A stretch of 60,603 nucleotides of DNA. Origin: Promethearchaeota archaeon (GTDB lineage: Archaea; Asgardarchaeota; Lokiarchaeia; Sigyniarchaeales; SOKP01). The first letter of the stretch is position 1; every line of letters starts with the position of its first letter. Location of the stretch: contig JAUWZR010000001.1 of assembly GCA_030615235.1 (NCBI GenBank), forward strand, positions 1-60,603. Reading direction: 5' to 3'. Of this stretch, positions 1-60,603 are shown one piece after another. Below the pieces are notes generated by a model. The model was given only the letters and a program-made list of their open reading frames with translations, ran no database searches and had not been told where the DNA came from. The translations under genes and the position numbers were made by a program.

Positions 1-225
1 CATAACAGTTGTACATGGGGTAAAAAGAAAGAAGACGGTACGAGGATGTTTAAAAGTAGTAAAGTTTGGGGTACGACCAGTGTTCAGCAGACTGCTAAAA
101 AAGGCGGTTTAACAAGAAGCGATAAGATGTATTATTGTAAAACGTGTGCTAAGAAAGTGTACATCGAGAGAGACGATAATAGCAATGCTTATTGTACTGA
201 TTGTGGCGTGAAAATGTTCGGTTAA
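1..225 (+). CDS. 3' part of an ORF open from the window edge; zinc-ribbon protein (element-borne)
   Basis: Frame 1 is open from position 1 to the TAA at 223-225. The C-terminus reads YYCKTCAKKVYIERDDNSNAYCTDCGVKMFG, a CxxC-x16-CxxC ribbon. Confidence 0.4.
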   Translation, partial: HNSCTWGKKKEDGTRMFKSSKVWGTTSVQQTAKKGGLTRSDKMYYCKTCAKKVYIERDDNSNAYCTDCGVKMFG

Positions 226-278
226 TTTTATTTAATTTTAAAAATTTGTTTTTCTTTTTTTTTTTGGTGTTGTAAAGT

Positions 279-455
279 ATGTCGAAAGTAAAAGAAATTA
301 TGATAATGATAAGTATGATTGAAAAAAGTTTTAAATTAATAAAAACAGAAAAATGTGATAATTGTAAAAATTGGAAATTTGGTTGTGAGTTGTCTGGAAG
401 TTTCCGTAGGCAATGTAAAAATAATAATTTTAAAGATTATAATCCAAAAAATTAA
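279..455 (+). CDS. 58-aa Cys-containing mini-protein (not in the ORF track because it is under 60 aa)
   Basis: ATG at 279 to TAA at 453-455. Product is MSKVKEIMIMISMIEKSFKLIKTEKCDNCKNWKFGCELSGSFRRQCKNNNFKDYNPKN. Same strand and compositional style as its neighbours. Confidence 0.3.
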   Translation: MSKVKEIMIMISMIEKSFKLIKTEKCDNCKNWKFGCELSGSFRRQCKNNNFKDYNPKN

Positions 456-475
456 AATTTGGGATGTAGTTTAAT

Positions 476-1153
476 GTGGTAAAAATTAAAGAACTTACGA
501 TGATGGTGTATCGGAAGTACACTAAAGATTTTGATTCGTTAGGTTTTAGGTTTGGGGTGACTGTAGATTTGGAAGGGGGTGATCCGAGAGATTCGTGGTA
601 TCAGGGGCGGTTGTTTTTAGGCGAAAGGATTAAAGAAGAAGAAAAGTTGGTGATAAAGAAATTTGAGTGGCTGGCAAAAAAGAAAAAGATTGATGTTAAA
701 AGTGAGTCTATGAAAGGTGTAGAATTAGTGGAAATACCTAAATTGATGGAAATACCTAAAAGTGAAAAAAAAGTAGATAAACGGAGTTTTGTGTGGGTGG
801 AAGATTCTGATGATGCGTACCATAGGATAATGTTTGAGACTAATTTTAAAAAGGATGATATTGAGAGACAAATTGAAAGAGCTAAAGGAATGGGAATAAG
901 TGAAAAAAATGCGTTAATTGAGTTTGCTGGAGAACATGAAATTTATATAAGGTTTAAAGATAGCAAACCTAAAGTTTTTAAGGAAGTGTTGGGTATAGGT
1001 TATCGGATAAGAAGGATAATGAAAGCGACAGGTTTAACGAAAGATGTTATTGAAAAAATGGTGGAAGGAAAAATAGGTGACTTGAAGGGAAAAATTAGTA
1101 GGGATGGTGCTATTTTTGTAGTAGAAAAGGAGTTAGGTGTTGATATAAAATGA
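476..1153 (+). CDS. Hypothetical protein of the element (225 aa, Lys/Glu-rich)
   Basis: Long ORF on the element's coding strand. Its stop overlaps the next start (ATGA at 1150-1153). I recognise no motif. Confidence 0.5.
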   Translation: MVKIKELTMMVYRKYTKDFDSLGFRFGVTVDLEGGDPRDSWYQGRLFLGERIKEEEKLVIKKFEWLAKKKKIDVKSESMKGVELVEIPKLMEIPKSEKKVDKRSFVWVEDSDDAYHRIMFETNFKKDDIERQIERAKGMGISEKNALIEFAGEHEIYIRFKDSKPKVFKEVLGIGYRIRRIMKATGLTKDVIEKMVEGKIGDLKGKISRDGAIFVVEKELGVDIK

Positions 1154-1473
1154 GTTTGATGGGAAGAGAAAAGAAAGCGTGGGAAAGGTTGAGAAAGGTA
1201 GAGAAAGAAAATATAGCGGAAATTAAGAAGTTGCTTAGGTTTTGGAAAAAGAGAAAAAGAAAGTTGCATCATTGCGATTATAGAATGTTAAGGGTTGAAT
1301 GGGATGAATATAGATTGTTGTATGGTGTGGCTGTAGTGGAATGTAATGAGTCTGTAGATGGGTGGTTGGTTGTGGATAATGCTGAATACGGTAATAGGGT
1401 AAACTATTGTCCGTTCTGTGGTTATAAGGCAATAATACAAATGAAGTTGAGTCGTAAGGTGAAAAAAAGGTGA
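1150..1473 (+). CDS. Hypothetical protein with a C-terminal CxxC (YCPFCGY), element-borne
   Basis: 107-aa ORF with start and stop both overlapping its neighbours. Basic N-terminus, Cys-containing C-terminal half. Confidence 0.45.
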   Translation: MSLMGREKKAWERLRKVEKENIAEIKKLLRFWKKRKRKLHHCDYRMLRVEWDEYRLLYGVAVVECNESVDGWLVVDNAEYGNRVNYCPFCGYKAIIQMKLSRKVKKR

Positions 1474-1625
1474 AAAAGTATTATTGTGAAGTGTTTGAAT
1501 GTCTAGGTAGGGCTGAATATCAATGTGTTGAAAATCAAAAAATGTATTGTAGAAATTGTAAAATATTAATGAATGTAAATGGTGCAGGAATGGAAATTAA
1601 TGATTATAGTTTTAAAAGGTTATGA
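1470..1625 (+). CDS. 51-aa zinc-ribbon mini-protein, copy 1 of a tandem pair
   Basis: GTG at 1470 overlaps the previous stop (GTGA). Product is VKKYYCEVFECLGRAEYQCVENQKMYCRNCKILMNVNGAGMEINDYSFKRL. Same length and same KK-[YH]-YCEV start as the next ORF. Confidence 0.4.
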   Translation: MKKYYCEVFECLGRAEYQCVENQKMYCRNCKILMNVNGAGMEINDYSFKRL

Positions 1626-1777
1626 AAAAACATTATTGTGAAGTGTGTGGGAGAGTAACATTGCATTATATGAATTTTCCAGTAAATTTTGAATTAAAGG
1701 AGCGATCAGAAAGGGTTGTGGTGTGTCGTGAGTGTTGGAATGTGAATGCAATAGTTTACAAAGCGTTTGAAAAATGA
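1622..1777 (+). CDS. 51-aa zinc-ribbon mini-protein, copy 2 of a tandem pair
   Basis: ATG at 1622 overlaps the previous stop (ATGA). Product is MKKHYCEVCGRVTLHYMNFPVNFELKERSERVVVCRECWNVNAIVYKAFEK, with CxxC ... CxxC. Confidence 0.4.
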   Translation: MKKHYCEVCGRVTLHYMNFPVNFELKERSERVVVCRECWNVNAIVYKAFEK

Positions 1778-1793
1778 TTTATAGTCTCTATTC

Positions 1794-2900
1794 TTGGGGG
1801 TAAAAATGGTAATAAAGTTAAAGGTTGAGTATCATCGAGAGGGTATGTTTTATACGGTAAGGGGTAAAAGGCTAAGAGATTTGAACTCGTTAAAGGATAT
1901 GCGGGAACGGATTATGATGGTAAAGAATGCGGTTTGGAAGTGGCATGTTGTTTTGACGTTTGATCCTAAAAGTTTATATCATTATTTTAGGTCGTATGGT
2001 GATGTTGGGGTAGCGTTGTCTGATTATTTTGATAAGGTAAGAGGGAAATTCTGGGGTGTAAAGTATTTCTGGAAGTACGAAGAAGGTCAAAAAGTGTGGT
2101 GTATAGCTTGCGATAAAAAAGTAGATTTTATTTATGTTGTGGGTCGTGAAGGGTGGGTTATTTGTGAAGAGTGTGGAAAAGAAATTAAGGGGGGCGATTT
2201 ACCACACTTTCATTTGTTGTATGATTTTGTGAATCGGGGTGTGAGGTGTAGGTTAGATAATGTTGTTAAAACTTTAAAAAAGATAAAAAAAGTGAAGGTG
2301 AAACAAACGCCTAAAGGGAAGCTTATGTTGTTGGAGTGGGTTGAAAAAGAATTGAAGGTGTTACCAATGAAAAAGTTGATATTTCCAAAAAATTGGAGTG
2401 TGTTTGATTGGAAAAAATGGGAAAAGGATCAGCGAAAGTATGAAAATAACAAAAATAAAACTTTGTTGGAGTTGTTGGTGGGTTATTATCATTTTAAGAA
2501 ATGGGGTAATGGGTTGGTGCTTGCAAGGAAAATAAGAAATTATATGGATTTGAAAAAGTATGTAAAGAAAGATTTTTTTAAATATACGGAAGCTAAGTAT
2601 TTAAAGGGGGGTAAAAGAAAGTGGACTAATAGTTTGAATCTGTTGTATGAAAAAGGTGGTGAAGTAAGTGAAGGATGGGTAATGGTGTTAGAGACAATTG
2701 GTAAGTTTGAACCTGAAGAAGCGTTAGTTATGGTAATGAGGAGTAAAGAAAATATGATTGAGTATTATGATGGAAGGGGTCAAATTGGTAAATATATCTA
2801 TAAAAGAGTGATTGATGATATTAAAGGTTTTATTGTTGTTAAAAAACAGAAAATAATAAAAGTTAAAGAAAAGGTACAAGAAAGGTTTGATGTTTGGTAA
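1794..2900 (+). CDS. rep: Rolling-circle replication initiator (HUH-superfamily Rep) with an inserted zinc ribbon
   Basis: Motif I-like WHVVLTFDP, HUH motif II LPHFHLLYDF and motif III-like KKYVKKDFFKY (YxxK) occur in the canonical order. CIAC-x20-CEEC lies between motifs I and II. The real start is probably the ATG at 1806. Confidence 0.6.
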   Translation: MGVKMVIKLKVEYHREGMFYTVRGKRLRDLNSLKDMRERIMMVKNAVWKWHVVLTFDPKSLYHYFRSYGDVGVALSDYFDKVRGKFWGVKYFWKYEEGQKVWCIACDKKVDFIYVVGREGWVICEECGKEIKGGDLPHFHLLYDFVNRGVRCRLDNVVKTLKKIKKVKVKQTPKGKLMLLEWVEKELKVLPMKKLIFPKNWSVFDWKKWEKDQRKYENNKNKTLLELLVGYYHFKKWGNGLVLARKIRNYMDLKKYVKKDFFKYTEAKYLKGGKRKWTNSLNLLYEKGGEVSEGWVMVLETIGKFEPEEALVMVMRSKENMIEYYDGRGQIGKYIYKRVIDDIKGFIVVKKQKIIKVKEKVQERFDVW

Positions 2901-2937
2901 ACAGAGGGATTTGTAATTGTTGTCGGTATAAAGTTGT

Positions 2938-3035
2938 CAAGACTCGCAGTGTTTCAAAATACCGTCGTTTTCTTTTAGAATATGGAGGACGGAAATCTTT
3001 TTTCTTTTGCGACGGTGTTTTGTTGCGAGTCTTGG
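2938..3035. repeat. Long imperfect inverted repeat (hairpin) just downstream of rep
   Basis: CAAGACTCGCA (2938-2948) pairs with TGCGAGTCTTG (3025-3035), and CCGTCG (2962-2967) pairs with CGACGG (3010-3015). An extra CAAAA/TTTTG pairing lies between them. The ~42-nt apical region contains TTTTCTTTT twice. Confidence 0.65.
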
Positions 3036-3133
3036 GTTCAAAAGAAAACTTTTTCCGTAATTGTACTAATTATTCTTATTGCTTTGCTTATTCCTATTGT
3101 TTTTCGTTTAAGTTAATGTAGTGGTTGTCGTCT

Positions 3134-3154
3134 CTCGGGCGAAACCGAGTTTTT
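3134..3154 (+). terminator. Short stem-loop followed by a T-run at the element/chromosome composition boundary
   Basis: CTCGG (3134-3138), loop GCGAAA, CCGAG (3145-3149), then TTTTT (3150-3154). Confidence 0.35.
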
Positions 3155-3223
3155 ATTAATATAAATCTAAATATAATAATATAATTGGAATCTATCTTCA
3201 AATTTTAATTTTTACAATAAGTA

Positions 3224-4111
3224 GTGAATAAAATCAAAGCAACAGACAATATAACTTCAAGTATCATTAAATATTTACAGACAAATTTAAAAGGCGATAT
3301 TATTAGTATCTTTGGTATTGGTAGTTATTTTGATAAAAATCTTCCATCCGATTGGAGAAATACTGATATTGATGTAATTGTAATCGTATCTACCTTGGAT
3401 AAAATTACGAAACTCGATTGGACTGATGTTCGTTACGAAGTTAGAAAATTTGATAACCATAATACATGGATAGGATATAACACCATTCAAGGACTAAAAA
3501 CAAAAAAGCTTTTCGTTCAGGAATCCTTCGCAAATTATGAATGGAGTTTAATGGATTTAAAATTTAAAGAAAATTCTCAACTTTTATATGGAAAAGATAT
3601 TAGAGAGCAAGTTCCAGACCCTTTTAATTTTGATTTTGATTATAACGATATTTTAGCTAGATGCCTTTATCATTTGGATAAAAGTCTAAAAGCGAGCCAA
3701 ATTCGGGGGAATTCAGAACAAGCCATGATCGAATTTACAAAAGCGGTATTTAAATTTGGATTCTATTTGTGCCTTTTCTTCAGTAAAAGGTACTATCTGA
3801 CTTCAGTTCATAACATTTCATTACAACTTGATAAATTGTTATTGGATAACGATATACAGACCTCCATGCTTAATTTCATGAAGGAATCCATAATTTTTAG
3901 GAGAACAAATAAATTTTCTAAAAGATTCGAAATAATTAGAAAAAATTATGTGTTATTTACGCTTTTCCTACTCAGAAGTGGAATTCTTCATAGAAAGTAT
4001 GAGTTTCAAGAGTTGTTGATATTCCTCAAAAAAAAGTTTAATGGTATGCCTTATCTTATCTCTTACCTTAAGAAAGCAAAAAACATATTTTATTCTACTA
4101 AAACAAATTAA
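3224..4111 (+). CDS. Nucleotidyltransferase-domain protein (Pol-beta/MNT/KNTase-like fold)
   Basis: The block IFGIGSYFDKNLPSDWRNTDIDVIV fits the G[SG]-x(9-13)-DxD NTase signature. The C-terminal part looks helical. Confidence 0.6.
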   Translation: MNKIKATDNITSSIIKYLQTNLKGDIISIFGIGSYFDKNLPSDWRNTDIDVIVIVSTLDKITKLDWTDVRYEVRKFDNHNTWIGYNTIQGLKTKKLFVQESFANYEWSLMDLKFKENSQLLYGKDIREQVPDPFNFDFDYNDILARCLYHLDKSLKASQIRGNSEQAMIEFTKAVFKFGFYLCLFFSKRYYLTSVHNISLQLDKLLLDNDIQTSMLNFMKESIIFRRTNKFSKRFEIIRKNYVLFTLFLLRSGILHRKYEFQELLIFLKKKFNGMPYLISYLKKAKNIFYSTKTN

Positions 4112-4223
4112 CTTATATTTTTATCATCCCTTCGTTGACACATTTAAATTCAGATTGATAAAGTTAAAAAAAAATAAATTATAAGATCTTACTCAAACTA
4201 TAAAAAAAATAATACGATTTTTA

Positions 4224-4451
4224 ATGTTATTTATACTCCTACAAATCAACGGGTTTCAAGTTCCCTCATTAACTATATGGATATTAGCATGGATTTTTCT
4301 CATAATTGGATTATTAGCTTTGAGTACTTTAGTCGTCTATACTAAATACGGCAGAGAAATATCCATTAAACTCTCTATTATATCGATCAGTATTTCTGCG
4401 GTGTTGTTGGGCTTTTCTTTACACTTCTTCCTAATTACATTTGGGATATAA
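4224..4451 (+). CDS. Small membrane protein (2-3 predicted TM helices)
   Basis: 75-aa ORF made almost entirely of hydrophobic stretches. Confidence 0.4.
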   Translation: MLFILLQINGFQVPSLTIWILAWIFLIIGLLALSTLVVYTKYGREISIKLSIISISISAVLLGFSLHFFLITFGI

Positions 4452-4636
4452 TTCTGCTTGGCGTAATTGAGGATTGACCTTCTTCTAATACAAATACGCT
4501 TTTAAATATTGTAATGAGTTAATTCTTATTTCTTAAAAAATCAGTATTATATTTAATAAATATTTATAAAAGAAGGAGAGTATGTTTTCTTAATTTAAAA
4601 AATAAACTTACTTAAATATTTAATTGGAGCGTAAAA

Positions 4637-5056
4637 ATGTTATTTCAACTAGATCCTACTTTAATGTTTATTCTATGGTTAATTTTAGCAACTGTCATTG
4701 TCGCATTAATCCTATACATTTCGGTATTACTTATAGCATCAAAAACTAAAGCTTCTGATAAAAAATTTGTAATAGTCATCTTAGCTTTTATCTTTGTTTT
4801 GATAATTCCAATAATTCTTGGAGCTATAAATCAAGTGCTAGGCGCAATAGGTGACTTAGTAGCTTTTAGTGGTTCAAACTATTTAACTCAGTTAACACCA
4901 ATCATTGGATTTCTAATAATTTTAGTATTAACTAAATTTTTCATCAGTATTCCGTGGGATCAGGCTGTATGGATATCCCTATTGACACTGTTTTTCCTGT
5001 TCCTTCTCTATACTATGATACCAGAGCTTTATAATTTCTTAGGGTTTGGGCTTTAA
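4637..5056 (+). CDS. Membrane protein (about 4 TM helices)
   Basis: 139-aa hydrophobic ORF, convergent with rpoB. Confidence 0.5.
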   Translation: MLFQLDPTLMFILWLILATVIVALILYISVLLIASKTKASDKKFVIVILAFIFVLIIPIILGAINQVLGAIGDLVAFSGSNYLTQLTPIIGFLIILVLTKFFISIPWDQAVWISLLTLFFLFLLYTMIPELYNFLGFGL

Positions 5057-5077
5057 TTTTTTTAATTTTTTTTTTTT
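5057..5077 (+). terminator. Oligo-T tract, archaeal-type terminator candidate
   Basis: T7-AA-T12 follows directly after the TAA at 5054-5056. A-runs at 5111-5135 could do the same for rpoB on the other strand. Confidence 0.35.
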
Positions 5078-5141
5078 ATAAAATAGTAATTACAGCTTCT
5101 TTGTTCAACCAATAAAAAAGAGTGTAAAAAAGATAATTTAC

Positions 5142-8100
5142 TTAAATTTTTTCTTTCAACTTGAGCCTAGGAGCTAATCCGAGAGACATCATTTCTTGGA
5201 GAAGAAGTTTGAATGCATAAGAGCATACAACCTTAGATATGATCGTTCCTTCCCCACACACCGGACAATATCTCTTATCTCTGTTCCTATCATAAACTGC
5301 AAGAAGCCCACACTTCTCGCAAACTAAGACAACAGTTCTATCGGATTCATCAAGAAGCCTCTCCTTTAATAACAAAGCAGATCCGTGCCCTACTAAACAA
5401 TCTCTTTCCATCTCGCCAAACCGTAATCCACCTTCTCTTGCTCTGCCTTCTGTTGGTTGCCTTGTTAAGATTTGAACGGGTCCTCTCGCCCTAGCGTGGA
5501 GTTTATCAGCAACGAGGTGATATAATTTCTGGTAATAAATCGGGGCGCAGTAGATTCCAGCTTCGTATTGTTTACCCGTAATACCGTTATACATTACTTC
5601 CCTACCGTTAAATTCAAATCCCGCTTCAACCAATTGTTCTTGGAGTTTAGTGATGTCTTTCCACTCGAAGGCAGTTGCGTCTCCTAATTTACCGGTTGAA
5701 CAGGCTATCTTACCGCTAATACCTTCAAAAAGTTGTCCAAGCGTCATTCGTGAAGGCATTGCGTGAGGATTTACAATTATATCTGGAATTACTCCCTTGG
5801 ATGTGAAGGGCATATCTTCAGCTGGTTGAACTAATCCAAGCACTCCTTTCTGTCCATGCCTGGAAGAAAATTTATCTCCTAATTCCGGAATGCGTAAATC
5901 TCTGACTTTAATCTTTACCAGTTTATTTCCATCAACGGTTTCTGAAATGATAACCGTGTCAACAATGCCTTTTTCGTTATGACGCATGTTTTTTGATGTT
6001 TCCCGCCTATTAGGCTGCATTAATTCAAATTCTTCGTAGGATTTAATAAACCGAGGAGGTGAAGTTCTACCGATAAGGACATCACCGCCCTTAACAGTAG
6101 TTTCAGGTTCGATAATACCATCCTCTTCAGAAAGTAATCTATATGATTCAGCAGATTTAAACCCTCTTACGCCTCTCTCTGGTATCTCAAATTTATCTAA
6201 CTCTCCTCCTGGATATTTTCTTTCTTCGGCGTCGTATGTTCTAAAGAAGTGACTCCGAGCTAATCCTCGCTCGATGGAGGCTTTGTTAATTATTATCGCG
6301 TCTTCAATGTTATACCCCTCAAAACTCATCATCCCGATTATGAAATTCTGTCCAGCAGGTCTACGATTAATTCCTATTATTTCCACAGGGCTGGTTTTTA
6401 CGAGCGCTTGTTGGGGGTAATGAAGCGTATGACCCCGCGTATCAAGCCGTAGATGCATGTTTGCCGCGAATAACCCTAAAGCTTGTTTAACCATTCCTGC
6501 TTCGTACGTATTTCGTGGAGACTGGTTATGTTCTGGAAATGGAATAATAGAAGCGCAAATTCCTAATATAGCTGCTGGAGAGATTTCTAAATGTGTGTGT
6601 TCGGCCGTGATATCTTCTTCAAACATCGCAATATAGGCGTTTTCTTCTTCTTCTGCGTCTAAGTATTCTATAACGCCTTTCTGAATTAAATCGGACCAAA
6701 TATACTTACCTAGCTTGAGTTTTTCAATATCTTCCTTTGTAATCAATAATTCCTTATTTTTGATGATAAATAGTGGTCGCGTGGCTCGTCCAGCGTCACA
6801 ATTAATTTGCACCTCTTTAGAATCGTGATAATACCCAATATTAACATGTACACCAATTTCACCTTTCCGCCTCTTTTCTCGAAGTTGATTTGTGAATGGG
6901 TTATATTTTTGATGAATCCCAACTAATTTTCCGTTTAGAAAAATGTTCACTTTTTCTCCTCTTACGCTTTTTACTTCACTTATCGGGATTACTCCGAGAT
7001 CAAATAGTATATTTTCTAAAATTCTTTCGTCTACCCCAACAGAAATTATTGAAGCAAGCGCAAGATTTTTAACTAGCCCACAGTTTGGTCCTTCTGGTGT
7101 TTCTGCAGGACAAATCTTCCCCCACTGCGTAGGATGTAAATCTCTCGCCTCAAAATGGGGTTGACTTCTGCTTAATGGAGATATAACTCTCCTTAAATGG
7201 CTTAAAGTTCCTACGTGATTCGTTCGGTTTAATAATTGACTAACGCCTGCTTTTCCTCCAACCCAGTTACCAGTTGCCAAAGCGTGCCTAATTCTTTCCG
7301 TAATTACATCTGCTCTCACAGCAGTTTTAATATTAGGAGCTCGTCCTCGTACCGCGGTACGTTCTAATTGATATTTTATATCTTTTACTAAGTTCAGAAA
7401 CGCAACTCTAAAAAGAGAAGTGAATAATTCTCCAGCTAATTTCAACCTTTTGTTAGCGTAATGGTCTTTATCATCGGCTTCTCGAAGCCCTAAGTTAAGT
7501 TCCATAACCTTTTGAGCCATCTGTCCTAAGTAGTAAGCTTTTTTGATACGGTCTTCTTCGGCATTTCCAATGTGAGGTAAAAGATACCTATCTAAAACTT
7601 GAAGCGCTCTCCGAATACGGTAGTCTTTTGTTTGGCCAATGGCGACTCTTTTTCCAATGTAATCTAATGAGTTTTGTTGGGATTTCTCAGAGTCTTTTAA
7701 AACCTGGATTTCGGACGCAACATCTATAACTGGAATTAATTCTTTTTGGATATCTTCATTTTCCGAGATAGCTTCAAAAATTTCTTTATCCGAGTGTAAT
7801 CCTAAAGCACGCATTAATATCGCGAGGGGAATCTTCCCAGGAACCGAAGGAAAAGAAACTCTTAAATTACCATCTTTCTTTCTCTCAATAGTTACTGGTG
7901 CCCGAAATCCACTTCTCGTTGAAAAAACCTTTGCTTGGTGTGTGGCACTCGAGCTTCGACTTGCCTCTTCGGCTAAAATTCTATTAGGGGCTAAATCTTC
8001 TTGAGTCACCAGTACGCGCTCTGTTCCATTAATGATAAAATATCCTCCTGGATCAAGTGGATCTTCTCCTCGATTAACTAACTCTTGTTCAGTCAAATTT

Positions 8101-8513
8101 TCTAAAGGGCATCGACAACTTTTTAGCATTATAGGAATCTTACCAATATATATGTCTAATGTTTCTTCTGCCTCCTCCCTTTGAGTTCGTTCGTCTATCG
8201 TTATAGGAGTCATTTCTAGCGTAATATCTGCTGCATAACTTAACTCTCGTATCCTAGCCTCAATGGGCGTGATTTCCATAGTAGCCCCATCTGCTTCTCT
8301 AACTTTTGGTATTCCTACTTTGATCTTCCCGAAATTGATTTTGAATCCCGGGATATCTGGTATTACCTCGCCAGATTCAACGACGATACTTCGCATTTCT
8401 TCTTCAATAAAACTATTGTAAGAATCAAGGTGTTGGCGAACTAACCCTTTTTCGTCAAATAAGCTTTTTAGCACGACCCACTTGTCGTTATTGGATAATT
8501 TTTCAGAACTCAA
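5142..8513 (-). CDS. rpoB: DNA-directed RNA polymerase subunit B (Rpo2), unsplit
   Basis: 1123 aa. Contains GGLRFGEMERDCLVGHG and the C-terminal Zn-ribbon CEKCG...CPVCG typical of the second-largest RNAP subunit. Lies directly downstream of rpoH. Confidence 0.97.
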   Translation of the reverse strand: MSSEKLSNNDKWVVLKSLFDEKGLVRQHLDSYNSFIEEEMRSIVVESGEVIPDIPGFKINFGKIKVGIPKVREADGATMEITPIEARIRELSYAADITLEMTPITIDERTQREEAEETLDIYIGKIPIMLKSCRCPLENLTEQELVNRGEDPLDPGGYFIINGTERVLVTQEDLAPNRILAEEASRSSSATHQAKVFSTRSGFRAPVTIERKKDGNLRVSFPSVPGKIPLAILMRALGLHSDKEIFEAISENEDIQKELIPVIDVASEIQVLKDSEKSQQNSLDYIGKRVAIGQTKDYRIRRALQVLDRYLLPHIGNAEEDRIKKAYYLGQMAQKVMELNLGLREADDKDHYANKRLKLAGELFTSLFRVAFLNLVKDIKYQLERTAVRGRAPNIKTAVRADVITERIRHALATGNWVGGKAGVSQLLNRTNHVGTLSHLRRVISPLSRSQPHFEARDLHPTQWGKICPAETPEGPNCGLVKNLALASIISVGVDERILENILFDLGVIPISEVKSVRGEKVNIFLNGKLVGIHQKYNPFTNQLREKRRKGEIGVHVNIGYYHDSKEVQINCDAGRATRPLFIIKNKELLITKEDIEKLKLGKYIWSDLIQKGVIEYLDAEEEENAYIAMFEEDITAEHTHLEISPAAILGICASIIPFPEHNQSPRNTYEAGMVKQALGLFAANMHLRLDTRGHTLHYPQQALVKTSPVEIIGINRRPAGQNFIIGMMSFEGYNIEDAIIINKASIERGLARSHFFRTYDAEERKYPGGELDKFEIPERGVRGFKSAESYRLLSEEDGIIEPETTVKGGDVLIGRTSPPRFIKSYEEFELMQPNRRETSKNMRHNEKGIVDTVIISETVDGNKLVKIKVRDLRIPELGDKFSSRHGQKGVLGLVQPAEDMPFTSKGVIPDIIVNPHAMPSRMTLGQLFEGISGKIACSTGKLGDATAFEWKDITKLQEQLVEAGFEFNGREVMYNGITGKQYEAGIYCAPIYYQKLYHLVADKLHARARGPVQILTRQPTEGRAREGGLRFGEMERDCLVGHGSALLLKERLLDESDRTVVLVCEKCGLLAVYDRNRDKRYCPVCGEGTIISKVVCSYAFKLLLQEMMSLGLAPRLKLKEKI

Positions 8514-8558
8514 TTTTGATTAACCTATTAAAATATTATTTTTAATTAAAAAGTTTTT

Positions 8559-8816
8559 CTACACTTTTTCTTTCTTGATATAACGATAATAATCTATATG
8601 TTTTACTGTTGTATGAGATTCCCTAACAATCTTTACGATATCGCCTTCTTTTGCACCAATTGCTACTGAAACCGGGTCTTTTTCAAACATTTGGGGTAAA
8701 TCAGAAATATTAATTTTGTATTTTTCTAATAAATTCTTTGATTCTTCTTTCGTTAAAAGGTAATGTTTCGGGACTAGTTCATGAAACAAAACATCTATTT
8801 TTCTTTTCTTTGTCAA
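8559..8816 (-). CDS. rpoH: RNA polymerase subunit H (Rpo5)
   Basis: 85 aa with the HELVPKH block characteristic of RpoH/Rpb5 C-terminal domains. It is 45 nt upstream of rpoB. Confidence 0.9.
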   Translation of the reverse strand: MTKKRKIDVLFHELVPKHYLLTKEESKNLLEKYKINISDLPQMFEKDPVSVAIGAKEGDIVKIVRESHTTVKHIDYYRYIKKEKV

Positions 8817-8959
8817 AAAAATCCTCTTTCCTCGCTAATTATTTCAAAAAATATTCTATTTCTAAAAAATTTTTCCATTTTTACTATTATTCTCTTAAAT
8901 TTTTACAAACGCTAACCGTGGTATCGATATTTTAAATGATGAAGACTTCAACATTTCGC

Positions 8960-9598
8960 CTAAATTGACACTAAGCTGAAAATCCAATATCCTGATCTCT
9001 TAAAAGTTACGTTTATCTTTTCGTATAAACTTGAAAGATTTTGGATTAAATAATTGTAAATATAATTTGCTCCCATTTTTTTTTTTATTACAAATTGAAA
9101 TTGTCCATTTCTTTTCAGAAATGTTGGCATATCTTTGCACAATGCGAGAAATTCTTTTCTACCATTTCTTAGTGGAGGATTCATATAGATCGCTTCAAAT
9201 TTTATATTTTTGTTTTGTAAAGGTTTAAAATAGCTACCATGTAAAACTATTACTTTACCCGATCTTTCGGATAAATTATGCCTTATGTTCTCCCTAGTGC
9301 ACCAGAGTGCTCTTCTATTTGTATCAATTAAATAAACAGAGCTTCGCGGATTCAAATACGCTAGAACTATCCCTATAGCCCCATAACCACATCCCAAATC
9401 AAGTAAATAACCCTCTTTTTTAGGAAGAGTCATGTGTTCAATAAACACTTTTGTACCCAAATCTAACTTTTTATAGGAAAAAACTCCTGTAACCGTTTTA
9501 AACAAGTACAAATGGCGATGTAGGCTTACTGGAACTGTAAAGACTTTAACTCCAACGTTAGGAAATTGTGAAGAATAGTGTTGGTTTTTTTTCTCCAT
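8960..9598 (-). CDS. Class I SAM-dependent methyltransferase (MTS / RsmC-like small-domain family)
   Basis: LLDLGCGYGAIG (motif I) and MNPPLR (NPPx motif IV). Confidence 0.75.
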   Translation of the reverse strand: MEKKNQHYSSQFPNVGVKVFTVPVSLHRHLYLFKTVTGVFSYKKLDLGTKVFIEHMTLPKKEGYLLDLGCGYGAIGIVLAYLNPRSSVYLIDTNRRALWCTRENIRHNLSERSGKVIVLHGSYFKPLQNKNIKFEAIYMNPPLRNGRKEFLALCKDMPTFLKRNGQFQFVIKKKMGANYIYNYLIQNLSSLYEKINVTFKRSGYWIFSLVSI

Positions 9599-9614
9599 GT
9601 TCGTCGATCTTTTC

Positions 9615-10625
9615 CTATTTAGTTTTTATTTCTGACCACCTTGGATAGATGCCTCGTTCCATAAAAATTTTATTCGTTTTAGCAATGATTCCTGATTTCG
9701 CTTTGTAGATTTTCATGGCTCCCATTATGGCTGTGCCAAAACCTATTAATTCTTTTTTGAGGGTCATATACACAATTTGCATGTTAGATTGAATTCTTGC
9801 ATCAATGTAACACACTCCAGCAGAAGCTAGGTCTGCTCCATGGCATAAAGCGTCAACGGCAGTATCTCTCACATAAATTTTAGGGAGGTGTGATACGATC
9901 TTCTCCATAGGAAAAACAATTTTCCTTAAAAAAGAATCATCACTTTCATTTCTGTAAATGGTGTAAGCATCTTTTAGATTTTGTAGAGTTATTAAACTCT
10001 CATCTTCTCTAAAATGACCCACCCTCGTTCGTCTTAACTCCAGCATATGAGCTCCCGAGCATAAAGCTTCACCGATATCAAAGCAAAGTTTTCGAATATA
10101 CGTACCTGCTTCACATCCAACTTTAAACAAGATGTGGTTATTATTTACTTCTAGGACTTTTGCGTAGTAAATCTCTCTTACTCTTAATTTTCTCACAACT
10201 GAGGATTTAATTGGGGGAGTCTGATAAATTTGGCCCGTAAAAATTTTGAACACTTTTTCAATTTTTTTTAAATTTTCGGGTGCATGTAATAGCATAACTC
10301 CTACATATTCTTTCCCCGCATACAATAATGCCGAAAGAACTCGGGTAGCTTTACCAAGTGCACATGGTAATACGCCAGTAACTTTTGGATCTAATGTCCC
10401 CCCATGTCCTGAATTATCAATTTCTATAATTTTACGCGCCCACGAAACTACTTCATGACTTGTGGGACCACTTGGTTTATCTAAATTTATAACTCCATAT
10501 TTTAATAAGTCCTCTATCTTTCTTTTATCAGGTTCACATCCATAATCTGCATTAGTAACATCTTGGGATTTTACGAGCAATTGTTCTGATTCATCAGAAG
10601 GCAATCTAAATTCTGAATCTTGCAT
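9615..10625 (-). CDS. cbf5: H/ACA RNP pseudouridine synthase Cbf5 (TruB family)
   Basis: NLDKPSGPTSHEVV and GHGGTLDPKVTG catalytic blocks, with a C-terminal PUA-like region. 336 aa. Confidence 0.92.
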   Translation of the reverse strand: MQDSEFRLPSDESEQLLVKSQDVTNADYGCEPDKRKIEDLLKYGVINLDKPSGPTSHEVVSWARKIIEIDNSGHGGTLDPKVTGVLPCALGKATRVLSALLYAGKEYVGVMLLHAPENLKKIEKVFKIFTGQIYQTPPIKSSVVRKLRVREIYYAKVLEVNNNHILFKVGCEAGTYIRKLCFDIGEALCSGAHMLELRRTRVGHFREDESLITLQNLKDAYTIYRNESDDSFLRKIVFPMEKIVSHLPKIYVRDTAVDALCHGADLASAGVCYIDARIQSNMQIVYMTLKKELIGFGTAIMGAMKIYKAKSGIIAKTNKIFMERGIYPRWSEIKTK

Positions 10626-10772
10626 ATGGATTAACTGAAAAGGGATAATATTACGAATAGTAATTCACGGTGGAATTAATGTTTATCGATTGTTGGATTC
10701 AAACTAAAAGATGAAAAACGATCACATATTTTTGATTTACACTTTATTGTAATACGGAATTATAGAGAATTG

Positions 10773-10876
10773 CGGGCCATGTGGGAATTTCGGGTTTGTA
10801 CTACGCGAACAAACATATCGAACCCACGACCTTCAGGTTAAAAGCCTGCTGCGCTACCTGCCTGCGCTAATGGCCC
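10773..10876 (-). tRNA. tRNA-Lys(UUU) with a ~30-nt intron in the T-loop (non-canonical position)
   Basis: The reverse complement reads GGGCCAT-TA-GCGC-AGGCAGGTA-GCGC-A-GCAGG-CTTTTAA-CCTGA-AGGTC-GTGGG-TTCGA[~30 nt]TT-CCCAC-ATGGCCC-G. The acceptor and T stems pair perfectly only if about 10788-10817 is removed. There is one G.A mismatch at 27:43. Confidence 0.75.
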
Positions 10877-11024
10877 AAATCTTAAGATTAGAGTCGAGAT
10901 AAGATGCAAAACTTGTTAAATTGTTATTTAAATAAAAATACAATAGATCAAATCTATAATAATTTATAACTTTTTCTGTAATCATCTATGTAGTACCTTC
11001 TGTGAATGATTTCCTTAAGTTAAG

Positions 11025-12041
11025 CTATCTGAAATGTTCATAGCCTTGATTTTTTAGTTCAAACCTTTTACTCTTTTTTAAAAAATAGATTTTCTCGTCA
11101 GAAATTGCTTTTCCCACTTTAAATAGCCTCCCTCCTTTAGATTTAACTAACCGTTGAGCTTTATCAAAATCATCTGGATCAATTGCAAATAGATGAATGA
11201 ATTCCTCTCCTCCTTCAAATATCAATTTTTCTAACGATATAGAAAATTCTATTGAGTATTCCTTAGCTTCTTCGTGAATCAAATTGTCATTGAAATCAAT
11301 TTCAAAGCCCAAGTTAGGATTAGATAAAGCAAAGTCTTTTAAAGTTTTTGATAAGCCATCAGAAGAGTCTATACTGGCCGTAGCTAATTTATTATCTGCC
11401 AGAATATAAGCTTCATTTCCCAAGTCGTTTGGTTCCAGAACACTATTTATTGCCACGCGATATTTAGAGAAATCTTTAACATTCACATCTCTGTGTAAGA
11501 GGATATCAAAACCTACACCAGTTAGGCCAAATTTGTTGTTTATTGCTAGTAAATCCCCTGGGTTTATACCTTTCCGATAGATTATCTCCGTAGGATTCTT
11601 AAAACCAAACACAGTTGGATTTATGATAATCTCTTTAGAAGTGTTAAGATCGCCCCCAAGATAATTAAGATTCCATTTATTCGAGTAGTCGACAATACCC
11701 TCTATTAATCGTTTAAAATTTTCGACAGATAAATCATTAGGAAGCCCTAACGAAACTATAATACCTTCTGGTTTTACACCCTTAACAACAAGATCGCTAA
11801 GATTCATGAGAACAGACTTAAGCCCCATCTGATAGAAATTCATCTGTTTTGGAGCATCAGTTGTAGCGTTAAACATGTCTGAATTAAGAACAAGACATTT
11901 TCCTTCTTTTAGGTATCTATATTTAAAAAAAAAAGAATCGTCTCTTCGTAACCTTTTACCTGTTTTGCCATAAATTACCTTATCTATTAATTCTATTAGT
12001 CCCAATTCACCTAAAAAATTAATATTTTCGTTCTGTTTCAT
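11025..12041 (-). CDS. thiL: Thiamine-monophosphate kinase-like protein (PurM/AIR-synthase superfamily)
   Basis: GELGLIELI, LVLNSDMF, NLSDLVVKGVKPEGIIVSLGLP, GGDLN and INPGDLLAINNKFGLTG occur in the order typical of ThiL. Confidence 0.7.
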   Translation of the reverse strand: MKQNENINFLGELGLIELIDKVIYGKTGKRLRRDDSFFFKYRYLKEGKCLVLNSDMFNATTDAPKQMNFYQMGLKSVLMNLSDLVVKGVKPEGIIVSLGLPNDLSVENFKRLIEGIVDYSNKWNLNYLGGDLNTSKEIIINPTVFGFKNPTEIIYRKGINPGDLLAINNKFGLTGVGFDILLHRDVNVKDFSKYRVAINSVLEPNDLGNEAYILADNKLATASIDSSDGLSKTLKDFALSNPNLGFEIDFNDNLIHEEAKEYSIEFSISLEKLIFEGGEEFIHLFAIDPDDFDKAQRLVKSKGGRLFKVGKAISDEKIYFLKKSKRFELKNQGYEHFR

Positions 12042-12093
12042 TAGTAAAATTTTATAATTTTCTAAAATTTATAATTTCTATATTAATTCGTTT

Positions 12094-12183
12094 GCCTTTG
12101 TGGCTTAGTCGTAGAGCGACTGATTCGTAAAATCCTCGATTCGAATCATCAGTAGGCCGGGGGTTCAAATCCCCCCAAAGGCT
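12094..12183 (+). tRNA. tRNA-Thr(CGU) with an ~18-nt canonical (37/38) intron
   Basis: GCCTTTG-TG-GCTT-AGTCGTA-GAGC-G-ACTGA-TTCGTA[12130-12147]A-TCAGT-AGGCC-GGGGG-TTCAAAT-CCCCC-CAAAGGC-T. Discriminator is U. Confidence 0.8.
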
Positions 12184-12187
12184 CTCG

Positions 12188-13204
12188 TTAAAGGGCTTGA
12201 GTTTCAATAAATTTTCTAATTATTTGTAAAGCAAGCATTTTGAAGGCATCGTTTATATTTTCTCCTGTTTTTGCGGAGGTTTCGATATAAGTCAATGTTA
12301 ATTTTTGCGCTAATACCTCTCCTTCGTCGCGAGATACTACTCTCTCAGACTCTAAGTCTATTTTATTTCCCACTAAAAGGAGGGCAATATTAGGGGAAGC
12401 TTTTTTAATCTCAAGATACCAATTTTTATTAATATTTTCGAAACTAGATCGATTAGTTACGTCGTAGACTAAAATACCCGCTTCGGCGTTAGATAGATAC
12501 GACTGTCTAACGCGTTTAAACTGAGCTTGACCCGCTAAATCCCATATTATGAACCTTATAGTGCTTTCAAGTTCTTTAAACGTGCACTCCTTCTTCATAA
12601 TAGAAGTCCCAATAGTGGATTTATAATCCGTTTCAAACTCATTTTCAACATATCTATGCACCATACTCGTTTTACCTACTGCTCCGTCACCTCCTAGAAT
12701 TAATTTAAAGGCATATTCTCTTGATTTGATTTTAACTTTTTGAAGTTTATTCAGTCTTCGCTGAATAGTGTCAGTACTACTCTCTGCAACTAATTTAGGT
12801 ATAACGGGGCTTACAGTTCTACCGTCAAAAATTCTTGCGATTTTCTCAGCAGCCAAGTAAGCATAAGGGAAAACTGAATCAATACCTGCTATAGCATCCA
12901 GAACAGTAACTAAAACTGCTTCTGGACCAGATTCGCAAAATATGAACCTATAATCTTCTGTATCGAAGGTTCCCGTTCCAAAGGATCCTGAATTAAATTC
13001 TTTAGTAATTCTAGTTAAAACAGGTTCTACTAAAGCATTTACACCGCTGATTATTTCTTCGTCAAGCGATTTTTCTGAAGACCCTACTAAAGAATCCATG
13101 ATCAATCCGTCTCTATTTACTACAAGAGCAGCAACTAAATTATCACCAAGACTCTGCTTGTACCACCCTAATAACGCAGCTAATTTTTTTGTATCGACTG
13201 ACAA
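12188..13204 (-). CDS. Roadblock/LC7 (MglB-like) domain fused to a Ras/Rab-like small GTPase
   Basis: The N-terminal ~130 aa has a Roadblock-like pattern (LVAALVVNRDGLIMDS ... AVLVTVLD). The C-terminal half has G1 GDGAVGKTS, G3 DLAGQ, G4 NKIDL and G5 ETSAK. Confidence 0.85.
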   Translation of the reverse strand: MSVDTKKLAALLGWYKQSLGDNLVAALVVNRDGLIMDSLVGSSEKSLDEEIISGVNALVEPVLTRITKEFNSGSFGTGTFDTEDYRFIFCESGPEAVLVTVLDAIAGIDSVFPYAYLAAEKIARIFDGRTVSPVIPKLVAESSTDTIQRRLNKLQKVKIKSREYAFKLILGGDGAVGKTSMVHRYVENEFETDYKSTIGTSIMKKECTFKELESTIRFIIWDLAGQAQFKRVRQSYLSNAEAGILVYDVTNRSSFENINKNWYLEIKKASPNIALLLVGNKIDLESERVVSRDEGEVLAQKLTLTYIETSAKTGENINDAFKMLALQIIRKFIETQAL

Positions 13205-13345
13205 TTTTTTAAAACATCTTTTTTTAAGAATTAAATAGCACTTTGATATTAATATGTAAATGTTCTTGCATAAAAATTTTTTTACTATAAAAAAGTAGGA
13301 ATTAACTGGTTAGACGATTGCATCAACAAAAAAACGCTGGGAAAT

Positions 13346-14191
13346 TCATTCACCTTTAAAAACTGGTTTTCTCTTCTCCAAGAACGCATTAATACCTTCT
13401 TGAAAATCTTTAGTCTTAGCACAAATTTTTATCTTTTCAGATTCATTTTTTAAATGCGATATAAAATCGTTTTTATAGGAATTATTTAACAAATCTTTTA
13501 TATTTTGATAAGCGATCGTAGGACCTTGGCTTATTTTTAATGTTATTTTCTTTACTTCGGTTAAGAAATCTTTTTCATCTGAAATAGTCATCGATACTAA
13601 TCCAAAATTCTTTGCTTCCTTTGCTGTAATTGTTCGATTTAAGAGGATCATTTCTGTTGCAAGGGATAAACCTACTAATTTTGGTAAGTAATAGGATGTT
13701 GAAGAATCAGGTGATAATCCAATCCCTGCGAAAGCAGCTCCAAAATTTACACTGTCGCGGCAAATTCTTATATCGCAGCTACAAGCATAACCGAGAGACG
13801 CTCCAAAACATGGGCCATTAATCGCCGCTAAAGAGACAACGCCCAAATCCTTCAATAATATTATCCCTTCGTGTAATTTATTTGCTAGTTTACCCATAAA
13901 CTCTTGAGGTGCCTTGGCTTCTTTAAATTCCTTTATATCACCCCCCACCGAAAAAATTTCCCCCATTCCCGTGATAATAAGGCATTTTAAAGATTTTAAA
14001 GATTTTAAATCATTAATAGCTAAGCAAAAATCACTTACAAGGTTAAAATTAAAAGCATTCCTTGATTTTGGTCTGTTAAAATAGAGGGTTACGATTCCAT
14101 TGGATTCGTTTAACTCAACTTTAATATTATCGTACTTAAACATATAAATCAGTTCTAAAAAAATACTTAAATGATAATAGAATCTAAACAA
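13346..14191 (-). CDS. Enoyl-CoA hydratase/isomerase (crotonase) family protein
   Basis: TLYFNRPKSRNAF, GGDIKEF and AAINGPCFGA blocks. The likelier start is the internal Met (MFKYDN) at 14143. Confidence 0.85.
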   Translation of the reverse strand: MFRFYYHLSIFLELIYMFKYDNIKVELNESNGIVTLYFNRPKSRNAFNFNLVSDFCLAINDLKSLKSLKCLIITGMGEIFSVGGDIKEFKEAKAPQEFMGKLANKLHEGIILLKDLGVVSLAAINGPCFGASLGYACSCDIRICRDSVNFGAAFAGIGLSPDSSTSYYLPKLVGLSLATEMILLNRTITAKEAKNFGLVSMTISDEKDFLTEVKKITLKISQGPTIAYQNIKDLLNNSYKNDFISHLKNESEKIKICAKTKDFQEGINAFLEKRKPVFKGE

Positions 14192-14292
14192 ATAAAATTT
14201 TTAACATTTCATTAATTTAATTCGATTAAAATAAGTTTTATTTGTATTTAATTCTTATAAAGAAATATAACTTTTTTTACTCGTAATATCAA

Positions 14293-14377
14293 GCAGGAGT
14301 TGCCAAGCCTGGTCAACGGTGCTAGACCGAGGCTCTAGTCTCATAGGAGTTCGAGGGTTCGAATCCCTCCTCCTGCA
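14293..14377 (+). tRNA. tRNA-Leu(GAG), class II with a long variable arm
   Basis: GCAGGAG-TT-GCC-AAGCCTGGTCAAC-GGT-G-CTAGA-CCGAGGC-TCTAG-[TCTCATAGGAGTTC]-GAGGG-TTCGAAT-CCCTC-CTCCTGC-A. The D-arm is typical of archaeal tRNA-Leu, with G37 and A73. It is followed by a T-run. Confidence 0.85.
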
Positions 14378-14440
14378 TTTTTTATTTAATCTGTAATCTA
14401 CATAAAACCTAAAATAAAATATAAAACAAATATTAAAAAG

Positions 14441-15667
14441 TTGACAAGTATTGAGAAATTTATGAATACCATTTTAAGCTTAAACCTAAATCATCTAGAT
14501 GCCTCAATAAATCATGTTAAGGCTTTAGCTTATACTCGTTCGCCTTTCTCCACGGGAGAAACTAAAGCAGCTCTGTACATCAGAAATGAGATGAATAAGG
14601 AGGATATAGAATGCAGTACTAATTATTTCGACTTTACTGGAGCTAAAAGGATATTTATGAGACTGACTTATATCATTTTATTTACTTATCTGATAATTTT
14701 TCGTTTGTTATTAGTACTCGTTGCTTATTTTTCTATCAAGTACGTTTTTGCACGCTTCCGAAATTACTCGTTAGTAGGAAAGGAGGAATCAAAAAATGTA
14801 GTTGCAAAAATTAAATCTGCCAAAAAGCAGGAGAAACCTCCAGTTGTAATATTGTCCGCTCATTACGACACTTTTTCCGCAAATCTTCCGTATGGGTTAC
14901 AAAAAGTTATCTTCTTCTTTTTTAGAATTATTTTTATCCCTTATGTTATATTCGCTTTGCTTGTTGTATACGTCATTTTTTTCATTGAAGGACAGAGAGA
15001 AACAACTGAGTTGATACTTACATTTACGTTAGTTGAATTTGTTATGACAACAATTATCTTTTTACTTATATACGATAATAACCGCTCTAAGGGATCTATT
15101 GATAACGCTAGTGGAGTTGCCATTTTAATTGAACTAACAAAATTATTCAAAAGGAATCCCCTTGAAAATTACGATGTAATTGTATTATGGAGTAGCGCTG
15201 AAGAATGGGGTTTAAAAGGATCGAAAGCTTTTTGTAAGAGACACCGCGATTACTTAAGAAATAACTATGATTTAAATCGTTCTTTCAACATAAATGTAGA
15301 TATGATCGGATCATACATAGGACTTGAAACCAAACGCTCATTACATTTAAGACGTAGGAAAGATTTGTTTGACTTAAATAAAAAACTTGAAGAAACCGCA
15401 AATGATTTGAATATTCCAATGACTGTGACTGATAAAATCTTAGGATCTAAAGCAGATCACAAATCTTTTCGATCATTTGCTAAAAAAACTAAATCATCGT
15501 TTCAAGTTGCCTACTTTCATTCTGCAAAAGATTCTAAATTCATACATTCCTCTAAAGACACTCCTGATAAATGCCACCCCGAAAATTTGAATGGTTGCTT
15601 GGAAATTTGTTATACTACAATAAGATCTATTGATGTAATGGATTTTTCTTCAAAAGAAATTAGATAA
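14441..15667 (+). CDS. M28-family metallopeptidase with membrane-spanning segments
   Basis: VVILSAHYDT, DNASGVAILIEL and EEWGLKGS are M28 metal-ligand blocks. Strongly hydrophobic stretches lie before and between them. Confidence 0.75.
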   Translation: MTSIEKFMNTILSLNLNHLDASINHVKALAYTRSPFSTGETKAALYIRNEMNKEDIECSTNYFDFTGAKRIFMRLTYIILFTYLIIFRLLLVLVAYFSIKYVFARFRNYSLVGKEESKNVVAKIKSAKKQEKPPVVILSAHYDTFSANLPYGLQKVIFFFFRIIFIPYVIFALLVVYVIFFIEGQRETTELILTFTLVEFVMTTIIFLLIYDNNRSKGSIDNASGVAILIELTKLFKRNPLENYDVIVLWSSAEEWGLKGSKAFCKRHRDYLRNNYDLNRSFNINVDMIGSYIGLETKRSLHLRRRKDLFDLNKKLEETANDLNIPMTVTDKILGSKADHKSFRSFAKKTKSSFQVAYFHSAKDSKFIHSSKDTPDKCHPENLNGCLEICYTTIRSIDVMDFSSKEIR

Positions 15668-18600
15668 CTTCTGTTGCTTAATCTTAGGATTATTCGTGAG
15701 ACTTTCAACGTATTCTGCTATTAGTTCCATCCGTTGTATAGTATAAGCGTCCAAATTAAAATCTCTGCTAATTTTTAAAGCTTTTGGGATATATTTTTCA
15801 ATTCCACCGCGATTGACTGTCAATATAACGTTACCTCCACATTTTAGACACTTTCCCGCATTTGAAAGGGGTGGACGTCTATATTTCTCGTTACATTTCA
15901 CGCACCTAAAATTCTGTACAGCATATTTTCTTAGGTTTCCCATAATATCGGGATTAAAGTGTGTTGTCAAAATCTTCTCAGCAACCTTTTTATCGTTGAC
16001 TGCTTTTATAATTTTAGCTAGGTACAGTTGCGCGTTTATTTTATCTTCCATACTTGCATAGGTCTTATATGCTGTAGTTGTAGGACCTTCGTTAATATCG
16101 TTTGTTGGTATGTTAAAACCTAGGTTTTCGTATTGCGCTGACGTTCCTAACCGGCTTTTCACTAAATTCATTTTCTTTTCTAGCTCAAATGGCATAAGAT
16201 ATTTTTGTGTTGCTGTATAAAACTCTAGAGGATATTTAAACAATGTGTCGATATTATGAGCTTCATTATCGATTTCATTCGGGTCTAATAAAGAGGATAT
16301 CACTAAGGTAGCGTCCATTCTACCTCCTATTTTGTTTGGTAAATAATACCTCGAGAAATTTAACAATGGATCTAAAAGAAGCATAATCCCATCTTCGTCT
16401 CCATCGCAGTTTCTGCGTTTCGCTGCATGCCAAAAGGGATGGGCGTAAATCGATCTTGCGGGCGAAAAACCAATGATTCTACCGATAATTCCTGCGCTAG
16501 TATGAGGAGCAAGTCCTACAACTAAATGGCCAATCAAATCTTCTCTCTTAGTGACGCTGTAAAATTTGTCTAGATTATAAAACAATTCTAATTCATCGTC
16601 TATAAACTTAGCAATTTTAATAAAGTACTTAGCGCAATCGTCTGAAAGGATGACGTCCTGCACTTGAAGCTCTATAATCTGATTTTCGTTATCTAATTCG
16701 TTAGCTTTATAGTCAAATTTATATCCTAATTCGATTAACCTGCTTACAGGAGTTGCAATTTCTTTAGGTTTGAAATGAGTTAATGGAATATCTGTAGCGT
16801 CGTATCGAACTTCTGCGGTTTTATACACTAATAACCCATTTTTTGCTCTTAGAATTCCCTTCATTAACGGTTCTGGGACTTTAAATTGATTTGTCAATCC
16901 TAGAATTCCTTTAAATTTATCCGGTAATGACATATTTAATGAGCTGAGTATTGTTTTTGAATAATTTCGTATATTAAAAGAAGCTTTCTTAGAGGAGTTT
17001 AATAAGCCTCCGCATTGTTGGCACTTTTCCTCGCTTTTATTGTAATATTTATTACATTTTAGACATATTTTCTGAAATTCGGTATGAAATCCACATTCAG
17101 GGCATAGGTTAAATGGAGTAATGGATGAACAATTCGGACATTTCTTTCTACATATATCAATTTTTATTCTTTCCAGCTCAATCGCCTTCTTTACCAATCT
17201 TGTATTACCAACTTTATCGCTGAGAGGAAATAAGCTTTGAACGCCTTTCATGCTCTTTCTTTCAGACTTCTCAGGGCGTCCCATGCGAGTCCCCATAAAA
17301 TACGGAGCTTTATTTCTAATTTCGATAGGAGAAATGCTCGAAAAATAATTGAAGACATTGTCTTCATTTTTCATATCAACAAGTTCTTTATGGTTTAAAT
17401 TGAATATTGTTTCGTATATTTCCGTCGTTGTGTCATCTAGAATAATATAACTTTCATTAACTATATGAGGAACAAATGCTCTTTCTAAAATTTCCTTAAT
17501 GCTAGTACTATTTTTTAAATTTATTTTCTTAAGTTTATCATCATAGCTGGTAGTTAAAGCTTCTCTTAAAGTACTCAAATCACTTACGGAAATATTACCC
17601 CAAAAATCAGTGTATTTAGGATGCAAGGGCACAGCAAATTTTTTTGCTAAACTAATGGCCTCTTTTGCTGAGGGAATGTTATTAAAAGGATCTTCGATAA
17701 ATTTACTTAAATCACTGTTTGATCTTTGTTCCGTTTTTAATGCTTCTTCTAATTCTAAAGCCCACCATTCTTCAACATACCCAGATGGAACCAATTTGTG
17801 ATTATTCTCAGAGAACTCCCCAAATCCAAAGAGAATATCTCCCAGAAAAAGAATTTCTTTTATATCTTGAAAGATTTCTTTTGCCTTTATTGCGCTCGAA
17901 ATCCTAACTATGTTTCCATTTTTGAGTTTTACTATAGGTGATTCTATCGAGTTCACAGGACAAATACTGGTACTTTTTCCAGGTCTTTCAATTCTCAATT
18001 GTGTTCCAATTGCTATAAACCCGTCTAAAATAGTCATAGTCGCAGGATGGAGTCCCGCCGCAGCTAATCCTGTATTACGCGATCTTCCATAACGTATTCT
18101 GTGTCCGCCAATTTTGGAAGGATGGCTAAAAACTGGTCGTCCAGCGAGAATATCAGAAACATATTTAGAGTTAGGTGTGATTCTAATAGTAGATTTGCTC
18201 TCTAAATCATCCTTTTTATTTACCTTCTCATCCTTTTGTGCGATATCTTTTAGTTTTCCTAACCAATTCCAACCTTCTAATTTCATATTTTGAGCAATCT
18301 TAAGAAGTTTTGGAGCTTTAAGTAATATTCCATCGTTTAATACTAAACAAGCACCTCCTCGAATTTTATTCGTTTCGATTCTAGGTAAGCCCCTAAAAGC
18401 TGATACTTCTTCATCTTCAGTAGGATCTCCAGTTATCTCAACAGGTAAATGTTCAACGGCGTATCGAATTTCATCGTTAGATGAGGGATATTGCAAGTGA
18501 ACTCTCCGATCGTATAATTTGACTTCTTCAACGTATCTTCCTATTTCACCTTCAGTCGCTTCATATTTTGGAATATTTGATCGTTTCCTAACATAATCCG

Positions 18601-19084
18601 CAATCAGAACGCATAAAGCAGCTGTCGTACCTCCAGCAGCCCTAATTGGACCTGAGAAATATAAAGATAAATATTTGTTGTTGTGGTGATCTTCTCGTAT
18701 TAATATTTTTGATATACCTTCAAGGGGAGCACTAACAACACCCATAGTTTTTACTGCAAGACCCACCCGGATAGCCCTTTCAACCCTTTCCTCTAAGGAG
18801 TCAATTTTTCCTATTTTTTGGCTAAGAATGTCAGAAACTACTTGAAACACAATCTCATCTTCGTTTTTTCCTTGATTTTTTAAATCTCTTATCACATCAG
18901 CGACGCCCTTTGGTCCTACAAGTTTTTCTACTCTTCCTGCTAAATCTTTAGCTTGAGGAGATTCTACAAAAGTTTCAGGATCAAGTCCTTTTTGACGTGC
19001 TTTTTCTGCGATTTCGTAGCACTTATCAATGTCTCTTTGCAACAGAGAAAAGTAGTCTTCCACCTTTTTACTCATTTCTACCAT
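15650..19084 (-). CDS. dp2: DNA polymerase D (Pol II) large subunit DP2
   Basis: 1144 aa. The N-terminus (YF..L..DIDKCYEIAEKARQKGLDPETFVE) and several Cys-cluster zinc modules are typical of DP2. The size argues against an intein. Confidence 0.95.
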   Translation of the reverse strand: MVEMSKKVEDYFSLLQRDIDKCYEIAEKARQKGLDPETFVESPQAKDLAGRVEKLVGPKGVADVIRDLKNQGKNEDEIVFQVVSDILSQKIGKIDSLEERVERAIRVGLAVKTMGVVSAPLEGISKILIREDHHNNKYLSLYFSGPIRAAGGTTAALCVLIADYVRKRSNIPKYEATEGEIGRYVEEVKLYDRRVHLQYPSSNDEIRYAVEHLPVEITGDPTEDEEVSAFRGLPRIETNKIRGGACLVLNDGILLKAPKLLKIAQNMKLEGWNWLGKLKDIAQKDEKVNKKDDLESKSTIRITPNSKYVSDILAGRPVFSHPSKIGGHRIRYGRSRNTGLAAAGLHPATMTILDGFIAIGTQLRIERPGKSTSICPVNSIESPIVKLKNGNIVRISSAIKAKEIFQDIKEILFLGDILFGFGEFSENNHKLVPSGYVEEWWALELEEALKTEQRSNSDLSKFIEDPFNNIPSAKEAISLAKKFAVPLHPKYTDFWGNISVSDLSTLREALTTSYDDKLKKINLKNSTSIKEILERAFVPHIVNESYIILDDTTTEIYETIFNLNHKELVDMKNEDNVFNYFSSISPIEIRNKAPYFMGTRMGRPEKSERKSMKGVQSLFPLSDKVGNTRLVKKAIELERIKIDICRKKCPNCSSITPFNLCPECGFHTEFQKICLKCNKYYNKSEEKCQQCGGLLNSSKKASFNIRNYSKTILSSLNMSLPDKFKGILGLTNQFKVPEPLMKGILRAKNGLLVYKTAEVRYDATDIPLTHFKPKEIATPVSRLIELGYKFDYKANELDNENQIIELQVQDVILSDDCAKYFIKIAKFIDDELELFYNLDKFYSVTKREDLIGHLVVGLAPHTSAGIIGRIIGFSPARSIYAHPFWHAAKRRNCDGDEDGIMLLLDPLLNFSRYYLPNKIGGRMDATLVISSLLDPNEIDNEAHNIDTLFKYPLEFYTATQKYLMPFELEKKMNLVKSRLGTSAQYENLGFNIPTNDINEGPTTTAYKTYASMEDKINAQLYLAKIIKAVNDKKVAEKILTTHFNPDIMGNLRKYAVQNFRCVKCNEKYRRPPLSNAGKCLKCGGNVILTVNRGGIEKYIPKALKISRDFNLDAYTIQRMELIAEYVESLTNNPKIKQQKLSNFF

Positions 19085-19352
19085 AATACAATCCGCACAC
19101 CGATAAGATAATTAATCCTATTGTTGAAAATTAGGTTACATAATGTTAAATATCTAGGTTCAAAATAAAATGTTTTATTAATAGGTTAGTTGAATCGTAC
19201 TATTTGAATTTGAGGAGATTTAAAGTTTTTGATAAAAGTATGAAAATTAGCATGCCCTTCTAATAATTATAAACATTGTTTATTCTTTAATAATAAACAA
19301 TTTATCTTTATCTTTAAATAAATATAATAATTCTATTTAGGGAGAATCAGAC

Positions 19353-21131
19353 TTGGAAACCGGAACCACAGAGCAGAAGAAGGTTATTTTAAATAAACTT
19401 ATAAATTCAGGGATAAATATATCTCCTACAATGTTAGAAAACATTCTAACCATGAATAATCAGTTGAAAAACTTAAATCTCCTTATTAAGGAAACCAGTT
19501 TTATTCCCTCATTTAAGAGTCACTTAACCGAAACTGTTATAAAAGACATTTCAGACGAAAAACTTAAAAGAGTGTTGAAACGCACCATATCTAAAACCAA
19601 TTCTCTACTAATACAAGAAGAAACGAAAAAACCCATCGAATATTCCAATCCTCAACAAGAAGTAGTTATGGGTTTTTTAAGGGATAAAAGTCTACAATCA
19701 GAATTTTCACCCCTTTTTGAAAAATCTAACACAGAATACAAAAACCAAGAAAGTTCTAATGCAGATCTCTTGCCCAAGCAAATTACCAAAATGAAAAACA
19801 CAAAAAAAACTCCAAGATTCGAATCCACCAAATCTATCTTTACCTTCAAACCTATCGCTAAAGAATATAAATCTAACTATGAAGTTATTCAAGATCCTTC
19901 AAGTAAATTATTTACTACCGGAAAATACGATGATTTTTACGAATTAACGCTTGACAAATATAATAAGCTTAGAAATCTCATCAGAAAAAGACCAGAAGTA
20001 AGCTCGGCTACTAAGATCAATAACATATTTAGGATATCTAATAGTATTGAAATATCAACATTAGGTTTAGTAGATAATATTCATCAAACAAAAAAAGGGA
20101 ATTTTCTTTTTACTTTGGAGGATTTAACTGGAAAAATTAGTGTATTGATTCAAAACAAATCGGAAAACTTTGATTCCGTTAAAATTATACAAAGAACTCT
20201 CAATGATCAGATGTTGTTCGTTAAGGGTTTGTATAATCCTGGTGAAAATGGGAGAAAAGGAATAATTTTTGCTTCCTACATCTCAAAAATAGATATTCCG
20301 ACAGATTTTCAACCTAATTTATCTCCTGATCCTCTCTCTATCGCTTTAATTTCAGATATTCACATTGGAAGCAAAGAGTTTGAAGAAGGATTATTTGCTA
20401 AATTTATTAATTTTTTAAACGGTAAAAGTAAAAATAAACTCTTAAGAGAAAAGGCTGGAAGAATAAAATACTTAGTCATCAATGGCGATCTAATTGATGG
20501 AGTAGGTATATATCCTAACCAACAAGAAGATCTCGTTATCGCAGATATTTATAAACAATTCAAAAAAGCTTCAGATCTTCTTTTGGAAATTCCGGATTAT
20601 ATTAAAATATTTTTTGTTTCTGGAAATCACGAACCAGTAAGAAATGCTATACCACGACCCGCAGTACCCAAGAAATATTGCGAAGATTTAGTTAACATGG
20701 GAATCAAATGTCTGGGCAACCCTTCTTTAATTAAAACTCATAATGTCAACACGCTTATATATCATGGGGAGGGAATGCACGATATTAATAGATTCATTCA
20801 TGATTTAGACATAAATAAACCGATCGAGACCATGAAGGAATTTCTAATATGTAGACATCTTGCTCCAATATTTGGTGAAAAAACGCAAATAGCACCTGTA
20901 AACACTGATCATCTAATAGTAGAAAAGATTCCTGATATCTTTCATACAGGACACATACATATAAACGGGATAGGAAAATATAGGAATGTAACTCTCGTAA
21001 ATTCTGGATGTTTTCAAGCTCAAACTGACTTTATGAAAAGTTTTGGGATAATACCTACTCCAGGTATAGTACCAGTAATTGAGTTGGATTCTTTAGATTT
21101 TTTATCACTCGATTTTAAAAAAATTAATTAA
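19353..21131 (+). CDS. dp1: DNA polymerase D small subunit DP1 (Mre11-like phosphoesterase fold)
   Basis: ALISDIHIGS, INGDLIDGVG, SGNHE and TGHIH calcineurin-like phosphoesterase motifs sit in the C-terminal half. Divergent from dp2. The start in the track is a TTG. Confidence 0.9.
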   Translation: METGTTEQKKVILNKLINSGINISPTMLENILTMNNQLKNLNLLIKETSFIPSFKSHLTETVIKDISDEKLKRVLKRTISKTNSLLIQEETKKPIEYSNPQQEVVMGFLRDKSLQSEFSPLFEKSNTEYKNQESSNADLLPKQITKMKNTKKTPRFESTKSIFTFKPIAKEYKSNYEVIQDPSSKLFTTGKYDDFYELTLDKYNKLRNLIRKRPEVSSATKINNIFRISNSIEISTLGLVDNIHQTKKGNFLFTLEDLTGKISVLIQNKSENFDSVKIIQRTLNDQMLFVKGLYNPGENGRKGIIFASYISKIDIPTDFQPNLSPDPLSIALISDIHIGSKEFEEGLFAKFINFLNGKSKNKLLREKAGRIKYLVINGDLIDGVGIYPNQQEDLVIADIYKQFKKASDLLLEIPDYIKIFFVSGNHEPVRNAIPRPAVPKKYCEDLVNMGIKCLGNPSLIKTHNVNTLIYHGEGMHDINRFIHDLDINKPIETMKEFLICRHLAPIFGEKTQIAPVNTDHLIVEKIPDIFHTGHIHINGIGKYRNVTLVNSGCFQAQTDFMKSFGIIPTPGIVPVIELDSLDFLSLDFKKIN

Positions 21132-21166
21132 ATTCTTCTACATTTAATTGTATTGGGTGTTTTAAA

Positions 21167-21850
21167 TTGAATTTTGCTATTCCACGGGGAAATACCTCAA
21201 AAATGGTTTTACATATTTGGAAAATAATAGAGCTTCCAAGTTTAAGTCGAGATGATTTATCACACAAAATTACTTTTGAGCTATTTCTTTTCTCGCCTAA
21301 AGAGGCAAAGGAATTCATGAATATAGCTATTCATAAAGGTTATCTAATTATAGAAAGCGATGGGCAAATTAAAATATCAGAATCTTTAGCTCTCGAGTTA
21401 AACAAATGGCATGAAAAGAGAAAAATAAACATTTCAAAAAAGATAAAAGATGTCAACGATCTCAACGAATTCGGCGATGATTCTAAAAAAAATGGCATAA
21501 ACAAGTTCAAAATTTTATTAAAAGCTTTACTTGATAAAGGAACTATAAATAGAGCGGTAGCAGAGTCTGACAGCGCATATAAATTTAGAATAATCGATTC
21601 TGGTCAAAAAATTATTAAAGCTGAAGTTCAGGGTTCTCAGAAGATTCCGTATAACATTGATATAAACATAAGTGAAAAAGTGATAAAACATAATTGTCAT
21701 GATTTTCGGACTAAAAGAGCAGTAAATAAAAAATTCTGTAAACACTTAGCGAAATTATTTCTCCTCTTAAAAATAAAAAACGCAGATTTAGCGTCGTACA
21801 TTCTTGAGAGTATTACCAAAGATATTAATAATTGGAATTTCCTTGCTTAA
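21167..21850 (+). CDS. Hypothetical protein with a C-terminal SWIM-like zinc-finger remnant
   Basis: HNCHDF-x12-CKHLAKLF resembles the CxC-xn-CxH SWIM motif with the second Cys replaced. The likelier start is the ATG at 21203. It overlaps the orc1 stop by 4 nt on the opposite strand. Confidence 0.4.
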   Translation: MNFAIPRGNTSKMVLHIWKIIELPSLSRDDLSHKITFELFLFSPKEAKEFMNIAIHKGYLIIESDGQIKISESLALELNKWHEKRKINISKKIKDVNDLNEFGDDSKKNGINKFKILLKALLDKGTINRAVAESDSAYKFRIIDSGQKIIKAEVQGSQKIPYNIDINISEKVIKHNCHDFRTKRAVNKKFCKHLAKLFLLLKIKNADLASYILESITKDINNWNFLA

Positions 21851-23172
21851 ATTAGCTTTTTAAACACCATATTCTTTATCTTAACTTTATCGGTCTGGAG
21901 TATTATCGGTTTATAATCCAATAATCGATACTCTTTTATTTTCTTAATCTGAGACAAAACTCGTTCTATTAAGTTAAAATCGATGTCAAGTTTTACAATT
22001 TTCGTTCGTCCATAATGACCCATCGATTTTGTATATGTTATTATTAATCCTGATAACGATAATTCATTAACATAGTCACTAATCCTTCTATGCGTCAATT
22101 GTTTCACATTTGGAATGAATTGTGCTAATTCTGAATGAACTTCGTAGATATCGCCTGAAGTAATTATGTGTTCTTTAGAGTATTTTGACAATAAAAAGAT
22201 GGCCGTTAAAGTTAGTTTTACTTGAAGGGGCATCGAAAAGATATATTCAACAATGTGATCTTTATCTATATCTTTTTGAGCTTTTTCTACATGATTTTCC
22301 ATTATTTTTTTAGTTTGATTTCGTTCAGCGATTTCTCCAGCTTTTCTTAATAATTGAAGAGCTTTTCTCGCATCACCATGTTCTTTTGCTGCTAAACCTG
22401 CACATAGCTTTATAACTCCATCGTCAATAACGCCTTCCTGAAAAGCTACATCTGCTCTTAATTTAAGGATATCGTAGAGTTGGTTAGCGTTATAAGGATG
22501 AAAGACAATTGGTTCTTCTTCCTCTAGATTAGATGTAACTCTCGCATCGAGGAATTCCATGAATTTTAGCTTATTAGAAATCCCAATAACACTCGTTCTA
22601 CAGTGATCTAAGTTCTCATTTAATCTCGTTAAGTTATACAAGATTTCATTTCCTCCTTTTTTTTCAATTAGGATATCTATTTCATCTAATACAAGAAAAC
22701 ATATGCTATCTTTGATATATTGGTCCAATAAACCTAGCAATTTCTTGAGAATTACGTCTTTAGGTAAACCCGTTGATGGGATTTTTTCTTTACCAACTAT
22801 CGTATTGTAGATATGAGCTAAGATTCTATAAGGTGTAGACACTACTGTACAATTAATATATACCCACCAAGGAGGTTTTGTAGAGCAATGTTGCGCAAGT
22901 TTTTGTGAAATGTACCTTACAGTAGCCGTTTTACCCGTACCAGTCATCCCATAACACAAAAAATTGGAGGGAACATCACCTTTTAGCGCACAAGCAGTTA
23001 TGCCAGCTATCTTCTCGATCTCCGAATTCCTGTGAGGTAATTCATCAGGAATAAACGATGGTTCGAGAGCTTCTCGTTTTTTAAAAAGTTTCGGACCTTT
23101 TAAGTAATTCCGGTAAAATTTATCGATATTGAATGAATACATGCCTTTTTCATTATGGTTAGTCAACACCAA
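21847..23172 (-). CDS. orc1: Orc1/Cdc6 replication initiator
   Basis: LPHRNSEIEKI, Walker A GMTGTGKTA and Walker B LVLDEID, with a C-terminal winged-helix region. The track start is a TTG, and an ATG lies 10 codons in. Confidence 0.93.
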   Translation of the reverse strand: MVLTNHNEKGMYSFNIDKFYRNYLKGPKLFKKREALEPSFIPDELPHRNSEIEKIAGITACALKGDVPSNFLCYGMTGTGKTATVRYISQKLAQHCSTKPPWWVYINCTVVSTPYRILAHIYNTIVGKEKIPSTGLPKDVILKKLLGLLDQYIKDSICFLVLDEIDILIEKKGGNEILYNLTRLNENLDHCRTSVIGISNKLKFMEFLDARVTSNLEEEEPIVFHPYNANQLYDILKLRADVAFQEGVIDDGVIKLCAGLAAKEHGDARKALQLLRKAGEIAERNQTKKIMENHVEKAQKDIDKDHIVEYIFSMPLQVKLTLTAIFLLSKYSKEHIITSGDIYEVHSELAQFIPNVKQLTHRRISDYVNELSLSGLIITYTKSMGHYGRTKIVKLDIDFNLIERVLSQIKKIKEYRLLDYKPIILQTDKVKIKNMVFKKLI

Positions 23173-23469
23173 TTCCCACCATGTAAATTTTTTCCACTCG
23201 AAATAATGTCAATATTTGATATTTCGATTCCGCGCTATTTAAATTTATTTATTAATCGAAAAAGTAAGCATAATATGTTAAAGGTTTAATATGCTAGTTT
23301 TGATTTGCAGCGATCAAATCGATAGTTTATAATAATATTGTCGGAACTTTAAAAGATAATTATTTATGAAGCAATATTATTAAGGGTTTAGTATAATTTG
23401 TTATATTTGCCAAAATTTAATTTTAATTAAAAATTATTAAACATATTCATTTTAATTACTTGAAAATTT
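23173..23469. promoter_or_regulatory. AT-rich divergent intergenic region upstream of orc1; candidate replication origin and promoters
   Basis: 297-nt non-coding gap next to orc1. Inverted repeats are TCGAAATA (23198-23205) / TATTTCGA (23220-23227) and GATTTG..CAAATC. TTCCAC / CCCACC elements lie near 23173-23197. I could not define a clear ORB consensus by eye. Confidence 0.3.
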
Positions 23470-24240
23470 ATGTCTAGAAATAATAAGGGTGATATTAACC
23501 GAAGAGATATAAAGCTCGCTATAATATTGACTTTAATGTTTATCAGTTTGCTTTTTTTTAACTTTCTGATTATCTCTATCATCTTTACATGGGCTGATTG
23601 GTTAGCGACTTTAATTTTTAGTATGCTTTTTATTGTCCCAGCATATTTTTCGAACGCAGGAATGGTTATTGTCGGTGGTGGAAAACCATTAGATAAGGGA
23701 AAATTTTGGCGCGATGGCCGTAGAATTTTAGGAGATCATAAAACAATATCTGGACTTGTCAAAGGACCTTTATACATAGGGATACCCTTAAGCAGCGCAT
23801 TATTCTTGCTATTTTTTATTTTATGGCCCGTAATACAACAGATTCCAATTGAGGGTGCTTCTTATGGAGTTTACATTTTATATTCTGAATTATCTTATTA
23901 TCAGTATTATTTTGTTGGAGGTTCATTTCCAATAGGAATAGTTATTATACTTTTTAGGATTGTCTTTTGTTCATATGGTGCAGCTTTTGGAGATTTAGCT
24001 GGATCTTTTCTGAAAAGAAGGTTTAATATTAAAAGTGGAGCGCCTTTTTGGATCGTAGATCAATTAGATTTTGCGGTAGGAGCTCTGATTTTTGCTTTAA
24101 TACCAGCTATTTTTTTCCCAGGGTTATACTTGATCCCAGATATGAACATCGTTATTTTTCTTCTCATTTTAACCCCCTCTGTAAGCCTTATATCTAATAC
24201 AATAGCGTATCTAATTAATTTAAAAGATGTGCCTTGGTAA
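23470..24240 (+). CDS. carS: CDP-archaeol synthase
   Basis: PAYFSNAGMVIVGGGKPLDKG, DGRRILGDHKTISG and GDLAGSFLKRR blocks are typical of CarS. It is a multi-TM protein, and 256 aa is longer than I expect for the family. Confidence 0.75.
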   Translation: MSRNNKGDINRRDIKLAIILTLMFISLLFFNFLIISIIFTWADWLATLIFSMLFIVPAYFSNAGMVIVGGGKPLDKGKFWRDGRRILGDHKTISGLVKGPLYIGIPLSSALFLLFFILWPVIQQIPIEGASYGVYILYSELSYYQYYFVGGSFPIGIVIILFRIVFCSYGAAFGDLAGSFLKRRFNIKSGAPFWIVDQLDFAVGALIFALIPAIFFPGLYLIPDMNIVIFLLILTPSVSLISNTIAYLINLKDVPW

Positions 24241-24249
24241 TAAAAATGC

Positions 24250-24765
24250 TTATATTTTAACTACATCACACTTAATTCTAACTTGAAATCTGGTGTTATT
24301 AACAAAAATAACGCACCGTTCGAAAATCTCGTTAACTGCTTTTATGTAATTACCGTTACAACCTACAGCTATTCCTCGTTCCTCGTACGAAAGAAAACCT
24401 ACCATTACATACATTTTTCCAGTATAATTGTTTCTTTCGATTATAACTGTGTGAATATAAGGATCTGGAAAAAACCCATAAACTAAGTTAACTAGTACGT
24501 CTTCTTCCCGTACAATCATGATTTTCCTATGCTGAAATTTCTTTCGAAGATAGGGTAATTTTGACTTTGCACTAAAATAATTTTCATTTTTTAGGAAAAA
24601 AAAAACAAATTCGTTTACTACAATCACATTTTGCGGAAAAACCTTAGTAATTTCATGAAAAAAGTGAAAAAGTAAAAGCTCTTCATTTGAAAACTTCTTT
24701 TTTATAGTTAACTTTTGATAAAAAAGCAAATTATAAACAAATGCGTTATGAACTGTACTCAACAT
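24250..24765 (-). CDS. Hypothetical protein, possibly a divergent two-KH (archaeal NusA-like) fold
   Basis: The C-terminal block YVMVGFLSYEERGIAVGCNGNYIKAVNEIF resembles a KH GxxG segment. The similarity is weak and motif-level only. Confidence 0.3.
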   Translation of the reverse strand: MLSTVHNAFVYNLLFYQKLTIKKKFSNEELLLFHFFHEITKVFPQNVIVVNEFVFFFLKNENYFSAKSKLPYLRKKFQHRKIMIVREEDVLVNLVYGFFPDPYIHTVIIERNNYTGKMYVMVGFLSYEERGIAVGCNGNYIKAVNEIFERCVIFVNNTRFQVRIKCDVVKI

Positions 24766-24865
24766 ATAATTACAATTTCAGAACTATTATTTTAAACTCC
24801 TAGGAAAATTAAATCAGACAACAAAAAGTTTAAATTTAAACGAGACTATTTATAGTAATTTTATA

Positions 24866-25324
24866 ATGAAAAAAATTAGGTTTCACATGAAAAAAGCAGG
24901 ATTTGAGTTTAGAGAGCATACTGCAGATGTTCAGGTAAGAAGTTGGGGATCATCATTAGAAGAAGCTTTTTCGCAAACTGCTTATAGTTTAATGGCGACA
25001 ATAACACCAAACTTAATAAAAATAACTCCTATAGTCGAAAGAGAAATAACTGTTGTGGCTGAGGATAAAGAAGCCCTATTATTTGATTTTCTTTCTGAAT
25101 TTTTATATATTTTTGATGTTGATGAGCTTGTTTTTAATCAAATCTATGTGCATTCAATTGAAAAATTCAACGATAATTATAAGTTGCATGCTACTCTAAA
25201 AGGTGAAAAATTCGACTTAGATAAGCACGAAATAGGAATTGAAGTTAAGGCCATAACTTATTCCTTCTTAAATATAGAAGAAAAATACGAAAGCACCATA
25301 ATAGATATAGTATTTGATATTTAA
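24866..25324 (+). CDS. Archease (RtcB activator)
   Basis: FEFREHTADVQVRSWGSSLEEAF and GIEVKAITY blocks. The likelier start is the ATG at 24887 (MKKAGFEF). Confidence 0.9.
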   Translation: MKKIRFHMKKAGFEFREHTADVQVRSWGSSLEEAFSQTAYSLMATITPNLIKITPIVEREITVVAEDKEALLFDFLSEFLYIFDVDELVFNQIYVHSIEKFNDNYKLHATLKGEKFDLDKHEIGIEVKAITYSFLNIEEKYESTIIDIVFDI

Positions 25325-25433
25325 CTTCGAAATATTTTTTGGATAATGATATCATTTAAAATTTTATCATGAAATAATAAAAAAAATATTTCTTTTTTTG
25401 GAAAATTCAATTTAAATAAGAAGAAGTTGATAT

Positions 25434-26906
25434 TTACCCTTTTACAACGCCAATTGGAACTAACCTTACAATTTTTTCCACAATGCCGAGATCTTGGCTC
25501 ACTTGGACAACCTGATCTATGTCTTTATATGCTCCAGGAGCTTCTTCCGCAATTATTTTAGGCGAGGCAGCTCTTACGGTAATTCCTTTTTTCCTTAGAT
25601 CTTCCTTTATTTTAGCGCCCCAATATTGTTTCGTTGCCTTAGACCTTGACATCAAACGCCCAGATCCATGAGCTGTAGAACCAAAAGAAAGATCCATTGC
25701 TTTTTTTCTACCCACACATAAATACGAAGCGGTTCCCATAGTTCCAGGAATCAAAGCTGGTTGACCTATACTTTTATAATCACGGGGTATATCTGGATGC
25801 TCTGGTGGGAAGGCTCTCGTTGCGCCTTTTCTGTGGACATTTAATTTCATTTTTTTCCCGTCAACATCATGTTCTTCTATCTTTAAGATATTATGGCAAA
25901 CACCATAAATCAATTTAAAGTCCAGATCGTCCAAACTCCTTTTAAAATGTTTTTGGAACGATTCTCTTAGCCAATGCGTTATTAACTGGCGATTAGTAAA
26001 CCCAAAATTTGCAGCACACGCCATATTTTTCAAGTATTGCATTGCCTCCGGAGTATCGGCTGGTACACAAGCTAATTCGCGATCTGGTACTTTTATTTTG
26101 TATTTTCTCATTGCTTGTTCGATATTTCTAAGTGAATCCGTGCACACTTGATGACCAAGAGCCCGAGAACCAGTATGAACCATGATAGCTATTTGATCTT
26201 TATCAATGATTCCCAACTTCTTTGCCACTGACTCGTTATAAATCTCATCAACCTTTTGTATTTCGAGAAAATGGTTACCGCTTCCTAAAGAACCGAGTTG
26301 TTTTATTCCTCTTTGCTTTGCTTTTTGAGATACTAATTTCGAATCAGCGTTTTTCAAAACACCGTTTTCTTCGCAATGCTCTAAATCCTCTTTTATAGCA
26401 TAATCATTATCTAATGCCCAATTTAAGCCGTTATCTAAAACATCATCTAATTCCGAGGAATTGATGCTTAATTTTCCTTTACTTCCTAATCCGGATGGTA
26501 TATTCTTAAAAATAGTGTCTAGTAGGTTAGGAATTGAACTTTCAATATCTTTAAGGTGAAGATTTGTTCTTAGAATTCTCACACCACAGTTTATATCGTA
26601 TCCTACACCACCTGGGGAAATCATTCCAGAATAAGCGTCTGTTCCTGCTACACCCCCAATACAAAACCCATAGCCTTGGTGTGCATCAGAGAGAACGATA
26701 GCGTGTTTTTGTATGCCGGGGAGACAAGCTACATTACTAATTTGATCCAAAGTTCTATCGTTTTTAATTTTTTCTAAAATGTAATCGTTAGCATAAATAT
26801 GGACTGGTACTTTCATTTGAAATTTTGCGATCTTTCCTTCCACTCGAGCCATTAAAGTTTTTTGAGGGATTTCGTAGATGTTTTCATCTATTTTATTCAC
26901 ATTCAT
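25434..26906 (-). CDS. rtcB: RNA-splicing ligase RtcB
   Basis: GYDINCGVR, GSGNHFLEIQ and HTGSRALGHQ blocks. 490 aa, with no intein-sized insertion. Confidence 0.95.
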   Translation of the reverse strand: MNVNKIDENIYEIPQKTLMARVEGKIAKFQMKVPVHIYANDYILEKIKNDRTLDQISNVACLPGIQKHAIVLSDAHQGYGFCIGGVAGTDAYSGMISPGGVGYDINCGVRILRTNLHLKDIESSIPNLLDTIFKNIPSGLGSKGKLSINSSELDDVLDNGLNWALDNDYAIKEDLEHCEENGVLKNADSKLVSQKAKQRGIKQLGSLGSGNHFLEIQKVDEIYNESVAKKLGIIDKDQIAIMVHTGSRALGHQVCTDSLRNIEQAMRKYKIKVPDRELACVPADTPEAMQYLKNMACAANFGFTNRQLITHWLRESFQKHFKRSLDDLDFKLIYGVCHNILKIEEHDVDGKKMKLNVHRKGATRAFPPEHPDIPRDYKSIGQPALIPGTMGTASYLCVGRKKAMDLSFGSTAHGSGRLMSRSKATKQYWGAKIKEDLRKKGITVRAASPKIIAEEAPGAYKDIDQVVQVSQDLGIVEKIVRLVPIGVVKG

Positions 26907-27059
26907 ACTAATTAGATTAGTGAAATTTTTTTCATAAATTTTATGTTTACCAATTTTAATAGGACAAGCTTATTTAATTTAATAAAAATAGAAAAATAAG
27001 CCAACTCAGATTCAAGAAATTAGAATATGTAGGTTATAGGTTTTATGAAAAAATTTGTA

Positions 27060-27659
27060 TTATTTTACATCAATAAACTTGAGCAAGCCAAGATCATCTA
27101 AATCATCGATCATTACATCAATCTCCGCTTTTGGAACGCCAGCTTCCTCTGCTATATCTGCAACAGTGTGAAAACCATCGGCCAAATGAGCAATCTTATA
27201 CTGTTCCTTGTTTAAAAAACCCTGAACGATTACTTGGGTAGGAAGACGTTTTGAAGCCCATGCGGGTTTCTGGTCTCGCACTTTCCGCAAATCTTCTTCC
27301 GAAAGCACCATACCCTTCTTATTTAGAAATTTCTGAGATTTTACAAAGTCTTTTTCATAGATTTTTAAAATAGGAATCTTTATTGGGACTTCTGCTATGT
27401 GACCTTTTTTTAACATGTCATCCATAACATTTTCAAATCCTTTAAACATCCTAACATCTCCTGACCAATCTTTCATTAGGTTTCCATACTTTTCCAGGAA
27501 TTTGTCAATAATATCGCTTAATATTTTATGTGTTATTTTAGAATCGTCATTCTTGTCAGCAGCTGCTGTGCACAGGATTCCTTCCTTAAAAACAAGAAGG
27601 AGATAGAATATTTGCATATCAATGATTTTCAATTCACCCGATCCTTTCGAGAACTCCAC
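27060..27659 (-). CDS. Roadblock/longin-like domain protein with a C-terminal winged-helix-like tail; N-terminus probably extends upstream
   Basis: The track ORF starts at a GTG, but the frame stays open 62 codons further, to 27845. The upstream part encodes protein-like sequence (...IVILHNVYLISNFTGICLIHRKYGTIEFNQDLVSGFLTALKDFS) with no ATG, GTG or TTG. The C-terminus TVADIAEEAGVPKAEIDVMIDDLDDLGLL looks HTH-like. Confidence 0.5.
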   Translation of the reverse strand: MEFSKGSGELKIIDMQIFYLLLVFKEGILCTAAADKNDDSKITHKILSDIIDKFLEKYGNLMKDWSGDVRMFKGFENVMDDMLKKGHIAEVPIKIPILKIYEKDFVKSQKFLNKKGMVLSEEDLRKVRDQKPAWASKRLPTQVIVQGFLNKEQYKIAHLADGFHTVADIAEEAGVPKAEIDVMIDDLDDLGLLKFIDVK

Positions 27660-28056
27660 TGAAAAATCTTTTAATGCTGTTAAAAAACCAGATACTAAAT
27701 CTTGATTAAACTCTATCGTCCCATACTTTCTATGGATTAAACAAATGCCCGTAAAATTTGATATTAGGTAAACATTATGAAGGATTACAATCCACTCCTT
27801 ATAGCATAAATATTTTTTTTTTATTAATAATATAAGTTCTACTATTTATAATTTCATTTAAGAAAAAATAGCAATTCCTAGATAAAAAAGCATAGAAGAA
27901 ATATTAAAATTAAAATCTGTGTTTTCTCCCTTATGCAAAAATGATTTATAAATGAGTATTAGCTTAATTCTTTTTGTTTATGAATTTTTATATCGTAATT
28001 AGATTGAAATTGGTTTGTTCATTATTAGAATCAGATATCATACCTAAGGGAAAAAG

Positions 28057-28365
28057 ATGGATTATTACACATTTTTTGTTACTGTACCTAATTTTGAAGA
28101 GGGTACAAAAATTGCAAACTTATTAGTAGAAAATAAATTAGCAGCCTGCGTAAATATCATACCTAATTTAACTTCTATATATTGGTGGGAAGGAAAAATA
28201 GAAAGAAATAACGAGTTACTATTAATAATTAAAACTACTGAAAAAAATTGCGACTTTATAATTCAAAAAATCAGAGAAGTTCATAGTTATTCGAACCCCG
28301 AATGCGTTGCTTTCAAAATCGAGAAGGGATCTAAGAATTATTTGGATTGGATTAACGAACTGTAG
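28057..28365 (+). CDS. cutA: Divalent-cation tolerance protein CutA
   Basis: 102 aa. The blocks LAACVNIIP..TSIYWWEGKIE...ELLLIIKT are typical of CutA1. Confidence 0.88.
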   Translation: MDYYTFFVTVPNFEEGTKIANLLVENKLAACVNIIPNLTSIYWWEGKIERNNELLLIIKTTEKNCDFIIQKIREVHSYSNPECVAFKIEKGSKNYLDWINEL

Positions 28366-28394
28366 ATTAATATAAGTACTGCATTGTAAATATA

Positions 28395-29204
28395 ATGACA
28401 TTTGACATCTTTCAAGTTGATTGGATTACAGTTGATATTATCATAATTATATTATTAACCTTGCTTTTAATCGGTGTAAAGGTACTTAAAGAAATATATA
28501 GGTGGAGATTTTTTTTTTCAAATGCTTCAACGATTAGGAGAGTTGATAACCTTCTGGATATTAACGATAAGCTTTCGTCTATATCTATAAAAAAGTGCAA
28601 TTTGAATAAACCTCGCGTTTTTCAGCAAGAAGATTTAATAAAACCGACAATAATCTTGATAAGAAGGTATCGAAAACTTATGTTGTTGAAAGCACTTACC
28701 GAGGCATTTTGTTCATCGGGATATAATGTGATAAGCCTTCGGTTTAAAATGTTAACTAAAAACTTAACGGAACGATTGAAATTAGATATCGAAAAAGAGT
28801 TGCAACAAGCTTTTCCTGCTATTGTAATGATTTACAATCAAGATATTAACGTGTTGAGTCAAATTTATAATGTTATTGATTTTACAAAAAAATTATTACC
28901 TTTGAATCTTCTTTTGAAAGACGACTATTGTAGGAACATAATTTTGATTAATCCCCGCTTAAAATCCTATAACCTGGAAGCTCTTTCAACCTTATTAAAC
29001 GATTCTAACAAATTTTCTAAAATAATTACGATATTTAGTGAGAATTTAAATCCATTTTTTAAAAACAAGAATGTAAAAAAGATACTACTAAATAATGAAA
29101 CATTTAAAAACAGCAAACATACCATTATTCAAAAAGCTAAAAGCACATTCAAGTATTATGAAACATTACTTTTAAGCGTAATAATTAGATATATAGAGAA
29201 ATAG
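28395..29204 (+). CDS. Hypothetical protein with an N-terminal TM helix
   Basis: 269-aa ORF with no motif I recognise. Confidence 0.4.
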   Translation: MTFDIFQVDWITVDIIIIILLTLLLIGVKVLKEIYRWRFFFSNASTIRRVDNLLDINDKLSSISIKKCNLNKPRVFQQEDLIKPTIILIRRYRKLMLLKALTEAFCSSGYNVISLRFKMLTKNLTERLKLDIEKELQQAFPAIVMIYNQDINVLSQIYNVIDFTKKLLPLNLLLKDDYCRNIILINPRLKSYNLEALSTLLNDSNKFSKIITIFSENLNPFFKNKNVKKILLNNETFKNSKHTIIQKAKSTFKYYETLLLSVIIRYIEK

Positions 29205-29232
29205 TAAATAAGATAAAAACGATTAATTTCTA

Positions 29233-29940
29233 ATGAAACAAAATAAAATTCTAAGAGATCATTTTAATACCGTTACATACTCTGAAAATCACTTGAAACT
29301 TTTACAACACAAAAGAGAAAGATCTAAACTACTATTGGAAATGTTCACTAAAGAGGGTTTGAACCCATTTATATATGGTAGTATTGCTCGAGGAGATGTT
29401 CATAATGATAGTGATATAGATATTGTTTTAATACAATTAATTGCTCCGTATCAAATCGAAATAATACTCGAAAAGAATGGTTTTAATAATTACTTCAGAG
29501 AAATTATTATGGCAACTCCCGCTGACACTTTGAAACTCTACATTTATTTAAACGAGTTAGAGAGTATAACAATTCCATTATCTAAGTTCGATAAAAAATC
29601 AAGAGAATTTTACGATTTTGGAGGAAAAATTAAACTAAACCAGGTAAAAAATAGTATTAGGGTGCCTGGAATCGATAAAAGGTTAGTCCTAATTCAACCT
29701 ATTACTGATGGACATGAAGAATATTCGATTATTGGAAATGAACATTTAGCTGCGAAGCAATTGAATGTTAGTATTGATTTAATTAATGAAAGAAAAAAAA
29801 TTCTTTTAAAAAGAGAAAAGTTTGGAAAAACAGGCGTATTTTTGAGGAGACCAATTGCAATACCAGAAACAACAGAGCTCGTTTTAAAAAAATTAGCTAA
29901 TAAAAAATCTATTGTGAGAAAAAAGTTGTTACAGAGATGA
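29233..29940 (+). CDS. Nucleotidyltransferase-domain protein (Pol-beta superfamily)
   Basis: YGSIARGDVHNDSDIDIVL fits GS-x(9-13)-DxD. Its stop overlaps the next start. Confidence 0.65.
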   Translation: MKQNKILRDHFNTVTYSENHLKLLQHKRERSKLLLEMFTKEGLNPFIYGSIARGDVHNDSDIDIVLIQLIAPYQIEIILEKNGFNNYFREIIMATPADTLKLYIYLNELESITIPLSKFDKKSREFYDFGGKIKLNQVKNSIRVPGIDKRLVLIQPITDGHEEYSIIGNEHLAAKQLNVSIDLINERKKILLKREKFGKTGVFLRRPIAIPETTELVLKKLANKKSIVRKKLLQR

Positions 29941-31088
29941 GAGAACCAGTTATTGTAGAATCTAAAGCACACACATTTTACATAAAAAAAAGGGGAATTC
30001 CTAAAGGATGTGAGCAATGTTTAAGGGGTACTAAAGCAGTATTATTTCTTAATGGAATCTGTCAGAATCCAAAACATTGTTGGTGGTATTGCCCGATTTC
30101 TGAAAAACGAAAAGGTAAGAAGGATACTTATATAAATGAGATTCAAATATCTTCTAAAGATCAGATTCTACACGAACTTAAGGCTATTAACGCGAAAGGC
30201 ATGAGTATTACGGGTGGAGACCCTTTATATGAACCTAACTTAAAAATAACGCTAGAATATATCAAATTTATCAAAGAAAATAAAGGAAAAAAGTTTCATA
30301 TTCACCTTTATACCAACGGTCTTAATTTTAGCGAAGAAATAGCTGTTAAACTCGCTCGTGCAAAGTTAGACGAAATTAGATTCAACCCATCAAGAGAAAA
30401 TTGGAAAGTGATAAAATTTGCATTAAACAAGAGTATGACCGTAGGAGCTGAAGTTCCTGTGATTCCAGAAGTGGAATATGTAGAAAATGTGAAAGAATTC
30501 ATTTTTTATTTGAATAAAATAAACGCAGATTTTATCAATTTGAATGAATTTGAGTATTGTTTACCAAATAGTCAAAACCTTAAAGACCGAAATTTCAAGT
30601 TGGAAGCAGGTACAATAGCATCTGTAAAGAATAGTAGAGAATATGCAATTAAGCTCATACATGATATCGTTCCAAAAGTTTCAATAAAAATTCATTTTTG
30701 TACGATTATAGCTAAGGATTATTGGCAATTGAGAGAAAGGTATTTACGACGAGCAAAAACTATTAAATTACCATACGAAGAAATCACGAGAGATGGTTTG
30801 CTTTTATACGCTCTATTAGAAGGCAAGAAGAGGGATATTAAAGAATTTTATAATCTTTTATTAAATGAACTAAAAATCCCTCAAAACATCTTCTCTCACG
30901 AAGCAACTAATATTAAATTACCTATCAAGTTTGTTTTGGAAGAATTTTTTATGGATTTACTAATTCAACACAATTTAAAAGGAAATATAATAGAAATGAC
31001 ACCGTTTCGAGGAGATAAATACCACCAAATAACGGAAAAAACACCTATCAAGGTATTCAAAGAAGAGATGGGATTAAATGATTATTGA
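29937..31088 (+). CDS. Radical-SAM-like Fe-S protein (related to pyruvate formate-lyase activase-like uncharacterized archaeal proteins)
   Basis: A Cys-rich N-terminus (CEQC ... CQNPKHCWWYCP) is followed by SITGGDPL. The Cys spacing is not the canonical CxxxCxxC. Confidence 0.5.
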   Translation: MREPVIVESKAHTFYIKKRGIPKGCEQCLRGTKAVLFLNGICQNPKHCWWYCPISEKRKGKKDTYINEIQISSKDQILHELKAINAKGMSITGGDPLYEPNLKITLEYIKFIKENKGKKFHIHLYTNGLNFSEEIAVKLARAKLDEIRFNPSRENWKVIKFALNKSMTVGAEVPVIPEVEYVENVKEFIFYLNKINADFINLNEFEYCLPNSQNLKDRNFKLEAGTIASVKNSREYAIKLIHDIVPKVSIKIHFCTIIAKDYWQLRERYLRRAKTIKLPYEEITRDGLLLYALLEGKKRDIKEFYNLLLNELKIPQNIFSHEATNIKLPIKFVLEEFFMDLLIQHNLKGNIIEMTPFRGDKYHQITEKTPIKVFKEEMGLNDY

Positions 31089-31524
31089 TACCGTTACTCT
31101 TGAGGATTTAGATGAAATCTACAATTTAGAAAGAAAATCTTTTAAGAAGGACTCATTTTCTAAAGATTTAATTCTTAATTTGATATTAAAGAACGAATAT
31201 TTTTTTAAGCTCATTAATGACGAACTATCGAACGATATCATAGGATTCATCATTGTTATTCAAGATCGAGACGATAGCGTAAACATGATTAACCTTTTAA
31301 TTAGAAACGGGGAAAGAAAAAGAGGCTATGGGAGTTTTCTTTTAAAATACACCCTGAAAAAAGTGATTGCATTGGATAAGATAAAAACAATTGTATTGAA
31401 TGTGAACTCTAAAAATAAAGCTGCTATAAGCTTGTATCAAAAATTTAATTTTCGAATTGTCCAAAGAATAGAAAACTATTATCGGGATAAGCAAAGCGCT
31501 TACTTAATGATATTGAACATTTAA
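31078..31524 (+). CDS. GNAT N-acetyltransferase (RimI/Ard1-like)
   Basis: The RKRGYGSFLL acetyl-CoA motif (Q/RxxGxG/A) is followed by LNVNSKNKAAISLYQKFNF. It overlaps the previous gene by 11 nt. Confidence 0.8.
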   Translation: MIIDTVTLEDLDEIYNLERKSFKKDSFSKDLILNLILKNEYFFKLINDELSNDIIGFIIVIQDRDDSVNMINLLIRNGERKRGYGSFLLKYTLKKVIALDKIKTIVLNVNSKNKAAISLYQKFNFRIVQRIENYYRDKQSAYLMILNI

Positions 31525-31633
31525 TCATTTTCTAAAAACCAAGACTTATAAATAAATTCTATTATAAATTTTGTATAGAACGCATTAATAATGTGCTCAA
31601 AAAAGGAAACAAAACTAAAAGTATTGAGTGATT

Positions 31634-31789
31634 ATGACGCCCTTAGGTAACGAATTAAAAGATGAAATTAAAAAAGGTGTTACTCTCCAAAAGGTTGACG
31701 ATGAGGATATGAAAAAGCGTGAAGAAGAGAAAAAGAAACGAATGGAAGAATTAGAAAAAGTTAAAGAAGCCTTAGGAGCAAAAGATTAA
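31634..31789 (+). CDS. 51-aa protein with a WH2-like (actin-monomer-binding) motif; absent from the ORF track
   Basis: ATG at 31634 to TAA at 31787-31789. Product is MTPLGNELKDEIKKGVTLQKVDDEDMKKREEEKKKRMEELEKVKEALGAKD. NELKDEIKKGVTLQKVDD follows the WH2 pattern LLxxIxxGxxL[KR][KR]V plus acidic residues. Confidence 0.45.
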   Translation: MTPLGNELKDEIKKGVTLQKVDDEDMKKREEEKKKRMEELEKVKEALGAKD

Positions 31790-31916
31790 ATTTTATGTGT
31801 TTTTTGTATTTTATTATTTTTTTCTTTATTCTTAGTTAACTCACAAATCCCTAAGCAAGATCCAATTTAAATGTATTAAACTTAATTGTGTGGGTTAATT
31901 ATAAAAATTAAGAATT

Positions 31917-33008
31917 TTGAGTTTGAAGTGCCCAATGAAAATTCTGGATATTGATAAAAAGGAGGAAATCATTTCATTAAGAACCGAAGATTTAAACGAT
32001 CTATGGACGCTCTATAATATAATTGCCAAAAACGACCATATAACTGCACGAACAAACCGTAGAATAGTATTAAAAGAAGGTTCAAAAGGAGAAAGAAAAC
32101 AAATGAAATTGAAAATAAAGGTCGATTCTATCGCATTCCACGAATTTTCAAATCGGTTAAGAGTGAAAGGAACTATCTTAGAAGGGCCAGAGGATTTTGT
32201 TTCATACGGGACATATCATACATTAAATATAGAACCAAGGCAAAAATTAACAATTAAAAAACCTAAGTGGTTAAAAAGTGAGATTAAACGCCTTAGGAAA
32301 TCGCCTCGATTTCAAACTGATTTTGTCATGTTAATAATTGCGATCGAAACAGGGTTAGCAACGATCGCTCTCATAACAAATTATAGCCATAATCGAGTCG
32401 CTACAATAAAAAAAAATATACCTGGTAAAAGATACGAGCAATCTTATCGAAATAAAGCGTTTGAAGAATTCTATAGTGATATTAGTAGTATAATTAAAGA
32501 AAAAACAGAAAGTGTAGACTTAAAAATCATTATAATATGTGGCCCTGGGAGCACAAAGAATCGCTTTACACAATTTATTAAAGAAAAAGCTCAAATAACA
32601 AGGTTGCCGAAAATCATAAGCATTCAAGCTAGTTCTGGAACTGAAAGTGCTATCCTAGAAACTCTTAAATCAAAAGAACTCAAACTCCTAAAGAAAAATG
32701 TTAAAATTTTCCTTGAAGCTGAGAAAATTGAGGAAATTTTACAGCTGTTCAGTACTAATTCAGATTTAATTGCAATTGGATTCGATGAAATCTCGAATGC
32801 TATTGAAAAAAGAGCAGTAAAAGAACTATTTTGCGCTGATATTCTTATAAGAGGCGCATCAAAAAAACAGAAATTAAGAATAGAACAAATTTTAAACGGT
32901 GTAGAATCTATAGGTGGAGAAATCCATATATTAAGTAGCGAACACCCAACAGGGCAACAAATAATTGATTTGGGCTCTATCGTCGCTATTTTAAGATTTA
33001 AAATTTAA
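31917..33008 (+). CDS. pelA: Pelota (Dom34 homologue, mRNA surveillance / ribosome rescue)
   Basis: MKILDIDKKEEIISLRTEDLNDLWTLYNII is a typical Pelota N-terminus, and the C-terminal domain is eRF1-like. The likelier start is the ATG at 31935. Confidence 0.92.
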   Translation: MSLKCPMKILDIDKKEEIISLRTEDLNDLWTLYNIIAKNDHITARTNRRIVLKEGSKGERKQMKLKIKVDSIAFHEFSNRLRVKGTILEGPEDFVSYGTYHTLNIEPRQKLTIKKPKWLKSEIKRLRKSPRFQTDFVMLIIAIETGLATIALITNYSHNRVATIKKNIPGKRYEQSYRNKAFEEFYSDISSIIKEKTESVDLKIIIICGPGSTKNRFTQFIKEKAQITRLPKIISIQASSGTESAILETLKSKELKLLKKNVKIFLEAEKIEEILQLFSTNSDLIAIGFDEISNAIEKRAVKELFCADILIRGASKKQKLRIEQILNGVESIGGEIHILSSEHPTGQQIIDLGSIVAILRFKI

Positions 33009-33039
33009 GAACTATAAAATCATACCATTTATTCTAACA

Positions 33040-34080
33040 ATGAATGATAAAATACAATATATAGACAAAACCTCGAAAATCCCTCTAATGGGAGTAGATT
33101 TTTTAGGGATCATTGATAGAGGGACAAATGTAATCGAACTTAAACCAATTACTCTTTGTAATCTCAAATGCAAGTACTGTTTTGTAAGTTCTGGTAATTA
33201 CGACACTAACTTCGTCGTAGATTCCAACTACTTAATTGAAAAAGTTCTAGATCTTGTCAGAATAAAAGGAGATTATAATCTCGAAATTCACCTTTCACCT
33301 TATGGAGAGATATTACTTTACAAAGAACTCGAAAACCTTTTAAAAAAACTCTCAGGTATCAAAGGAATCTCAATTACATCAATGCAATCTAATGGCTTAT
33401 TACTTTCGAAACCAGTTATTAATAAATTAAAAAAATCCAAACTCACTCGGATTAACATAAGCTTAAATAGTTTAAAAGAGGAGATGGATCGTTATCTATG
33501 TAATTGTACTCAGTATGATATCGACAAGCTTATTAAAAATATTTATACACTGATGAACTCCAACATACAGGTGTTGATCGCACCAGTATGGTTTCCCGGA
33601 GAAAACGACAAGGATATTGAAGAAATTATAGAATTTGTTCTTAATGTAAGGAATGAGGGATATTCAGAGAGTCAATTACAAATAGGTATCCAGAAATATT
33701 TAATTTACAAGACTGGTAGAACCCTAAAAAAAGTACAATCAAAATCTTGGGATTATTTTTATTTATATTTATCTAGGTTGGAGAAAAAATTCAAGATAAA
33801 ATTAAAACTTGGCCCTAAAGATTTTGGAATTCATAAACGAAAAAGCGTATCAACTTTGAATCTTAAGAAAAAAGACTTAATTAAAATAGAAATAGTTTCC
33901 AGGGGAAGGTGGGAAAATGAGTGTATTGGTAAAATCCATAATTCTCTTGGGATAAAGGTATTATTGAAAAAACCACTTGTTTTTTCGGATGAACTAATTG
34001 GAAAATTTATTGAAGTAGAGGTAATTAAAGCAAATTATAAAGATAATATACTCACTGCCTTATTTCCTCATAAATTGTAA
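33040..34080 (+). CDS. Radical SAM protein
   Basis: Canonical CNLKCKYC (CxxxCxxC) lies near the N-terminus. The C-terminal ~70 aa could be a beta-barrel (TRAM-like) domain. Confidence 0.8.
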   Translation: MNDKIQYIDKTSKIPLMGVDFLGIIDRGTNVIELKPITLCNLKCKYCFVSSGNYDTNFVVDSNYLIEKVLDLVRIKGDYNLEIHLSPYGEILLYKELENLLKKLSGIKGISITSMQSNGLLLSKPVINKLKKSKLTRINISLNSLKEEMDRYLCNCTQYDIDKLIKNIYTLMNSNIQVLIAPVWFPGENDKDIEEIIEFVLNVRNEGYSESQLQIGIQKYLIYKTGRTLKKVQSKSWDYFYLYLSRLEKKFKIKLKLGPKDFGIHKRKSVSTLNLKKKDLIKIEIVSRGRWENECIGKIHNSLGIKVLLKKPLVFSDELIGKFIEVEVIKANYKDNILTALFPHKL

Positions 34081-34163
34081 CTTAATAAAAAGACTAAAAA
34101 TTATAATTATGAATTTATATAAGAAGAGTATAGCAATTTAACATTAATCAATATTTTTTTAGT

Positions 34164-34796
34164 TTGATTGTAATGAGTCCAATTATAACGCATGAAGATG
34201 AACTTGAATTATCAAGTATGGAAAAAGAATTAGTGACCCAAATAAGGAAACTAGCAAAAACTCAGAGTACATTAATTGATTCTCAAAAAAAATACGCCGA
34301 AAATTTAAAAAAAGCAACACTTACTCGAGAAATGCTTAATAGAACATTTAGAGATGTATTGAAACACATGCAAACTCTAGTACGAGAGAGAAGATCAAAT
34401 ATTAAAGATAAAGAAGTGAAATTATACCAAGATATCATCCACAAAAACGATGAATACATAGAAGTAAACAACAAATATATTGATTCGATTAAAAACCTCG
34501 CCGTAAAAAAAGACTACTTAGTCGAAAAAAAATACGAATTTGCTTCGGCATTAAGCGAAGTAGCAAACAAAAGAAGCATGGTCATCAAAAAAGCATTATC
34601 TGTTGAGAAAAAAAAAAACAATTTAATCGAAGGAGAAAAAATGAAACTTTTAGAGTCTGGATTGAACGATTTGCAAAGAGACTTTGATCGTGCCCGAGAT
34701 ATTTTAATAAAAAAAATAGACCAATTTTTGCAGGTTAAGAACGAAGTAGATGAATTGTGGGTAAATTTGAAAAATAGCGTCAACAAATCAAGCTGA
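34164..34796 (+). CDS. Coiled-coil protein, function unknown
   Basis: 210 aa, Lys/Glu/Leu-rich heptad-like sequence throughout. Confidence 0.45.
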   Translation: MIVMSPIITHEDELELSSMEKELVTQIRKLAKTQSTLIDSQKKYAENLKKATLTREMLNRTFRDVLKHMQTLVRERRSNIKDKEVKLYQDIIHKNDEYIEVNNKYIDSIKNLAVKKDYLVEKKYEFASALSEVANKRSMVIKKALSVEKKKNNLIEGEKMKLLESGLNDLQRDFDRARDILIKKIDQFLQVKNEVDELWVNLKNSVNKSS

Positions 34797-34928
34797 CTTT
34801 AAACTTTTTTTTATTTTATTTTTGTACAAATTATCAAGTATGAACTTAAATTTATTAAATAGTTCAAATATATAATTATTAGAAAAAATACTTAGATAAA
34901 TCGCAATTATTAAATTAGAGAGAATAAA

Positions 34929-35366
34929 ATGGCAGAAGAATTCGCAAATTTCATGCAAGAAGCAAAAAAGGCTCCAATAGAAGAAAAACTAAACGCATTT
35001 GGAGACATTGTTGAAAGAATGATGTCTGTAATTCTAAAAATACCCGATTTAGTAGATCAGTCTTTAGCTACCGTAAATCAAAAAATATCTACATTGGAGT
35101 CGCGATTTACTACGATTAACAATGATTTATCAGCATTACGGACCAGGGGTGTTGGGGCATCCCCAGTAATCGCTGCACCTACTTCTCCAAACAACGCACC
35201 ACCTCCTTCTGGAGGTCCGCCCGGAGGTCCACCATCTCCGCCTGGGGGTCCACCTGGAGGTCCGCCACCACCAGGAGGTGCTCGTCCAGCTAGCCCTGTG
35301 AGCTTAAGAGGAGCGATAATGGGCGAATTAAAGCAGCTTTTTTCTAAGAGAAATCAATCCGGCTAG
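34929..35366 (+). CDS. Protein with a coiled coil, a Gly/Pro-rich tract and a short amphipathic C-terminal helix
   Basis: The N-terminal ~75 aa is helical. It is followed by PTSPNNAPPPSGGPPGGPPSPPGGPPGGPPPPGGARP, then VSLRGAIMGELKQLFSKR. The tract is encoded by a locally GC-rich imperfect GGAGGTCCNCC repeat at about 35205-35285. Confidence 0.6.
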   Translation: MAEEFANFMQEAKKAPIEEKLNAFGDIVERMMSVILKIPDLVDQSLATVNQKISTLESRFTTINNDLSALRTRGVGASPVIAAPTSPNNAPPPSGGPPGGPPSPPGGPPGGPPPPGGARPASPVSLRGAIMGELKQLFSKRNQSG

Positions 35367-35676
35367 TTAATTTACGATTTATTTTTCTAAAATAAATTCG
35401 CTCCAAACCTTTGCGATTGAAGAAAAGTTTCTCTATATATTTAAATATGGTTTAACTTGAAGACGATTTAGTTTCAGTCGTTCACTTTTAAATATTAACC
35501 TAAGTGTTTTTAAAATCAATTAAAATTAAAACTAAAAAAAAAAATATATTACTATAAGAAGTGTTCTGTTTTGATTAGATTTCTTTGGTGTAAGAATTAT
35601 CATTAATAGTTCAAAAGTAAACAAGGTAAATGTTGCTCACGATCTACAAAGACAAATCCTAGAAATTACGTCCCTC

Positions 35677-37323
35677 GTGAGGGTTTTAAATAATTATTAT
35701 TATAAAAAAGCAAAGATCAAAAAAAAACTAAAACCTCTTGCACTAAAAAGATCTAAAGATGAGTTAAAAAATATTAAAAATGATGGAGATTGGCTTCACA
35801 CCGTTCCGCTAGCTTTAAACTCTTTAAGTGACGATTTGATTGTCAAGAAAGATTCTTTCAAATTTCCGGATAGTATAATTTTATTTGAGGCGTGGATGAA
35901 ATTAGGTTTTGGAGCGCTTTTTCCTAGATTAGCGCTCCATTACAAATTTCCTGGATTTTTAAAAGGAGAAAAAACGAGGAATGTTTTCCAATTCACATAT
36001 TCAACTTCTAGAGGTTTCGGATTCCCCATTTATTTTGGTCCAGAATTCTATGGGTATATCTTAACTATAGGTAAATTTTTAGAACCTTTGTTTAAATGGA
36101 GCCACACTATCTGTCACAGAGCAAATCAAGCGATTTATCTTGTTGGAAAAAAATATGGAATTACAAGACATCACCCTGGAGAATTTGAATCTGTAATTAT
36201 ATCAGAGTATAAAGACAACCTTTTTAAAGGAATTGACACCCTTTTACACGGTTATTACACGCAAGACCCAAAAACACTTGGTGTGTTTTCAAGTTTAGAA
36301 AATGCACTTGATAGCGTTATATTTTCTTATTCTGTAGGAGATCATGCAATGTCTGTCGAAAGCGAAAAATCAAAAGATACAATTAGCGTACCGTTAATTA
36401 CGCATGATACTATCGTTCGTAAATACAACGTGAATTTTTACGACTATTTAGATAACTTATTGGCAACAGAAAAGTTGATAAAAAGAAAGATCATCCGCTT
36501 TAAACAGCTAAGAAAAGATTTTATTAGTAATTTAAAGAGAATCGATAGAATTAAATTTAGGATCGATCAAACTAAATCATTTTCAGTTCCAAGTTTGAAA
36601 ATTTCTCAAAAATTTTCTAAAATTCAAGAATGTTCTCTTCATATTCGACTTATGGAAATAATTGTGAAGATGCTATGGACAACACCCCTTTATACCCATA
36701 CGATTCATAAAACTATTAGTGACGAAATCTATCTTCAAAATCAGAAACGAAATGATTTCATTACTGATTCTAATAACCTATCAATGGATTCAATTTTTTT
36801 ACTCTATATAAAAAAATTCGAAGAAATAAACTCATTTTCTTTCAAAGAAATGGAAGTTACCAATGAACTGGTTAAACTTAAAGACAAAATGGGGACTATG
36901 TGGCTTTATTTTAAGGAGAAACATTTCAATTTTGCTTTGAAAAAACTAAAGGATCTCTCTGTTTTATCGTTGGATGACTTAAGTTATAGAAAAGTTGTAA
37001 ACGAATACATAGACAACCTTATTCCTATTTTTTCAATTTATGAAATTTTTAATAGAGCTCTTTCAGAGTCAGTTTATCCAGAATCAGTTCCTCAAACAAA
37101 ACGGTTGGGAGGGTATTTAGCAAGTATATTAACTTCAAGGTTTAATCCCTTCGGAGTAAATCTAATGAATCTTTTTAATAAATTAGCATTTAATAACTGG
37201 AGCTATCTAATAATAAACCGAAAATTAAATCGAAAACAGTTTTTCAAATTGATAGTGAAACTTCCATTATGGAAAAATATTCCTAAAACTATTAAAAAGG
37301 AAATTTTGAACCCAGACTTTTAA
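35677..37323 (+). CDS. Hypothetical protein (548 aa)
   Basis: Long ORF with a GTG start and no motif I recognise. Confidence 0.5.
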   Translation: MRVLNNYYYKKAKIKKKLKPLALKRSKDELKNIKNDGDWLHTVPLALNSLSDDLIVKKDSFKFPDSIILFEAWMKLGFGALFPRLALHYKFPGFLKGEKTRNVFQFTYSTSRGFGFPIYFGPEFYGYILTIGKFLEPLFKWSHTICHRANQAIYLVGKKYGITRHHPGEFESVIISEYKDNLFKGIDTLLHGYYTQDPKTLGVFSSLENALDSVIFSYSVGDHAMSVESEKSKDTISVPLITHDTIVRKYNVNFYDYLDNLLATEKLIKRKIIRFKQLRKDFISNLKRIDRIKFRIDQTKSFSVPSLKISQKFSKIQECSLHIRLMEIIVKMLWTTPLYTHTIHKTISDEIYLQNQKRNDFITDSNNLSMDSIFLLYIKKFEEINSFSFKEMEVTNELVKLKDKMGTMWLYFKEKHFNFALKKLKDLSVLSLDDLSYRKVVNEYIDNLIPIFSIYEIFNRALSESVYPESVPQTKRLGGYLASILTSRFNPFGVNLMNLFNKLAFNNWSYLIINRKLNRKQFFKLIVKLPLWKNIPKTIKKEILNPDF

Positions 37324-37353
37324 TTATTCAGGTGGGAGTCGATTTTAACGATA

Positions 37354-37884
37354 TTAGAATTCAAGAAAGCCTGGATCGTCAAAAATATCTTCGATTTTTT
37401 TTGCCTTCTTCATGTCACTCTCGTCGTGCTCTGTAAATAAAGACTCGTCATCTGTTCTTATTCCCTTCTCTAATTCAAGGGAGTCTAGTTGGAGTAATGC
37501 ATCCTTTTCTAACCTTTTATATTCTTCTGCTTTCATTTTCCATTTATTAACTACGTCAAGGTTGACACCGTCTTCATCATCTAAGGCTTCAGCGGCTTTA
37601 TATTTGCAAATATCCGATAAAATAGAATAAACTAGAACTAATTCCCCCCATTCATTTTTCGGTTTAAGTTTCTCGACGCGTTTTTCTAATCTCTGAAGTT
37701 CTTGATCAACGTAATGAATATCGATAAAATCTCCAAAAGCGTCAACGGGTTCTGATATAGAATTAATTAAAACATCCTTTGTTAAGTCACAATGACCACA
37801 CTTCACTGTAGCAATTAAGCTTTTCCGAATATTCTTAACCTTGACAGATTTTTCACCGCAATCCATATTAAATGGGAGATCCAT
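37354..37884 (-). CDS. elf1: Elf1 (transcription elongation factor 1)-like protein with a long acidic, coiled C-terminal extension
   Basis: FNMDCGEKSVKVKNIRKSLIATVKCGHCDLTKDVLINSISEPVDAFGDFID lines up with eukaryotic Elf1/ELOF1 (F.CPFC..E.S..V.......G...C..C.......I..LSEPVDVYSDWID). The first CxxC is reduced to a single Cys. Confidence 0.6.
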   Translation of the reverse strand: MDLPFNMDCGEKSVKVKNIRKSLIATVKCGHCDLTKDVLINSISEPVDAFGDFIDIHYVDQELQRLEKRVEKLKPKNEWGELVLVYSILSDICKYKAAEALDDEDGVNLDVVNKWKMKAEEYKRLEKDALLQLDSLELEKGIRTDDESLFTEHDESDMKKAKKIEDIFDDPGFLEF

Positions 37885-38213
37885 TTAGTTATTTGGGCAT
37901 GTGAAAATCTTTGGAACTCTTTTGATTCTTTTATATGTTTGTTGTTTACGTTTCCTTCTTCCCATTATTCAAACACTAATAATTGTATATACTAGATAAG
38001 AAAAACATGACAAAAAAGTTTTGTTACAATAATTTATAGTAGTCATAAAAAACATTTTTTTTAAGAGAAAAAAGAGTTCTAAGAATTTTAGAAACAGTTT
38101 AGAGCCAAATTTTGGTATAAATCGAAAAATTTTTTAGGAATGCTTAATTTATTTACTTACTCTTTTTAGCTGAATTGTCTTAACAGTTTAAAAAAAATGA
38201 GTGGATTTTAGGT

Positions 38214-39722
38214 ATGGAACATAATAAATTATCTTTAGAATATGATAGAAATTTAATCAATAGCATCCTAAATAATAAAAATACTAAATACACGATTCTC
38301 TATTTATACATAATTAGAAAAGACTTATTTAACAATTTAGATGAGTATCTAATACATCAATATGAAAGAGCGATAATCTTGGATGACATTTACAAGAATG
38401 ATGTTGAATTACTTTGGGATCAAGAATTTATTGAAAAAGTGATAGACTTCAGGTTATTTAAGAATATTAGAAGTTATAGAGAATATGATCAAAAAGAAGG
38501 TAATTTTATTATAAAAATGGGAGAATATACAATAACTATTGAAAAAAACACAATATTAACCCCAAAAGAAACACTTTTCCGTATAATTACAAAGAGATTT
38601 AAATCACTAAATCGGAGAGATTTTGAATTAGGTCTTACTAAGCTAAAAGAAGTAAGATGTGAGGTGAGTGGGATGGTACATCACTTTATATATGAAGTCG
38701 GAGATGATGACTATGTATTGTCTGATGATTTTTATGATATTCTAGATCAATTTGGTAATATTTACCAAGCTATTAAAATTGAGCCTACTTCTGATGGATT
38801 ACTTGAAATATGCAAAGAAATTAAAAAGAAAATTTATAATATTGTTATGATTTTCGATCCAATCTTGAATAATAAAAGTGTTATTAAGAAACTTAACAAA
38901 GCTTTAGATATCAATAAAAAAGAAGACGAACTCGAAATTACAGAAATCGCTATTATGCTTAAAATGTTAGAGAAGGATATTATCCTTTCAATATCAAATA
39001 TAGATTTCCAAATATTATGTAATTATCAAGATGAAATGGAGAGAATCAATAAACAATTAATGAAGATTAAATCCAATTATACTGGAAATCAGGATTATCT
39101 TAAATTTCTTGAAAATATTCCATTAGAAATTAAGGAAATTCAAGAAACTTTGATAAAAATAAGAGATAATGCATCAGGAGCAAAAAGAGCAGTATCAGAA
39201 TTAGAAAATAGAATAAAATCTAGAGTTTCTGGTGAATTTGATATTTTACGTGAGAAGAAGGAAATTTTTTATCAAGAAATTGAAATTGACTCTTCAATTG
39301 ACTCATTACTTCAAGCTTGTAAAGAAATTAAAGATAAGACTGTTAATATTATCCGAATTTTTACTCCAATTTTGAATAATGAAGTTATTATTGGAAAAAT
39401 TAAAAAAACATTAGAAAAAAATGAAGATTTTGTTAACCTTAAAGAAAAAAAAACACTTGAGATAGCAGAAATATCTCTTAATCTAAGAGTAATACACAAA
39501 AATATTAGATTATCATTATCAAATACAGATTTTCAAATATTAACAAACTATAAAGATGAATTGGAAACATTATATAAAAAATTAAATGATATTGAGTCAG
39601 GTGCAACAGAAGATAAAATTTCTCAAGAGAATTTAAATGAAATGAGAGAAAATATTATAGGAGCAAGAAAATCGGTTTTAGATATAGAAAATAGAATGAT
39701 TATAATAAAAAATAACAAATGA
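38214..39722 (+). CDS. Island gene 1: coiled-coil protein with an internal ~170-aa tandem duplication
   Basis: Unit 1 has LLEICKEIKKKIYNIVMIFDPILNN ... SNIDFQILCNYQDEMERINKQL ... GAKRAVSELENRI. Unit 2 has LLQACKEIKDKTVNIIRIFTPILNN ... SNTDFQILTNYKDELETLYKKL ... GARKSVLDIENRM. Confidence 0.6.
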   Translation: MEHNKLSLEYDRNLINSILNNKNTKYTILYLYIIRKDLFNNLDEYLIHQYERAIILDDIYKNDVELLWDQEFIEKVIDFRLFKNIRSYREYDQKEGNFIIKMGEYTITIEKNTILTPKETLFRIITKRFKSLNRRDFELGLTKLKEVRCEVSGMVHHFIYEVGDDDYVLSDDFYDILDQFGNIYQAIKIEPTSDGLLEICKEIKKKIYNIVMIFDPILNNKSVIKKLNKALDINKKEDELEITEIAIMLKMLEKDIILSISNIDFQILCNYQDEMERINKQLMKIKSNYTGNQDYLKFLENIPLEIKEIQETLIKIRDNASGAKRAVSELENRIKSRVSGEFDILREKKEIFYQEIEIDSSIDSLLQACKEIKDKTVNIIRIFTPILNNEVIIGKIKKTLEKNEDFVNLKEKKTLEIAEISLNLRVIHKNIRLSLSNTDFQILTNYKDELETLYKKLNDIESGATEDKISQENLNEMRENIIGARKSVLDIENRMIIIKNNK

Positions 39723-39733
39723 AAATGATTTAA

Positions 39734-40699
39734 ATGGAATGTCCATCTTGTAAGGTTGAAATGGAACCATTGGTTGTAGGAATTTTTCAATGTCCTCAAT
39801 GTAGAAAAATAATTAAAGAAAAAGATAAAGAAGCTGATACTTCGGCGGAATTAAAAATAGAGGAAGGAGATTTTCAAGATGGGGAATATTTTCATAAAAA
39901 AGTTAGCATAAATAAGAAATATGAAGTATGTGAGAAAGGGATTACTATAAGTAAAACAGAAAGTCGTCTACTTGCAGCATTGATTTGTCATAGTTCTTAT
40001 TTGAAAGAGGAGAAATATGTTAGATTGTCATGGTGGAAAAATTCACAGCATGCAGGTATGTTTAAAATTTATGATAAAGATGTACTTAATAATATTATTA
40101 TAGTTTTGGAAGAATTTGAGGAATCCTTCGATGATTTTTGGACTTGGAATGGAAAATATGGAAAGCAAGAACCAAAAACAGAAAAAGAATTAGAAAAAGA
40201 AAAAACTTTAGAAATTATCAAATATAGAATTCTTGAAAATAAAACATGTCCAAAATGTTCAAAGAAAATGGATAAAAAGAAATCCTATTATGAGTGTCGA
40301 CACTGTGGAGAAATAGTTATCTTAGAAGGATATAATCAACCCATTTTCAATATTATGACAGCAGATCTCGATTTACGCTTTCATGGAAATTTTCCAATAA
40401 ATTTCTACTTACCAGTAAGTGGTATAACTGTAAAATGGTTGATGGGTGAATGGAAAGCATTAGTAGTTATCTATTCAAAAGACAATCCAAATAAAAAATG
40501 GTTAAGATTTTACTGGTGGGCACGAGATCTAAGTACCTTTTTAAAAAATGGACAAAGAGAAATGGGAGAAGGGACTCAAATGGGTTGGAAAGCTCAAAGA
40601 GGAATGTCTTCCCCAAATATTTATGATAAAAAGCTTGTTAGACCTCTAATTAACGCTTTAAAAAAAATATCAATTGAATTAAAATGGGAAAATAAATAA
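39734..40699 (+). CDS. Island gene 2: protein with two modules, each a zinc ribbon plus a WW-containing segment
   Basis: Module 1 is CPSC-x14-CPQC then YVRLSWWKN. Module 2 is CPKC-x12-CRHC then WLRFYWWAR. Confidence 0.55.
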   Translation: MECPSCKVEMEPLVVGIFQCPQCRKIIKEKDKEADTSAELKIEEGDFQDGEYFHKKVSINKKYEVCEKGITISKTESRLLAALICHSSYLKEEKYVRLSWWKNSQHAGMFKIYDKDVLNNIIIVLEEFEESFDDFWTWNGKYGKQEPKTEKELEKEKTLEIIKYRILENKTCPKCSKKMDKKKSYYECRHCGEIVILEGYNQPIFNIMTADLDLRFHGNFPINFYLPVSGITVKWLMGEWKALVVIYSKDNPNKKWLRFYWWARDLSTFLKNGQREMGEGTQMGWKAQRGMSSPNIYDKKLVRPLINALKKISIELKWENK

Positions 40700-40715
40700 T
40701 AATGAGGAAATTCAT

Positions 40716-41969
40716 ATGTCAATTCTAGAATCTAAATGGGAAGGATTATTAGATGTCTTTTCTGAAGGATTAGAAAAAGCAATTGAAGAATTGAAGAATA
40801 AAGATGTTGAAAATATCCCTGGAGCTAAAGATGCCCTATTAGATAGACTAAATGTTCTAAAAATCCAATTTACTCGAAATAAAGGAGAGCTCTTCGAAAG
40901 AGTTATAGATAATTCTATTCAAAATGCCTTCTTTCCAAAAACTTCGAATTTTGCAGAAGCTTTTAGTAAAATCCTTAAATCTAGAACTCATGAGCAAGAT
41001 TACATCATCAACGAATTATTAAATGGATTTGTGACTTCAAAAGTTAAAGCTATTGCATCCTATAATCAAGGGCCAATAATCGATAGAATGGTTGAAGCGT
41101 TTGCTAAAAGAAGTGATTTTCATATAGTTGATCATCAATTTTTTGCTATGTTTGGAGATCCTAATAAACCGCGTAATTATGTGAAGAAACAACTTGAAGG
41201 GCTTGTCAATTTGTTTGGACTCGTATCCAAAGAACTCGTAATTAAAAAGGATGTTAGAAGTAGCGAAGAAAAAGTATACACTTTCTATACATTTCCTCCC
41301 GAAATATTAGCAATTTTAAAGGAGAAGTACATAATTATCGAAGAAAATGAAAATGAAGTAGAAAAAGGCGAATTAGAAGAGGAGGATAAGGAAATTGAAC
41401 TTGCAATTAGTGTGGATAAAAAAACTAATATAAATGCTTTAGTTTATGCGCATGTATCAGAAGCTTTTGATAGGAATGTGTTTATAAGCCTCTTTTTAGC
41501 AAATATTGCTGTAAATAGAAAAGACTCCGAAGAAATAGGTGGCTCATATACCATAAATGGTATCTCTGCTATTTTTGCTTTAATTCTTTTATTAAGTCTT
41601 TTACCTAAACTAAATGTACAAGCAACTAATCCAATTCTAAAAGATCCATCTTTTGATGATCAAAAAATGAGTATAATCCCTAAATCTTGGATGGTGAAGC
41701 AAGTATTAGAAGCGTTATTCGAGCCGTTAATAAAGATTGTTGCTTTTAGGTTAGGTGGAGGACTTTGGTTAAATCAAATAAAAGATACAGAAATTAATAA
41801 AAAAATTCATAATCAAATAAGATTTCTTTTAAAAGACGTTAATAAATGGATTTTAGGTAATTTATGTCGTGTTGAAATTCCAATTTTCGTAGAACTATCA
41901 AATATATATACAGAAGTTACATTAGATGTCGGTAGAAATGAGAAGTCATTAGAGGATGATGATGAGTAG
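40716..41969 (+). CDS. Island gene 3: hypothetical protein (417 aa)
   Basis: Operonic ORF with short gaps and an acidic C-terminus. No recognised motif. Confidence 0.5.
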   Translation: MSILESKWEGLLDVFSEGLEKAIEELKNKDVENIPGAKDALLDRLNVLKIQFTRNKGELFERVIDNSIQNAFFPKTSNFAEAFSKILKSRTHEQDYIINELLNGFVTSKVKAIASYNQGPIIDRMVEAFAKRSDFHIVDHQFFAMFGDPNKPRNYVKKQLEGLVNLFGLVSKELVIKKDVRSSEEKVYTFYTFPPEILAILKEKYIIIEENENEVEKGELEEEDKEIELAISVDKKTNINALVYAHVSEAFDRNVFISLFLANIAVNRKDSEEIGGSYTINGISAIFALILLLSLLPKLNVQATNPILKDPSFDDQKMSIIPKSWMVKQVLEALFEPLIKIVAFRLGGGLWLNQIKDTEINKKIHNQIRFLLKDVNKWILGNLCRVEIPIFVELSNIYTEVTLDVGRNEKSLEDDDE

Positions 41970-43251
41970 AAGAAGATTTACTGAAAGAGTTAGATCGGGA
42001 AGAAGCAGGGAAAAGTGGACGGATATTTTACCTAAATATCTGACACATATTAGTCATATGCAGCCAGTCCTTAAAGAAACGCGGAGGATCATAATTGAAT
42101 TAGATCCTATAATATTTTTAGAGCCTGAATTAGAAATATTAGATCAAATTAGGCAGGAAGAAGAAAAAAGAGGCAGACGTACTGTAAGAGCCTTATCTGA
42201 ATTTTCGGCTATGTATAGATCAAATATATATGAAATTATTATAAATTTTATCATAAATTTTAGAGGAAAAATCGAACCAATTGAATTAAAAGATTACATC
42301 ATAGATCATTTATATGAGGCTATTAAAGCATTGGATATCTTACAAAAAATCACTAATCCAGACCAACGGGATTTAGATAAAACATATCTTTACCTTTTAG
42401 TTAAGTTCATTGAAGAAATTATATTTCCAAAGGGTAATAATATAGAAAATAGATATGATAAATTGCTTTTAAATTCAAAAGATTACTATGAATGTCAAAG
42501 ACATTTATTACAAACTCATACGTTTTATCGAGAAAAGTTAAAAAATCCAGAAGGTTTCACTATTCCCGGTATTTCTCCTAAAGTTTATCAAATAATTAAT
42601 AATATAACTTCATTGTTTAATTTGGAACCTAACTACGGAGAATTTCCTGAAAGATCTGGCTACGAGATTCCTCTTCTTTTGAAAAATGATGTGTTTGAAC
42701 CATATATTGAATCAATTGCAAATGCTGAAGAAGAAGCAATTGAAAATATTGCTGAAAGAATAGGACTAAGAGTTTTGGATGGCATCTTTCTAGCCCCACA
42801 GGCAGCATTTGTAGAGATATTACTAAAGCATAATTTTTTAAGGGAAGAAACTCAAGAAGATGGGAAAATCCGTTATGTTCCTCAATTTAGTAACGAAACC
42901 TTAGTTTTGTATTATTCCGCGTTTGCATCTTTACGAAGGGGTTTTTTATCGAAAGAGCTCGTTAATTGGATAGCAATGAATTTCGCGCTAGTTATATATA
43001 TGGGAATTTTAAAATGGAAGTTGTCGGATGATAATATATTCTATGGAATCTTCAAAGATTTGCAGACCAGTGAAAAAATCTTGCCTTATTTAATGAAACT
43101 CTCTAGTTTCCCTAACTATTTAGGAATGGAAAAAATGAAAATCCGAGATAGTATTCAATATAGAAAGGAAATATTCAATTTTATCGGATCTCAAATTGAT
43201 AATTTAAAAGAATTAATTGATGAAGTATCAAAATATTGTGATCAAATTTAA
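41956..43251 (+). CDS. Island gene 4: hypothetical protein (431 aa)
   Basis: Overlaps gene 3 by 14 nt. No recognised motif. Confidence 0.5.
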   Translation: MMMSRRRFTERVRSGRSREKWTDILPKYLTHISHMQPVLKETRRIIIELDPIIFLEPELEILDQIRQEEEKRGRRTVRALSEFSAMYRSNIYEIIINFIINFRGKIEPIELKDYIIDHLYEAIKALDILQKITNPDQRDLDKTYLYLLVKFIEEIIFPKGNNIENRYDKLLLNSKDYYECQRHLLQTHTFYREKLKNPEGFTIPGISPKVYQIINNITSLFNLEPNYGEFPERSGYEIPLLLKNDVFEPYIESIANAEEEAIENIAERIGLRVLDGIFLAPQAAFVEILLKHNFLREETQEDGKIRYVPQFSNETLVLYYSAFASLRRGFLSKELVNWIAMNFALVIYMGILKWKLSDDNIFYGIFKDLQTSEKILPYLMKLSSFPNYLGMEKMKIRDSIQYRKEIFNFIGSQIDNLKELIDEVSKYCDQI

Positions 43252-43356
43252 AATGAAAGTATAATTTAAGAAAACATTATAAAGAGATGAATTAAAATTA
43301 CTGAAGATAAGTATAAACCAGAAGAAATTAAAGCTCTACTTGATAAATATGGTACC

Positions 43357-44571
43357 GTGTATTTTGAACTGGATATAATTGAAGAAGTAGATGATATAGA
43401 AGGTAATGAAGACCAAAAAGAAAGGTTAGATGATTTTTTTAGAACATTGAATAATTATACAAAATTTGCAAATAAATTAAAAAAAACTAAATTATCACCT
43501 AATTTAACAATGCTCTTATATGGCCCTCCAGGCACAGGAAAAACATCATTAACAAGAGCTTATTCTCTAAAATATAATATTCCCATCTGTGTTGTAGAAT
43601 CTAATAGATTAGTCTCTTCTTTATTAGGTGATACAATTAAAAATATTCGAAGAGTGATTGAAATTGCTGCTGATATATCAAAAAAGAATGGTAATTTCAT
43701 TCTATTTTTTGATGAAATTGATGCGATTGGTTCCGAGAGATCTAATGTACATGAAGTCGGGGAAATTAAACGAGCAGTAATAGCTTTTTTGCAAACTATT
43801 GATTTAATTAGTTATAAAAGCCTCCCTTTAGCTATAATTGGGGCCACTAACCATCAGCAGCAACTAGATTCGGCAATATGGCGACGATTTACATTTCATC
43901 TTCAATTCGATTTTCCTAATTATGAAATTAGATCAAAAATAATAAAATCTTTTATAAAAAGAATAGAAGATGCTGGGATAGCAGTTAACGATTCTATTTC
44001 TGATGAAATCGATTTAGAATATAATAAAATTCGATTAATTATAGAAGGAATAGAAAATTCTGATGATAAATTAAATAATAATCTTATCATGAAGGAAGTT
44101 AAAAATCAGGAAATAAACGGATTAATTACATTAACTGATGGATATTCTGGATCTGATATTGAGAGAGGTGTAAGAGTTGCATTATTCAAAGCAATTGGCT
44201 CGTTTCCTACTGTTGAGAATATAGATTATGATATTCTTTATAAATCACTAAAGTTAGTTGGAGGAACAGCAGTTCATGTAAATCGACAGGAAATTCTCAG
44301 CCTCTCGGGTCCAAGTTTTGAAAAATTAGATGAATTTGATGATAAACTTGCTTTATCCGATTTTAATGTAGAATTTAAAAATTTTGAAGAATTGCTAGCA
44401 CAGTCACACAAATTAACACCAATATTAAAAGAAATTAATAATATCTTGGAACATCGGGAGGGTTTAAAAAATGATTATCATCAACGAATAAGTGAAGAAT
44501 TCGTAAACTTTATTACGACATTAAAAGATTTAAGCAAAATATTAAAAGATAAAAATATTGTAAAAGATTAA
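43357..44571 (+). CDS. Island gene 5: classic-clade AAA ATPase (Vps4/katanin/CDC48-module-like) with a C-terminal helical extension
   Basis: Walker A LLYGPPGTGKTSL, Walker B ILFFDEIDAIG, and a second region of homology GATNHQQQLDSAIWRRF. The frame is open upstream to an ATT at 43291, so the start is uncertain. Confidence 0.85.
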   Translation: MYFELDIIEEVDDIEGNEDQKERLDDFFRTLNNYTKFANKLKKTKLSPNLTMLLYGPPGTGKTSLTRAYSLKYNIPICVVESNRLVSSLLGDTIKNIRRVIEIAADISKKNGNFILFFDEIDAIGSERSNVHEVGEIKRAVIAFLQTIDLISYKSLPLAIIGATNHQQQLDSAIWRRFTFHLQFDFPNYEIRSKIIKSFIKRIEDAGIAVNDSISDEIDLEYNKIRLIIEGIENSDDKLNNNLIMKEVKNQEINGLITLTDGYSGSDIERGVRVALFKAIGSFPTVENIDYDILYKSLKLVGGTAVHVNRQEILSLSGPSFEKLDEFDDKLALSDFNVEFKNFEELLAQSHKLTPILKEINNILEHREGLKNDYHQRISEEFVNFITTLKDLSKILKDKNIVKD

Positions 44572-44591
44572 AATAGAAAAAAGTAGAAAAA

Positions 44592-45044
44592 ATGTTTGAT
44601 TTAGATTATGATACAAAATACGTCTCTGTAGTTATTGAGTTTAAATATAACTCTAAGAGTAGTAAAAATATACCTAATGAAGTCAGAGAGGCTTTTATGG
44701 GGTTATATCCTCCTAAACACCCAAGTGGAAGAGGAAGTCCAATTTTAAGGGATATTAATAACTTATGCAATCCTAATGAAGAGGTTCTTTATCCGATTCA
44801 CTTTTCTTTAATTAAAAAGCCCGTTAAAATCGATTTGCCTGGAGTAAGAGAATATAAATTAAAAAATACAGCTGTGGGGGCAATAATTTTATATGAATAT
44901 ATAGGCCTTCTTGATGATTATAAAGATTGCTGCCTTAAAATAGCTGACTTTTTAGAGAAAAAAATTAAAAAACCTAAATGGTATTCAGAAATCACTTCAA
45001 TTAAACTAATTATAGGGTACGATTTAAAGGATGTCGCAAAATAA
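44592..45044 (+). CDS. Island gene 6: 150-aa protein, paralogue of 47206-47670
   Basis: Shares REAFMG, PPK.P.GRGSP, PIHFSLIKKP and NTAVGA.ILYEY.GL blocks with the 154-aa ORF on the other side of the Rad50-like gene. Confidence 0.6.
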   Translation: MFDLDYDTKYVSVVIEFKYNSKSSKNIPNEVREAFMGLYPPKHPSGRGSPILRDINNLCNPNEEVLYPIHFSLIKKPVKIDLPGVREYKLKNTAVGAIILYEYIGLLDDYKDCCLKIADFLEKKIKKPKWYSEITSIKLIIGYDLKDVAK

Positions 45045-45165
45045 AAAAATAATAGAAGAAATTGTTGATTATATTGAATCTTCAATTCGAGATGGTTTAG
45101 ATGAAGCAATTTTTATTAAAGAATTTCGGAATAAAATAGAAAAATATCTGAGTGAAAAGCAATAA
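45031..45165 (+). CDS. Possible 44-aa helical mini-protein translationally coupled to the Rad50-like gene
   Basis: The ATG at 45031 overlaps the end of the previous gene. Its stop forms TAATG with the 45165 start. Product is MSQNKKIIEEIVDYIESSIRDGLDEAIFIKEFRNKIEKYLSEKQ. Confidence 0.3.
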   Translation: MSQNKKIIEEIVDYIESSIRDGLDEAIFIKEFRNKIEKYLSEKQ

Positions 45166-47174
45166 TGAAAGCAGTCTTAAAATTAGTAAATATTGGGCAA
45201 AGAGAAGGGGAAGAAACTTGGGAATTTAACAGTGGAGTAGTAACAGAGATCAGAGGACGAACAGCTTCTGGTAAAAGCAGAATACTTAAATCTTGTGCAT
45301 TAGCTTTATCAATTCCAATAATCTCAGAAGAAATTAGAAATACTGCTATAAGTTTTGGAATTGCAAAAGCAGATAATGCAAAATTTTCACCCCTATTGAA
45401 TTCGAATAAAGAAAAAGCCATTATTGAACTTCATTATGATGAAGTTAAAAAACTTGTTGAAATAAATCGTGATGGTTCTGAAAAAATAAATATTCCTGGA
45501 AATCAAAAATTTATTTATTGTAGTATGCTAGTAGAAAATTCTAAAATACAAAATTATATCGATCATGGCCTATCTGATTTTTCATGGATAGTAACTGAAA
45601 TGTCCTTAGCAAAAGATTATGAATCAATAAAGGACATTGTTGGATCTTATACAGATTTAATTACAGCTAAAAAAGAAGAAATTCAGATAAAGGAGAATAA
45701 TAAAAAAAAGTTTGAGGGAGAATTTAAAAAAAAAAAAAGTGACCTAGCAGAAGTAATTGAGAAAATAAGACTACTCGAAGTTAATATTGAACAGGAGCTA
45801 GAAAAAATTGAATCGAATACAGAATTGAAAAATGAACGTAAGAAAATTATTGATGAACTCAAAGATAGACAAAAAATTATTATGGATACTGAAAAGAAAT
45901 TCCTTAGTCTAAAGAAAACTGTTACTGATCTAGATAATAAGATAAACGAAAAAAACACACAAATTGAAGATGAAACGGAAAATTTGGATAAATTGGAACA
46001 GAAAAAAAAGAAATATATGAAAATAGATGTGAGAAAATTAAATAACGAAATTAATCAGCTACATGAAGAAAATACGATGAATCTTGAAAAACAAAAGTTA
46101 TTATTACCTGAGATTAGTATATTAGAAAACAGCAAAAAGAAGTACGAAGGTATTTTAAGAGAACTAGATAAGACAAAAGAAAAAAAGGTTCTCTGTTGGG
46201 TTTGTGGGGGAAAAGAAATAGAAAGAAATGATATTGAAAACGATTTAAAAAGCACAAGAGATAAATTAACTCCTAAACGCGAAAAATATAGAGATTTAGA
46301 CTCTCAGATCGAAGAAAATAAGAATAATATAGATGATAAACAGAAAGATAAGGCAAAAAATGCTAAACTTCCTGATGTAAAGAAAAAAGTTGCATTGTCA
46401 AGAAATAAATTGATAAAACTAGCAGAAGAAAATAGCATTAATGTAGAACAAAAAAATAAGGAAGATATGGATATAAAAAGGTTTACAACAATTATCGAGA
46501 GTCGGAAGAAAACCATTAATCAATTAATAGAAAAAAGAAATGAAATCGAAAAACAAATAATTGATGATTCTCAAATGAACAAAACGAGGGAAGAAACCAA
46601 AACACAAAATACGAATAAGGGTGCTATTGAAAACCAAATCTCAAATTTAGAATTAGCCATAGATGATTGTAAAAGTATAGAAATTTTTAAAAAAGAATTT
46701 GATCTTTTAAAAGCAAAAAAAATTGTTCAAGAATTTGATGACATCTTTGATAATATTAATTTTCATCTAGAATTGAATATAAAAAAACAACGAGAAGGAG
46801 CTGCACATAAGTTCAATGAAAATATTGAAAAAATAATTGAAGAACTTAAATTGCCTAAATTTGAAAAAATTTATCTAGATATTGAAGATAATAATAAATT
46901 AAAAATTATAAGAAAAGGTAACCCTGACCCTCAAGCAATTAACTCTCTGAGCGGGGGTGAGAGAGTAATTGTTTCATCATTACTACAAATATCTGCTAAA
47001 GAAACTTACAATCCTGAGATACCCTTTATTGTTGGTGATGATATTATTATAAAAATGGATGAAGATCGTAGAGAAATTTTCTATAACTATTTAAAGAATA
47101 TTGCTAAAGATAATGATTGGTTTGTGATATTAACCAGAGTTACTGATGAAGATTTGGTAAAAGTAGAAATTTAA
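45165..47174 (+). CDS. Island gene 7: Rad50/SbcC/DndD-like SMC-family ATPase with a central CxxC hook
   Basis: N-terminal P-loop GRTASGKS, about 450 aa of Lys/Glu-rich coiled coil with CWVCGG at its centre (46194-46211), C-terminal signature LSGGERVIVSSLL, and Walker B-like PFIVGDD. Confidence 0.8.
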   Translation: MKAVLKLVNIGQREGEETWEFNSGVVTEIRGRTASGKSRILKSCALALSIPIISEEIRNTAISFGIAKADNAKFSPLLNSNKEKAIIELHYDEVKKLVEINRDGSEKINIPGNQKFIYCSMLVENSKIQNYIDHGLSDFSWIVTEMSLAKDYESIKDIVGSYTDLITAKKEEIQIKENNKKKFEGEFKKKKSDLAEVIEKIRLLEVNIEQELEKIESNTELKNERKKIIDELKDRQKIIMDTEKKFLSLKKTVTDLDNKINEKNTQIEDETENLDKLEQKKKKYMKIDVRKLNNEINQLHEENTMNLEKQKLLLPEISILENSKKKYEGILRELDKTKEKKVLCWVCGGKEIERNDIENDLKSTRDKLTPKREKYRDLDSQIEENKNNIDDKQKDKAKNAKLPDVKKKVALSRNKLIKLAEENSINVEQKNKEDMDIKRFTTIIESRKKTINQLIEKRNEIEKQIIDDSQMNKTREETKTQNTNKGAIENQISNLELAIDDCKSIEIFKKEFDLLKAKKIVQEFDDIFDNINFHLELNIKKQREGAAHKFNENIEKIIEELKLPKFEKIYLDIEDNNKLKIIRKGNPDPQAINSLSGGERVIVSSLLQISAKETYNPEIPFIVGDDIIIKMDEDRREIFYNYLKNIAKDNDWFVILTRVTDEDLVKVEI

Positions 47175-47205
47175 AAATTCATAGGTATTATCTTGAGGTA
47201 TTTAA

Positions 47206-47670
47206 ATGAATAGTGGAGATAGATATGTTTTAGTAATAGCTGAATTACAATATGATTCGAAAAAACCTAGATCAATAGTAAATGATATTAGAGAAGCTTT
47301 TATGGGAATTGTACCTCCTAAATATCCCGAAGGAAGAGGAAGTCCAAATATTTCGAAAAAAATTAGAGATATGTGTAAAATTGATAAAGATATTATTGAT
47401 CCTATTCATTTCTCTTTAATTAAAAAACCTGAAAAAATAGTCAATGCTGAAGGAAGGACCTACACAATAAGAAATACTGCCGTTGGTGCTATGATATTAT
47501 ATGAATATTTAGGTTTAGCTAAAGATTTGAGAAGATTCCTCAATATTTTTGATGAATACCTCAAAAGATTGATAGAAAGCAAAAAACCACAATTTTTCTC
47601 TTATATTACTAACTACGATATAATAATAGGTAATAAAATAAATGATATTTCAGTAACTGAAAACATATAA
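47206..47670 (+). CDS. Island gene 8: 154-aa protein, paralogue of 44592-45044
   Basis: Carries the same conserved blocks as gene 6. Confidence 0.6.
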   Translation: MNSGDRYVLVIAELQYDSKKPRSIVNDIREAFMGIVPPKYPEGRGSPNISKKIRDMCKIDKDIIDPIHFSLIKKPEKIVNAEGRTYTIRNTAVGAMILYEYLGLAKDLRRFLNIFDEYLKRLIESKKPQFFSYITNYDIIIGNKINDISVTENI

Positions 47671-47740
47671 AGGGATTTATCTAAAATTCTATTTAATTAT
47701 GTTATTTTTTATGTCTTAAACCCTAAATATTTAAAATATA

Positions 47741-48343
47741 ATGAAAATACCAGATTTTTCAGAAAAAGATTTTATTGGGATAAATGGAGTAGGAAGAGCA
47801 CAATTATATCATCCTCATTTTGATGTTTGGCAATCTTTTTTCAGAAATAGTTTTAGAATTGAGGGAAGCATAAGTAGTATAATTTTTTTGCCGTGTGCTG
47901 CTATTAAACCCTATTATAATTCTCCAATCCATCGAGTTTTCAATAAAACTATTGACAAATACAAAAATATTCAAAAATTTGTCATATCAAACGCGGGTTT
48001 AATACCCTATGAATTCTGTGATCGGTATCCATTCGAATCTTATGATTGGAATCCACTTTTTGAGACAGAAGAAATAAAAAATGAATATATGGAAGCTATA
48101 AGTACAAGAATATTTGACTTCTTTAAGAATAGAAAAATTAATATTAAAGTTAAATTCATTTCTTATTTAAGGAACGATTCAGAATCGCTGAACTCACTAA
48201 AAATTGCTTTCAAAAAATTAAAAATGAATTTGGAAATAATAAAAATAACTGGAAAACTTCATGAGACAGCAGATACTGACTTATTATTAACATTAGAAGA
48301 AAATTTAATACGATTAAATAAAAAGTTAAAATCATTTGAATAA
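47741..48343 (+). CDS. Island gene 9: DUF5591-like (archaeosine-synthase ArcS C-domain-like) protein
   Basis: IIFLPCAAIKPYYNSPIHRVF resembles the PC-x3-KPY-x-S-x-H block I associate with the ArcS/DUF5591 domain. It lies 8 nt upstream of a TGT-like gene. Motif-level call only. Confidence 0.45.
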   Translation: MKIPDFSEKDFIGINGVGRAQLYHPHFDVWQSFFRNSFRIEGSISSIIFLPCAAIKPYYNSPIHRVFNKTIDKYKNIQKFVISNAGLIPYEFCDRYPFESYDWNPLFETEEIKNEYMEAISTRIFDFFKNRKINIKVKFISYLRNDSESLNSLKIAFKKLKMNLEIIKITGKLHETADTDLLLTLEENLIRLNKKLKSFE

Positions 48344-48351
48344 GTATTTTT

Positions 48352-49404
48352 ATGGATTATTGGGCAGGAGAATTAGGAAATAATTTTATCGAAGGAATAC
48401 AACACGGCAATGTCATGGATAGTGTGTATAATTTTCTGAAATCAGAGGAGCCCAAAATAAAATATCCCTACGAAAATTTATTTTTAGACAATGGCGCCTT
48501 TTCAATATTTAAGAATAACTATAACAAGAAAAAGAATGAAGTACAAATAAATCTTAATAGCATCATCGATATCCAAGAAAAACTCAAACCAAAATTTACA
48601 ATTCCTTTCGATTATCCATTAGATCCCCAAATGAATATTAAAAATATGGAACAAAATTGGCAAAAAACAGTGAAAAATGTTGATTATTGGACTAGTTGTA
48701 CTAATCTTAATCTTGTTCCTGCGCTGCATGGATGGAACAAAACTTCTCTAAATAAAAATCTTCATTTATTACAAAAAAAAGATTTTGATTACATAGCTTT
48801 AGGAAGTGCCTTTATTCTAAAGGAGAAATTCAAAGGATTTTTTGGAGATCGCCAACCAAATAAAAACATTTATGAAGCATTTTTATACCTCAGTTCCCTA
48901 GGTAAAAATCTAGGTATTGATATTCATGTATTTGGACTTGGAGCTTCTCCATTGACTTATCATTTTGCTGCGTTCTGTGAAATCAAAAGTTCTGATTCTT
49001 CAGGATATAGGAGAAAAGCAGCATACGGAAAAATTATCTTACCTCAAACAGCAGAAAGATATGCCGGTAATGGAAGTGCTACTTTTGGATTAAAAACTAA
49101 AAATGGATTGACTTATAAGAAAATCTTTTCTAATGAAGAAAAGAAAAAATTAGCCGAGTGTGGGTGCCCTGAATGCCGAAAAATATCCAAACATGGATAC
49201 CGTCGATGGAAACATTTATGTTCCGATTGGAAAATTAGAGCAATTCATAATAAATGGGTAATGGAACAGGAAGAAAAGATTTCCCACGAGTTAATTCAAC
49301 AAGGTTGGGATTGTTATGAAGAATTTATTAATAAAATGATGGAGAAATCTCGCTTAAAATGGCTTTGGGCTTTTATAAGAAAAACAAAACAAAAATATTT
49401 TTAA
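48352..49404 (+). CDS. Island gene 10: small tRNA-guanine-transglycosylase-superfamily protein without a PUA domain (DpdA-like candidate)
   Basis: The TGT zinc site and following helix are CGCPEC-x21-AIHNKW (CxCxxC ... HN). FLDNGAFSIF resembles the catalytic DSGGFQ block. At 350 aa it lacks the N-terminal ArcTGT start motif and PUA. Confidence 0.65.
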   Translation: MDYWAGELGNNFIEGIQHGNVMDSVYNFLKSEEPKIKYPYENLFLDNGAFSIFKNNYNKKKNEVQINLNSIIDIQEKLKPKFTIPFDYPLDPQMNIKNMEQNWQKTVKNVDYWTSCTNLNLVPALHGWNKTSLNKNLHLLQKKDFDYIALGSAFILKEKFKGFFGDRQPNKNIYEAFLYLSSLGKNLGIDIHVFGLGASPLTYHFAAFCEIKSSDSSGYRRKAAYGKIILPQTAERYAGNGSATFGLKTKNGLTYKKIFSNEEKKKLAECGCPECRKISKHGYRRWKHLCSDWKIRAIHNKWVMEQEEKISHELIQQGWDCYEEFINKMMEKSRLKWLWAFIRKTKQKYF

Positions 49405-49539
49405 TATAATTATATTCTTGAACGATATTATTTCTTCCAGTCTCAGGATATTTCTTTTTGTAGTTTATTCTCAATATATTTAATTATGTTCTTTGGTATA
49501 ATTTTTCTTCAAACCATTAAAATAAATTTAAAAAATAAA

Positions 49540-51879
49540 TTAATTTATAAAAGGAAATTTAATTTCTACAGGGTCATGTTTTCCCATGCTCGTAATATAA
49601 GCATGTCCTTGTGGAAGATGTTTCAGTCGTTCTATATCTTGCTTATTATTAAAGTATTCCTTCAAGTAGTTGCTTCCACTTCCTTGTGTCTGAAGGAATA
49701 TTTTGGTATTACACAGATCAATAATTTCTTTTTTCACATCCATGATACTCTGGGTCGCAAATGCTACTCCATAGTCTCTTTTCCTACCACGATGTACGAT
49801 TTCGTCTAAGAATTTAACAATGCGCTTTAAGTATTCCGAATCTGATTGTGATTTCGATTTGGGAAGGAGACGTTGGATTTCATCCAAATGTAAGAAAACT
49901 TTAAGTTTTTCTTTTCCTTTCAAAGCACGTTTATGAAGAATAGCTAATAAATATAACGCTACAATTCGTTGATGTGAATCTCTCAAAATGTACGAATTAA
50001 TTACTGTTATATTACCAGGGATTAACATGGATTCAAAATCTATTGGTTCTACTTCGGGCAAATCGAAGATTCTTAGAGAGATGGAATTCAACGCCCTTCT
50101 TATTGCGGACTTAGTTCCAGATGTTGCGCTATATATCTCATTTTCCATATAATAGAAAATAAATTTCTTTAGTTCTGGAAGTGTAAACTCCTTTCCCTTA
50201 TTTTCTTCAATAATATCATAAATTATTGTTTGCAAAGTATCGTGAGATATTGGTGTCAATTCGTGTAAGAAATAGGGTAAATCAACAGGATCAATCGCTT
50301 TTAAGGTAAGGCAAAAACCTTTATCTGTATCTATATTAATGAACCTAAATTTATTGATGTTAAGAGCATTAATTCTATGTAGCTTCATTAATTTCTCTGA
50401 TTGCTTGGTAGAAGGAATATTTGCTAAATTACCATATTCTCCTTCATTATCAAGTATAATTTGTGCTGGAGAATCTTTCTCTTGAGCAATTAAAAGTGAG
50501 AGTAATTTCAATGCTGATGTTTTCCCAGAACCTTGTTGCCCACTCATGAACACACTTTGATATAAAGTTCTTATTTTAAGCAAATATGGAACTCCTGTAT
50601 TTAACCCTTGTATGCTTGCAATTTCTATTCCATTTTGAGGAATTTTTTTAAATTCACAGAACTCGTTTTGCGTTGGTATTTTGATTTTTCCGCCTATTAT
50701 CGTTTGTGGGTTCAGTGCCTGATATCCTTCAGGTGTAAATTGCCCAACGGGAATCAATGTAATTTTATAGTTATATTCTTTATGACTTGAAGTTTCTCCA
50801 GGAAAATAATCTTCAGAGCATTCTATTTTTTTAACAATGCACATTATTCTCACTCCATCCTCCTCTTTTTCAACAATCACACAATATCCATCTCTTACGA
50901 GGTGTGCTTTATTAGGATATAAATATCCTTTCATCTGGTTATCACCGCCCATTACAAGCTCAAGAGGTTTTCCCTTTACAGTGTTAATGCTTCCTAAACA
51001 ATAATCATCATCTTCAGATATCCCGTTAGAATTATATTGATTCCACGGATCACTGGGTGGTGTGGTTGGTGCAGATGTATTATGTAATTCACTTATTTTG
51101 GCATGGCTCTCTTTAACATCATTATGATCTTCATCATTTTCAGAGGTAAACTCAAAAGTAATACCGTTAAAACCTTCAAATGCTGTATTCATAGCAAATT
51201 TTACTGCAGTTTCCCTTAAATCATCCGTAAATTTATAAGAGACAACTTTATTTGGAAAATATACTAACTGAACGACTCCGCATTTCTGATGCCTCGCTTT
51301 TTCAAAAATAATTCCATATAGGCAAGTTTGCATAAATTCTCTATGATTTTTTAAATTTAAATTGCTCATTTCATCATTTTTGTTTAATTCATACGATTTA
51401 AATTCTCTTATTATAAATTTCTCTGAATCTAGCTCAACCAAACAATCAACTCGAGCATTAATTTTCAAGCCACCAATTTTTCCAATCTCTTCAACTTCAA
51501 AAGAAGCTTCTCCACCAAAGAATTCAATTTCAATCTTTTTTGGTATAACAATAGCATAATTATTTTTAGATTGCATTTTCGCAACTCTGCGTATATCTTG
51601 ATGTAAAGAATTTAATAACACTTTAGTGTCCTCATGATATATCTCATAATCAGGATTCTTTTTGATATCTGCCAAGATATCAATCTTATACTTTGTCAAA
51701 TTCTGACTGAAAACTCTATAATTCATTTTGTTTCTTTTATTCCCCCCTTTGAAAATTCTTTTATAATATGTTGTGGATGCTTGATGTAAAACTCTTCCAC
51801 GTATTCCCCCATGCTCATATATTACCTTACCATAGACATTATCTAATAAACCACTTACAGATTTTTTACATTGATTCAT
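49540..51879 (-). CDS. PD-(D/E)xK (Cas4/RecB-like) nuclease domain fused to a HerA/FtsK-type (DUF87) ATPase
   Basis: The N-terminal part has RVDCLVELDSEKFIIREFKSY (D ... ExK) and MQTCLY (QxxxY). The C-terminal part has Walker A GQQGSGKTS, Walker B VFLHLDEIQRLLP, and FATQSIMDVKKEIIDLCNTKIFLQT, typical of HerA-like ATPases. Confidence 0.75.
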   Translation of the reverse strand: MNQCKKSVSGLLDNVYGKVIYEHGGIRGRVLHQASTTYYKRIFKGGNKRNKMNYRVFSQNLTKYKIDILADIKKNPDYEIYHEDTKVLLNSLHQDIRRVAKMQSKNNYAIVIPKKIEIEFFGGEASFEVEEIGKIGGLKINARVDCLVELDSEKFIIREFKSYELNKNDEMSNLNLKNHREFMQTCLYGIIFEKARHQKCGVVQLVYFPNKVVSYKFTDDLRETAVKFAMNTAFEGFNGITFEFTSENDEDHNDVKESHAKISELHNTSAPTTPPSDPWNQYNSNGISEDDDYCLGSINTVKGKPLELVMGGDNQMKGYLYPNKAHLVRDGYCVIVEKEEDGVRIMCIVKKIECSEDYFPGETSSHKEYNYKITLIPVGQFTPEGYQALNPQTIIGGKIKIPTQNEFCEFKKIPQNGIEIASIQGLNTGVPYLLKIRTLYQSVFMSGQQGSGKTSALKLLSLLIAQEKDSPAQIILDNEGEYGNLANIPSTKQSEKLMKLHRINALNINKFRFINIDTDKGFCLTLKAIDPVDLPYFLHELTPISHDTLQTIIYDIIEENKGKEFTLPELKKFIFYYMENEIYSATSGTKSAIRRALNSISLRIFDLPEVEPIDFESMLIPGNITVINSYILRDSHQRIVALYLLAILHKRALKGKEKLKVFLHLDEIQRLLPKSKSQSDSEYLKRIVKFLDEIVHRGRKRDYGVAFATQSIMDVKKEIIDLCNTKIFLQTQGSGSNYLKEYFNNKQDIERLKHLPQGHAYITSMGKHDPVEIKFPFIN

Positions 51880-51885
51880 TTTTTA

Positions 51886-52236
51886 TCACATCTCATTTTG
51901 TTCAAACAATTCAAAATATCCTTCAGAGTTTCTGATTAAATCTAGCACATCTAAAGTTGTTTTATTAAGGAATAACGAATCATTTTTTTCTGCTAAAAAC
52001 TTCGAAAATATCTCTAATGAATTTTCAAATTGGGAATAATTTTCAGAAATAAGATTTCTTAATAAAATCTGGCGCTCTAATAGAGAATATTGAGTTAATA
52101 TTTCCTTTATAAAAACATCAACATCGTCGAAATAAATTACATTACCAAATTTTAAATTAGCTAAAATATTTTTAATTTTCTCATAAATATGGCAATTTTC
52201 TTCTTTAAATTTTGAGAAAAAAGTATTATTGTTCAA
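51886..52236 (-). CDS. Hypothetical 116-aa protein, co-operonic with the nuclease-HerA gene
   Basis: Lies 6 nt upstream of the 779-aa gene on the same strand. No recognised motif. Confidence 0.45.
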   Translation of the reverse strand: MNNNTFFSKFKEENCHIYEKIKNILANLKFGNVIYFDDVDVFIKEILTQYSLLERQILLRNLISENYSQFENSLEIFSKFLAEKNDSLFLNKTTLDVLDLIRNSEGYFELFEQNEM

Positions 52237-52397
52237 ATAACCACCTCAACTTATTTTTATCTAGCTTTTTTTCGTATATAAACTTAGCTAATATTATTAT
52301 TAAAGTTAATATTTATAAATCTTTCGATATTATTAATTAAAATAAGATTTATATATAAATTAAGTTATAAACTAGATAGTAAAGATAAGGTGAATTT

Positions 52398-53921
52398 ATG
52401 TCAGATTTAACAACCCAAAACAAAATTTTAACCGTTTTAAGTAAAGCGTATCTCCCGTTAACAGCTAGGGAAATTTCTCAAATTGCAGAACTAAACATCA
52501 ATACTACTAGAACTATTTTACCACAAATGGTTAATAGAGGAGAAATTGAGCCAATAAAAATGGGTCCTGGGACTAAAAACTTATATATGTATAAAAAAAT
52601 CGAGGATGAAGGAACTGTAGAAATCCTTGTTATAGGAAAATGGATGAAGAAGAATTTAGAAAGTTATGAAAAAAAAGAAATAGAGGAACCTATTGAAGAA
52701 CAATTAGAATTAAAAAATCATTTAAATTTCAATTTATTTCAGTGTGTTGGCCTCATAAATTTCTATGATCTCCGAAAAATTTGTGGAATTCATAGATATA
52801 CATCCCCAGATAAAATAAATGAAATAGGAATGGGTGTGCAAAGACAAAGGCATGACAAATGGGTCGAGGAATTGAAAGAGGGATTAAAATCTTCCAAAGC
52901 TGAAATGTGGTCTACGGCAATAATATATTTTGATAAAGAAAAAATAGAATACACTAAACTTCGGGATTATAATGGTCAAGAAATAGGAGTTATAATCATT
53001 AATTATGATGGTCATGTATATGATGCTGAAAAACCAGGTTGGATTTTAGACGGACAGCAGAGAATGTGGGCTTTAGAGAATATCGCAATTGCTTCAGAAG
53101 ATCCAGATTCTCTGAAATTGACAGGACCAGTAACTATTGCTATTGGGGAATTTTACTACAAAGATATAGGAACTAAGCTTAATTTTATCCGAAGAACTTT
53201 TTCACATGCAAATAAAACTCAAAATCTTCCTAAGAATTTCAGGAAGGATTTAATAGGCACATTAGATGATTACAGTCAAGAAACAATGACCAAGAAAGAT
53301 AAAAAAGACGCTTTAATATCCTCAATAATTAGGTACTTAAATACAGATTATGATAGTCCTTTTAAAGAAATAATTGATATGCAAAATCGAGGTTTACCAA
53401 GAATTCAAGGAGAATTGATATCATGGGGGGCTATGAACTATATAATCCAAGAAATTTTAGAATATGAAGCGTTTAATAAGGAAGATTTACCTATTCCTGA
53501 ATCAGATAATCGATATAAATTTAATTTAGAATTAATTAAAGATTACTTCAATGCGATAAAATATATTTATCCATCTGAATGGGGGCAAACAGTTCAAAAT
53601 TCAAGGCTTCGGAGTAGGCTAGTGCTTTCTAGCTTTTCTATGCTTATTGGAAAAATACTGCATATTTCAATTGCGTTATCATCTGATCGCGAAACAAGAT
53701 TTAAGGAGATTGTTAGAGAAAATCTAAAAATTTCAGAAGATGAAAGAGTAAGTTTTGATGTAAACAGCCCATTGATACTAAACTTAAAAAACAATCAAGC
53801 TGATATAAAAACTTTAACCGAAAATTTAATAAAGATTTATGCTCAAAATTCCCAATATAATCCTGAAGAATTGTTAATTGTAAAAATTTATGAAGAATGG
53901 AGAGAATTACTGGAATATTGA
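52398..53921 (+). CDS. ParB/DndB/DUF262-superfamily protein (DGQ[HQ]R motif) with an N-terminal winged helix
   Basis: GVQRQRHDKWVEEL followed by WILDGQQRMWAL matches the QR ... DGQ(H/Q)R arrangement of DndB/DpdB-like DGQHR and DUF262 domains. The N-terminus LPLTAREISQIAELNINTTRTIL is HTH-like. Confidence 0.65.
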   Translation: MSDLTTQNKILTVLSKAYLPLTAREISQIAELNINTTRTILPQMVNRGEIEPIKMGPGTKNLYMYKKIEDEGTVEILVIGKWMKKNLESYEKKEIEEPIEEQLELKNHLNFNLFQCVGLINFYDLRKICGIHRYTSPDKINEIGMGVQRQRHDKWVEELKEGLKSSKAEMWSTAIIYFDKEKIEYTKLRDYNGQEIGVIIINYDGHVYDAEKPGWILDGQQRMWALENIAIASEDPDSLKLTGPVTIAIGEFYYKDIGTKLNFIRRTFSHANKTQNLPKNFRKDLIGTLDDYSQETMTKKDKKDALISSIIRYLNTDYDSPFKEIIDMQNRGLPRIQGELISWGAMNYIIQEILEYEAFNKEDLPIPESDNRYKFNLELIKDYFNAIKYIYPSEWGQTVQNSRLRSRLVLSSFSMLIGKILHISIALSSDRETRFKEIVRENLKISEDERVSFDVNSPLILNLKNNQADIKTLTENLIKIYAQNSQYNPEELLIVKIYEEWRELLEY

Positions 53922-54005
53922 TATATCTTAATTCCAATTGCTAATAAAATTTATAAAAATTACTATATTACCTGGATTAATATATTCGAAATCCTTTTAA
54001 TATTC

Positions 54006-55379
54006 ATGAAAAAGGATTTTGAATTGAAAGAAAAGACAGCTATAAATTTTCTTAAAAAGTACAATAAAAATGCTTATGTCTGTTTTTCAGGGGGTAAAGA
54101 TAGTCTAGTCGCCCTTGATTTAGCCATTAAAGGCGGAATTGATAATGTTGTATTTTGCGATACTACTATGGAATTTCAAGAAACTCTTGATTACATTAGA
54201 AGAGTAGAAGAATTTTATGATATAAGGGTGGAATCAGTGACTGCCCCTGTGCCATTTTTTGAACTTGTATATAAAATTGGGGTCCCATCGAGAAGATTGA
54301 GATGGTGTTGCAAGGTTTATAAATTTTCTCCACTCGCGGTATTCGCAAGAGAGAACAAGGTTAAATCTTATATAACAGGCTTAAGAAGTGAAGAGAATGT
54401 TAGACGTAAGCATTATAGCAAAAATGATGAGAATCATTTAATAGATTCAAAACAAATAAATCCTATTCTTGATTGGTCAAGTCAAGATATTTGGGATTAT
54501 ATTATGCGAAATAATCTACCTGTTAATCCACTGTACAATTTAGGATTTAAAAGAATAGGGTGTTGGCCATGCCCATTTAAATCTAAGGTAGATTGGAGTT
54601 TGATTAAGAAGTTCTTCCCAGATAAATCAAAATTACTAGATAAAACCTTGAGATCTATCTTAAAGAATTGCGAAGGTGTGGGAATTAAGAATTTAGATGA
54701 TTTCATAAAAAATTTTAAATGGACTGCTTATAGTAGGCCGCAAAACTCTGAATTACAAGGGAAAATAGAATTTATTGATGGTACATCTTTAATTCATTTA
54801 GAAAATACGAGCGATCTCAAAAAAGTAGAAAAAATTATTCCAATATTATCAAAAGAATATGAGGTAATTAGAAATTCGATTATGATAAAAAGCAAACTCC
54901 GCAAGCAAAGTCTCAAAATCCTCGTAGAAAAAGCTCTAAATTGTGTAGGTTGTGGTACATGCGTTGCTTTTTGTAAGTCTTTAAGAATAGAAAGAAACCA
55001 TTTAGTTGTTGATAGTCAAAATTGTACTTCATGTTTAAGATGTATTAAAACTAGTACAATGAGGGGAGCTTGTATAATGAGAAATTTTTCTCCATATCGT
55101 ATTGAAATTGGTACTTGCCAAAATTTTTCAGTAGAAAATGAAATTCCTTCATTAAATAGTCGTGTTGGCTTGATTAGAACAAGAGCTAAACTGGAAGATA
55201 TAATAGAAAAATTAGAAAAACATGCTGAAATTAAAAAATTCACTCAATATGTCTCCATAAAAAACGGAAAATTGTCAGCAACAGCATATAAGTCAAGAGG
55301 GTATGTGGAAATTAAAATTTACCCTAACAATAATGACTTAGAAATTACAATGAATTATTTCAGAGGGATAATCACTTAA
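54006..55379 (+). CDS. PAPS-reductase-family PP-loop ATP pyrophosphatase (DndC-like) with a C-terminal 2x[4Fe-4S] ferredoxin-like domain
   Basis: PP-loop VCFSGGKDSLVALDL, RWCCKVYKFSPL and GCWPCP blocks of the PAPS reductase/DndC family. CVGCGTCVAFC and CTSCLRC Cys clusters follow. Confidence 0.75.
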   Translation: MKKDFELKEKTAINFLKKYNKNAYVCFSGGKDSLVALDLAIKGGIDNVVFCDTTMEFQETLDYIRRVEEFYDIRVESVTAPVPFFELVYKIGVPSRRLRWCCKVYKFSPLAVFARENKVKSYITGLRSEENVRRKHYSKNDENHLIDSKQINPILDWSSQDIWDYIMRNNLPVNPLYNLGFKRIGCWPCPFKSKVDWSLIKKFFPDKSKLLDKTLRSILKNCEGVGIKNLDDFIKNFKWTAYSRPQNSELQGKIEFIDGTSLIHLENTSDLKKVEKIIPILSKEYEVIRNSIMIKSKLRKQSLKILVEKALNCVGCGTCVAFCKSLRIERNHLVVDSQNCTSCLRCIKTSTMRGACIMRNFSPYRIEIGTCQNFSVENEIPSLNSRVGLIRTRAKLEDIIEKLEKHAEIKKFTQYVSIKNGKLSATAYKSRGYVEIKIYPNNNDLEITMNYFRGIIT

Positions 55380-55449
55380 AAATTTATATAATAAAAAATT
55401 TCTAAACATGTAAAGAATTGTCCTTCCAAATTTGGTGGATTAAAATTAC

Positions 55450-56343
55450 ATGACAAAATATGATTTATTCAACTTGGAAAAAATCCAAGAATTAACTAGC
55501 CCGATTGAAGAATTTGAAGGAAAAATAGTCAATTTTGGGATTAACTTTGAAAGATTTCGCAAAACTAGAAATAAAACTCTCCATAAGATAAAAGATCAAT
55601 TATTTATAGAAGAAATTGAACAAATCTTTCTTGAATTTGACACACTCTATAAGCAATTATCTAAACAATCAATTAATATTATTTTAAAATTTCTCTTTTT
55701 TCAAGAAAAACTTACGAAAGAACATGCAATTTTATTCAAACAAAAATTAAAAGATTCTAATTTAAGATTAAACGAATACGGATTACATTTAATTGAAACT
55801 AAAAAAATCCGTAGAATTCATGATAACACCTTAGTGATCTTTGCCCCATCTTTAGATCTATGGTTAGAAGTATTAAACTCATTAAAGAGAAATTCTCTAT
55901 ATTTATCTTTTATAGAGAAGGCTAAGATTATTTTAAAAACTAAGGAATATATACCTATTGAAGAAATTTCTACTCAAAATGAACAAACAATAGAAAAAGA
56001 ATCTAAATCTGAACTTAATAAATATGAAGAATATCTTAAATATACGAATAAGGAATTTCAAAAAAGGAGACGGAGAGAAAAAAGAACTAATTTAGTAAAA
56101 CTTCAAGAAAAACCAGCTATCCAAATTGAGGTAACTAAGGAGGTAACAGAGAAAATTGAAGAATATAAATCTAAAATGAAAACTGACTTCAATAGGAAAT
56201 ATTTTATTCAAAAAGATGAAGAAAAAGATCCAGTATCGTTAATAAAAGATTTAAAAAAAAAAAAAAAGGAAGAATACAAAATACATTTAGAGAAAATACA
56301 GAAAAAGAAATCAGGTGAAAATTCAGATACTAGAACGAATTAA
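55450..56343 (+). CDS. Hypothetical protein with a Lys/Glu-rich C-terminal half
   Basis: 297-aa ORF that overlaps the next gene by 29 nt. Confidence 0.45.
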   Translation: MTKYDLFNLEKIQELTSPIEEFEGKIVNFGINFERFRKTRNKTLHKIKDQLFIEEIEQIFLEFDTLYKQLSKQSINIILKFLFFQEKLTKEHAILFKQKLKDSNLRLNEYGLHLIETKKIRRIHDNTLVIFAPSLDLWLEVLNSLKRNSLYLSFIEKAKIILKTKEYIPIEEISTQNEQTIEKESKSELNKYEEYLKYTNKEFQKRRRREKRTNLVKLQEKPAIQIEVTKEVTEKIEEYKSKMKTDFNRKYFIQKDEEKDPVSLIKDLKKKKKEEYKIHLEKIQKKKSGENSDTRTN

Positions 56344-57847
56344 TATAGCAGATAATGAAATTGATATAAAAAATCAATTTACACTTATACTAGGTAAATT
56401 TAAAAAAGAACAAATAAATCAGTTTCAAGAATTTAATACATATGATTTATTTGAGGATTTTAATGTTATATCTTTTGAGACAATTTTAACTATATTTAAA
56501 AATGAAATACATAATGTAAACTTTCTAAGATTTGTTGAAATTCTTGATCCTTTTCTTAACACTACCAAATTTTTTATTCAATTAATAGGAAAATACAGTG
56601 AATTAACTCAATTTTTTGATCAATCTTTACGACTTAGGATATTTGCAAGTGAAAATGAGAATTTAGAAAAACTCTTAGAAATTCGGAAGAAAATAGATGA
56701 AAAAAACACACCAAAAGTAAAAGAAATTTTAGATGAAATCAGAGATTTAAATAATTTGATTATCGAAGAAATAAAAACATTAAATTATTTAGAAGAGGAT
56801 TTTATTAACCAAAAAATGAAAATTGATCGATTTAACAAATCAATAAACAATCTTCAGATAAAATTAAAGAATTTAGACACACAAAAAAAAAAGGCGCTTA
56901 AAAAAATTAGTGTAATAACAGGAGAAAATGAAGATTCAAGAGATATGGATGAGGAATTAACAGATTCTCAAAGGATTTTAAAATTTCAACAACAAGTTAG
57001 AGATTTTAATTATGAAATGAAGAAAATTAATGAGAATATTCATAAAGAGAGTACCGAATTTCGAGAGTTTAAGCTCAATTTTTTGATAATCGAAGAAGAT
57101 TATAAACTTCTCAAAAGCACAATAAATGGTTATAATAACAAATTAAATGAACTTAAAAAAGAATTATCTAAAATTATTGATACAGAATTAGGTGATTTTG
57201 AAATGTCCGATCTCCTCAAATCACATAATCAAATTATTAAACATTTCGAAGAAAATGACCTTAAAATAAAAAATATTCAAAAACATAAATTTTTTGACAA
57301 AAACCAATCCGATGCTCTATCAACTATATATAAAGAATTAGTTAATATCAAGTCTAATCTAACTAAAAATAAAATTAATTTTACTAAAGATGATATAGAA
57401 AAATCTGTAGATTTTTATCAAAATATTGAATCTAAAATTATAATATTAGAAGAAATAATCAATAAATTTTTAATGCAAATCTATTTGAAATATTCCCTCG
57501 AAATTACAATAAATGATAATAAGAATTTATTTATTAAACAAAAATTCTTCCAAATAAGAAAAAAAACCACTCTAAACTTCAATGAATTGACAACTCCAGA
57601 AAAAATTTTTTTCTTAATTGTCTTAGATATTTCATTGAGAATTTTATTTAATAAAAAAATAATTTATTCGAATATGTTTTTACCAGTAATCTATAATAAA
57701 CAAGGTTCAATATTTCGAACTTTAAAAAAAATTATTCCAGTGTTCGAAAGGGAAACTGAACTTCAAGACATTAGTTTGATCTTTATTTTATCTAATATAG
57801 AAATGAAAGAAAGAATAACGAATTTAGATGTTATCAAAATCAAATAA
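56315..57847 (+). CDS. SMC/Rad50-like coiled-coil protein with degenerate ATPase motifs
   Basis: The N-terminus KIQILERINIADNEIDIKNQFTLILGKFKKEQ has the strand pattern of an SMC head, but GKFKKE replaces GxxGxGKS/T. A long coiled coil follows. The C-terminal LTTPEKIFFLIVLDISL sits in place of LSGGE. Confidence 0.45.
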   Translation: MKIQILERINIADNEIDIKNQFTLILGKFKKEQINQFQEFNTYDLFEDFNVISFETILTIFKNEIHNVNFLRFVEILDPFLNTTKFFIQLIGKYSELTQFFDQSLRLRIFASENENLEKLLEIRKKIDEKNTPKVKEILDEIRDLNNLIIEEIKTLNYLEEDFINQKMKIDRFNKSINNLQIKLKNLDTQKKKALKKISVITGENEDSRDMDEELTDSQRILKFQQQVRDFNYEMKKINENIHKESTEFREFKLNFLIIEEDYKLLKSTINGYNNKLNELKKELSKIIDTELGDFEMSDLLKSHNQIIKHFEENDLKIKNIQKHKFFDKNQSDALSTIYKELVNIKSNLTKNKINFTKDDIEKSVDFYQNIESKIIILEEIINKFLMQIYLKYSLEITINDNKNLFIKQKFFQIRKKTTLNFNELTTPEKIFFLIVLDISLRILFNKKIIYSNMFLPVIYNKQGSIFRTLKKIIPVFERETELQDISLIFILSNIEMKERITNLDVIKIK

Positions 57848-57882
57848 AGAAGTGAAGATATCTGAGTAAAAATCAAAAAGAA

Positions 57883-58365
57883 ATGATAAGAGAAATTGCA
57901 AAGCTAATTTTAACAAATAAAAAGAAAATGGTAAAAGAAGAAGATTTAATAAGACTCTATGATAAATCTACTTCGGATTTTGACGAAACTTTTAAAGATC
58001 TATATGAACAATTTAATAAACTAGGTTTTGAACTTATAAAGTCAGAATTTCAAGGGAATAATTATTATGTTTTAACATCAGAAGGTAAGGATGATAATAT
58101 AACTCCAAGCCAATATGGTAGTTTAGCACTTATTGCTGCATTATCTAAGGAAGTAAATGAGAACATAAAAATTGAGGATCTAAAAGAAATATTCAAAGAT
58201 CAATGGAATTTAGATATTAAATTTCTTATAGATAATGATTTTTTAAGGAAAATTGACGATTTGGGAATAGTTAAAATAACTCCAATCGGAAAAGCTATAT
58301 TAAAAGAAATTCTGCCTGATTTATCACTAGACACACTATTAGATATATTTGAAGTTGAAGAATAA
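57883..58365 (+). CDS. Hypothetical 160-aa protein, last gene of the island (possible winged-helix)
   Basis: Operonic with the preceding genes. It has a weak resemblance to small wHTH partners of SMC-like proteins, which is not enough for a call. Confidence 0.35.
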   Translation: MIREIAKLILTNKKKMVKEEDLIRLYDKSTSDFDETFKDLYEQFNKLGFELIKSEFQGNNYYVLTSEGKDDNITPSQYGSLALIAALSKEVNENIKIEDLKEIFKDQWNLDIKFLIDNDFLRKIDDLGIVKITPIGKAILKEILPDLSLDTLLDIFEVEE

Positions 58366-58388
58366 ATCTAAAAATAAAAAAATATAAA

Positions 58389-58772
58389 TTAGTCTTTATC
58401 TAAATCGATTTTAAATTGGTCGTAAATTTTTTTCACGCGATCAGCAGAAGGGCCAGTACCTCTCACACCATCTTCATTTACGATAATTTTCCCATTTAAA
58501 ATAGAAATTATGTTTTGATCTTCTATATAATTCACATGCCCTTTGGAAAAAATTGTTGCGATTCTGTCTGCTAATGCGGCCATAGGAAACGGTTCTTCTT
58601 CAACAGTTACATAACGATAATACGAACTTCTAATCATTAGTTTTGGGAAAACTTTACCTTTTTCATTTTTAACGTTTGTAAGAATGAGATTACTGTCCTC
58701 TGAAACTCCTTTGAGTTGTCCTACGAAGAATTTATCCTTATCAAGATAAATTTTAACGATTTTATCGATCAA
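58389..58772 (-). CDS. Sm-like (LSm) domain protein with a C-terminal extension
   Basis: IVKIYLDKDKFFVGQLKGVSEDSNLILTNV ... KLMIRSSYYRYVTV fits the Sm1/Sm2 pattern. Confidence 0.5.
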   Translation of the reverse strand: MIDKIVKIYLDKDKFFVGQLKGVSEDSNLILTNVKNEKGKVFPKLMIRSSYYRYVTVEEEPFPMAALADRIATIFSKGHVNYIEDQNIISILNGKIIVNEDGVRGTGPSADRVKKIYDQFKIDLDKD

Positions 58773-58904
58773 TAAACCTAATTCGGTATTATATTGCCTT
58801 AGACTGATATTTCAACACCTTCAATAAAAAATATTTTTTACTTTATTATTATCTTTATTTGCTTTTATTTTTAATTTAATTTCTATGTCAATAATTTATA
58901 TATT

Positions 58905-59564
58905 TTAATTGGAAAATAGTTCTTTTACTAATTCGGGTATATTTTCTTCTGTAATAGCACTGGTTGTAATCACTTTAATATTCGGATTTATTTCAATAGC
59001 ATCTCTAATCATTTCTTCGAGATTAACTTCGATTACATCAAGTAGATCTATTTTATTTATTACTGCTATATCAGAAAATTTAAATAGTATAGGATGTTTA
59101 CGAATTACCCATGGGCCTTCAGTAATTGAGACTACTACAATCCGTTTATTAGTTCCTAAAATAAAATCTGAGGGACATATTAGATTACCCACATTTTCTA
59201 TAAAAACAACATCAAAATTATTTAAATCATAGTTTTTTATTACTTGAGAGATATGATATGAATTTAAAGCACATTCTCTTCCTGTGTTAATCTGAACGGT
59301 TTTTACGCCATGTTTTTCAATGCGATCAGCATCAATTCGTGTGGCAACATCCCCATTTATAACTAAAACTCTCTTATTTCTTGAGATATTTTTCGAAATT
59401 GACTCCAATAAAGCAGTTTTTCCTGCACCTATAGCACCAACAATATCAAATGACTTTATATTATGTTTCTTGAATATTTCTTTATTCCGAGCCGCTAGAT
59501 TCTCATTATTTTCAATTAAATCCTCGTTTAATTCAATAACTTTTGATAATCCATCTTCAGACAT
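58905..59564 (-). CDS. hypB: Hydrogenase nickel-incorporation GTPase HypB
   Basis: P-loop GAIGAGKTALLE, ENVGNLICPSDF and INKIDL, which are G3E-family HypB blocks. Confidence 0.88.
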   Translation of the reverse strand: MSEDGLSKVIELNEDLIENNENLAARNKEIFKKHNIKSFDIVGAIGAGKTALLESISKNISRNKRVLVINGDVATRIDADRIEKHGVKTVQINTGRECALNSYHISQVIKNYDLNNFDVVFIENVGNLICPSDFILGTNKRIVVVSITEGPWVIRKHPILFKFSDIAVINKIDLLDVIEVNLEEMIRDAIEINPNIKVITTSAITEENIPELVKELFSN

Positions 59565-59663
59565 ATTAATTTAATGATTTAATTAATTTAAGATAAAAAA
59601 AATAAGATTTAATCGTTGATATTTTTTACTAATTCCAAAAAAAATAAAAAAAGTTAATTTTTA

Positions 59664-60596
59664 TCACATAAACATTCTATACTTAAATACTAAATATGAT
59701 CCTAATATTCCACCTAATTCAGGGAGATAGTAGAGAAAATATAGGAATGACCCACTGAACCCAAATAATAATCCGGGAATTAATCTAAATAGAATAATAA
59801 TAAGTAAAAAACTTTTTCCACTCATCCTGATTGGAATTATTGTTACTAGTGCTGTTAATCTTTGATTCATTGCAGGGAAAATTATAAAAGTAAACAAGCC
59901 GAATAGGCCCCCCCAAACTAATCCAACACTATCAAAATAAGAAAGACTGTCTAAAGGATAATAAAATGTTATCCCAAGCCTCAATAAAATATAAAATATA
60001 AATGAAACAAACCCGGAAAATAAGAATAATTTTACTAAGAATCTCGTTCCAAAAGCTGATTCAATTATTTTCCCCATTGAATAAGCGAAGTAAAACATTA
60101 TTAATATAAGAATTATTGAAAAGAAGAAGAAATAATCGAATGGATTAATAGAATATATAAAAAGAGATGTAATAAAAGTATGAAACGTATATTTGTAAAT
60201 TATAGCATTTAAGCTTAAAAAAACATACTCTTCCATACCCAGACTTCTAAAAATTATCGCTACTACTGAAAAGGAGATAATTAGTAAAAGTATCACTTTA
60301 ATACCTTGATGTTGTGATTTCTTAGACGAGTACCTGCGCATTTGTTTTAAAGATTTTTTCTCCAGTCTTTTTTGTCTTCTTATATATTTACTAACATCTA
60401 TAGTTCCTTTATTGGAAATACTATGTTTAAGTTTAGATTCTTTAAGAGCTGAAGTTATGACAGGAATATGTTTTGATTCAAAACTACATTGGTGATTCTC
60501 AGGTAAACGATGTTCTTTACAATACGCTCCTCCGCAATACTTACATTTAAATGGTAAGAAGGGTATTTTTTCCCCACAATGTTCGCAAAATGTCAT
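59664..60596 (-). CDS. AN1-type zinc-finger domain fused to a polytopic membrane domain (rhomboid-like?)
   Basis: The N-terminus CEHCGEKIPFLPFKCKYCGGAYCKEHRLPENHQC matches the AN1 finger Cys/His pattern. About 6 TM helices follow. I could not place rhomboid catalytic Ser/His motifs convincingly. Confidence 0.6.
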   Translation of the reverse strand: MTFCEHCGEKIPFLPFKCKYCGGAYCKEHRLPENHQCSFESKHIPVITSALKESKLKHSISNKGTIDVSKYIRRQKRLEKKSLKQMRRYSSKKSQHQGIKVILLLIISFSVVAIIFRSLGMEEYVFLSLNAIIYKYTFHTFITSLFIYSINPFDYFFFFSIILILIMFYFAYSMGKIIESAFGTRFLVKLFLFSGFVSFIFYILLRLGITFYYPLDSLSYFDSVGLVWGGLFGLFTFIIFPAMNQRLTALVTIIPIRMSGKSFLLIIILFRLIPGLLFGFSGSFLYFLYYLPELGGILGSYLVFKYRMFM

Positions 60597-60603
60597 GGAT
60601 TAT

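What the first reader, a model, noticed from the sequence alone, without database searches (positions are those of the whole stretch)
1..3120. Compositionally foreign, single-strand-coded block at the window edge: part of a rolling-circle plasmid/virus-like element
From 1 to about 3120 every plausible ORF is on the + strand. Genes abut or overlap by 4 nt (ATGA 1150-1153, GTGA 1470-1473, ATGA 1622-1625). The + strand is visibly C-poor; my hand tally of 481-540 gives 13 G and 6 C. Several products carry CxxC...CxxC ribbons, and the largest ORF has HUH Rep motifs. After the hairpins at 2938-3154 the sequence switches to the unskewed AT-rich style of the chromosome. No integrase or att duplication is visible in the part inside the window, so how it joins the chromosome (integration, or an assembly join) is open.
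Basis: partly seen in the sequence, partly recalled or inferred. Interest (0 to 1): 0.62.

Follow-up and report, generated by a model that had tools for sequence, protein, structure and literature searches.

The report
Rolling-circle provirus end in Asgard archaeon
The first 3.1 kb of the window are the right-hand end of a 7-8 kb virus-like mobile element inserted in the chromosome of an Asgard archaeon; I found no description of its family, which carries a rolling-circle replication gene and a capsid-like gene and has almost no cytosine on the coding strand of its genes.

Summary
Window 1-3000 has a GC skew of +0.5 to +0.74, against at most 0.46 anywhere else in the window. Every credible gene is on the + strand, and the stated 4-nt overlaps exist.

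The block is the right 3.1 kb of a 7.0-8.1 kb element. Its relatives occur only in Asgard (Promethearchaeota/Hermodarchaeota) assemblies and marine-sediment metagenomes.

The 364-aa protein (1806-2900) is an HUH rolling-circle Rep of the ORF2/G2P clade, with a zinc ribbon inserted. The rest of the family's gene set lies left of the window. It includes a 248-aa protein whose model matches only single-jelly-roll virus capsids, two membrane/glycine-rich proteins and fibre-like proteins.

The join to the chromosome is genuine and polymorphic. A unitig crosses 3149/3150 in the source run, and five runs, including the source run, hold the empty site ending at exactly that base. The element therefore ends at 3149, with a conserved terminal GC-rich motif, not at about 3120.

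No integrase is encoded. One relative is flanked by a 13-nt repeat that occurs once in the orthologous empty site, which lies in this same window.

The C-depletion follows the coding strand, not the replicon strand. Its cause is unexplained.

The parts
1..225 (+). 3' half of a conserved gene of about 155 aa with a C-terminal zinc ribbon; it is cut by the window (contig) start
   Evidence: Frame 1 is open from base 1. It is 60-65% identical to the C-terminal 56-62 residues of 153-163-aa proteins in L003, L004, L006, L009, L001 and L005. Weak Zn_ribbon Pfam hits.
279..455 (+). 58-aa Cys-rich ORF with no homologue in the relatives
   Evidence: coding-strand skew 0.58
476..1153 (+). 225-aa conserved protein of unknown function; it is the gene upstream of the rep block in all relatives
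   Evidence: 31-47% identity to 175-243-aa proteins of L001, L003-L006 and L009. No Pfam or PHROG hit.
1150..1473 (+). 107-aa protein with a C-terminal CxxC; its homologues lie downstream of rep in other elements
   Evidence: 41-49% identity to L001 6410-6763, L004 11125-11439 and L009 7004-7291
1470..1625 (+). 51-aa zinc-ribbon protein, paralogue 1
   Evidence: repeat D5: 24 of 27 nt shared with 1623-1649
1622..1777 (+). 51-aa zinc-ribbon protein, paralogue 2
1806..2900 (+). HUH rolling-circle replication initiator (364 aa) with an inserted CxxC...CxxC zinc ribbon. Motif I is W46-H-V-V-L-T-F, motif II is P133-H-x-H-L-L, and motif III is Y252-V-K-K-D.
2938..3027 (.). Long compound stem-loop: outer stem CAAGACTCGCA/TGCGAGTCTTG and inner stem ACCGTCG/CGACGGT. 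Candidate double-strand origin or Rep recognition structure.
   Evidence: DNA fold z = -6.0. Analogous large stem-loops of different sequence sit at the same place in L005 (z -5.5) and L017 (z -5.9).
3126..3149 (.). Terminal GC-rich motif GTCGTCTCTCGGGCGAAACCGAG (contains the hairpin CTCGG/CCGAG); its last base is the right end of the element
   Evidence: The motif TCGGGCGnAACCGA occurs once per element in W, L001, L005 and L017, always at the point where flanks diverge. Empty-site contigs start at 3150.
3150..3163 (.). Host target sequence TTTTTATTAATATA next to the insertion; possible direct-repeat copy (left junction not in the window)
   Evidence: It is present in the empty-site contigs. 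It also follows a second element variant in run X1.

Best explanation
Window 1-3149 is the right-hand 40% of an integrated, recently mobile, 7-8 kb virus-like element (provirus) in the chromosome of a Promethearchaeota (Asgard, Lokiarchaeia-like) archaeon. The contig starts inside the element, so about 4-5 kb of it lies to the left of the window.

Shown:
- The element belongs to a family with a conserved gene order: fibre-like module, 248-aa jelly-roll protein, two membrane/glycine-rich proteins, small zinc-ribbon proteins, a protein of about 200 aa, Rep, then a structured non-coding right end.
- The 364-aa protein is an HUH Rep.
- The insertion is present in part of one population and absent from the same site in others.
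- The ends of the element are the same in independent insertions.
- One relative is flanked by a 13-nt duplication of host sequence.
- No integrase is recognisable.

Inferred:
- The element leaves the chromosome as a circle.
- Rep nicks at an origin in the structured 250 nt between rep and the right terminus, possibly at the terminus itself, which would explain why every copy is opened at the same base.
- Rep drives rolling-circle replication using Tyr252. Asp256 stands where phiX174-type Reps have a second tyrosine.
- The 248-aa protein builds a small icosahedral capsid.
- Re-insertion into AT-rich intergenic DNA is done by Rep or by a host enzyme.

The near-absence of C on the sense strand of every gene is a family trait imposed at the level of transcription or mRNA, not of the replicon strand. 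Its cause is not known.
For: Skew and gene layout.

Family and synteny.

Integrated copies lie between unrelated host genes: L004 between MgtC and glycosyltransferase genes, L005 between cdc6 and carS, L006 between a TIM gene and a class-I aminoacyl-tRNA synthetase gene, and L013.

Rep:
- Invariant motifs.
- AF2 model with pLDDT 78. It puts motif I and the HUH motif on beta strands and Tyr252 on a helix.
- BFVD hits to microvirus replication initiators, ORF2/G2P proteins and HRPV-1 ORF1, E 2e-5 to 1e-2.
- A profile search of 1.84 billion proteins finds 36 relatives. Nine remote ones were taken. All nine match Pfam PF23343, six of them above its cut-off. They align to the family with hhalign probability 100%, E 1.3e-46.

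Capsid-like protein: model pLDDT 80; all 50 best PDB matches are jelly-roll capsid proteins, E 3e-4 to 2e-3.

Insertion:
- In source run X1 a 114-nt unitig spans 3066-3179 with no mismatch.
- Empty-site contigs end at 3150 in X1, X4, X7 and X22, and at 3152 in a SNP variant seen in X2, X4 and X7.
- The element is found only in X1, while the flank is found in at least 20 runs of 7 studies.

Termini and repeats. The 13-nt repeat of L005 is present once in the orthologous site at window 23276-23420.

Host: rpoB is 94% identical to that of a Promethearchaeota MAG and 73% to that of Ca. Lokiarchaeum ossiferum. Relatives are found only in Asgard MAGs.
Against: - No particle, free circular contig or circle junction was seen. 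Contigs of element size carry short host flanks and no terminal overlap.
- The capsid call rests on a predicted structure with low TM-scores (0.1-0.3) and no sequence support.
- The Rep model has no significant match among solved structures, and the window protein itself gets no direct Pfam hit.
- No packaging ATPase and no integrase were found.
- Direct-repeat length is not constant (13 nt in L005, 5 nt in L017), which fits no single known integration chemistry.
- No RNA data cover the element.
- The capsid-like and fibre-like genes are not in the window, so for this copy they are assumed from relatives.
Confidence: 0.7

Rival explanations
1. It is a non-viral integrative element: a rolling-circle plasmid that integrates, or a rolling-circle transposon working like IS91 or Helitrons. 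Rep acts as the transposase and the 3'-terminal hairpin as the termination signal. The jelly-roll protein would then be a lectin-like or other non-capsid protein.
For: - HUH protein with a zinc-binding module next to a hairpin that sits exactly at the 3' end.
- No integrase.
- Insertion into AT-rich sites at many loci.
- No free or circular form seen, no packaging ATPase, and no hit in IMG/VR or INPHARED.
- Foldseek TM-scores for the capsid-like protein are low.
Against: - A host-derived 13-nt direct repeat flanks L005, whereas IS91 and Helitrons make no target duplication.
- Only one tyrosine is invariant, and there is no helicase domain.
- Half of the element encodes a conserved jelly-roll protein whose 50 best structural matches are all capsids. 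It also encodes membrane/glycine-rich proteins and fibre-like proteins with weak tail-fibre and tape-measure PHROG hits. That is a virion-like module, not transposon cargo.
Confidence: 0.2
2. It is an assembly artefact: a separate circular plasmid or virus genome wrongly joined to the chromosome contig at about 3120-3150.
For: The contig begins inside the element. Logan's assembly of the source run breaks the region into small unitigs, and a long contig starts exactly at 3150.
Against: - A non-branching unitig of the source run covers 3066-3179 without mismatch at depth 7.8. The flank depth of 16.7 fits a mixture of occupied and empty sites, though the depth of the empty-site contig was not given.
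- The empty site is seen with its break at the very base where the conserved terminal motif ends.
- Relatives are embedded in longer Asgard contigs with host genes on both sides.
Confidence: 0.02
3. This rival concerns the skew only. The C-poverty would be the mutational footprint of a single-stranded genome or rolling-circle intermediate: deamination of the displaced or packaged + strand, as in ssDNA phages and mitochondrial H strands.
For: - All genes in the window and in L001, L005 and L013 lie on one strand, with an HUH Rep.
- Relative to the host, third positions lose C and A and gain G. That is the direction expected from C>T and A>G deamination of the exposed strand.
Against: - In L003, L004, L006 and L009 the fibre-like module lies on the other strand and has a mirror-image skew of -0.4 to -0.6.
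- The 230-440-nt left non-coding region has no G excess, and the right non-coding 2901-3149 has only +0.22.
- T is not enriched at third positions (36.0% against 36.3%).
Confidence: 0.15

Closest known systems
Integrated microviruses (gokushovirus-like or Alpavirinae proviruses of Bacteroidetes and Enterobacteria; class Microviricetes, realm Volvereviria in the 2026 scheme, PMC13595969)
   Same: A small element with a jelly-roll capsid-type protein and an HUH rolling-circle initiator of the gpA/gpII (ORF2/G2P) kind. It resides in the host chromosome without an integrase of its own. Named fold matches of Rep in BFVD include microvirus replication initiators.
   Different: - The host is an Asgard archaeon; the realm is described as infecting bacteria (PMC13595969).
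- No sequence similarity to any phage record.
- The capsid-like protein is 248 aa. Microvirus MCPs are roughly twice that size (my knowledge).
- Rep carries a zinc ribbon and Tyr+Asp instead of two tyrosines.
- The element is 7.0-8.1 kb and has fibre-like genes.
- Insertions are at several unrelated sites rather than at dif (my knowledge for the microvirus side).
Alphapleolipoviruses (HRPV-1 and relatives; Pleolipoviridae)
   Same: Archaeal, 7-16 kb, with HUH Rep in the alpha genus, and commonly found as proviruses (PMC13107129, PMC13595969). HRPV-1 ORF1 is among the fold matches of the Rep model.
   Different: No recognisable pleolipovirus spike/fusion or matrix protein, and no NTPase. The family has a jelly-roll capsid-like protein instead. 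Hosts are Asgard archaea, not haloarchaea.
CRESS-DNA viruses of eukaryotes (circoviruses, geminiviruses)
   Same: The pairing of a jelly-roll capsid protein of about 200-250 aa with an HUH Rep. Circovirus and geminivirus capsids are among the best structural matches of the 248-aa protein.
   Different: Rep has no superfamily-3 helicase domain and belongs to the ORF2/G2P clade. The genome is 2-4 times larger, with about 15 genes, and it is integrated in a prokaryotic chromosome.
Rolling-circle transposons (IS91 family, Helitrons)
   Same: HUH enzyme with a zinc-binding module, a hairpin at the 3' end, no integrase and AT-rich targets (my knowledge for the transposons; here).
   Different: Here there is a host-derived flanking repeat, a single invariant Tyr, no helicase and a virion-like gene module.
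Described Asgard viruses and MGEs (verdandi-, skuld-, wyrd- and fylgjaviruses; NMV1-3; 'enigmatic MGEs' 7H_11/8H_18)
   Same: Same host phylum and sediment habitats. Many small zinc-finger proteins (10.1101/2021.07.29.453957). WyrdV4 and WyrdV5 also encode HUH endonucleases.
   Different: Those viruses have HK97, double-jelly-roll or spindle-type capsid proteins, or Topo mini-A. None is described with a single-jelly-roll protein plus this Rep or with this skew. The family is absent from IMG/VR.

Membership tests
HUH superfamily rolling-circle endonucleases (Pfam REP_ORF2-G2P clade) | Motif I (hydrophobic-hydrophobic-T-hydrophobic on a beta strand) | tested here: met
   W46-H-V-V-L-T51-F52. W46, V49, T51 and F52 are invariant in 23 sequences. 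The motif lies on strand E46-52 of the model.
HUH superfamily rolling-circle endonucleases (Pfam REP_ORF2-G2P clade) | Motif II: His-hydrophobic-His | tested here: met
   P133-H134-F-H136-L-L. Both His are conserved in at least 90% of sequences. The motif lies on strand E134-140 and aligns to RPHFHLL of the remote relatives.
HUH superfamily rolling-circle endonucleases (Pfam REP_ORF2-G2P clade) | Motif III: catalytic Tyr (YxxK) on a helix | tested here: met
   Y252, V253, K255 and D256 are invariant and lie on helix 246-255. Remote relatives have YVxKD or YxxKY.
HUH superfamily rolling-circle endonucleases (Pfam REP_ORF2-G2P clade) | Significant match to the curated family model | tested here: inconclusive
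   A direct hmmscan of the window protein gives no hit at E<=1. Indirectly, all nine remote homologues match PF23343, six of them above its cut-off, and they align to the window family at hhalign probability 100%, E 1.3e-46.
HUH superfamily rolling-circle endonucleases (Pfam REP_ORF2-G2P clade) | Fold similarity to known Rep structures | tested here: inconclusive
   PDB: no match at E<=0.001. BFVD predicted structures: microvirus replication initiators, ORF2/G2P proteins and HRPV-1 ORF1 at E 2e-5 to 1e-2, TM about 0.2-0.3.
HUH superfamily rolling-circle endonucleases (Pfam REP_ORF2-G2P clade) | Site-specific nicking and joining at an origin | not testable with these tools
   Candidate structures are at 2938-3027 and 3126-3149.
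Small icosahedral Rep-encoding viruses (Microviricetes-like) | Jelly-roll major capsid protein | tested here: inconclusive
   The 248-aa family protein is not in the window. Its model has pLDDT 80. All 50 best PDB matches are jelly-roll capsids, E 3e-4 to 2e-3, but TM is only 0.1-0.3. No sequence-level support.
Small icosahedral Rep-encoding viruses (Microviricetes-like) | Circular single-stranded genome in particles | not testable with these tools
   No circular contig or junction was found. Only assembled contigs of DNA runs were available.
Small icosahedral Rep-encoding viruses (Microviricetes-like) | Sequence relationship to known members | tested here: not met
   tblastn of Rep and of the 248-aa protein against 50,697 phage records gives no match. 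No PHROG family.
Integrase-dependent proviruses or integrative elements | Element-encoded tyrosine or serine recombinase | tested here: not met
   No recombinase domain in any ORF of the window part or of the ten L003/L004 ORFs scanned. Called genes of L001-L009 carry no Pfam hit.
Integrase-dependent proviruses or integrative elements | att repeats, often in a tRNA gene | tested here: inconclusive
   Short flanking repeats exist (L005 13 nt, L017 5 nt), but their lengths and sequences differ. There is no tRNA at the window junction; tRNAs occur only at 12.1 and 14.3 kb.
Rolling-circle transposons (IS91/Helitron) | No target-site duplication; two catalytic tyrosines; helicase (Helitron) | tested here: not met
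   A 13-nt host-derived repeat flanks L005. Only one Tyr is invariant. No helicase domain.
Pleolipoviridae | Spike/fusion protein and membrane matrix protein module | tested here: not met
   No Pfam or PHROG match to such proteins in any family ORF. The morphogenetic candidates here are a jelly-roll protein and fibre-like proteins.

The most novel reading that the evidence does not exclude
The block is one end of the founding member of an undescribed family of small temperate viruses of Asgard archaea. These would pair a single-jelly-roll capsid with an HUH rolling-circle Rep. That architecture is so far known from bacterial microviruses and eukaryotic CRESS-DNA viruses, but not from archaea. 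Their sense-strand cytosine purge would report a process that attacks or edits cytosines in transcripts or in the non-template strand, either host defence or the element's own biology. Their integrase-free insertion would be carried out by Rep at the terminal hairpin.
Probability: 0.35. Interest if true: 0.85.

Novelty: new variant of a known kind. Interest (0 to 1): 0.72.

Why it matters
[quoted passage not shown] Their described viruses are tailed, double-jelly-roll or spindle-type, and show no special link to eukaryotic viruses (10.1101/2021.07.29.453957).

A provirus family pairing a jelly-roll capsid-like protein with an HUH Rep would add a new virus architecture to archaea. The 2026 realm-level taxonomy lists small icosahedral rolling-circle viruses for bacteria and eukaryotes only (PMC13595969). 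It would also give a testable case for where Rep-plus-jelly-roll viruses came from.

The family is invisible to the standard resources: no Pfam or PHROG hits, and no relatives in IMG/VR or INPHARED. It shows what compositional scans can recover.

Two mechanisms are open to experiment: integration without an integrase at a fixed hairpin terminus, and an unusually strong C depletion linked to gene orientation (3% C at third positions).

The polymorphic insertion also gives a natural occupied/empty pair for PCR-based work on sediment or enrichment samples.

Tried and rejected
- Pfam and PHROG scans of all window ORFs gave only weak zinc-ribbon hits. PDB sequence searches of Rep, as a single sequence and as a profile, gave nothing.
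- Rfam found only the two host tRNAs.
- IMG/VR held no relative, and INPHARED tblastn gave none.
- Circularity: no terminal direct repeat of at least 12 nt in any element-size contig.
- I tried to reach the empty site in a 94%-identical genome through rpoB (P0096). That contig ends 1 kb short of the site.
- The metatranscriptome of the same sample held no contig on the window.
- For the second subgroup of elements (L003, L004, L006, L009) the left end is defined, but the right end could only be placed to within about 10-20 nt. Their apparent 6-8-nt repeats are therefore not counted as evidence.
- The Rep-Arvir family (TBP-fold Rep, PMC13107129) was considered because of a weak TBP-TOTE Pfam hit. 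It was rejected because the protein has HUH motifs and ORF2/G2P relatives.
- The NMV2S satellite and Fylgjavirus papers describe different elements.
- I considered integration at a dif site by the host XerA, as microviruses and inoviruses do in bacteria. It was judged unlikely because the insertions lie at several unrelated loci.

Full report
**1. The observation**

The composition break is real and large.
- In 500-nt windows the GC skew of the + strand is +0.50 to +0.74 from base 1 to 3000. It falls to +0.32 at 2751-3250 and to +0.11 at 3001-3500.
- In 1-kb windows the first three values are +0.57, +0.67 and +0.65. The remaining 57 kb lie between -0.27 and +0.29.
- No 500-nt window outside the block exceeds |0.46|.
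- G+C content itself (0.29-0.37) is not unusual for the window. The anomaly is the strand asymmetry.

Small corrections:
- 481-540 has 12 G, not 13, and 6 C.
- The first gene is open from base 1 and is the C-terminal half of a protein of about 155 aa.
- The block ends at 3149, not at about 3120 (see section 4).

The skew is strongest at third codon positions. There C is 3.3% and G 28.8%, against 12.0% and 13.0% in 16 host genes. It also reshapes amino-acid usage: W, C, M, V and K are up, while P, Q, T, S and A are down.

**2. The host**

The rest of the window is an archaeal chromosome.
- It holds an unsplit rpoB, PolD DP1 and DP2, Cdc6/Orc1, Cbf5 and a Ras-family GTPase.
- RpoB is 94% identical to that of a Promethearchaeota MAG. 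It is 73% identical to those of Ca. Lokiarchaeum ossiferum and Ca. Harpocratesius.

The host is therefore an Asgard archaeon of the Lokiarchaeia-like part of the phylum.

**3. What the block belongs to**

The 368-aa ORF (364 aa from the ATG at 1806) has 25 relatives at 40-63% identity among 5.8 billion proteins. None is annotated. One comes from Promethearchaeota archaeon Loki_b31.

Fetching their contigs shows a syntenic element of 7.0-8.1 kb. Its gene order is:
- a module of fibre-like proteins (82, 127 and 179 aa; fused to 374 aa in L005);
- a very conserved 248-aa protein;
- membrane/glycine-rich proteins of 138 aa and about 225 aa;
- small proteins, including a zinc-ribbon protein of about 155 aa;
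- a protein of about 200 aa;
- several proteins of 50-60 aa;
- the Rep-like protein;
- one to three small genes and a structured non-coding end.

The window holds only the part from the 155-aa gene rightwards. One gene (1150-1473) has moved from downstream to upstream of rep.

Where the family is found:
- In 185,579 species-representative genomes it occurs only in four Asgard MAGs: Loki_b31, a Hermodarchaeota MAG, and two further Promethearchaeota MAGs, one of which holds only a fragment.
- JGI and NCBI metagenome contigs add 16 loci, several of which repeat contigs already fetched, and some come from Asgard-rich deep sediments.
- IMG/VR and INPHARED hold none.

**4. Is it really integrated?**

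Yes.
- Relatives sit inside longer contigs between ordinary host genes at unrelated loci. L004 lies between MgtC and glycosyltransferase genes, L005 between cdc6 and carS, and L006 between a TIM gene and a class-I aminoacyl-tRNA synthetase gene; L013 is also embedded.
- For the window itself I laid Logan contigs of public runs on it. In the source run X1 a 114-nt unitig covers 3066-3179 without mismatch, at depth 7.8. The flank contig has depth 16.7. X1 also holds a contig that matches the window from 3150 rightwards but reads …GCATTTTTAAATCAACCATTCATT before it.
- The same empty-site sequence ends at 3150 in X4 and X7, with a SNP variant ending at 3152 in X2, X4 and X7. X22 also breaks at 3150, though its preceding letters were not listed. 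These runs come from three studies.
- The element is found only in X1, whereas the flank occurs in at least 20 runs of 7 studies.

The join is therefore not an assembly chimera. The insertion is polymorphic within the source sample, and the element ends at 3149.

**5. The ends**

Base 3149 is the last base of a GC-rich motif, GTCGTCTCTCGGGCGAAACCGAG. Its core TCGGGCGnAACCGA occurs exactly once in each of four diverged elements (window, L001, L005, L017). In each case it lies at the point where the flanking sequences become unrelated.

The left terminus is likewise fixed: CATWAGTTATAAT in L005 and L017, and AGATAGTTTATAA in L003, L004, L006 and L009.

L005 is flanked by ACGTCAGAATTTTAA on both sides.

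The window happens to hold the orthologous locus without an element. The L005 flanks align to window 19851-23291 and 23511-26024. The two flanks joined with one copy of the repeat align without a gap at the junction to window 23276-23420, which has a single GTCGGAACTTTAA. So 13 nt of host sequence are duplicated, or shared, at the L005 insertion.

L017 has only TATTT on both sides. For the other subgroup the right end could not be fixed to the base. Repeat length thus seems variable.

No ORF of any element has a recombinase or transposase domain.

**6. The Rep protein**

An alignment of 23 family members shows these features:
- an invariant W46-x-x-V-x-T-F (motif I);
- an invariant CxxC…CxxC at C99/C102 and C120/C123;
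- P133-H134-x-H136-L-L (motif II, at least 90% conserved);
- an invariant Y252-V-x-K255-D256-F (motif III).

The AlphaFold model (pLDDT 78) puts motifs I and II on beta strands and Tyr252 on a helix.

Solved structures give no significant match. Predicted viral structures do: microvirus replication initiators, ORF2/G2P-domain proteins and HRPV-1 ORF1, at E 2e-5 to 1e-2.

A profile search of 1.84 billion representatives finds 36 proteins. I took nine remote ones of about 280-370 aa. All nine match Pfam PF23343 (REP_ORF2-G2P), six above its cut-off. They align to the window family with hhalign probability 100%, E 1.3e-46.

That alignment shows how the window family differs from the core. It has two insertions: the zinc ribbon between FWKYEEG and PHxH, and about 50 residues after the HUH strand.

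In two remote relatives motif III reads YxxKY, the two-tyrosine form of phiX174 gpA. Here the second position is Asp. From what is known of pC194-type Reps (my knowledge), an acidic residue can replace the second tyrosine and terminate a round by hydrolysis. This is inference.

**7. Virus or plasmid?**

The best-conserved family protein is the 248-aa one, which has 37 relatives at 48-100% identity. Its model has pLDDT 80 and is nearly all beta.

All 50 best Foldseek matches in the PDB are jelly-roll capsid proteins: circo-, noda-, picorna-, tymo-, gemini- and birnaviruses and a satellite virus. E-values are 3e-4 to 2e-3 and probabilities reach 0.97, but TM-scores are low.

Other genes point the same way:
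- The fibre-like proteins carry repeated GDW…W…G…W and WDASGG motifs and give a weak tail-fibre PHROG hit (E 2.9e-4).
- The 225-aa glycine-rich membrane protein gives weak tape-measure hits.

I read this as a virion module and the element as a provirus, at about 0.6-0.7 confidence. There is no packaging ATPase and no direct evidence of particles.

**8. The non-coding right end**

Between rep and the terminus lies a compound stem-loop (2938-3027; z = -6.0). L005 and L017 have stem-loops of similar size but different sequence at the same place (z -5.5 and -5.9). This conservation of structure without sequence suggests a function.

I propose that this structure and the terminal motif form the origin and Rep recognition region. 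The constant opening point of the element could then be the Rep cut site. Neither is shown.

**9. The skew**

It is a family trait: +0.3 to +0.77 over plus-strand genes in every locus. It is tied to gene orientation.
- In L003, L004, L006 and L009 the fibre-like module is on the minus strand and has a skew of -0.4 to -0.6.
- In L001, L005 and L013 the homologous module is on the plus strand and has a positive skew.
- The left non-coding region of 230-440 nt shows no G excess, and the right non-coding 249 nt show only +0.22.

A strand-wide effect of a single-stranded genome or of rolling-circle displacement therefore does not account for it. Remaining explanations are transcription-coupled mutation of the non-template strand, or selection for C-poor (purine-rich, weakly folding) transcripts. 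The host genes show the same tendency only mildly (+0.1 to +0.25). I could not decide between these.

**10. Comparison with what is known**

The element resembles four known kinds in part and is a member of none.
- It works most like temperate microviruses: a jelly-roll capsid, a gpA/gpII-type Rep, and residence in the chromosome without its own integrase. It shares no detectable sequence with them, has an archaeal host, a half-size capsid-like protein, a zinc-ribbon Rep and variable insertion sites.
- It shares host domain, size range and Rep type with alphapleolipoviruses, but lacks their envelope proteins.
- It shares the capsid-plus-Rep logic with CRESS-DNA viruses, but lacks their helicase domain.
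- It shares the terminal hairpin and the zinc-HUH enzyme with IS91 and Helitrons, but has a flanking repeat, one tyrosine and no helicase.

The papers I could search on Asgard viruses and MGEs do not describe it. A 2026 taxonomy paper assigns small icosahedral rolling-circle viruses to bacteria and eukaryotes, and only pleomorphic ones to archaea.

Absence from the searchable literature is not proof that it is unpublished.

**11. Verdict**

The finding is confirmed and its interpretation is supported. It extends to an undescribed, Asgard-specific family of small Rep-encoding proviruses.

Two features remain unexplained: the orientation-linked cytosine depletion, and the integrase-free insertion at a fixed hairpin terminus.

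Noticed in passing
window 23173-23469: The AT-rich intergenic region next to cdc6/orc1 (21847-23172, minus strand) is a probable replication-origin region. It is the orthologous, unoccupied site of the insertion seen in relative L005. It holds one copy (GTCGGAACTTTAA) of the 13-nt repeat that flanks L005. Just upstream it has CGATAGTTTATAAT, which resembles the element's left terminus.
   Followed up: partly
window 3066-3163 (run X1): A second variant of the element end (8 mismatches) shares the 14 nt TTTTTATTAATATA after the terminal motif. It then continues TTTAAAAGAAAAACACTGAAATGAAT instead of the window flank. This could be another insertion with the same target, another host strain, or a circle junction.
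   Followed up: partly
window 64-249 (run X1): One contig of the source run joins 63 to 250, skipping 186 nt. The skipped stretch holds most of the 3' end of the first gene and the T-rich spacer. This is a deletion variant of the element in the same sample.
   Followed up: no
window 1470-1777: Two tandem paralogous 51-aa zinc-ribbon genes. Their first 27 nt are 89% identical, and they overlap each other and the upstream gene by 4 nt.
   Followed up: partly
window 12094-12184 and 14293-14377: tRNA-Tyr (91 nt, long enough to hold an intron) and tRNA-Leu(GAG). Neither is near the insertion site.
   Followed up: no
window 12188-13204: A 338-aa protein with a C-terminal Ras/Arf-type small GTPase domain (Pfam Ras, E 5e-51). 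This is a eukaryote-like signature gene typical of Asgard genomes.
   Followed up: no
window 3224-4111: A 295-aa host ORF right of the insertion with a GS…DxD pattern reminiscent of nucleotidyltransferases but no Pfam hit. It is present in the empty-site contigs, so it is not part of the element.
   Followed up: partly
L012 1555-3248; L013 9989-11649: Distant relatives of the element (Hermodarchaeota and AMARA_1S MAGs) carry two or three adjacent short Rep-like ORFs. These could be tandem duplicates or a split gene.
   Followed up: no
L005 4030-4040 and 4087-4097: The 11-mer TTTCAACTACT occurs both in the host flank 28-38 nt left of the junction and 19-29 nt inside the element's left end. This may be chance, or a trace of an earlier insertion or of homology used in targeting.
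   Followed up: no
window 35197-35269: A 33-nt tandem repeat (2.2 copies, 80% matches), rich in C and G, inside the ORF 34929-35366.
   Followed up: no

Follow-up and report, generated by a model that had tools for sequence, protein, structure and literature searches.

Ena/VASP proteins combine an EVH1 domain, a GPPPPP-type proline-rich region, a GAB/WH2 element, a short amphipathic basic helix and a tetramerising coiled coil at the C-terminus. Nucleation-promoting factors of the WAVE/WASH type have a helical assembly region, a proline-rich region and an actin-binding amphipathic helix at the C-terminus, and the bacterial mimics BimA, VopL/VopF and TARP follow a minimal recipe of oligomerisation together with proline-rich and actin-binding peptides. 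To our knowledge, profilins and gelsolins are the only actin regulators known so far in Asgard archaea. The filament-nucleation machineries of these organisms 'have yet to be discovered', and the machinery of elongation likewise (PMC9433394). When Lokiactin was immunoprecipitated in L. ossiferum, gelsolins, profilin and a 38-kDa Arf came down with it, as did BAR proteins below significance (bioRxiv 10.1101/2025.11.30.690169). The Asgard gelsolins (ProGel, 1DGelX and 2DGel) include a Thor 1DGelX with a coiled-coil 'domain X', which its authors suspected of binding the side of F-actin (PMC7444086, PMC9433394).

The gene described here lies in a 60,603-nucleotide stretch of a Promethearchaeota contig, the whole of which is referred to as the window. 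Its open reading frame (34929..35366, forward strand; ATG start; MAEEF...KRNQSG plus stop codon) encodes 145 amino acids, exactly as given in a preliminary description of this DNA, and is supported by homologues. The three-part architecture proposed there was recovered in an AlphaFold2 (AF2) model, and all parts are given on the forward strand. The N-domain (residues 1-73; 34929..35147) comprises a short helix at residues 2-14 and a long helix at 17-73, with a block-mean pLDDT above 90 at residues 21-60 and of 90 at 61-70; it is also marked by invariant columns, with the conserved core EEKLNAFGDIVExMMxxILxIPDLVDQS, and is probably, on the model, a coiled-coil assembly module. A linker of about 50 amino acids, rich in Pro, Gly, Ser and Ala (residues 74-123; 35148..35297), follows and is predicted to be disordered, pLDDT being below 50 across most of residues 76-123. 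The conserved C-terminal motif RPASPVSLRGAIMGELKQLFSKRNQ (residues 119-143; 35283..35357) contains a predicted amphipathic basic helix at 126-143, to which VSLRGAIMGELKQLF (residues 124-138) belongs. The AF2 monomer is a single long helix (pTM 0.32) on which the C-helix does not pack against the N-domain. The check for a signal peptide or surface context suggested in the preliminary description found neither a signal peptide nor a transmembrane segment (acidic N-terminus MAEEF; maximum 19-residue Kyte-Doolittle mean of 1.07), and the protein is, as judged from its sequence, cytoplasmic. An extracellular or cell-surface Pro-rich linker protein was ruled out on this ground; the surrounding genes have cytoplasmic housekeeping roles.

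Close homologues numbered 217 at E <= 0.01, with relatives in at least 127 species-level Asgard genomes, and 30 columns were invariant among 34 sequences 56-88% identical to the query, so the gene is not a chance open reading frame; nor, given this wide conservation, is the protein restricted to one genome, the outcome that would have told against the original interpretation. At E <= 1e-3, a profile search of 1.84 billion proteins, in a library without protein names, returned 186 representative clusters, whose members include ones labelled as Loki-, Hel-, Odin- and Njordarchaeota. The best 150 of these matches were small proteins and fusions of the module, plus long repetitive proteins that matched only the coil or proline-rich part. 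Sequence hardly changes in the N-domain or in the C-terminal motif (RxAIMxELKxLFxKRK), and the linker is variable. Family members are annotated as hypothetical throughout and have no match in Pfam or NCBIfam, the full protein giving in Pfam only a sub-threshold coiled-coil match to Baculo_PEP_C. We tentatively place the protein, as a stand-alone form, in a family of modular adaptors that is specific to Asgard archaea and uncharacterised; that it belongs there and also serves Lokiactin, membranes and small GTPases is a combined reading to which we give somewhat less than an even chance.

The PPGG/polyproline tract PPPSGGPPGGPPSPPGGPPGGPPPPGG (residues 91-117; 35199..35279) is 27 amino acids long rather than the 35 residues first reported, and sits inside the longer P/G/S/A-rich linker. 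It is encoded by an imperfect GGAGGTCCNCC repeat, in which Tandem Repeats Finder resolved at 35197-35269 a period of 12 (consensus GGAGGTCCGCCC, 4.9 copies) and one of 33 (2.2 copies, 80% matches). The GC-rich patch reported with this repeat is also real: GC content is 66% in the linker DNA, 35% in that of the N-domain and 30.5% in the window, the high value of the linker being a consequence of its Pro (CCN) and Gly (GGN) codons. Linker length is 42-60 amino acids in 81 of 82 Loki-clade sequences (median 50, with one outlier of 73), and its composition varies across the superfamily. GGPPPPGG and several PPGG units occur in the window protein, and 73 of the 82 Loki-clade members have at least three GGPP/PPGG units. 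Proline runs of five or more are found in 59 of these 82 sequences, and runs of four or more in only 23 of 74 stand-alone representatives of the superfamily; by sequence, true polyproline runs are thus a Loki-clade feature and not a family-wide one. As they are missing from about 70% of the stand-alone representatives, profilin docking cannot be the conserved core function. Within the Loki clade, the window protein shares with Ena/VASP proteins a proline-rich region containing GPPPPP-type candidate profilin ligands, and the GGPPPPPGG-type tracts common in the clade are similar to the profilin ligand from VASP that PMC8410842 employed. Loki profilins were, according to work cited in PMC8410842 and PMC9433394, reported not to bind VASP polyproline. 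Two other linear motifs were considered and judged to be chance occurrences. P[ST]AP, the Tsg101 ligand pattern P(S/T)AP, was present in only 24 of 82 members, in a P/S/A/T-rich stretch, and an ESCRT-III MIM1-type motif was dismissed by eye, its charge pattern being unsuited to MIM1.

The C-terminal motif has the superfamily consensus R-x-A-[IL]-[MNQ]-x-E-L-K-x-L-F-x-K-[RM]-[RK]. In the 82 Loki-clade sequences L, R, G, A, I, E, L, K, L and F are invariant, and in relatives with about 20-30% N-domain identity the Glu is still invariant and Leu-Lys nearly so. The resemblance to the VASP GAB/WH2 element suggested earlier did not hold: the score against GAB (AIAGAKLRKV) was 16, a value reached by 44-50% of shuffles and hence at the level of chance, and no family, including WH2 (PF02205), was matched when the C-terminal 29-40 residues were run through Pfam by hmmscan at E <= 10. 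A WH2 motif is recognised by L-[KR]-[KR]-[VT] a few residues past an amphipathic helix (PMC9433394, PMC10340426); here that sequence is absent and LF-[ASN]-K-R-[KN] stands instead. A better match, at least in sequence, was obtained with the VASP F-actin-binding site (FAB; residues 259-278, sequence quoted in PMC10340426), to which the family motif GAIMGELKQLFAKRK aligns without gaps. The BLOSUM62 score of 29-32 was reached by 2-11 of 3000 shuffles (0.07-0.4%), for a short peptide and a comparison picked post hoc from several known actin-binding helices, so these frequencies overstate its significance. When the PDB was searched by sequence with the C-terminal peptide, the peptide of the VASP FAB site or a profile built from 24 sequences of the motif, nothing significant emerged, and with the profile no WH2 chain rose above noise (cordon-bleu at E 4.1); it follows that no relative of the motif has a structure in the PDB and that apparently none of its chains contains the VASP FAB site.

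These comparisons bear on whether the protein is a true homologue of Ena/VASP or WASP/WAVE, and so an ancestral WH2-type nucleation or elongation factor. The parts are those of Ena/VASP, namely a helical assembly domain, a proline-rich region and a C-terminal amphipathic basic helix, the last with its FAB-like similarity; the order of elements overall is that of WASP/WAVE-type factors and WH2 proteins; and a conserved WH2-like mini-protein is encoded about 3 kb upstream, with the N-WASP tandem WH2 chain 3M3N_W as its best PDB match at E 0.13. However, Pfam detected no EVH1, VASP_tetra, WH1 or other Ena/VASP or WASP domain in the protein, whose N-terminus is a helical hairpin or coiled coil, and no Ena/VASP or WASP protein was recognised among the best 150 profile matches in the unnamed library. 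The order of domains differs from that of Ena/VASP, the long helix being N-terminal; the protein is only 145 amino acids long, its polyproline is not conserved in the superfamily, and there is no detectable sequence homology. It also has neither the LKKV/T motif nor the acidic or Trp-containing Arp2/3-binding tail of WASP/WAVE-type factors. We therefore consider descent from these families highly improbable, and the likeness to Ena/VASP is at best a functional analogy, not membership.

Stronger indications of function come from domain fusions. Those with gelsolin domains, with GTPases of the Arf/Rag-like and Ras-like kinds and with leucine-rich repeats (LRR) are, we consider, the strongest evidence that the sequences offer, the gelsolin fusions being evidence of the Rosetta-stone type. 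Among the fusion proteins, which are mostly from short metagenomic contigs, P0268 consists of the N-domain, a gelsolin domain matching 7WHG_G (Lokiarchaeota 2DGel) at E 9e-11 and a Zn ribbon; P0295 of a gelsolin domain (PDB 7C2F_B, E 4.5e-4) and the N-domain; and P0393 of a Ras GTPase, a gelsolin domain and the N-domain. In P0391 the whole module, including SRGAILGELGQLFS, lies between two gelsolin domains (BLASTP to the window protein, E 6e-27), and the Gtr1/RagA-Arf-like GTPases P0289, P0341, P0329 and P0360 (Pfam E from 1e-19 to 1e-24) carry it whole at the C-terminus. The N-domain alone is also fused to gelsolin, Ras-like GTPase and leucine-rich repeat proteins. Most of the gelsolin and Ras fusions keep the N-domain and have a Zn ribbon in place of the C-motif, so the fusion evidence bears on the N-domain and not on the C-helix. 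The abundant Loki gelsolin proteins of about 300 amino acids (e.g. P0416) have a different C-terminal region. The family thus occurs in the same organisms as the Asgard gelsolins, with its N-domain, or in P0391 its whole module, joined to domains that match Loki and Thor gelsolin structures; the window protein itself has no gelsolin domain, and the N-domain can be likened to the Thor 'domain X' by description alone. Of the earlier suggestion of an Ena/VASP- or WASP-type actin regulator, what survives is the link to actin regulation, for which the gelsolin fusions, together with one distant member that lies two genes from a gelsolin gene, provide independent support at the level of sequence; the assignment to a known class does not, for want of any Ena/VASP, WASP or WH2 domain.

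The reading that we favour, tentatively and at a little under even probability, is that the protein serves Lokiactin, membranes and GTPases as an oligomeric adaptor, working by an Ena/VASP-like logic without being an Ena/VASP homologue. The N-terminal helical domain would form a coiled coil, giving homo-oligomers or pairing with the paralogues fused to gelsolin, Ras or Arf domains. The linker of about 50 residues would serve as a flexible spacer, and in the Loki clade its GGPPPPPGG-type motifs could offer docking sites to profilin-actin or to some other domain that binds proline. The amphipathic basic helix at the C-terminus may be a short linear motif for holding a partner that is itself highly conserved; Lokiactin is the likeliest one and would be bound in the way of the Ena/VASP F-actin-binding site. 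Such an oligomer would bear several actin-binding helices and proline tracts, a minimal form of the tethering, bundling and elongation logic of Ena/VASP, and perhaps could act together with an adjacent BAR-like protein (below) at curved membranes. Besides the fusions and the FAB-like alignment, the BAR-like fold of the neighbour and, outside the Loki block, the gelsolin, Roadblock-like and small-GTPase genes close to distant members speak for this reading. Against this adaptor stand the facts that no sequence model of any actin-binding motif matches the protein, that an amphipathic basic helix ending Arf-like GTPases fits a membrane anchor equally well, and that adjacency to the BAR-like gene is confined to a fully syntenic block. 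Should the protein bind Lokiactin, control of actin assembly in the eukaryotic style, driven by adaptors and linked to GTPases, would be shown to be older than eukaryotes. The protein is a small and highly conserved candidate, without annotation in the databases searched, that unites a putative oligomerisation helix, a tract resembling profilin ligands and a VASP-FAB-like helix, in a module repeatedly joined to gelsolin domains and Arf/Ras-type GTPases.

Anchoring to membranes by the C-terminal helix is the main rival, possible though in our estimate rather unlikely. Here the helix would target membranes as those of MinD and FtsA do, or be the functional counterpart of the hypervariable-region anchor of eukaryotic small GTPases, the linker only a stalk, and the N-terminal coiled coil a dock for GTPases, gelsolins and the BAR-like protein, with an indirect link to actin. 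MinD/FtsA anchors and small-GTPase tails, like the family, place a short basic amphipathic helix after a flexible linker at the extreme C-terminus, and the predicted helix 126-143 is a terminal amphipathic basic helix of this kind with putative lipid binding. Its hydrophobic moment (0.27-0.49; 0.38-0.49 where judged as a terminal basic helix) and net charge (+2 to +4) are similar to those of MinD/FtsA anchors, and its HeliQuest-type D (0.9-1.8) falls within their range. The module also stands at the C-terminus of the Arf/Rag-like GTPases, where eukaryotic GTPases have linker and anchor; the composition of the superfamily linker is free to vary; and genes near family members encode membrane-associated proteins, namely the BAR-like protein, a VTT/DedA protein in Odin-type genomes and an Rce1-like CPBP intramembrane protease whose gene overlaps the one Arf fusion that it follows. 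Known membrane-targeting helices, however, conserve amphipathicity and not sequence, and from Loki to Odin and Njord the family motif keeps R, A, I/L, E, L, K, L and F. Such fixation, the invariant Glu included, is what a protein partner would lead one to expect. Amphipathicity is only moderate as judged by the hydrophobic moment, and the internal position of the motif in P0391, between two gelsolin domains, is a poor place for a terminal anchor. Were the helix nevertheless a membrane anchor of GTPases and gelsolins, it would show Asgard small GTPases reaching membranes without lipid modification.

A further explanation, which we hold to be unlikely, is a scaffold for small-GTPase signalling that touches neither actin nor membrane directly. 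In it, the N-domain and C-motif would bind each other, or partners of the Roadblock, longin or GTPase type, in a head-to-tail assembly or an autoinhibitory latch, and the protein that stands alone would regulate the fusion proteins with GTPase or gelsolin domains or act as their decoy. Fusions with GTPases of the Arf/Rag-like and Ras-like kinds and with LRR (Roco-like) regions recur, and the N-domain and C-motif are both highly conserved, as expected of a mutually fitting pair. Roadblock-like genes adjoin members in two unrelated contexts: outside the Loki block, one distant member is followed by a Roadblock-like gene and then, two genes from the member, by an Asgard gelsolin (7C2H_G, E 2e-7), and in a Helarchaeota genome tandem paralogues are flanked by Roadblock-like genes on both sides. 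In Odin-type genomes the order is VTT protein, family member, a protein of 410-435 amino acids and then a small GTPase. The Roadblock assignments are weak, however (Pfam E 0.004, below the cut-off), the C-helix does not pack on the N-domain in the AF2 monomer, and the many fusions with the N-domain but not the C-motif imply that the two can work independently.

The adaptor that we favour has, in the window, a neighbour of a suggestive fold. The coiled-coil gene and the WH2-like mini-ORF noted in the preliminary description were both found, the former as an open reading frame at 34164/34173-34796 and the latter at 31628-31789. The upstream neighbour (34173..34796, forward strand; 207 aa) is modelled with confidence (AF2 pLDDT 91, pTM 0.76) as an antiparallel bundle of three helices (7-71, 79-149 and 154-206), the predicted fold and size, about 200 amino acids, of a BAR domain. 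In Foldseek against the PDB its best matches were SNX1/5 and arfaptin (TM 0.60-0.66), FAM92A, Lsp1/Pil1 and Bin1, and the best 16 were all BAR domains, with TM values up to 0.66 and E of 2e-3 to 3e-2. It has no sequence match in Pfam, and neither it, the window protein nor the neighbours of 548 and 502 amino acids are matched in NCBIfam. At E <= 0.001 the BAR-like protein has 487 homologues, nearly all of the best 120 being 207 amino acids long, and its gene lies directly upstream of the family member in 79 of 82 loci. In nearly every Loki-clade locus, the order rSAM, GNAT, mini-ORF, Pelota, rSAM, BAR-like gene, family member, Elf1 and following genes is retained. As the entire 12-kb block is syntenic, the neighbourhood is weak functional evidence, and it was rejected as an argument for function. 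The downstream gene of 548 amino acids is missing from about 26 loci and is thus not an obligate partner.

At its most ambitious, the adaptor could be the missing Asgard actin-assembly factor: a coiled-coil oligomer with a Lokiactin-binding helix, a tract that feeds profilin-actin, a BAR-like partner and small-GTPase control, in a system where the WH2-like mini-protein could be a thymosin-like binder of monomers. We judge this full version to be a long shot; if true, the membrane-protrusion logic of Ena/VASP and WAVE would have had a forerunner in archaea or have been invented there independently.

Two smaller observations concern the region upstream of the gene and the BAR-like proteins. A T-rich run lies past the stop codon of the BAR-like gene (34805..34823, forward strand) and A/T-rich, TATA-like stretches at 34850-34877, both read from the sequence, which suggests that the gene for the 145-aa protein may have its own promoter. 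In L. ossiferum, a protein named 'Bar1' (GNAMCCOK_01913) is by its mass of 24.73 kDa a candidate counterpart of the BAR-like neighbour, for which such a mass is expected (24.36 kDa), and 01914, the product of the gene after Bar1, was detected once in the proteome.

The ORF at 34929-35366 (+ strand) codes for a 145-aa protein, as first described. Its Pro/Gly tract also exists, at residues 91-117, although it is 27 aa long and not the 35 originally given, and lies within an ~50-aa linker rich in Pro, Gly, Ser and Ala. The tract DNA is indeed an imperfect repeat (periods 12 and 33 in TRF), and the tract/linker DNA forms a GC-rich patch (66% GC vs 30.5% for the whole window), as the codons for Pro and Gly would lead one to expect. 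Given an alignment of 34 sequences, AlphaFold2 predicted two helices in the N-terminal half, one short (residues 2-14) and one long (residues 17-73; block-mean pLDDT >90 for 21-60 and 90 for 61-70), a disordered segment (pLDDT <50 over most of residues 76-123) and a C-terminal helix (residues 126-143). The N-terminus is acidic and the protein sequence contains no hydrophobic segment; the protein is therefore predicted to be cytoplasmic.

This protein is not an orphan. A search of 5.8 billion proteins returned 217 homologues, all 'hypothetical', without Pfam domains and labelled Lokiarchaeota or Promethearchaeota, and a scan of one genome per species placed relatives in at least 127 genomes; the family is undescribed in all databases searched. 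The close relatives in the Loki clade were compared in 82 distinct sequences, taken from the window itself and from 82 fetched loci; at their C-terminus, L-R-G-A-I-(M)-x-E-L-K-x-L-F shows little or no variation, and an N-terminal core, MAEEFxxF...KAPxEEKxNxFGDxxExMM..IL.IPDL, is as fixed. Linker length in these 82 sequences varies from 42 to 60 residues (median 50, with a single outlier at 73); at least three GGPP/PPGG units are kept in 73/82 linkers and a proline run of at least five in 59/82. A profile search of 1.84 billion representative proteins extended the family to 186 clusters at E ≤ 1e-3, with Helarchaeota, Odinarchaeia and Njordarchaeota labels besides Promethearchaeota. Stand-alone proteins of ≤200 aa with both the N-terminal helical domain (N-domain) and the C-terminal motif made up 74 of the best 150 of these clusters. 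The pattern R-x-A-[IL]-x-x-E-L-K-x-L-F-x-K-[RM]-[RK] persists in distant members that share 17-33% identity overall (one closer pair shares 52%), while their linkers shift to a P/A/T/Q/K-rich composition and only 23 of the 74 stand-alone representatives have a proline run of at least four. Since the ends stay fixed while the linker drifts, the two ends are the conserved elements, and polyproline characterizes the Loki clade.

The strongest evidence comes from domain fusions. The distant profile matches include multidomain proteins that carry the N-domain or the whole module (N-domain, linker and C-terminal motif). P0268 joins the N-domain to a gelsolin domain (E 9e-11 to the Lokiarchaeota 2DGel structure 7WHG_G; ~1e-5 for human gelsolin) and a Zn ribbon, and P0295 has the order gelsolin (E 4.5e-4 vs 7C2F_B), N-domain, Zn ribbon. 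In P0391 a whole module (BLASTP E 6e-27 vs the window protein), whose linker is short and whose motif reads SRGAILGELGQLFS, follows one gelsolin domain and precedes a second gelsolin domain and a Zn ribbon, and P0393 places a Ras-like GTPase ahead of a gelsolin and N-domain arrangement. In four proteins of 399-464 aa (P0289, P0341, P0329 and P0360), the complete module, with SLRGAIMGELKELFAKKK, comes after a Gtr1/RagA-Arf-type GTPase (Pfam E 1e-19 to 1e-24); P0274 combines a Ras-type GTPase with the N-domain, and leucine-rich repeats accompany the N-domain in P0315 and P0352, the C-terminal motif being retained in P0315. Many of the fusion proteins come from short contigs; the architectures recur in separate clusters and different data sources and are thus unlikely to be assembly chimeras. 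The reading with the best support makes the family a modular adaptor within the Asgard actin, membrane and small-GTPase system. The GTPase fusions would also suit a scaffold for GTPase modules that touches neither actin nor membrane directly, a third reading that we regard as improbable. Within Lokiarchaeia, P0391, P0393, P0395, P0407 and P0268 form a combinatorial set of shared parts: a Ras/Arf-like GTPase, one or two gelsolin domains, the N-domain, a PYPYxFKPPEPPDD link and a C-terminal CxxC...HxC Zn ribbon. At locus L091, two GTPase genes lie directly 5' of an N-domain-gelsolin gene, and the last two genes overlap.

The preliminary description had likened the protein to Ena/VASP or WASP-type regulators. 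True homology with either is very unlikely: resemblance to the VASP G-actin-binding site scored 16, a value equalled by 44-50% of shuffles and so at chance level, and a Pfam search relaxed to E ≤ 10 gave no WH2 match at the C-terminus. PDB sequence searches found no peptide similar to the C-terminal motif. This motif, GAIMGELKQLFAKRK, does align ungapped to the VASP F-actin-binding site (259-278; sequence from PMC10340426) with a score of 29-32, reached in 2-11 of 3000 shuffles; the comparison was chosen post hoc after several actin-binding helices had been weighed, for a multiple-testing penalty of perhaps 10- to 20-fold, and the similarity is a lead and not proof. The C-terminal helix is moderately amphipathic and basic, which suits actin-binding and membrane-targeting helices equally well, and its use as a membrane anchor is the main rival, if a somewhat doubtful one. 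The likeliest mechanism, proposed tentatively, is that the N-domain would oligomerize as a coiled coil, the proline-rich linker would be a flexible spacer and, in Loki, perhaps a docking site for profilin, and the C-terminal helix would bind Lokiactin in the manner of the VASP F-actin-binding site. The family would then share the logic of Ena/VASP without homology. According to Akil et al. (PMC9433394), the machineries that nucleate filaments in Asgard archaea 'have yet to be discovered'. Binding of a VASP peptide by the Heimdall and Thor profilins is weak (PMC8410842), and the coiled-coil 'domain X' of Thor 1DGelX was suspected by its authors to bind the F-actin side (PMC7444086).

With genes for RNA polymerase subunit B, PolD DP1 and DP2, Cdc6, RtcB, Pelota and Elf1, the window belongs to the core of an archaeal chromosome. 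The Loki-clade block is wholly syntenic (radical SAM, GNAT, mini-ORF, Pelota, radical SAM, 207-aa protein, the 145-aa protein, in some loci a 548-aa protein, Elf1 and later genes), so adjacency alone tells little. Elsewhere, at locus L085, a Roadblock-like gene and then an Asgard gelsolin (E 2e-7 vs 7C2H_G) come after a member; in Odin-type genomes a VTT/DedA protein, a member, a 410-435 aa protein and a small GTPase follow one another on one strand; and a Helarchaeota genome has tandem member paralogues with Roadblock-like genes on each flank. At locus L090 (4483-6335), the gene for an Arf/Rag-like GTPase with a C-terminal module overlaps by 4 bases the next gene, which is Rce1-like (CPBP/CAAX-protease family). 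In eukaryotes, Rce1 processes small-GTPase C-terminal tails; the overlap is a single case and may be chance.

The gene directly upstream (34173-34796, +), noted earlier as coiled-coil, encodes a 207-aa protein for which AlphaFold2 confidently predicts a BAR-domain-like three-helix bundle (pLDDT 91, pTM 0.76); BAR domains (SNX1/5, arfaptin at TM 0.60-0.66, FAM92A, Lsp1) account for each of the 16 top-ranking Foldseek matches in the PDB. The protein is highly conserved, with 487 matches at E ≤ 0.001, nearly all of the best 120 being 207 aa, and some JGI records label it 'coiled-coil DUF342 family'. Between this gene and that of the 145-aa protein lie a T-rich run and TATA-like stretches, suggesting that each gene is transcribed on its own. 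Lokiactin co-immunoprecipitates from L. ossiferum contained gelsolins, one profilin and a 38-kDa 'Arf', with two BAR proteins below significance, including the 24.7-kDa 'Bar1' (bioRxiv 10.1101/2025.11.30.690169, 2025 preprint), which the neighbour (24.4 kDa), a possible orthologue, matches in mass.

The 53-aa mini-ORF (31628-31789, +; likely start ATG at 31634) is a small conserved protein and not noise: tblastn matched it in 64/82 related loci, and its core, EL[KQ]xEI[KR]KGVxLQKVD, is nearly invariant and followed by a charged helix. Pfam WH2 was not reported for it. Its top PDB match among 177,635 sequences was the N-WASP tandem WH2 chain 3M3N_W (E 0.13, not significant), all three WH2 repeats of which align (LKDEIKKGVTLQKV vs LLDQIRxGxQLKKV), and a thymosin-beta/WH2-like actin-monomer binder is plausible.

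The 548-aa gene (35677-37323, +), without a Pfam or NCBIfam match, lies downstream in roughly two of every three related loci and is cleanly missing from about 26, where Elf1 is ~1.1 kb from the family gene; it looks like a variable insertion, the rest of the syntenic block being rigid. Locus L003 (contig DATKTW010000134.1), the region's closest genomic relative (same gene order, protein 87% identical), is titled 'Candidatus Nanopelagicaceae bacterium', an actinobacterial label, yet the contig is clearly Asgard archaeal and the bin is probably contaminated or mislabelled. Further along the window, an AAA+ ATPase (43357-44571, +) has the anti-phage ATPase IteA as its top NCBIfam match, which outranks CdvC/Vps4 and the proteasome ATPases. 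At E 2e-53 this match falls far short of the family cut-off. DndB-like and PAPS-reductase domain genes lie further downstream (52398-55379), and a defence island may be located in this part of the window.

What the first reader, a model, noticed from the sequence alone, without database searches (positions are those of the whole stretch)
38214..58365. ~20-kb accessory island combining TGT/DpdA-like, DndB/DndC-like, Rad50-like, AAA and nuclease-HerA genes: candidate undescribed composite DNA-modification and restriction system
About 20 genes in three tightly packed transcription units lie between the Elf1-like gene and the Sm-like/hypB genes. Unit A (38214-49404, + strand, gaps of 0-70 nt or overlaps) has two internally duplicated proteins, two unknowns, a classic AAA ATPase, a Rad50-like ATPase with a CxxC hook bracketed by two paralogous ~150-aa genes, and a DUF5591-like plus small TGT-like pair. 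Unit B (49540-52236, - strand) has a PD-(D/E)xK nuclease fused to a HerA-type ATPase plus a 116-aa partner. Unit C (52398-58365, + strand) has a DGQ(H/Q)R ParB/DndB-like protein, a DndC-like PAPS reductase with Fe-S clusters, an unknown, a degenerate SMC-like protein and a small protein, which echoes the dndB-C-D-E order. Each recognisable part belongs to a family used in known defence or DNA-modification systems (Dpd 7-deazaguanine, Dnd/Ssp phosphorothioation, HerA-nuclease systems, SMC-type sensors). The combination does not match any architecture I know. The island lines I tallied by hand are very AT-rich: 38221-38280 has 9 of 60 G+C and 46261-46320 has 17 of 60, against 30 of 60 for 5401-5460 in rpoB. 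No integrase, transposase or flanking tRNA is present.
Basis: partly seen in the sequence, partly recalled or inferred. Interest (0 to 1): 0.85.

Follow-up and report, generated by a model that had tools for sequence, protein, structure and literature searches.

The report
Variable DNA-modification/restriction locus in Lokiarchaeia
A 20-kb block of 18 genes in an Asgard (Loki-type) archaeon looks like a fixed, fast-evolving locus for marking and cutting DNA. A constant core of SMC-like and sulfur-transfer genes sits beside gene sets that differ between related strains, one of which probably puts 7-deazaguanine into DNA; none of this has been tested in the lab.

Summary
One conserved 44-aa gene (45031-45165) was missed.

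The block is not an inserted mobile island. In 8 related Lokiarchaeial assemblies it sits between the same Elf1-like and Lsm/HypB genes.

Where the contigs reach, the frame is always present:
- g1-g4 and the AAA+ g5;
- g6, the 44-aa ORF and a Zn-hook ABC ATPase (ASRP);
- a BrxP/SspD-like PAPS reductase;
- g15-g17.

Three cassettes come and go:
- DUF5591 + TGT (4/8);
- RecB-like-nuclease-HerA + g12 + DGQHR (5/8);
- C5-methylase + HhH-GPD glycosylase + Smr (2 assemblies).

More distant Asgard contigs shuffle the same families, with DGQHR-[AAA]-g6-micro-ASRP contiguous in 11 loci. They add PglZ and NurA/HerA.

Elsewhere in archaea this TGT lies in an operon, DUF5591-TGT-X-large ATPase-NurA-HerA, which I could not find described.

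My reading is a modular modification-restriction system related to type 4 BREX/Ssp/Dnd and Dpd, but a member of none. No chemistry has been shown.

The parts
37354..37884 (-). Left flank: Elf1-like Zn-ribbon gene. This is a boundary marker, not part of the system.
   Evidence: Pfam Zn_ribbon_Elf1 2e-9. It is 70-73% identical and in the same position in L047, L049, L050 and L051. Extra diverged copies (38-43%) lie inside the island in L002, L021 and L050.
38214..39722 (+). g1: 502-aa helical protein with an internal tandem duplication. Frame component, function unknown.
   Evidence: No Pfam, PADLOC or NCBIfam hit. Repeat 174-334 against 342-495 is 43% identical, E 6e-38. Orthologs are present wherever the contig reaches this position.
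39734..40699 (+). g2: 321-aa protein made of two repeats, each a Zn ribbon plus a domain of about 120 aa. Frame component.
   Evidence: Weak Zn_ribbon_6 hit (1e-4). Halves are 27% identical, E 4e-5. Orthologs are 59-84% identical.
40716..41969 (+). g3: 417-aa unknown. Frame component.
   Evidence: No family hit. Orthologs are 58-86% identical.
41956..43251 (+). g4: 431-aa unknown. Overlaps g3 by 14 nt. Among the better-conserved unknown frame genes.
   Evidence: No family hit. It is 69-76% identical in all variants.
43357..44571 (+). g5: classical AAA+ ATPase (IetA/CdvC-like clade) with a C-terminal extension of about 200 aa. Frame component.
   Evidence: Pfam AAA 8.7e-28. PADLOC IetA 3.3e-60. 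NCBIfam IteA 181.7 bits, below its cut-off of 510. Walker A GPPGTGKT at 56. A shorter AAA of about 260 aa sits between DGQHR and the g6-like gene in type II loci.
44592..45044 (+). g6: 150-aa partner of the ABC ATPase. New family with a ferredoxin-like alpha+beta fold.
   Evidence: 78 clusters in 5.8e9 proteins, none with a Pfam domain. AF2 pLDDT 80. Best PDB matches are uS10 and dimeric ferredoxin-like proteins, TM 0.3-0.47. It always lies next to an ASRP.
45031..45165 (+). Micro-ORF, 44 aa, helical. Overlaps the g6 stop and the g7 start.
   Evidence: Translation MSQNKKIIEEIVDYIESSIRDGLDEAIFIKEFRNKIEKYLSEKQ. A homologous 44-49-aa ORF lies between the g6-like gene and the ASRP in 10 of 13 other loci checked, including deeply divergent ones. 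It is called as a gene in L018 and L047-L051.
45165..47174 (+). g7: Zn-hook coiled-coil ABC ATPase (archaea-specific SMC-related protein, Rad50-like) with intact motifs. Proposed DNA-scanning or loading motor.
   Evidence: NCBIfam ASRP 8.3e-54 over the full length, but 183 bits against a cut-off of 300. Rad50 C-terminal halves in the PDB. Walker A, CWVC hook and SGG.
47206..47670 (+). g8: paralog of g6. Optional: absent in L024, L049 and L051.
   Evidence: 46% identical to g6. Presence and absence.
47741..48343 (+). g9: stand-alone ArcS C1 domain (DUF5591, 'ArcS2'-like). Proposed to convert DNA-bound preQ0. Optional cassette together with g10.
   Evidence: Pfam DUF5591 44.6 bits against a cut-off of 26. 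Exact PC-X3-KPY-X2-S-X2-H motif. A phage ArcS2 plus DpdA2 gives dG+ in E. coli (PMC10516641). Absent at this locus in L047-L051.
48352..49404 (+). g10: TGT-superfamily transglycosylase of a distinct archaeal family (DpdA-like). Proposed to exchange guanine in DNA for a 7-deazaguanine.
   Evidence: Pfam TGT 35.4 bits against 26.3. It fails the TgtA cut-off (24 against 350) and the DpdA cut-off (15 against 200). Invariant D46, D87, D166, D215 and C270/C272/C275/H299. AF2 pLDDT 91 with a TGT fold. Elsewhere the family lies with NurA-HerA, or with p424 and sometimes QueC.
49540..51879 (-). g11: RecB/Cas4-type PD-(D/E)xK nuclease fused to a HerA/FtsK-type ATPase. Proposed restriction effector. Optional cassette together with g12 and g13.
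   Evidence: PADLOC HerA 4.5e-17 and mad8 1.6e-16. About 24% identical to the HerA of the canonical TGT operon. Nuclease motifs are conserved down to orthologs at 27% identity. Absent in L047/L048, L050 and L051.
51886..52236 (-). g12: 116-aa partner of g11. Fast-evolving.
   Evidence: No family hit. It accompanies g11 in the A and B variants and in type I loci L027-L030. Identity to the window copy ranges from 37% to 90%.
52398..53921 (+). g13: N-terminal region (probably a winged helix) plus a DGQHR (ParB/Srx-superfamily) protein, closer to DpdB than to DndB. Motif is DGQQR.
   Evidence: TIGR03187 DGQHR 83.2 bits against 58.85. NCBIfam DpdB 82.8 against 300. PADLOC DpdB 7e-29. Pfam DndB 29.3 against 29.1. 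The winged helix is my reading of the sequence, plus a precomputed PF03965 domain on the homolog P0145. In 11 divergent loci it is directly followed by [AAA]-g6-like-micro-ASRP.
54006..55379 (+). g14: PAPS-reductase-family ATP pyrophosphatase with a CWPC pair, two CxxCxxC clusters and a C-terminal domain of about 100 aa (BrxP/SspD-like). Frame component. Proposed DNA-modifying enzyme, probably phosphorothioation.
   Evidence: Pfam PAPS_reduct 4.7e-40 and Fer4. PADLOC BrxP 2.4e-51, SspD 1.5e-20, DndC 1.8e-5. CysH/APS-reductase models score below their cut-offs. Cysteine positions. Adjacent to PglZ in related loci.
55450..56343 (+). g15: 297-aa protein with a K/E-rich tail. Frame component, fast-evolving.
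   Evidence: No family hit. Orthologs are 34-79% identical.
56315..57847 (+). g16: 510-aa coiled-coil protein with a degenerate ABC/SMC-type head. Frame component.
   Evidence: N-terminus FTLILGKFKK with no GK[ST]. 64 clusters in 1.84e9 representatives, complete members about 480-545 aa. The 22 sequences I read keep LTTPEK and NKRGS motifs and none has GK[ST]. hhalign against the ASRP family is collinear but weak, probability 32%, E 5e-4.
57883..58365 (+). g17: 160-aa protein, possibly a tandem winged-helix 'kite' (MksE/ScpB-like). Frame component.
   Evidence: Pfam MksE 3.1e-3 (18.3 bits against 27). Two of 5 orthologs hit MksE, best 5.5e-4, and one hits MAGE at 0.12. The evidence is weak.
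58389..58772 (-). Right flank: Sm-like (Lsm + Lsm_C) gene, followed by hypB. Boundary marker.
   Evidence: Pfam Lsm_C 8.6e-12. Same position and 79-92% identity in L018, L021, L024, L047, L048 and L050.

Best explanation
The block is a resident, fast-diversifying DNA-modification/restriction locus of one Lokiarchaeial clade. It has a constant frame and exchangeable cassettes.

Frame:
- A Zn-hook ABC ATPase (g7) with two small partners, g6 and the 44-aa ORF.
- An AAA+ ATPase (g5) with four unknown proteins (g1-g4).
- A BrxP/SspD-like PAPS-reductase/Fe-S enzyme (g14).
- An inactivated SMC-like protein (g16) with g15 and g17.

Inferred mechanism:
1. The ABC ATPase complex loads on or scans DNA, as proposed for DndD/DndE, SspC and SMC-type sensors.
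2. It positions g14, which marks self DNA, most likely by backbone phosphorothioation.
3. In this genome two cassettes are plugged in.
   a. g9+g10 add a second mark. g10 exchanges guanine in DNA for preQ0. g9 converts it to an amidine-type (archaeosine-like) or related base.
   b. g11-g13 supply the restriction arm. g13 is a DGQHR ParB-like NTPase, probably with a winged-helix DNA-binding domain. g11 is a hexameric HerA translocase fused to a RecB-type nuclease that degrades unmarked DNA.

Shown: gene content, motifs, folds of g6 and g10, synteny, cassette variability, and co-occurrence elsewhere.

Inferred: every biochemical step, the DNA (rather than tRNA) target, and the defensive role.
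For: 1. Fixed locus, variable content. The same flanks (rSAM-p210-p145-Elf1 on one side, Lsm-HypB-rhomboid on the other) enclose four architectures.
   - A: window, L002, L018, L024.
   - B: L049, without g8-g10.
   - C: L047/L048 and L050. g9-g13 are replaced by a g6-like gene, HhH-GPD glycosylase, C5 methylase and Smr.
   - D: L051, with a frameshifted ASRP, a DGQHR remnant, and a second PAPS/g6x2/micro/ASRP set.

2. Shuffled co-occurrence outside the clade.
   - 11 divergent Asgard contigs carry DGQHR-[AAA]-g6-like-micro-ASRP contiguously.
   - All six of the longer loci also have a PAPS reductase next to a PglZ protein.
   - Nuclease-HerA+g12 (or a HerA-like gene + NurA) and, once, DUF5591-TGT are in the same cluster.

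3. Family assignments point to DNA marking and cutting: BrxP 2.4e-51, DpdB 7e-29, HerA 4.5e-17, TGT, and DUF5591 with an intact catalytic motif.

4. The g10 family is repeatedly in the operon DUF5591-TGT-X-large ATPase-NurA-HerA. That operon lies beside McrBC-like, TIR, SIR2, GIY-YIG and methylase genes. QueC is adjacent to the TGT in Freyarchaeota and Bathyarchaeia.

5. Rates are uneven within one genome pair. Against L048, g15 and g16 are 34% identical and g7 39%, while g4 is 69%, HypB 73% and Lsm 79%. L051 carries pseudogene remnants. Both fit a conflict locus.

6. Published precedent.
   - ABC-ATPase cores recruit alternative modification enzymes, including cytosine methylases instead of PT (PMC10853773).
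   - BrxP-type PAPS reductases carry an extra Fe-S-like region, and type 4 BREX is treated as PT-dependent (PMC12839542).
   - DpdA needs the ATPase DpdB.
   - ArcS2 plus DpdA2 yields dG+.
Against: - There is no experimental datum for any component.
- Eight of the 18 genes (g1-g4, g12, g15, g17 and the micro-ORF) have no assignable function.
- No cysteine desulfurase, preQ0-synthesis gene, PglZ, BrxC, BrxL, DndE or DpdC is in the window.
- g10 cannot be told from a tRNA enzyme by fold alone. tRNA TGTs are its best PDB matches.
- The frame is conserved and vertically inherited, which would also fit a housekeeping chromatin role.
- The TGT pair and the DGQHR/HerA cassette occur without each other (L049 and the canonical operons). 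A DpdA/DpdB-like partnership is therefore not obligatory.
- The contigs are metagenomic, so the counts are of assemblies, not of strains.
Confidence: 0.55

Rival explanations
1. Defence-island hotspot. Several independent systems merely sit side by side at a recombination-prone site, without working together. They would be an ASRP module, a BrxP-like module, a TGT/ArcS2 module and a nuclease-HerA/DGQHR module.
For: - The cassettes are separable. L049 lacks the TGT pair. L047/L048, L050 and L051 lack nuclease-HerA and intact DGQHR.
- The TGT pair has its own independent operon elsewhere.
- Thaumarchaeal copies have no HerA within 10 kb.
Against: - DGQHR, the g6-like gene, the micro-ORF and ASRP are contiguous, with short gaps, in 11 unrelated contigs.
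- A PAPS reductase lies within about 5 kb in all six of the longer loci.
- The frame genes on both sides of the cassettes (g1-g7 and g14-g17) are retained together in all 8 same-locus assemblies, as far as the contigs reach.
- Tight spacing and overlaps suggest co-transcription.
Confidence: 0.25
2. Housekeeping reading. The frame is a lineage-specific chromosome-organisation machine: an ASRP/ClsN-like SMC relative plus a kleisin/kite-like g15-g17. g9/g10 make tRNA archaeosine, and g14 serves sulfur assimilation.
For: - The position is conserved and inheritance is vertical, with identities like the flanks.
- ASRPs include the chromosome-compacting ClsN (PMC9389158).
- g10's best structural matches are tRNA TGTs.
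- g14 has sub-threshold hits to CysH/APS reductase models.
Against: - g9/g10 are missing at the same locus in 4 of 8 relatives.
- They score far below the TgtA cut-off (24 against 350) and the ArcS cut-off (37 against 440). g9 is a 200-aa stand-alone C1 domain, so it has no C2 or PUA domain.
- g14's best match is BrxP, and its relatives abut PglZ.
- The cassettes are a nuclease-HerA or a C5 methylase with mismatch-type glycosylase and Smr, which are restriction-modification-type content.
- g7, g15 and g16 diverge much faster than the flanks.
Confidence: 0.1
3. All three units form one obligatory system, in which unit C (g13-g17) is a DndB-C-D-E equivalent performing phosphorothioation.
For: A DGQHR protein followed by a PAPS-reductase-family protein and then an SMC-like protein resembles the dndB-C-D order.
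Against: - No GK[ST] P-loop in g16 or in any of the 22 family members read, so it cannot be the DndD ATPase.
- g17 shows weak MksE-type winged-helix signals, not RHH.
- g14 scores 21.5 bits on the DndC equivalog, whose cut-off is 290.
- DGQHR is absent in variants C and D while g14-g17 remain.
- In other loci DGQHR pairs with g6/ASRP, not with g16.
Confidence: 0.05

Closest known systems
Type 4 BREX / Ssp phosphorothioation systems (BrxP or SspD PAPS reductase with PglZ, BrxC, BrxL; SspABCD)
   Same: g14's best match is BrxP (2.4e-51), then SspD (1.5e-20). It has the extra Cys-rich Fe-S-type region reported for BrxP (PMC12839542). In related Asgard loci the orthologous gene lies next to a PglZ protein.
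   Different: The window has no PglZ, BrxC/SspC, BrxL, DUF4007/SspB or cysteine desulfurase. The ATPase partner is a Zn-hook ABC protein rather than an ORC/Cdc6-type BrxC.
Dnd system and the DndD/CxC-ABC-ATPase + DndE core (PMC10853773)
   Same: - A ParB-superfamily DGQHR protein, a PAPS-reductase-family enzyme, and a coiled-coil ABC ATPase of about 650 aa with a Zn hook and a small cognate partner.
- A small extra protein next to the ATPase.
- A HerA-containing nuclease arm, as in DndH.
- A cytosine methylase substituting in some variants.
   Different: - The partner g6 has a ferredoxin-like fold, not two RHH domains.
- g7 is not recognised by the DndD or PbeC models and matches ASRP instead.
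- The DndC equivalog is far below its cut-off.
- There is no DndA, DndF or DndG.
Bacterial Dpd system (DpdA, DpdB, DpdC, DpdD-K)
   Same: A TGT-superfamily protein and a DGQHR protein that matches the DpdB models (7e-29) lie in one locus. DpdA with the ATPase DpdB inserts preQ0 into DNA (PMC10164549).
   Different: - Both proteins fall far below the NCBIfam equivalog cut-offs.
- There is no DpdC or DpdD-K.
- The two genes are not adjacent and occur without each other in relatives.
- An ArcS-type domain is present instead of DpdC.
Viral DpdA2 + ArcS2 pair (Vibrio phage nt-1, Sulfolobus virus STSV2; PMC10516641)
   Same: A stand-alone DUF5591/C1 domain with the PC-X3-KPY-X2-S-X2-H motif sits next to a small TGT-like protein. 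The phage pair gives dPreQ0 and then dG+ in E. coli. Phage TGT/DpdA-like proteins, a Sulfolobales rod-shaped virus protein and a Vibrio phage nt-1 protein are among the best BFVD structural matches.
   Different: - It is chromosomal and cellular, not viral. Only one partial hit was found in 2.9 million viral contigs.
- It is linked to nuclease/HerA genes, which implies self-marking for restriction rather than evasion of restriction.
HerA-NurA and 'HerA/FtsK capture' systems, including the BREX-related capture (BRC) system with PglZ, HerA and TGT (PMC12839542)
   Same: A HerA/FtsK-type ATPase is coupled to a nuclease and, in relatives, to PglZ and TGT.
   Different: - Here the nuclease is a fused RecB-type domain, not NurA.
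- There is no DUF6079/BrxC, STAND, DUF4007 or GNAT.
- BRC was reported to lack DpdB homologs, whereas this locus has a DGQHR protein, a PAPS reductase and an ASRP.
Archaea-specific SMC-related proteins (ClsN/coalescin, Sph1/2; PMC9389158)
   Same: g7 aligns over the full length of the ASRP model and has the Zn hook and Walker motifs.
   Different: - Its score is below the curated cut-off (183 against 300).
- It is embedded with DGQHR, PAPS-reductase and nuclease genes.
- It has dedicated partners (g6 and the 44-aa ORF). The ASRP paper found no consistent flanking genes.

Membership tests
Dpd (7-deazaguanine R-M) | DpdA: DNA-specific TGT paralog at equivalog level | tested here: not met
   NCBIfam DpdA 15 bits against a cut-off of 200, and PADLOC DpdA E 0.004 over 40 residues. 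TGT superfamily membership itself is met: Pfam 35.4 against 26.3, and the AF2/Foldseek TGT barrel.
Dpd (7-deazaguanine R-M) | DpdB: DGQHR ParB-like ATPase | tested here: inconclusive
   The DGQHR domain model is met (83.2 against 58.85). The DpdB equivalog is not (82.8 against 300). PADLOC DpdB gives 7e-29.
Dpd (7-deazaguanine R-M) | DpdC (DUF328) and the DpdD-K helicase/nuclease set | tested here: not met
   No such Pfam, PADLOC or NCBIfam hit on any island product.
Viral-type ArcS2 + DpdA pair | Stand-alone ArcS C1 domain with the PC-X3-KPY-X2-S-X2-H motif, adjacent to a TGT-like gene | tested here: met
   DUF5591 scores 44.6 against 26. The motif PCAAIKPYYNSPIH starts at residue 51. g9 is only 200 aa. 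The gap to g10 is 8 nt.
tRNA archaeosine pathway (TgtA / ArcS) | Equivalog-level TgtA and ArcS with C2/PUA RNA-binding domains, present throughout the lineage | tested here: not met
   TgtA 24.2 against 350 and ArcS 36.7 against 440. g9 is a 200-aa stand-alone C1 domain. The pair is absent at the same locus in L047-L051.
Dnd phosphorothioation | DndC sulfurtransferase (equivalog) | tested here: not met
   TIGR03183 21.5 bits against 290.4, and PADLOC DndC 1.8e-5 over about 80 residues only.
Dnd phosphorothioation | DndD/CxC ABC ATPase with a cognate DndE (two RHH domains) | tested here: not met
   g7 has no DndD or PbeC hit at E<0.01. The g6 model is a ferredoxin-like alpha+beta fold with no RHH. 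A profile of the g6 family finds nothing in PDB sequences.
Dnd phosphorothioation | DndB regulator | tested here: inconclusive
   Pfam DndB 29.3 bits against a cut-off of 29.1, and the DpdB models score higher.
Type 4 BREX | BrxP PAPS reductase | tested here: inconclusive
   PADLOC BrxP 2.4e-51, but it covers only profile positions 133-365 of 779. No DUF4007 part was found.
Type 4 BREX | PglZ, BrxC/PglY and BrxL in the same locus | tested here: not met
   None is in the window. hhalign of g1-g4 and g15-g17 against the PglZ-like cluster c3 is negative. PglZ is present only in related loci: L029, L032, L035, L038, L039, L041 and L045.
Ssp system | SspD together with SspA, SspB and SspC | tested here: not met
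   SspD-like at 1.5e-20, but no SspA, SspB or SspC hit.
ASRP (archaea-specific SMC-related proteins) | Full-length match, Walker A/B, signature motif and Zn hook | tested here: inconclusive
   The motifs and a full-length alignment are present. The score is 183 bits against a curated cut-off of 300.
HerA-NurA | HerA hexameric ATPase paired with a NurA nuclease | tested here: not met
   A HerA-type P-loop is present (PADLOC 4.5e-17). The nuclease is a fused RecB-type PD-(D/E)xK domain, not NurA.
Ietos (IetA-IetS) | IetA ATPase with the IetS protease | tested here: not met
   PADLOC IetA 3.3e-60, but NCBIfam IteA scores 181.7 against 510, and no protease gene is in the locus.
Condensin-like MksBEF / Wadjet | Active SMC (MksB/JetC), kleisin, kite (MksE) and JetD nuclease | tested here: not met
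   g16 has no P-loop. g17's MksE hit is below the cut-off (18.3 against 27). There are no JetA or JetD hits.

The most novel reading that the evidence does not exclude
Lokiarchaeia, and other archaea that carry the DUF5591-TGT-...-NurA-HerA operon (including cultivable Methanothermobacter), mark their own chromosomal DNA with a 7-deazaguanine. This could be an archaeosine-type base made by a stand-alone ArcS domain. In Lokiarchaeia this is one plug-in of a previously undescribed surveillance machine: an ASRP with g6 and a 44-aa subunit, an inactive SMC-like trio, and an AAA+ module. That machine can alternatively host phosphorothioation, deazaguanine or 5-methylcytosine chemistry, and hands unmarked DNA to a nuclease-HerA motor.
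Probability: 0.3. Interest if true: 0.85.

Novelty: new variant of a known kind. Interest (0 to 1): 0.64.

Why it matters
- 7-Deazaguanines in DNA have so far been documented in bacteria (the Dpd system) and in viruses. To my knowledge they have not been reported in the genomic DNA of an archaeal cell.
- If the reading holds, Asgard archaea have their own modular way of marking and policing DNA.
- The locus gives a natural experiment. Close relatives differ only in which modification or restriction cassette is present, so the role of each part can be tested.
- It assigns a testable context to ASRP-type SMC relatives and to several protein families with no known function.
- The wider TGT operon occurs in Methanothermobacter, a genus with cultivated members. 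The chemistry could be checked there directly.

Tried and rejected
1. g6/g8 as DndE. Rejected: there is no Pfam or PADLOC hit, no PDB sequence hit with a family profile, and the AF2 model is ferredoxin-like, not RHH.

2. g15+g16+g17 (967 aa in all) as a split version of the roughly 950-aa PglZ-like protein that abuts the PAPS reductase in related loci. Rejected by hhalign, probability below 1%. g1-g4 were also unrelated to any conserved cluster of the related loci.

3. A radical-SAM gene 4 kb upstream (33040-34080) as the ArcS partner RaSEA. NCBIfam returned only generic radical-SAM matches, with MoaA the best and below its cut-off.

4. Viral origin. One partial TGT hit and no g6-family hit in 2.9 million viral contigs.

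5. Using fold to decide a DNA or tRNA target for g10. Not decisive: tRNA TGTs and viral TGT/DpdA-like proteins match about equally well, TM 0.5-0.7.

6. Structure prediction of g16 with orthologs taken from fetched loci.

7. Finding a published description. Six literature searches found no description. They covered DpdA, HerA, NurA, transglycosylase, DUF5591, DGQHR, PAPS reductase and the archaeal lineages. Krishnan et al. 2020 on ABC ATPases could not be read. The relation between ASRP and their 'CxC clade' therefore remains unchecked.

8. The organism's name. The window is a whole 60,603-bp NCBI contig, but no accession was returned. The closest named relative is Promethearchaeota archaeon Loki_b32.

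Full report
**Source and observation**

The window is a complete 60,603-bp contig. It comes from an Asgard archaeon close to Promethearchaeota archaeon Loki_b32, whose island proteins are mostly 68-91% identical.

The stated interval holds 17 ORFs of at least 100 aa in three strand blocks. I add an 18th, a 44-aa ORF at 45031-45165. It overlaps the end of g6 and the start of g7. It recurs between the homologous genes in 10 of 13 other loci.

- g1 and g2 are internally duplicated.
- g5 is a classical AAA+ ATPase.
- g7 is a Rad50-like ABC ATPase with a central CWVC hook. Paralogous 150-aa genes flank it.
- g9 is DUF5591 and carries the exact ArcS catalytic motif.
- g10 is TGT.
- g11 has RecB-type nuclease motifs fused to a HerA-type ATPase.
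- g13 is a DGQ(Q)R protein.
- g14 is a PAPS reductase with two Fe-S-type Cys clusters.
- g16 is a P-loop-less coiled-coil protein.

The hand-counted G+C values are exact. The compositional dip is small: 27.7% against 31.9%. No integrase, transposase or nearby tRNA was found.

**Is it an inserted island?**

No. Contigs from relatives were found through three anchors: the TGT, the DGQHR protein and the g6 family. They show the same neighbours on both sides. On the left are a radical-SAM gene, a 210-aa and a 145-aa gene, and Elf1. On the right are Lsm, HypB and a rhomboid-like gene.

Identities of the flanks to the window (57-82%) are in the same range as many island genes. The block has therefore been inherited with its surroundings.

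**What varies is the content**

- Variant A is the full set. It occurs in the window, L002, L018 and L024.
- Variant B (L049) goes from g7 straight to g11 and lacks g8-g10.
- Variant C (L047/L048 and L050) lacks g9-g13. It has instead a further g6-like gene, an HhH-GPD glycosylase, a C5 DNA methylase and an Smr protein.
- Variant D (L051) has a frameshifted g7 and a 188-aa remnant of g13. It also has a second, divergent PAPS-reductase/double-g6/micro-ORF/ASRP set.

Across the eight assemblies the frame is always present where the contig reaches. The frame is g1-g5, g6 + micro-ORF + ASRP, the PAPS reductase and g15-g17. The TGT pair is present in 4, the nuclease-HerA/g12/DGQHR cassette in 5, and the methylase cassette in 2.

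Divergence is very uneven within a genome pair. Against L048, g15 and g16 are 34% identical and g7 39%. g4 is 69%, HypB 73% and Lsm 79%.

**Do the parts belong together?**

A metagenome scan with a DGQHR alignment returned 26 loci. After iterative profile searches and clustering, eleven divergent contigs show one contiguous string. It runs DGQHR, then sometimes a short AAA+ ATPase, then a g6-like gene (single or fused double), the micro-ORF and the ASRP.

In all six of the longer loci a g14-like PAPS reductase lies within about 5 kb. It sits next to a protein of about 950 aa that matches PglZ.

Other elements complete these clusters:
- nuclease-HerA with g12 (L027, L029; L035 carries the nuclease-HerA gene with a different neighbour);
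- a HerA-like gene with a NurA gene (L038, L039, L041);
- in L041, DUF5591-TGT wedged between the PAPS reductase and the HerA-like gene.

That is the classical signature of functional linkage. The cassette losses at the home locus show that not every part is obligatory.

**The TGT pair**

The g10 family is a distinct archaeal branch of the TGT superfamily. About 190 clusters were found, in Asgard, Methanobacteria, Thaumarchaeota, Bathyarchaeia and others. Invariant residues include four Asp and a CxCxxC...H site.

It fails the curated cut-offs of both the tRNA enzyme TgtA and bacterial DpdA.

In five lineages, including Methanothermobacter, it lies in a conserved operon: DUF5591, TGT, a protein of about 262-293 aa, an ATPase of 1,100-1,600 aa, sometimes a small protein, NurA and HerA. 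McrBC-like, TIR, SIR2, GIY-YIG and methylase genes lie beside it. In Freyarchaeota the same genes, without DUF5591, precede TGT, a 424-aa protein, a nucleoside deoxyribosyltransferase and QueC. In Bathyarchaeia QueC is adjacent to the TGT. Thaumarchaeal copies have only the 424-aa partner.

PADLOC v2 has no model for this operon, and I found no paper on it.

The precedent for a DNA target is the viral ArcS2 + DpdA2 pair, which yields dG+ in E. coli (PMC10516641). Fold comparison could not separate DNA from tRNA specificity.

**The other parts**

- g14 is best matched by BrxP, then SspD, and only marginally by DndC. It has the Cys-rich Fe-S-type region described for BrxP and for a subset of SspD (PMC12839542). 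Assimilatory CysH/APS-reductase models score below their cut-offs.
- g7 aligns end to end with the ASRP model but below its cut-off.
- g6 founds a family of about 78 clusters with no known domain. Its model (pLDDT 80) is a ferredoxin-like alpha+beta fold. This excludes the attractive idea that g6/g7 are a DndE/DndD pair in the sense of PMC10853773, although the logic is alike.
- g16 belongs to a family of 64 clusters in 1.84 billion representatives; complete members are about 480-545 aa. Every member I read lacks the P-loop Ser/Thr but keeps LTTPEK and NKRGS motifs. A weak, collinear profile match to the ASRP family suggests an inactivated relative.
- g17 gives sub-threshold MksE signals.
- g1-g4, g12 and g15 remain unassigned.

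**Most likely mechanism (inference)**

The ABC ATPase with g6 and the micro-ORF scans or loads on DNA. The AAA+ module and the inactive SMC-like trio may assist it. The complex positions the BrxP-like enzyme to mark self DNA, probably as phosphorothioate.

In this genome a second mark is added by g10, which inserts preQ0, and g9, which converts it. The DGQHR protein may act as a DpdB-like NTPase. The nuclease-HerA motor with g12 degrades DNA that lacks the mark.

In variant C, 5-methylcytosine replaces these cassettes, with a companion glycosylase. This parallels the published observation that ABC-ATPase cores can recruit methylases instead of PT enzymes.

**Rivals**

- Mere juxtaposition in a hotspot.
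- A housekeeping chromatin/tRNA/sulfur reading.

The evidence for and against each is set out in the rival explanations.

**Comparison and novelty**

The locus works like a modification-restriction system assembled from BREX-4/Ssp, Dnd, Dpd and HerA-nuclease parts. It fails the defining tests of each family (see the membership table). I rate it a new variant of a known kind.

The pieces with the most novelty are:
- the DGQHR/g6/micro-ORF/ASRP core;
- the cassette-swapping home locus;
- the widespread archaeal TGT-NurA-HerA operon.

Everything functional is inferred and no chemistry has been shown.

Noticed in passing
window 45031-45165 (+): Conserved 44-aa helical micro-ORF overlapping the g6 stop and the g7 start. 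Homologs lie between the g6-like and ASRP genes in 10 of 13 other loci, including deeply divergent ones.
   Followed up: yes
window 35677-37323 (+): 548-aa ORF (GTG start) with no hit in Pfam, PADLOC or NCBIfam, lying between the 145-aa gene and Elf1. It is absent at that position in L049 and L051. In L050 (966-1127) only a 54-aa C-terminal remnant remains. It looks like a strain-specific gain or decay next to the locus.
   Followed up: partly
window 37354-37884 (-); L002 11611-12267; L021 7965-8555; L050 14762-15352: Besides the conserved flanking Elf1-like gene (70-73% identical in relatives), extra diverged Elf1-like Zn-ribbon copies (38-43%) lie inside the island at different places in three relatives. 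Their role is unexplained.
   Followed up: partly
L014 (Methanothermobacter AP018336) 9411-18456; also L011, L013, L017, L019, L016: Conserved archaeal operon DUF5591-TGT-(262-293 aa)-(1,100-1,600-aa ATPase)-[about 180 aa]-NurA-HerA, in defence-island-like surroundings. It is not in PADLOC v2 and I found it in no paper searched. A sub-branch pairs the TGT with a 424-aa protein and sometimes QueC.
   Followed up: partly
L002 13040-13795 (-): An ASRP-like fragment and an Elf1-like copy are inserted between the TGT and the nuclease-HerA gene in Loki_b32, suggesting a past rearrangement.
   Followed up: no
L051 10562-13145: ASRP split into 558 + 90 aa, followed by a 188-aa C-terminal remnant of the DGQHR gene. 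These are signs of gene decay and module replacement within the locus.
   Followed up: partly
window 28395-31524 (+): A run of four genes: a 269-aa unknown, a nucleotidyltransferase (weak MntA/HalB-like), a radical-SAM protein and a GNAT acetyltransferase. The first is the lowest-GC gene outside the island (27.4%). This may be another accessory module.
   Followed up: no
window 27060-27659 (-): 199-aa protein with sub-threshold Longin-like and winged-helix hits, the kind of eukaryote-like gene expected in Asgard genomes.
   Followed up: no
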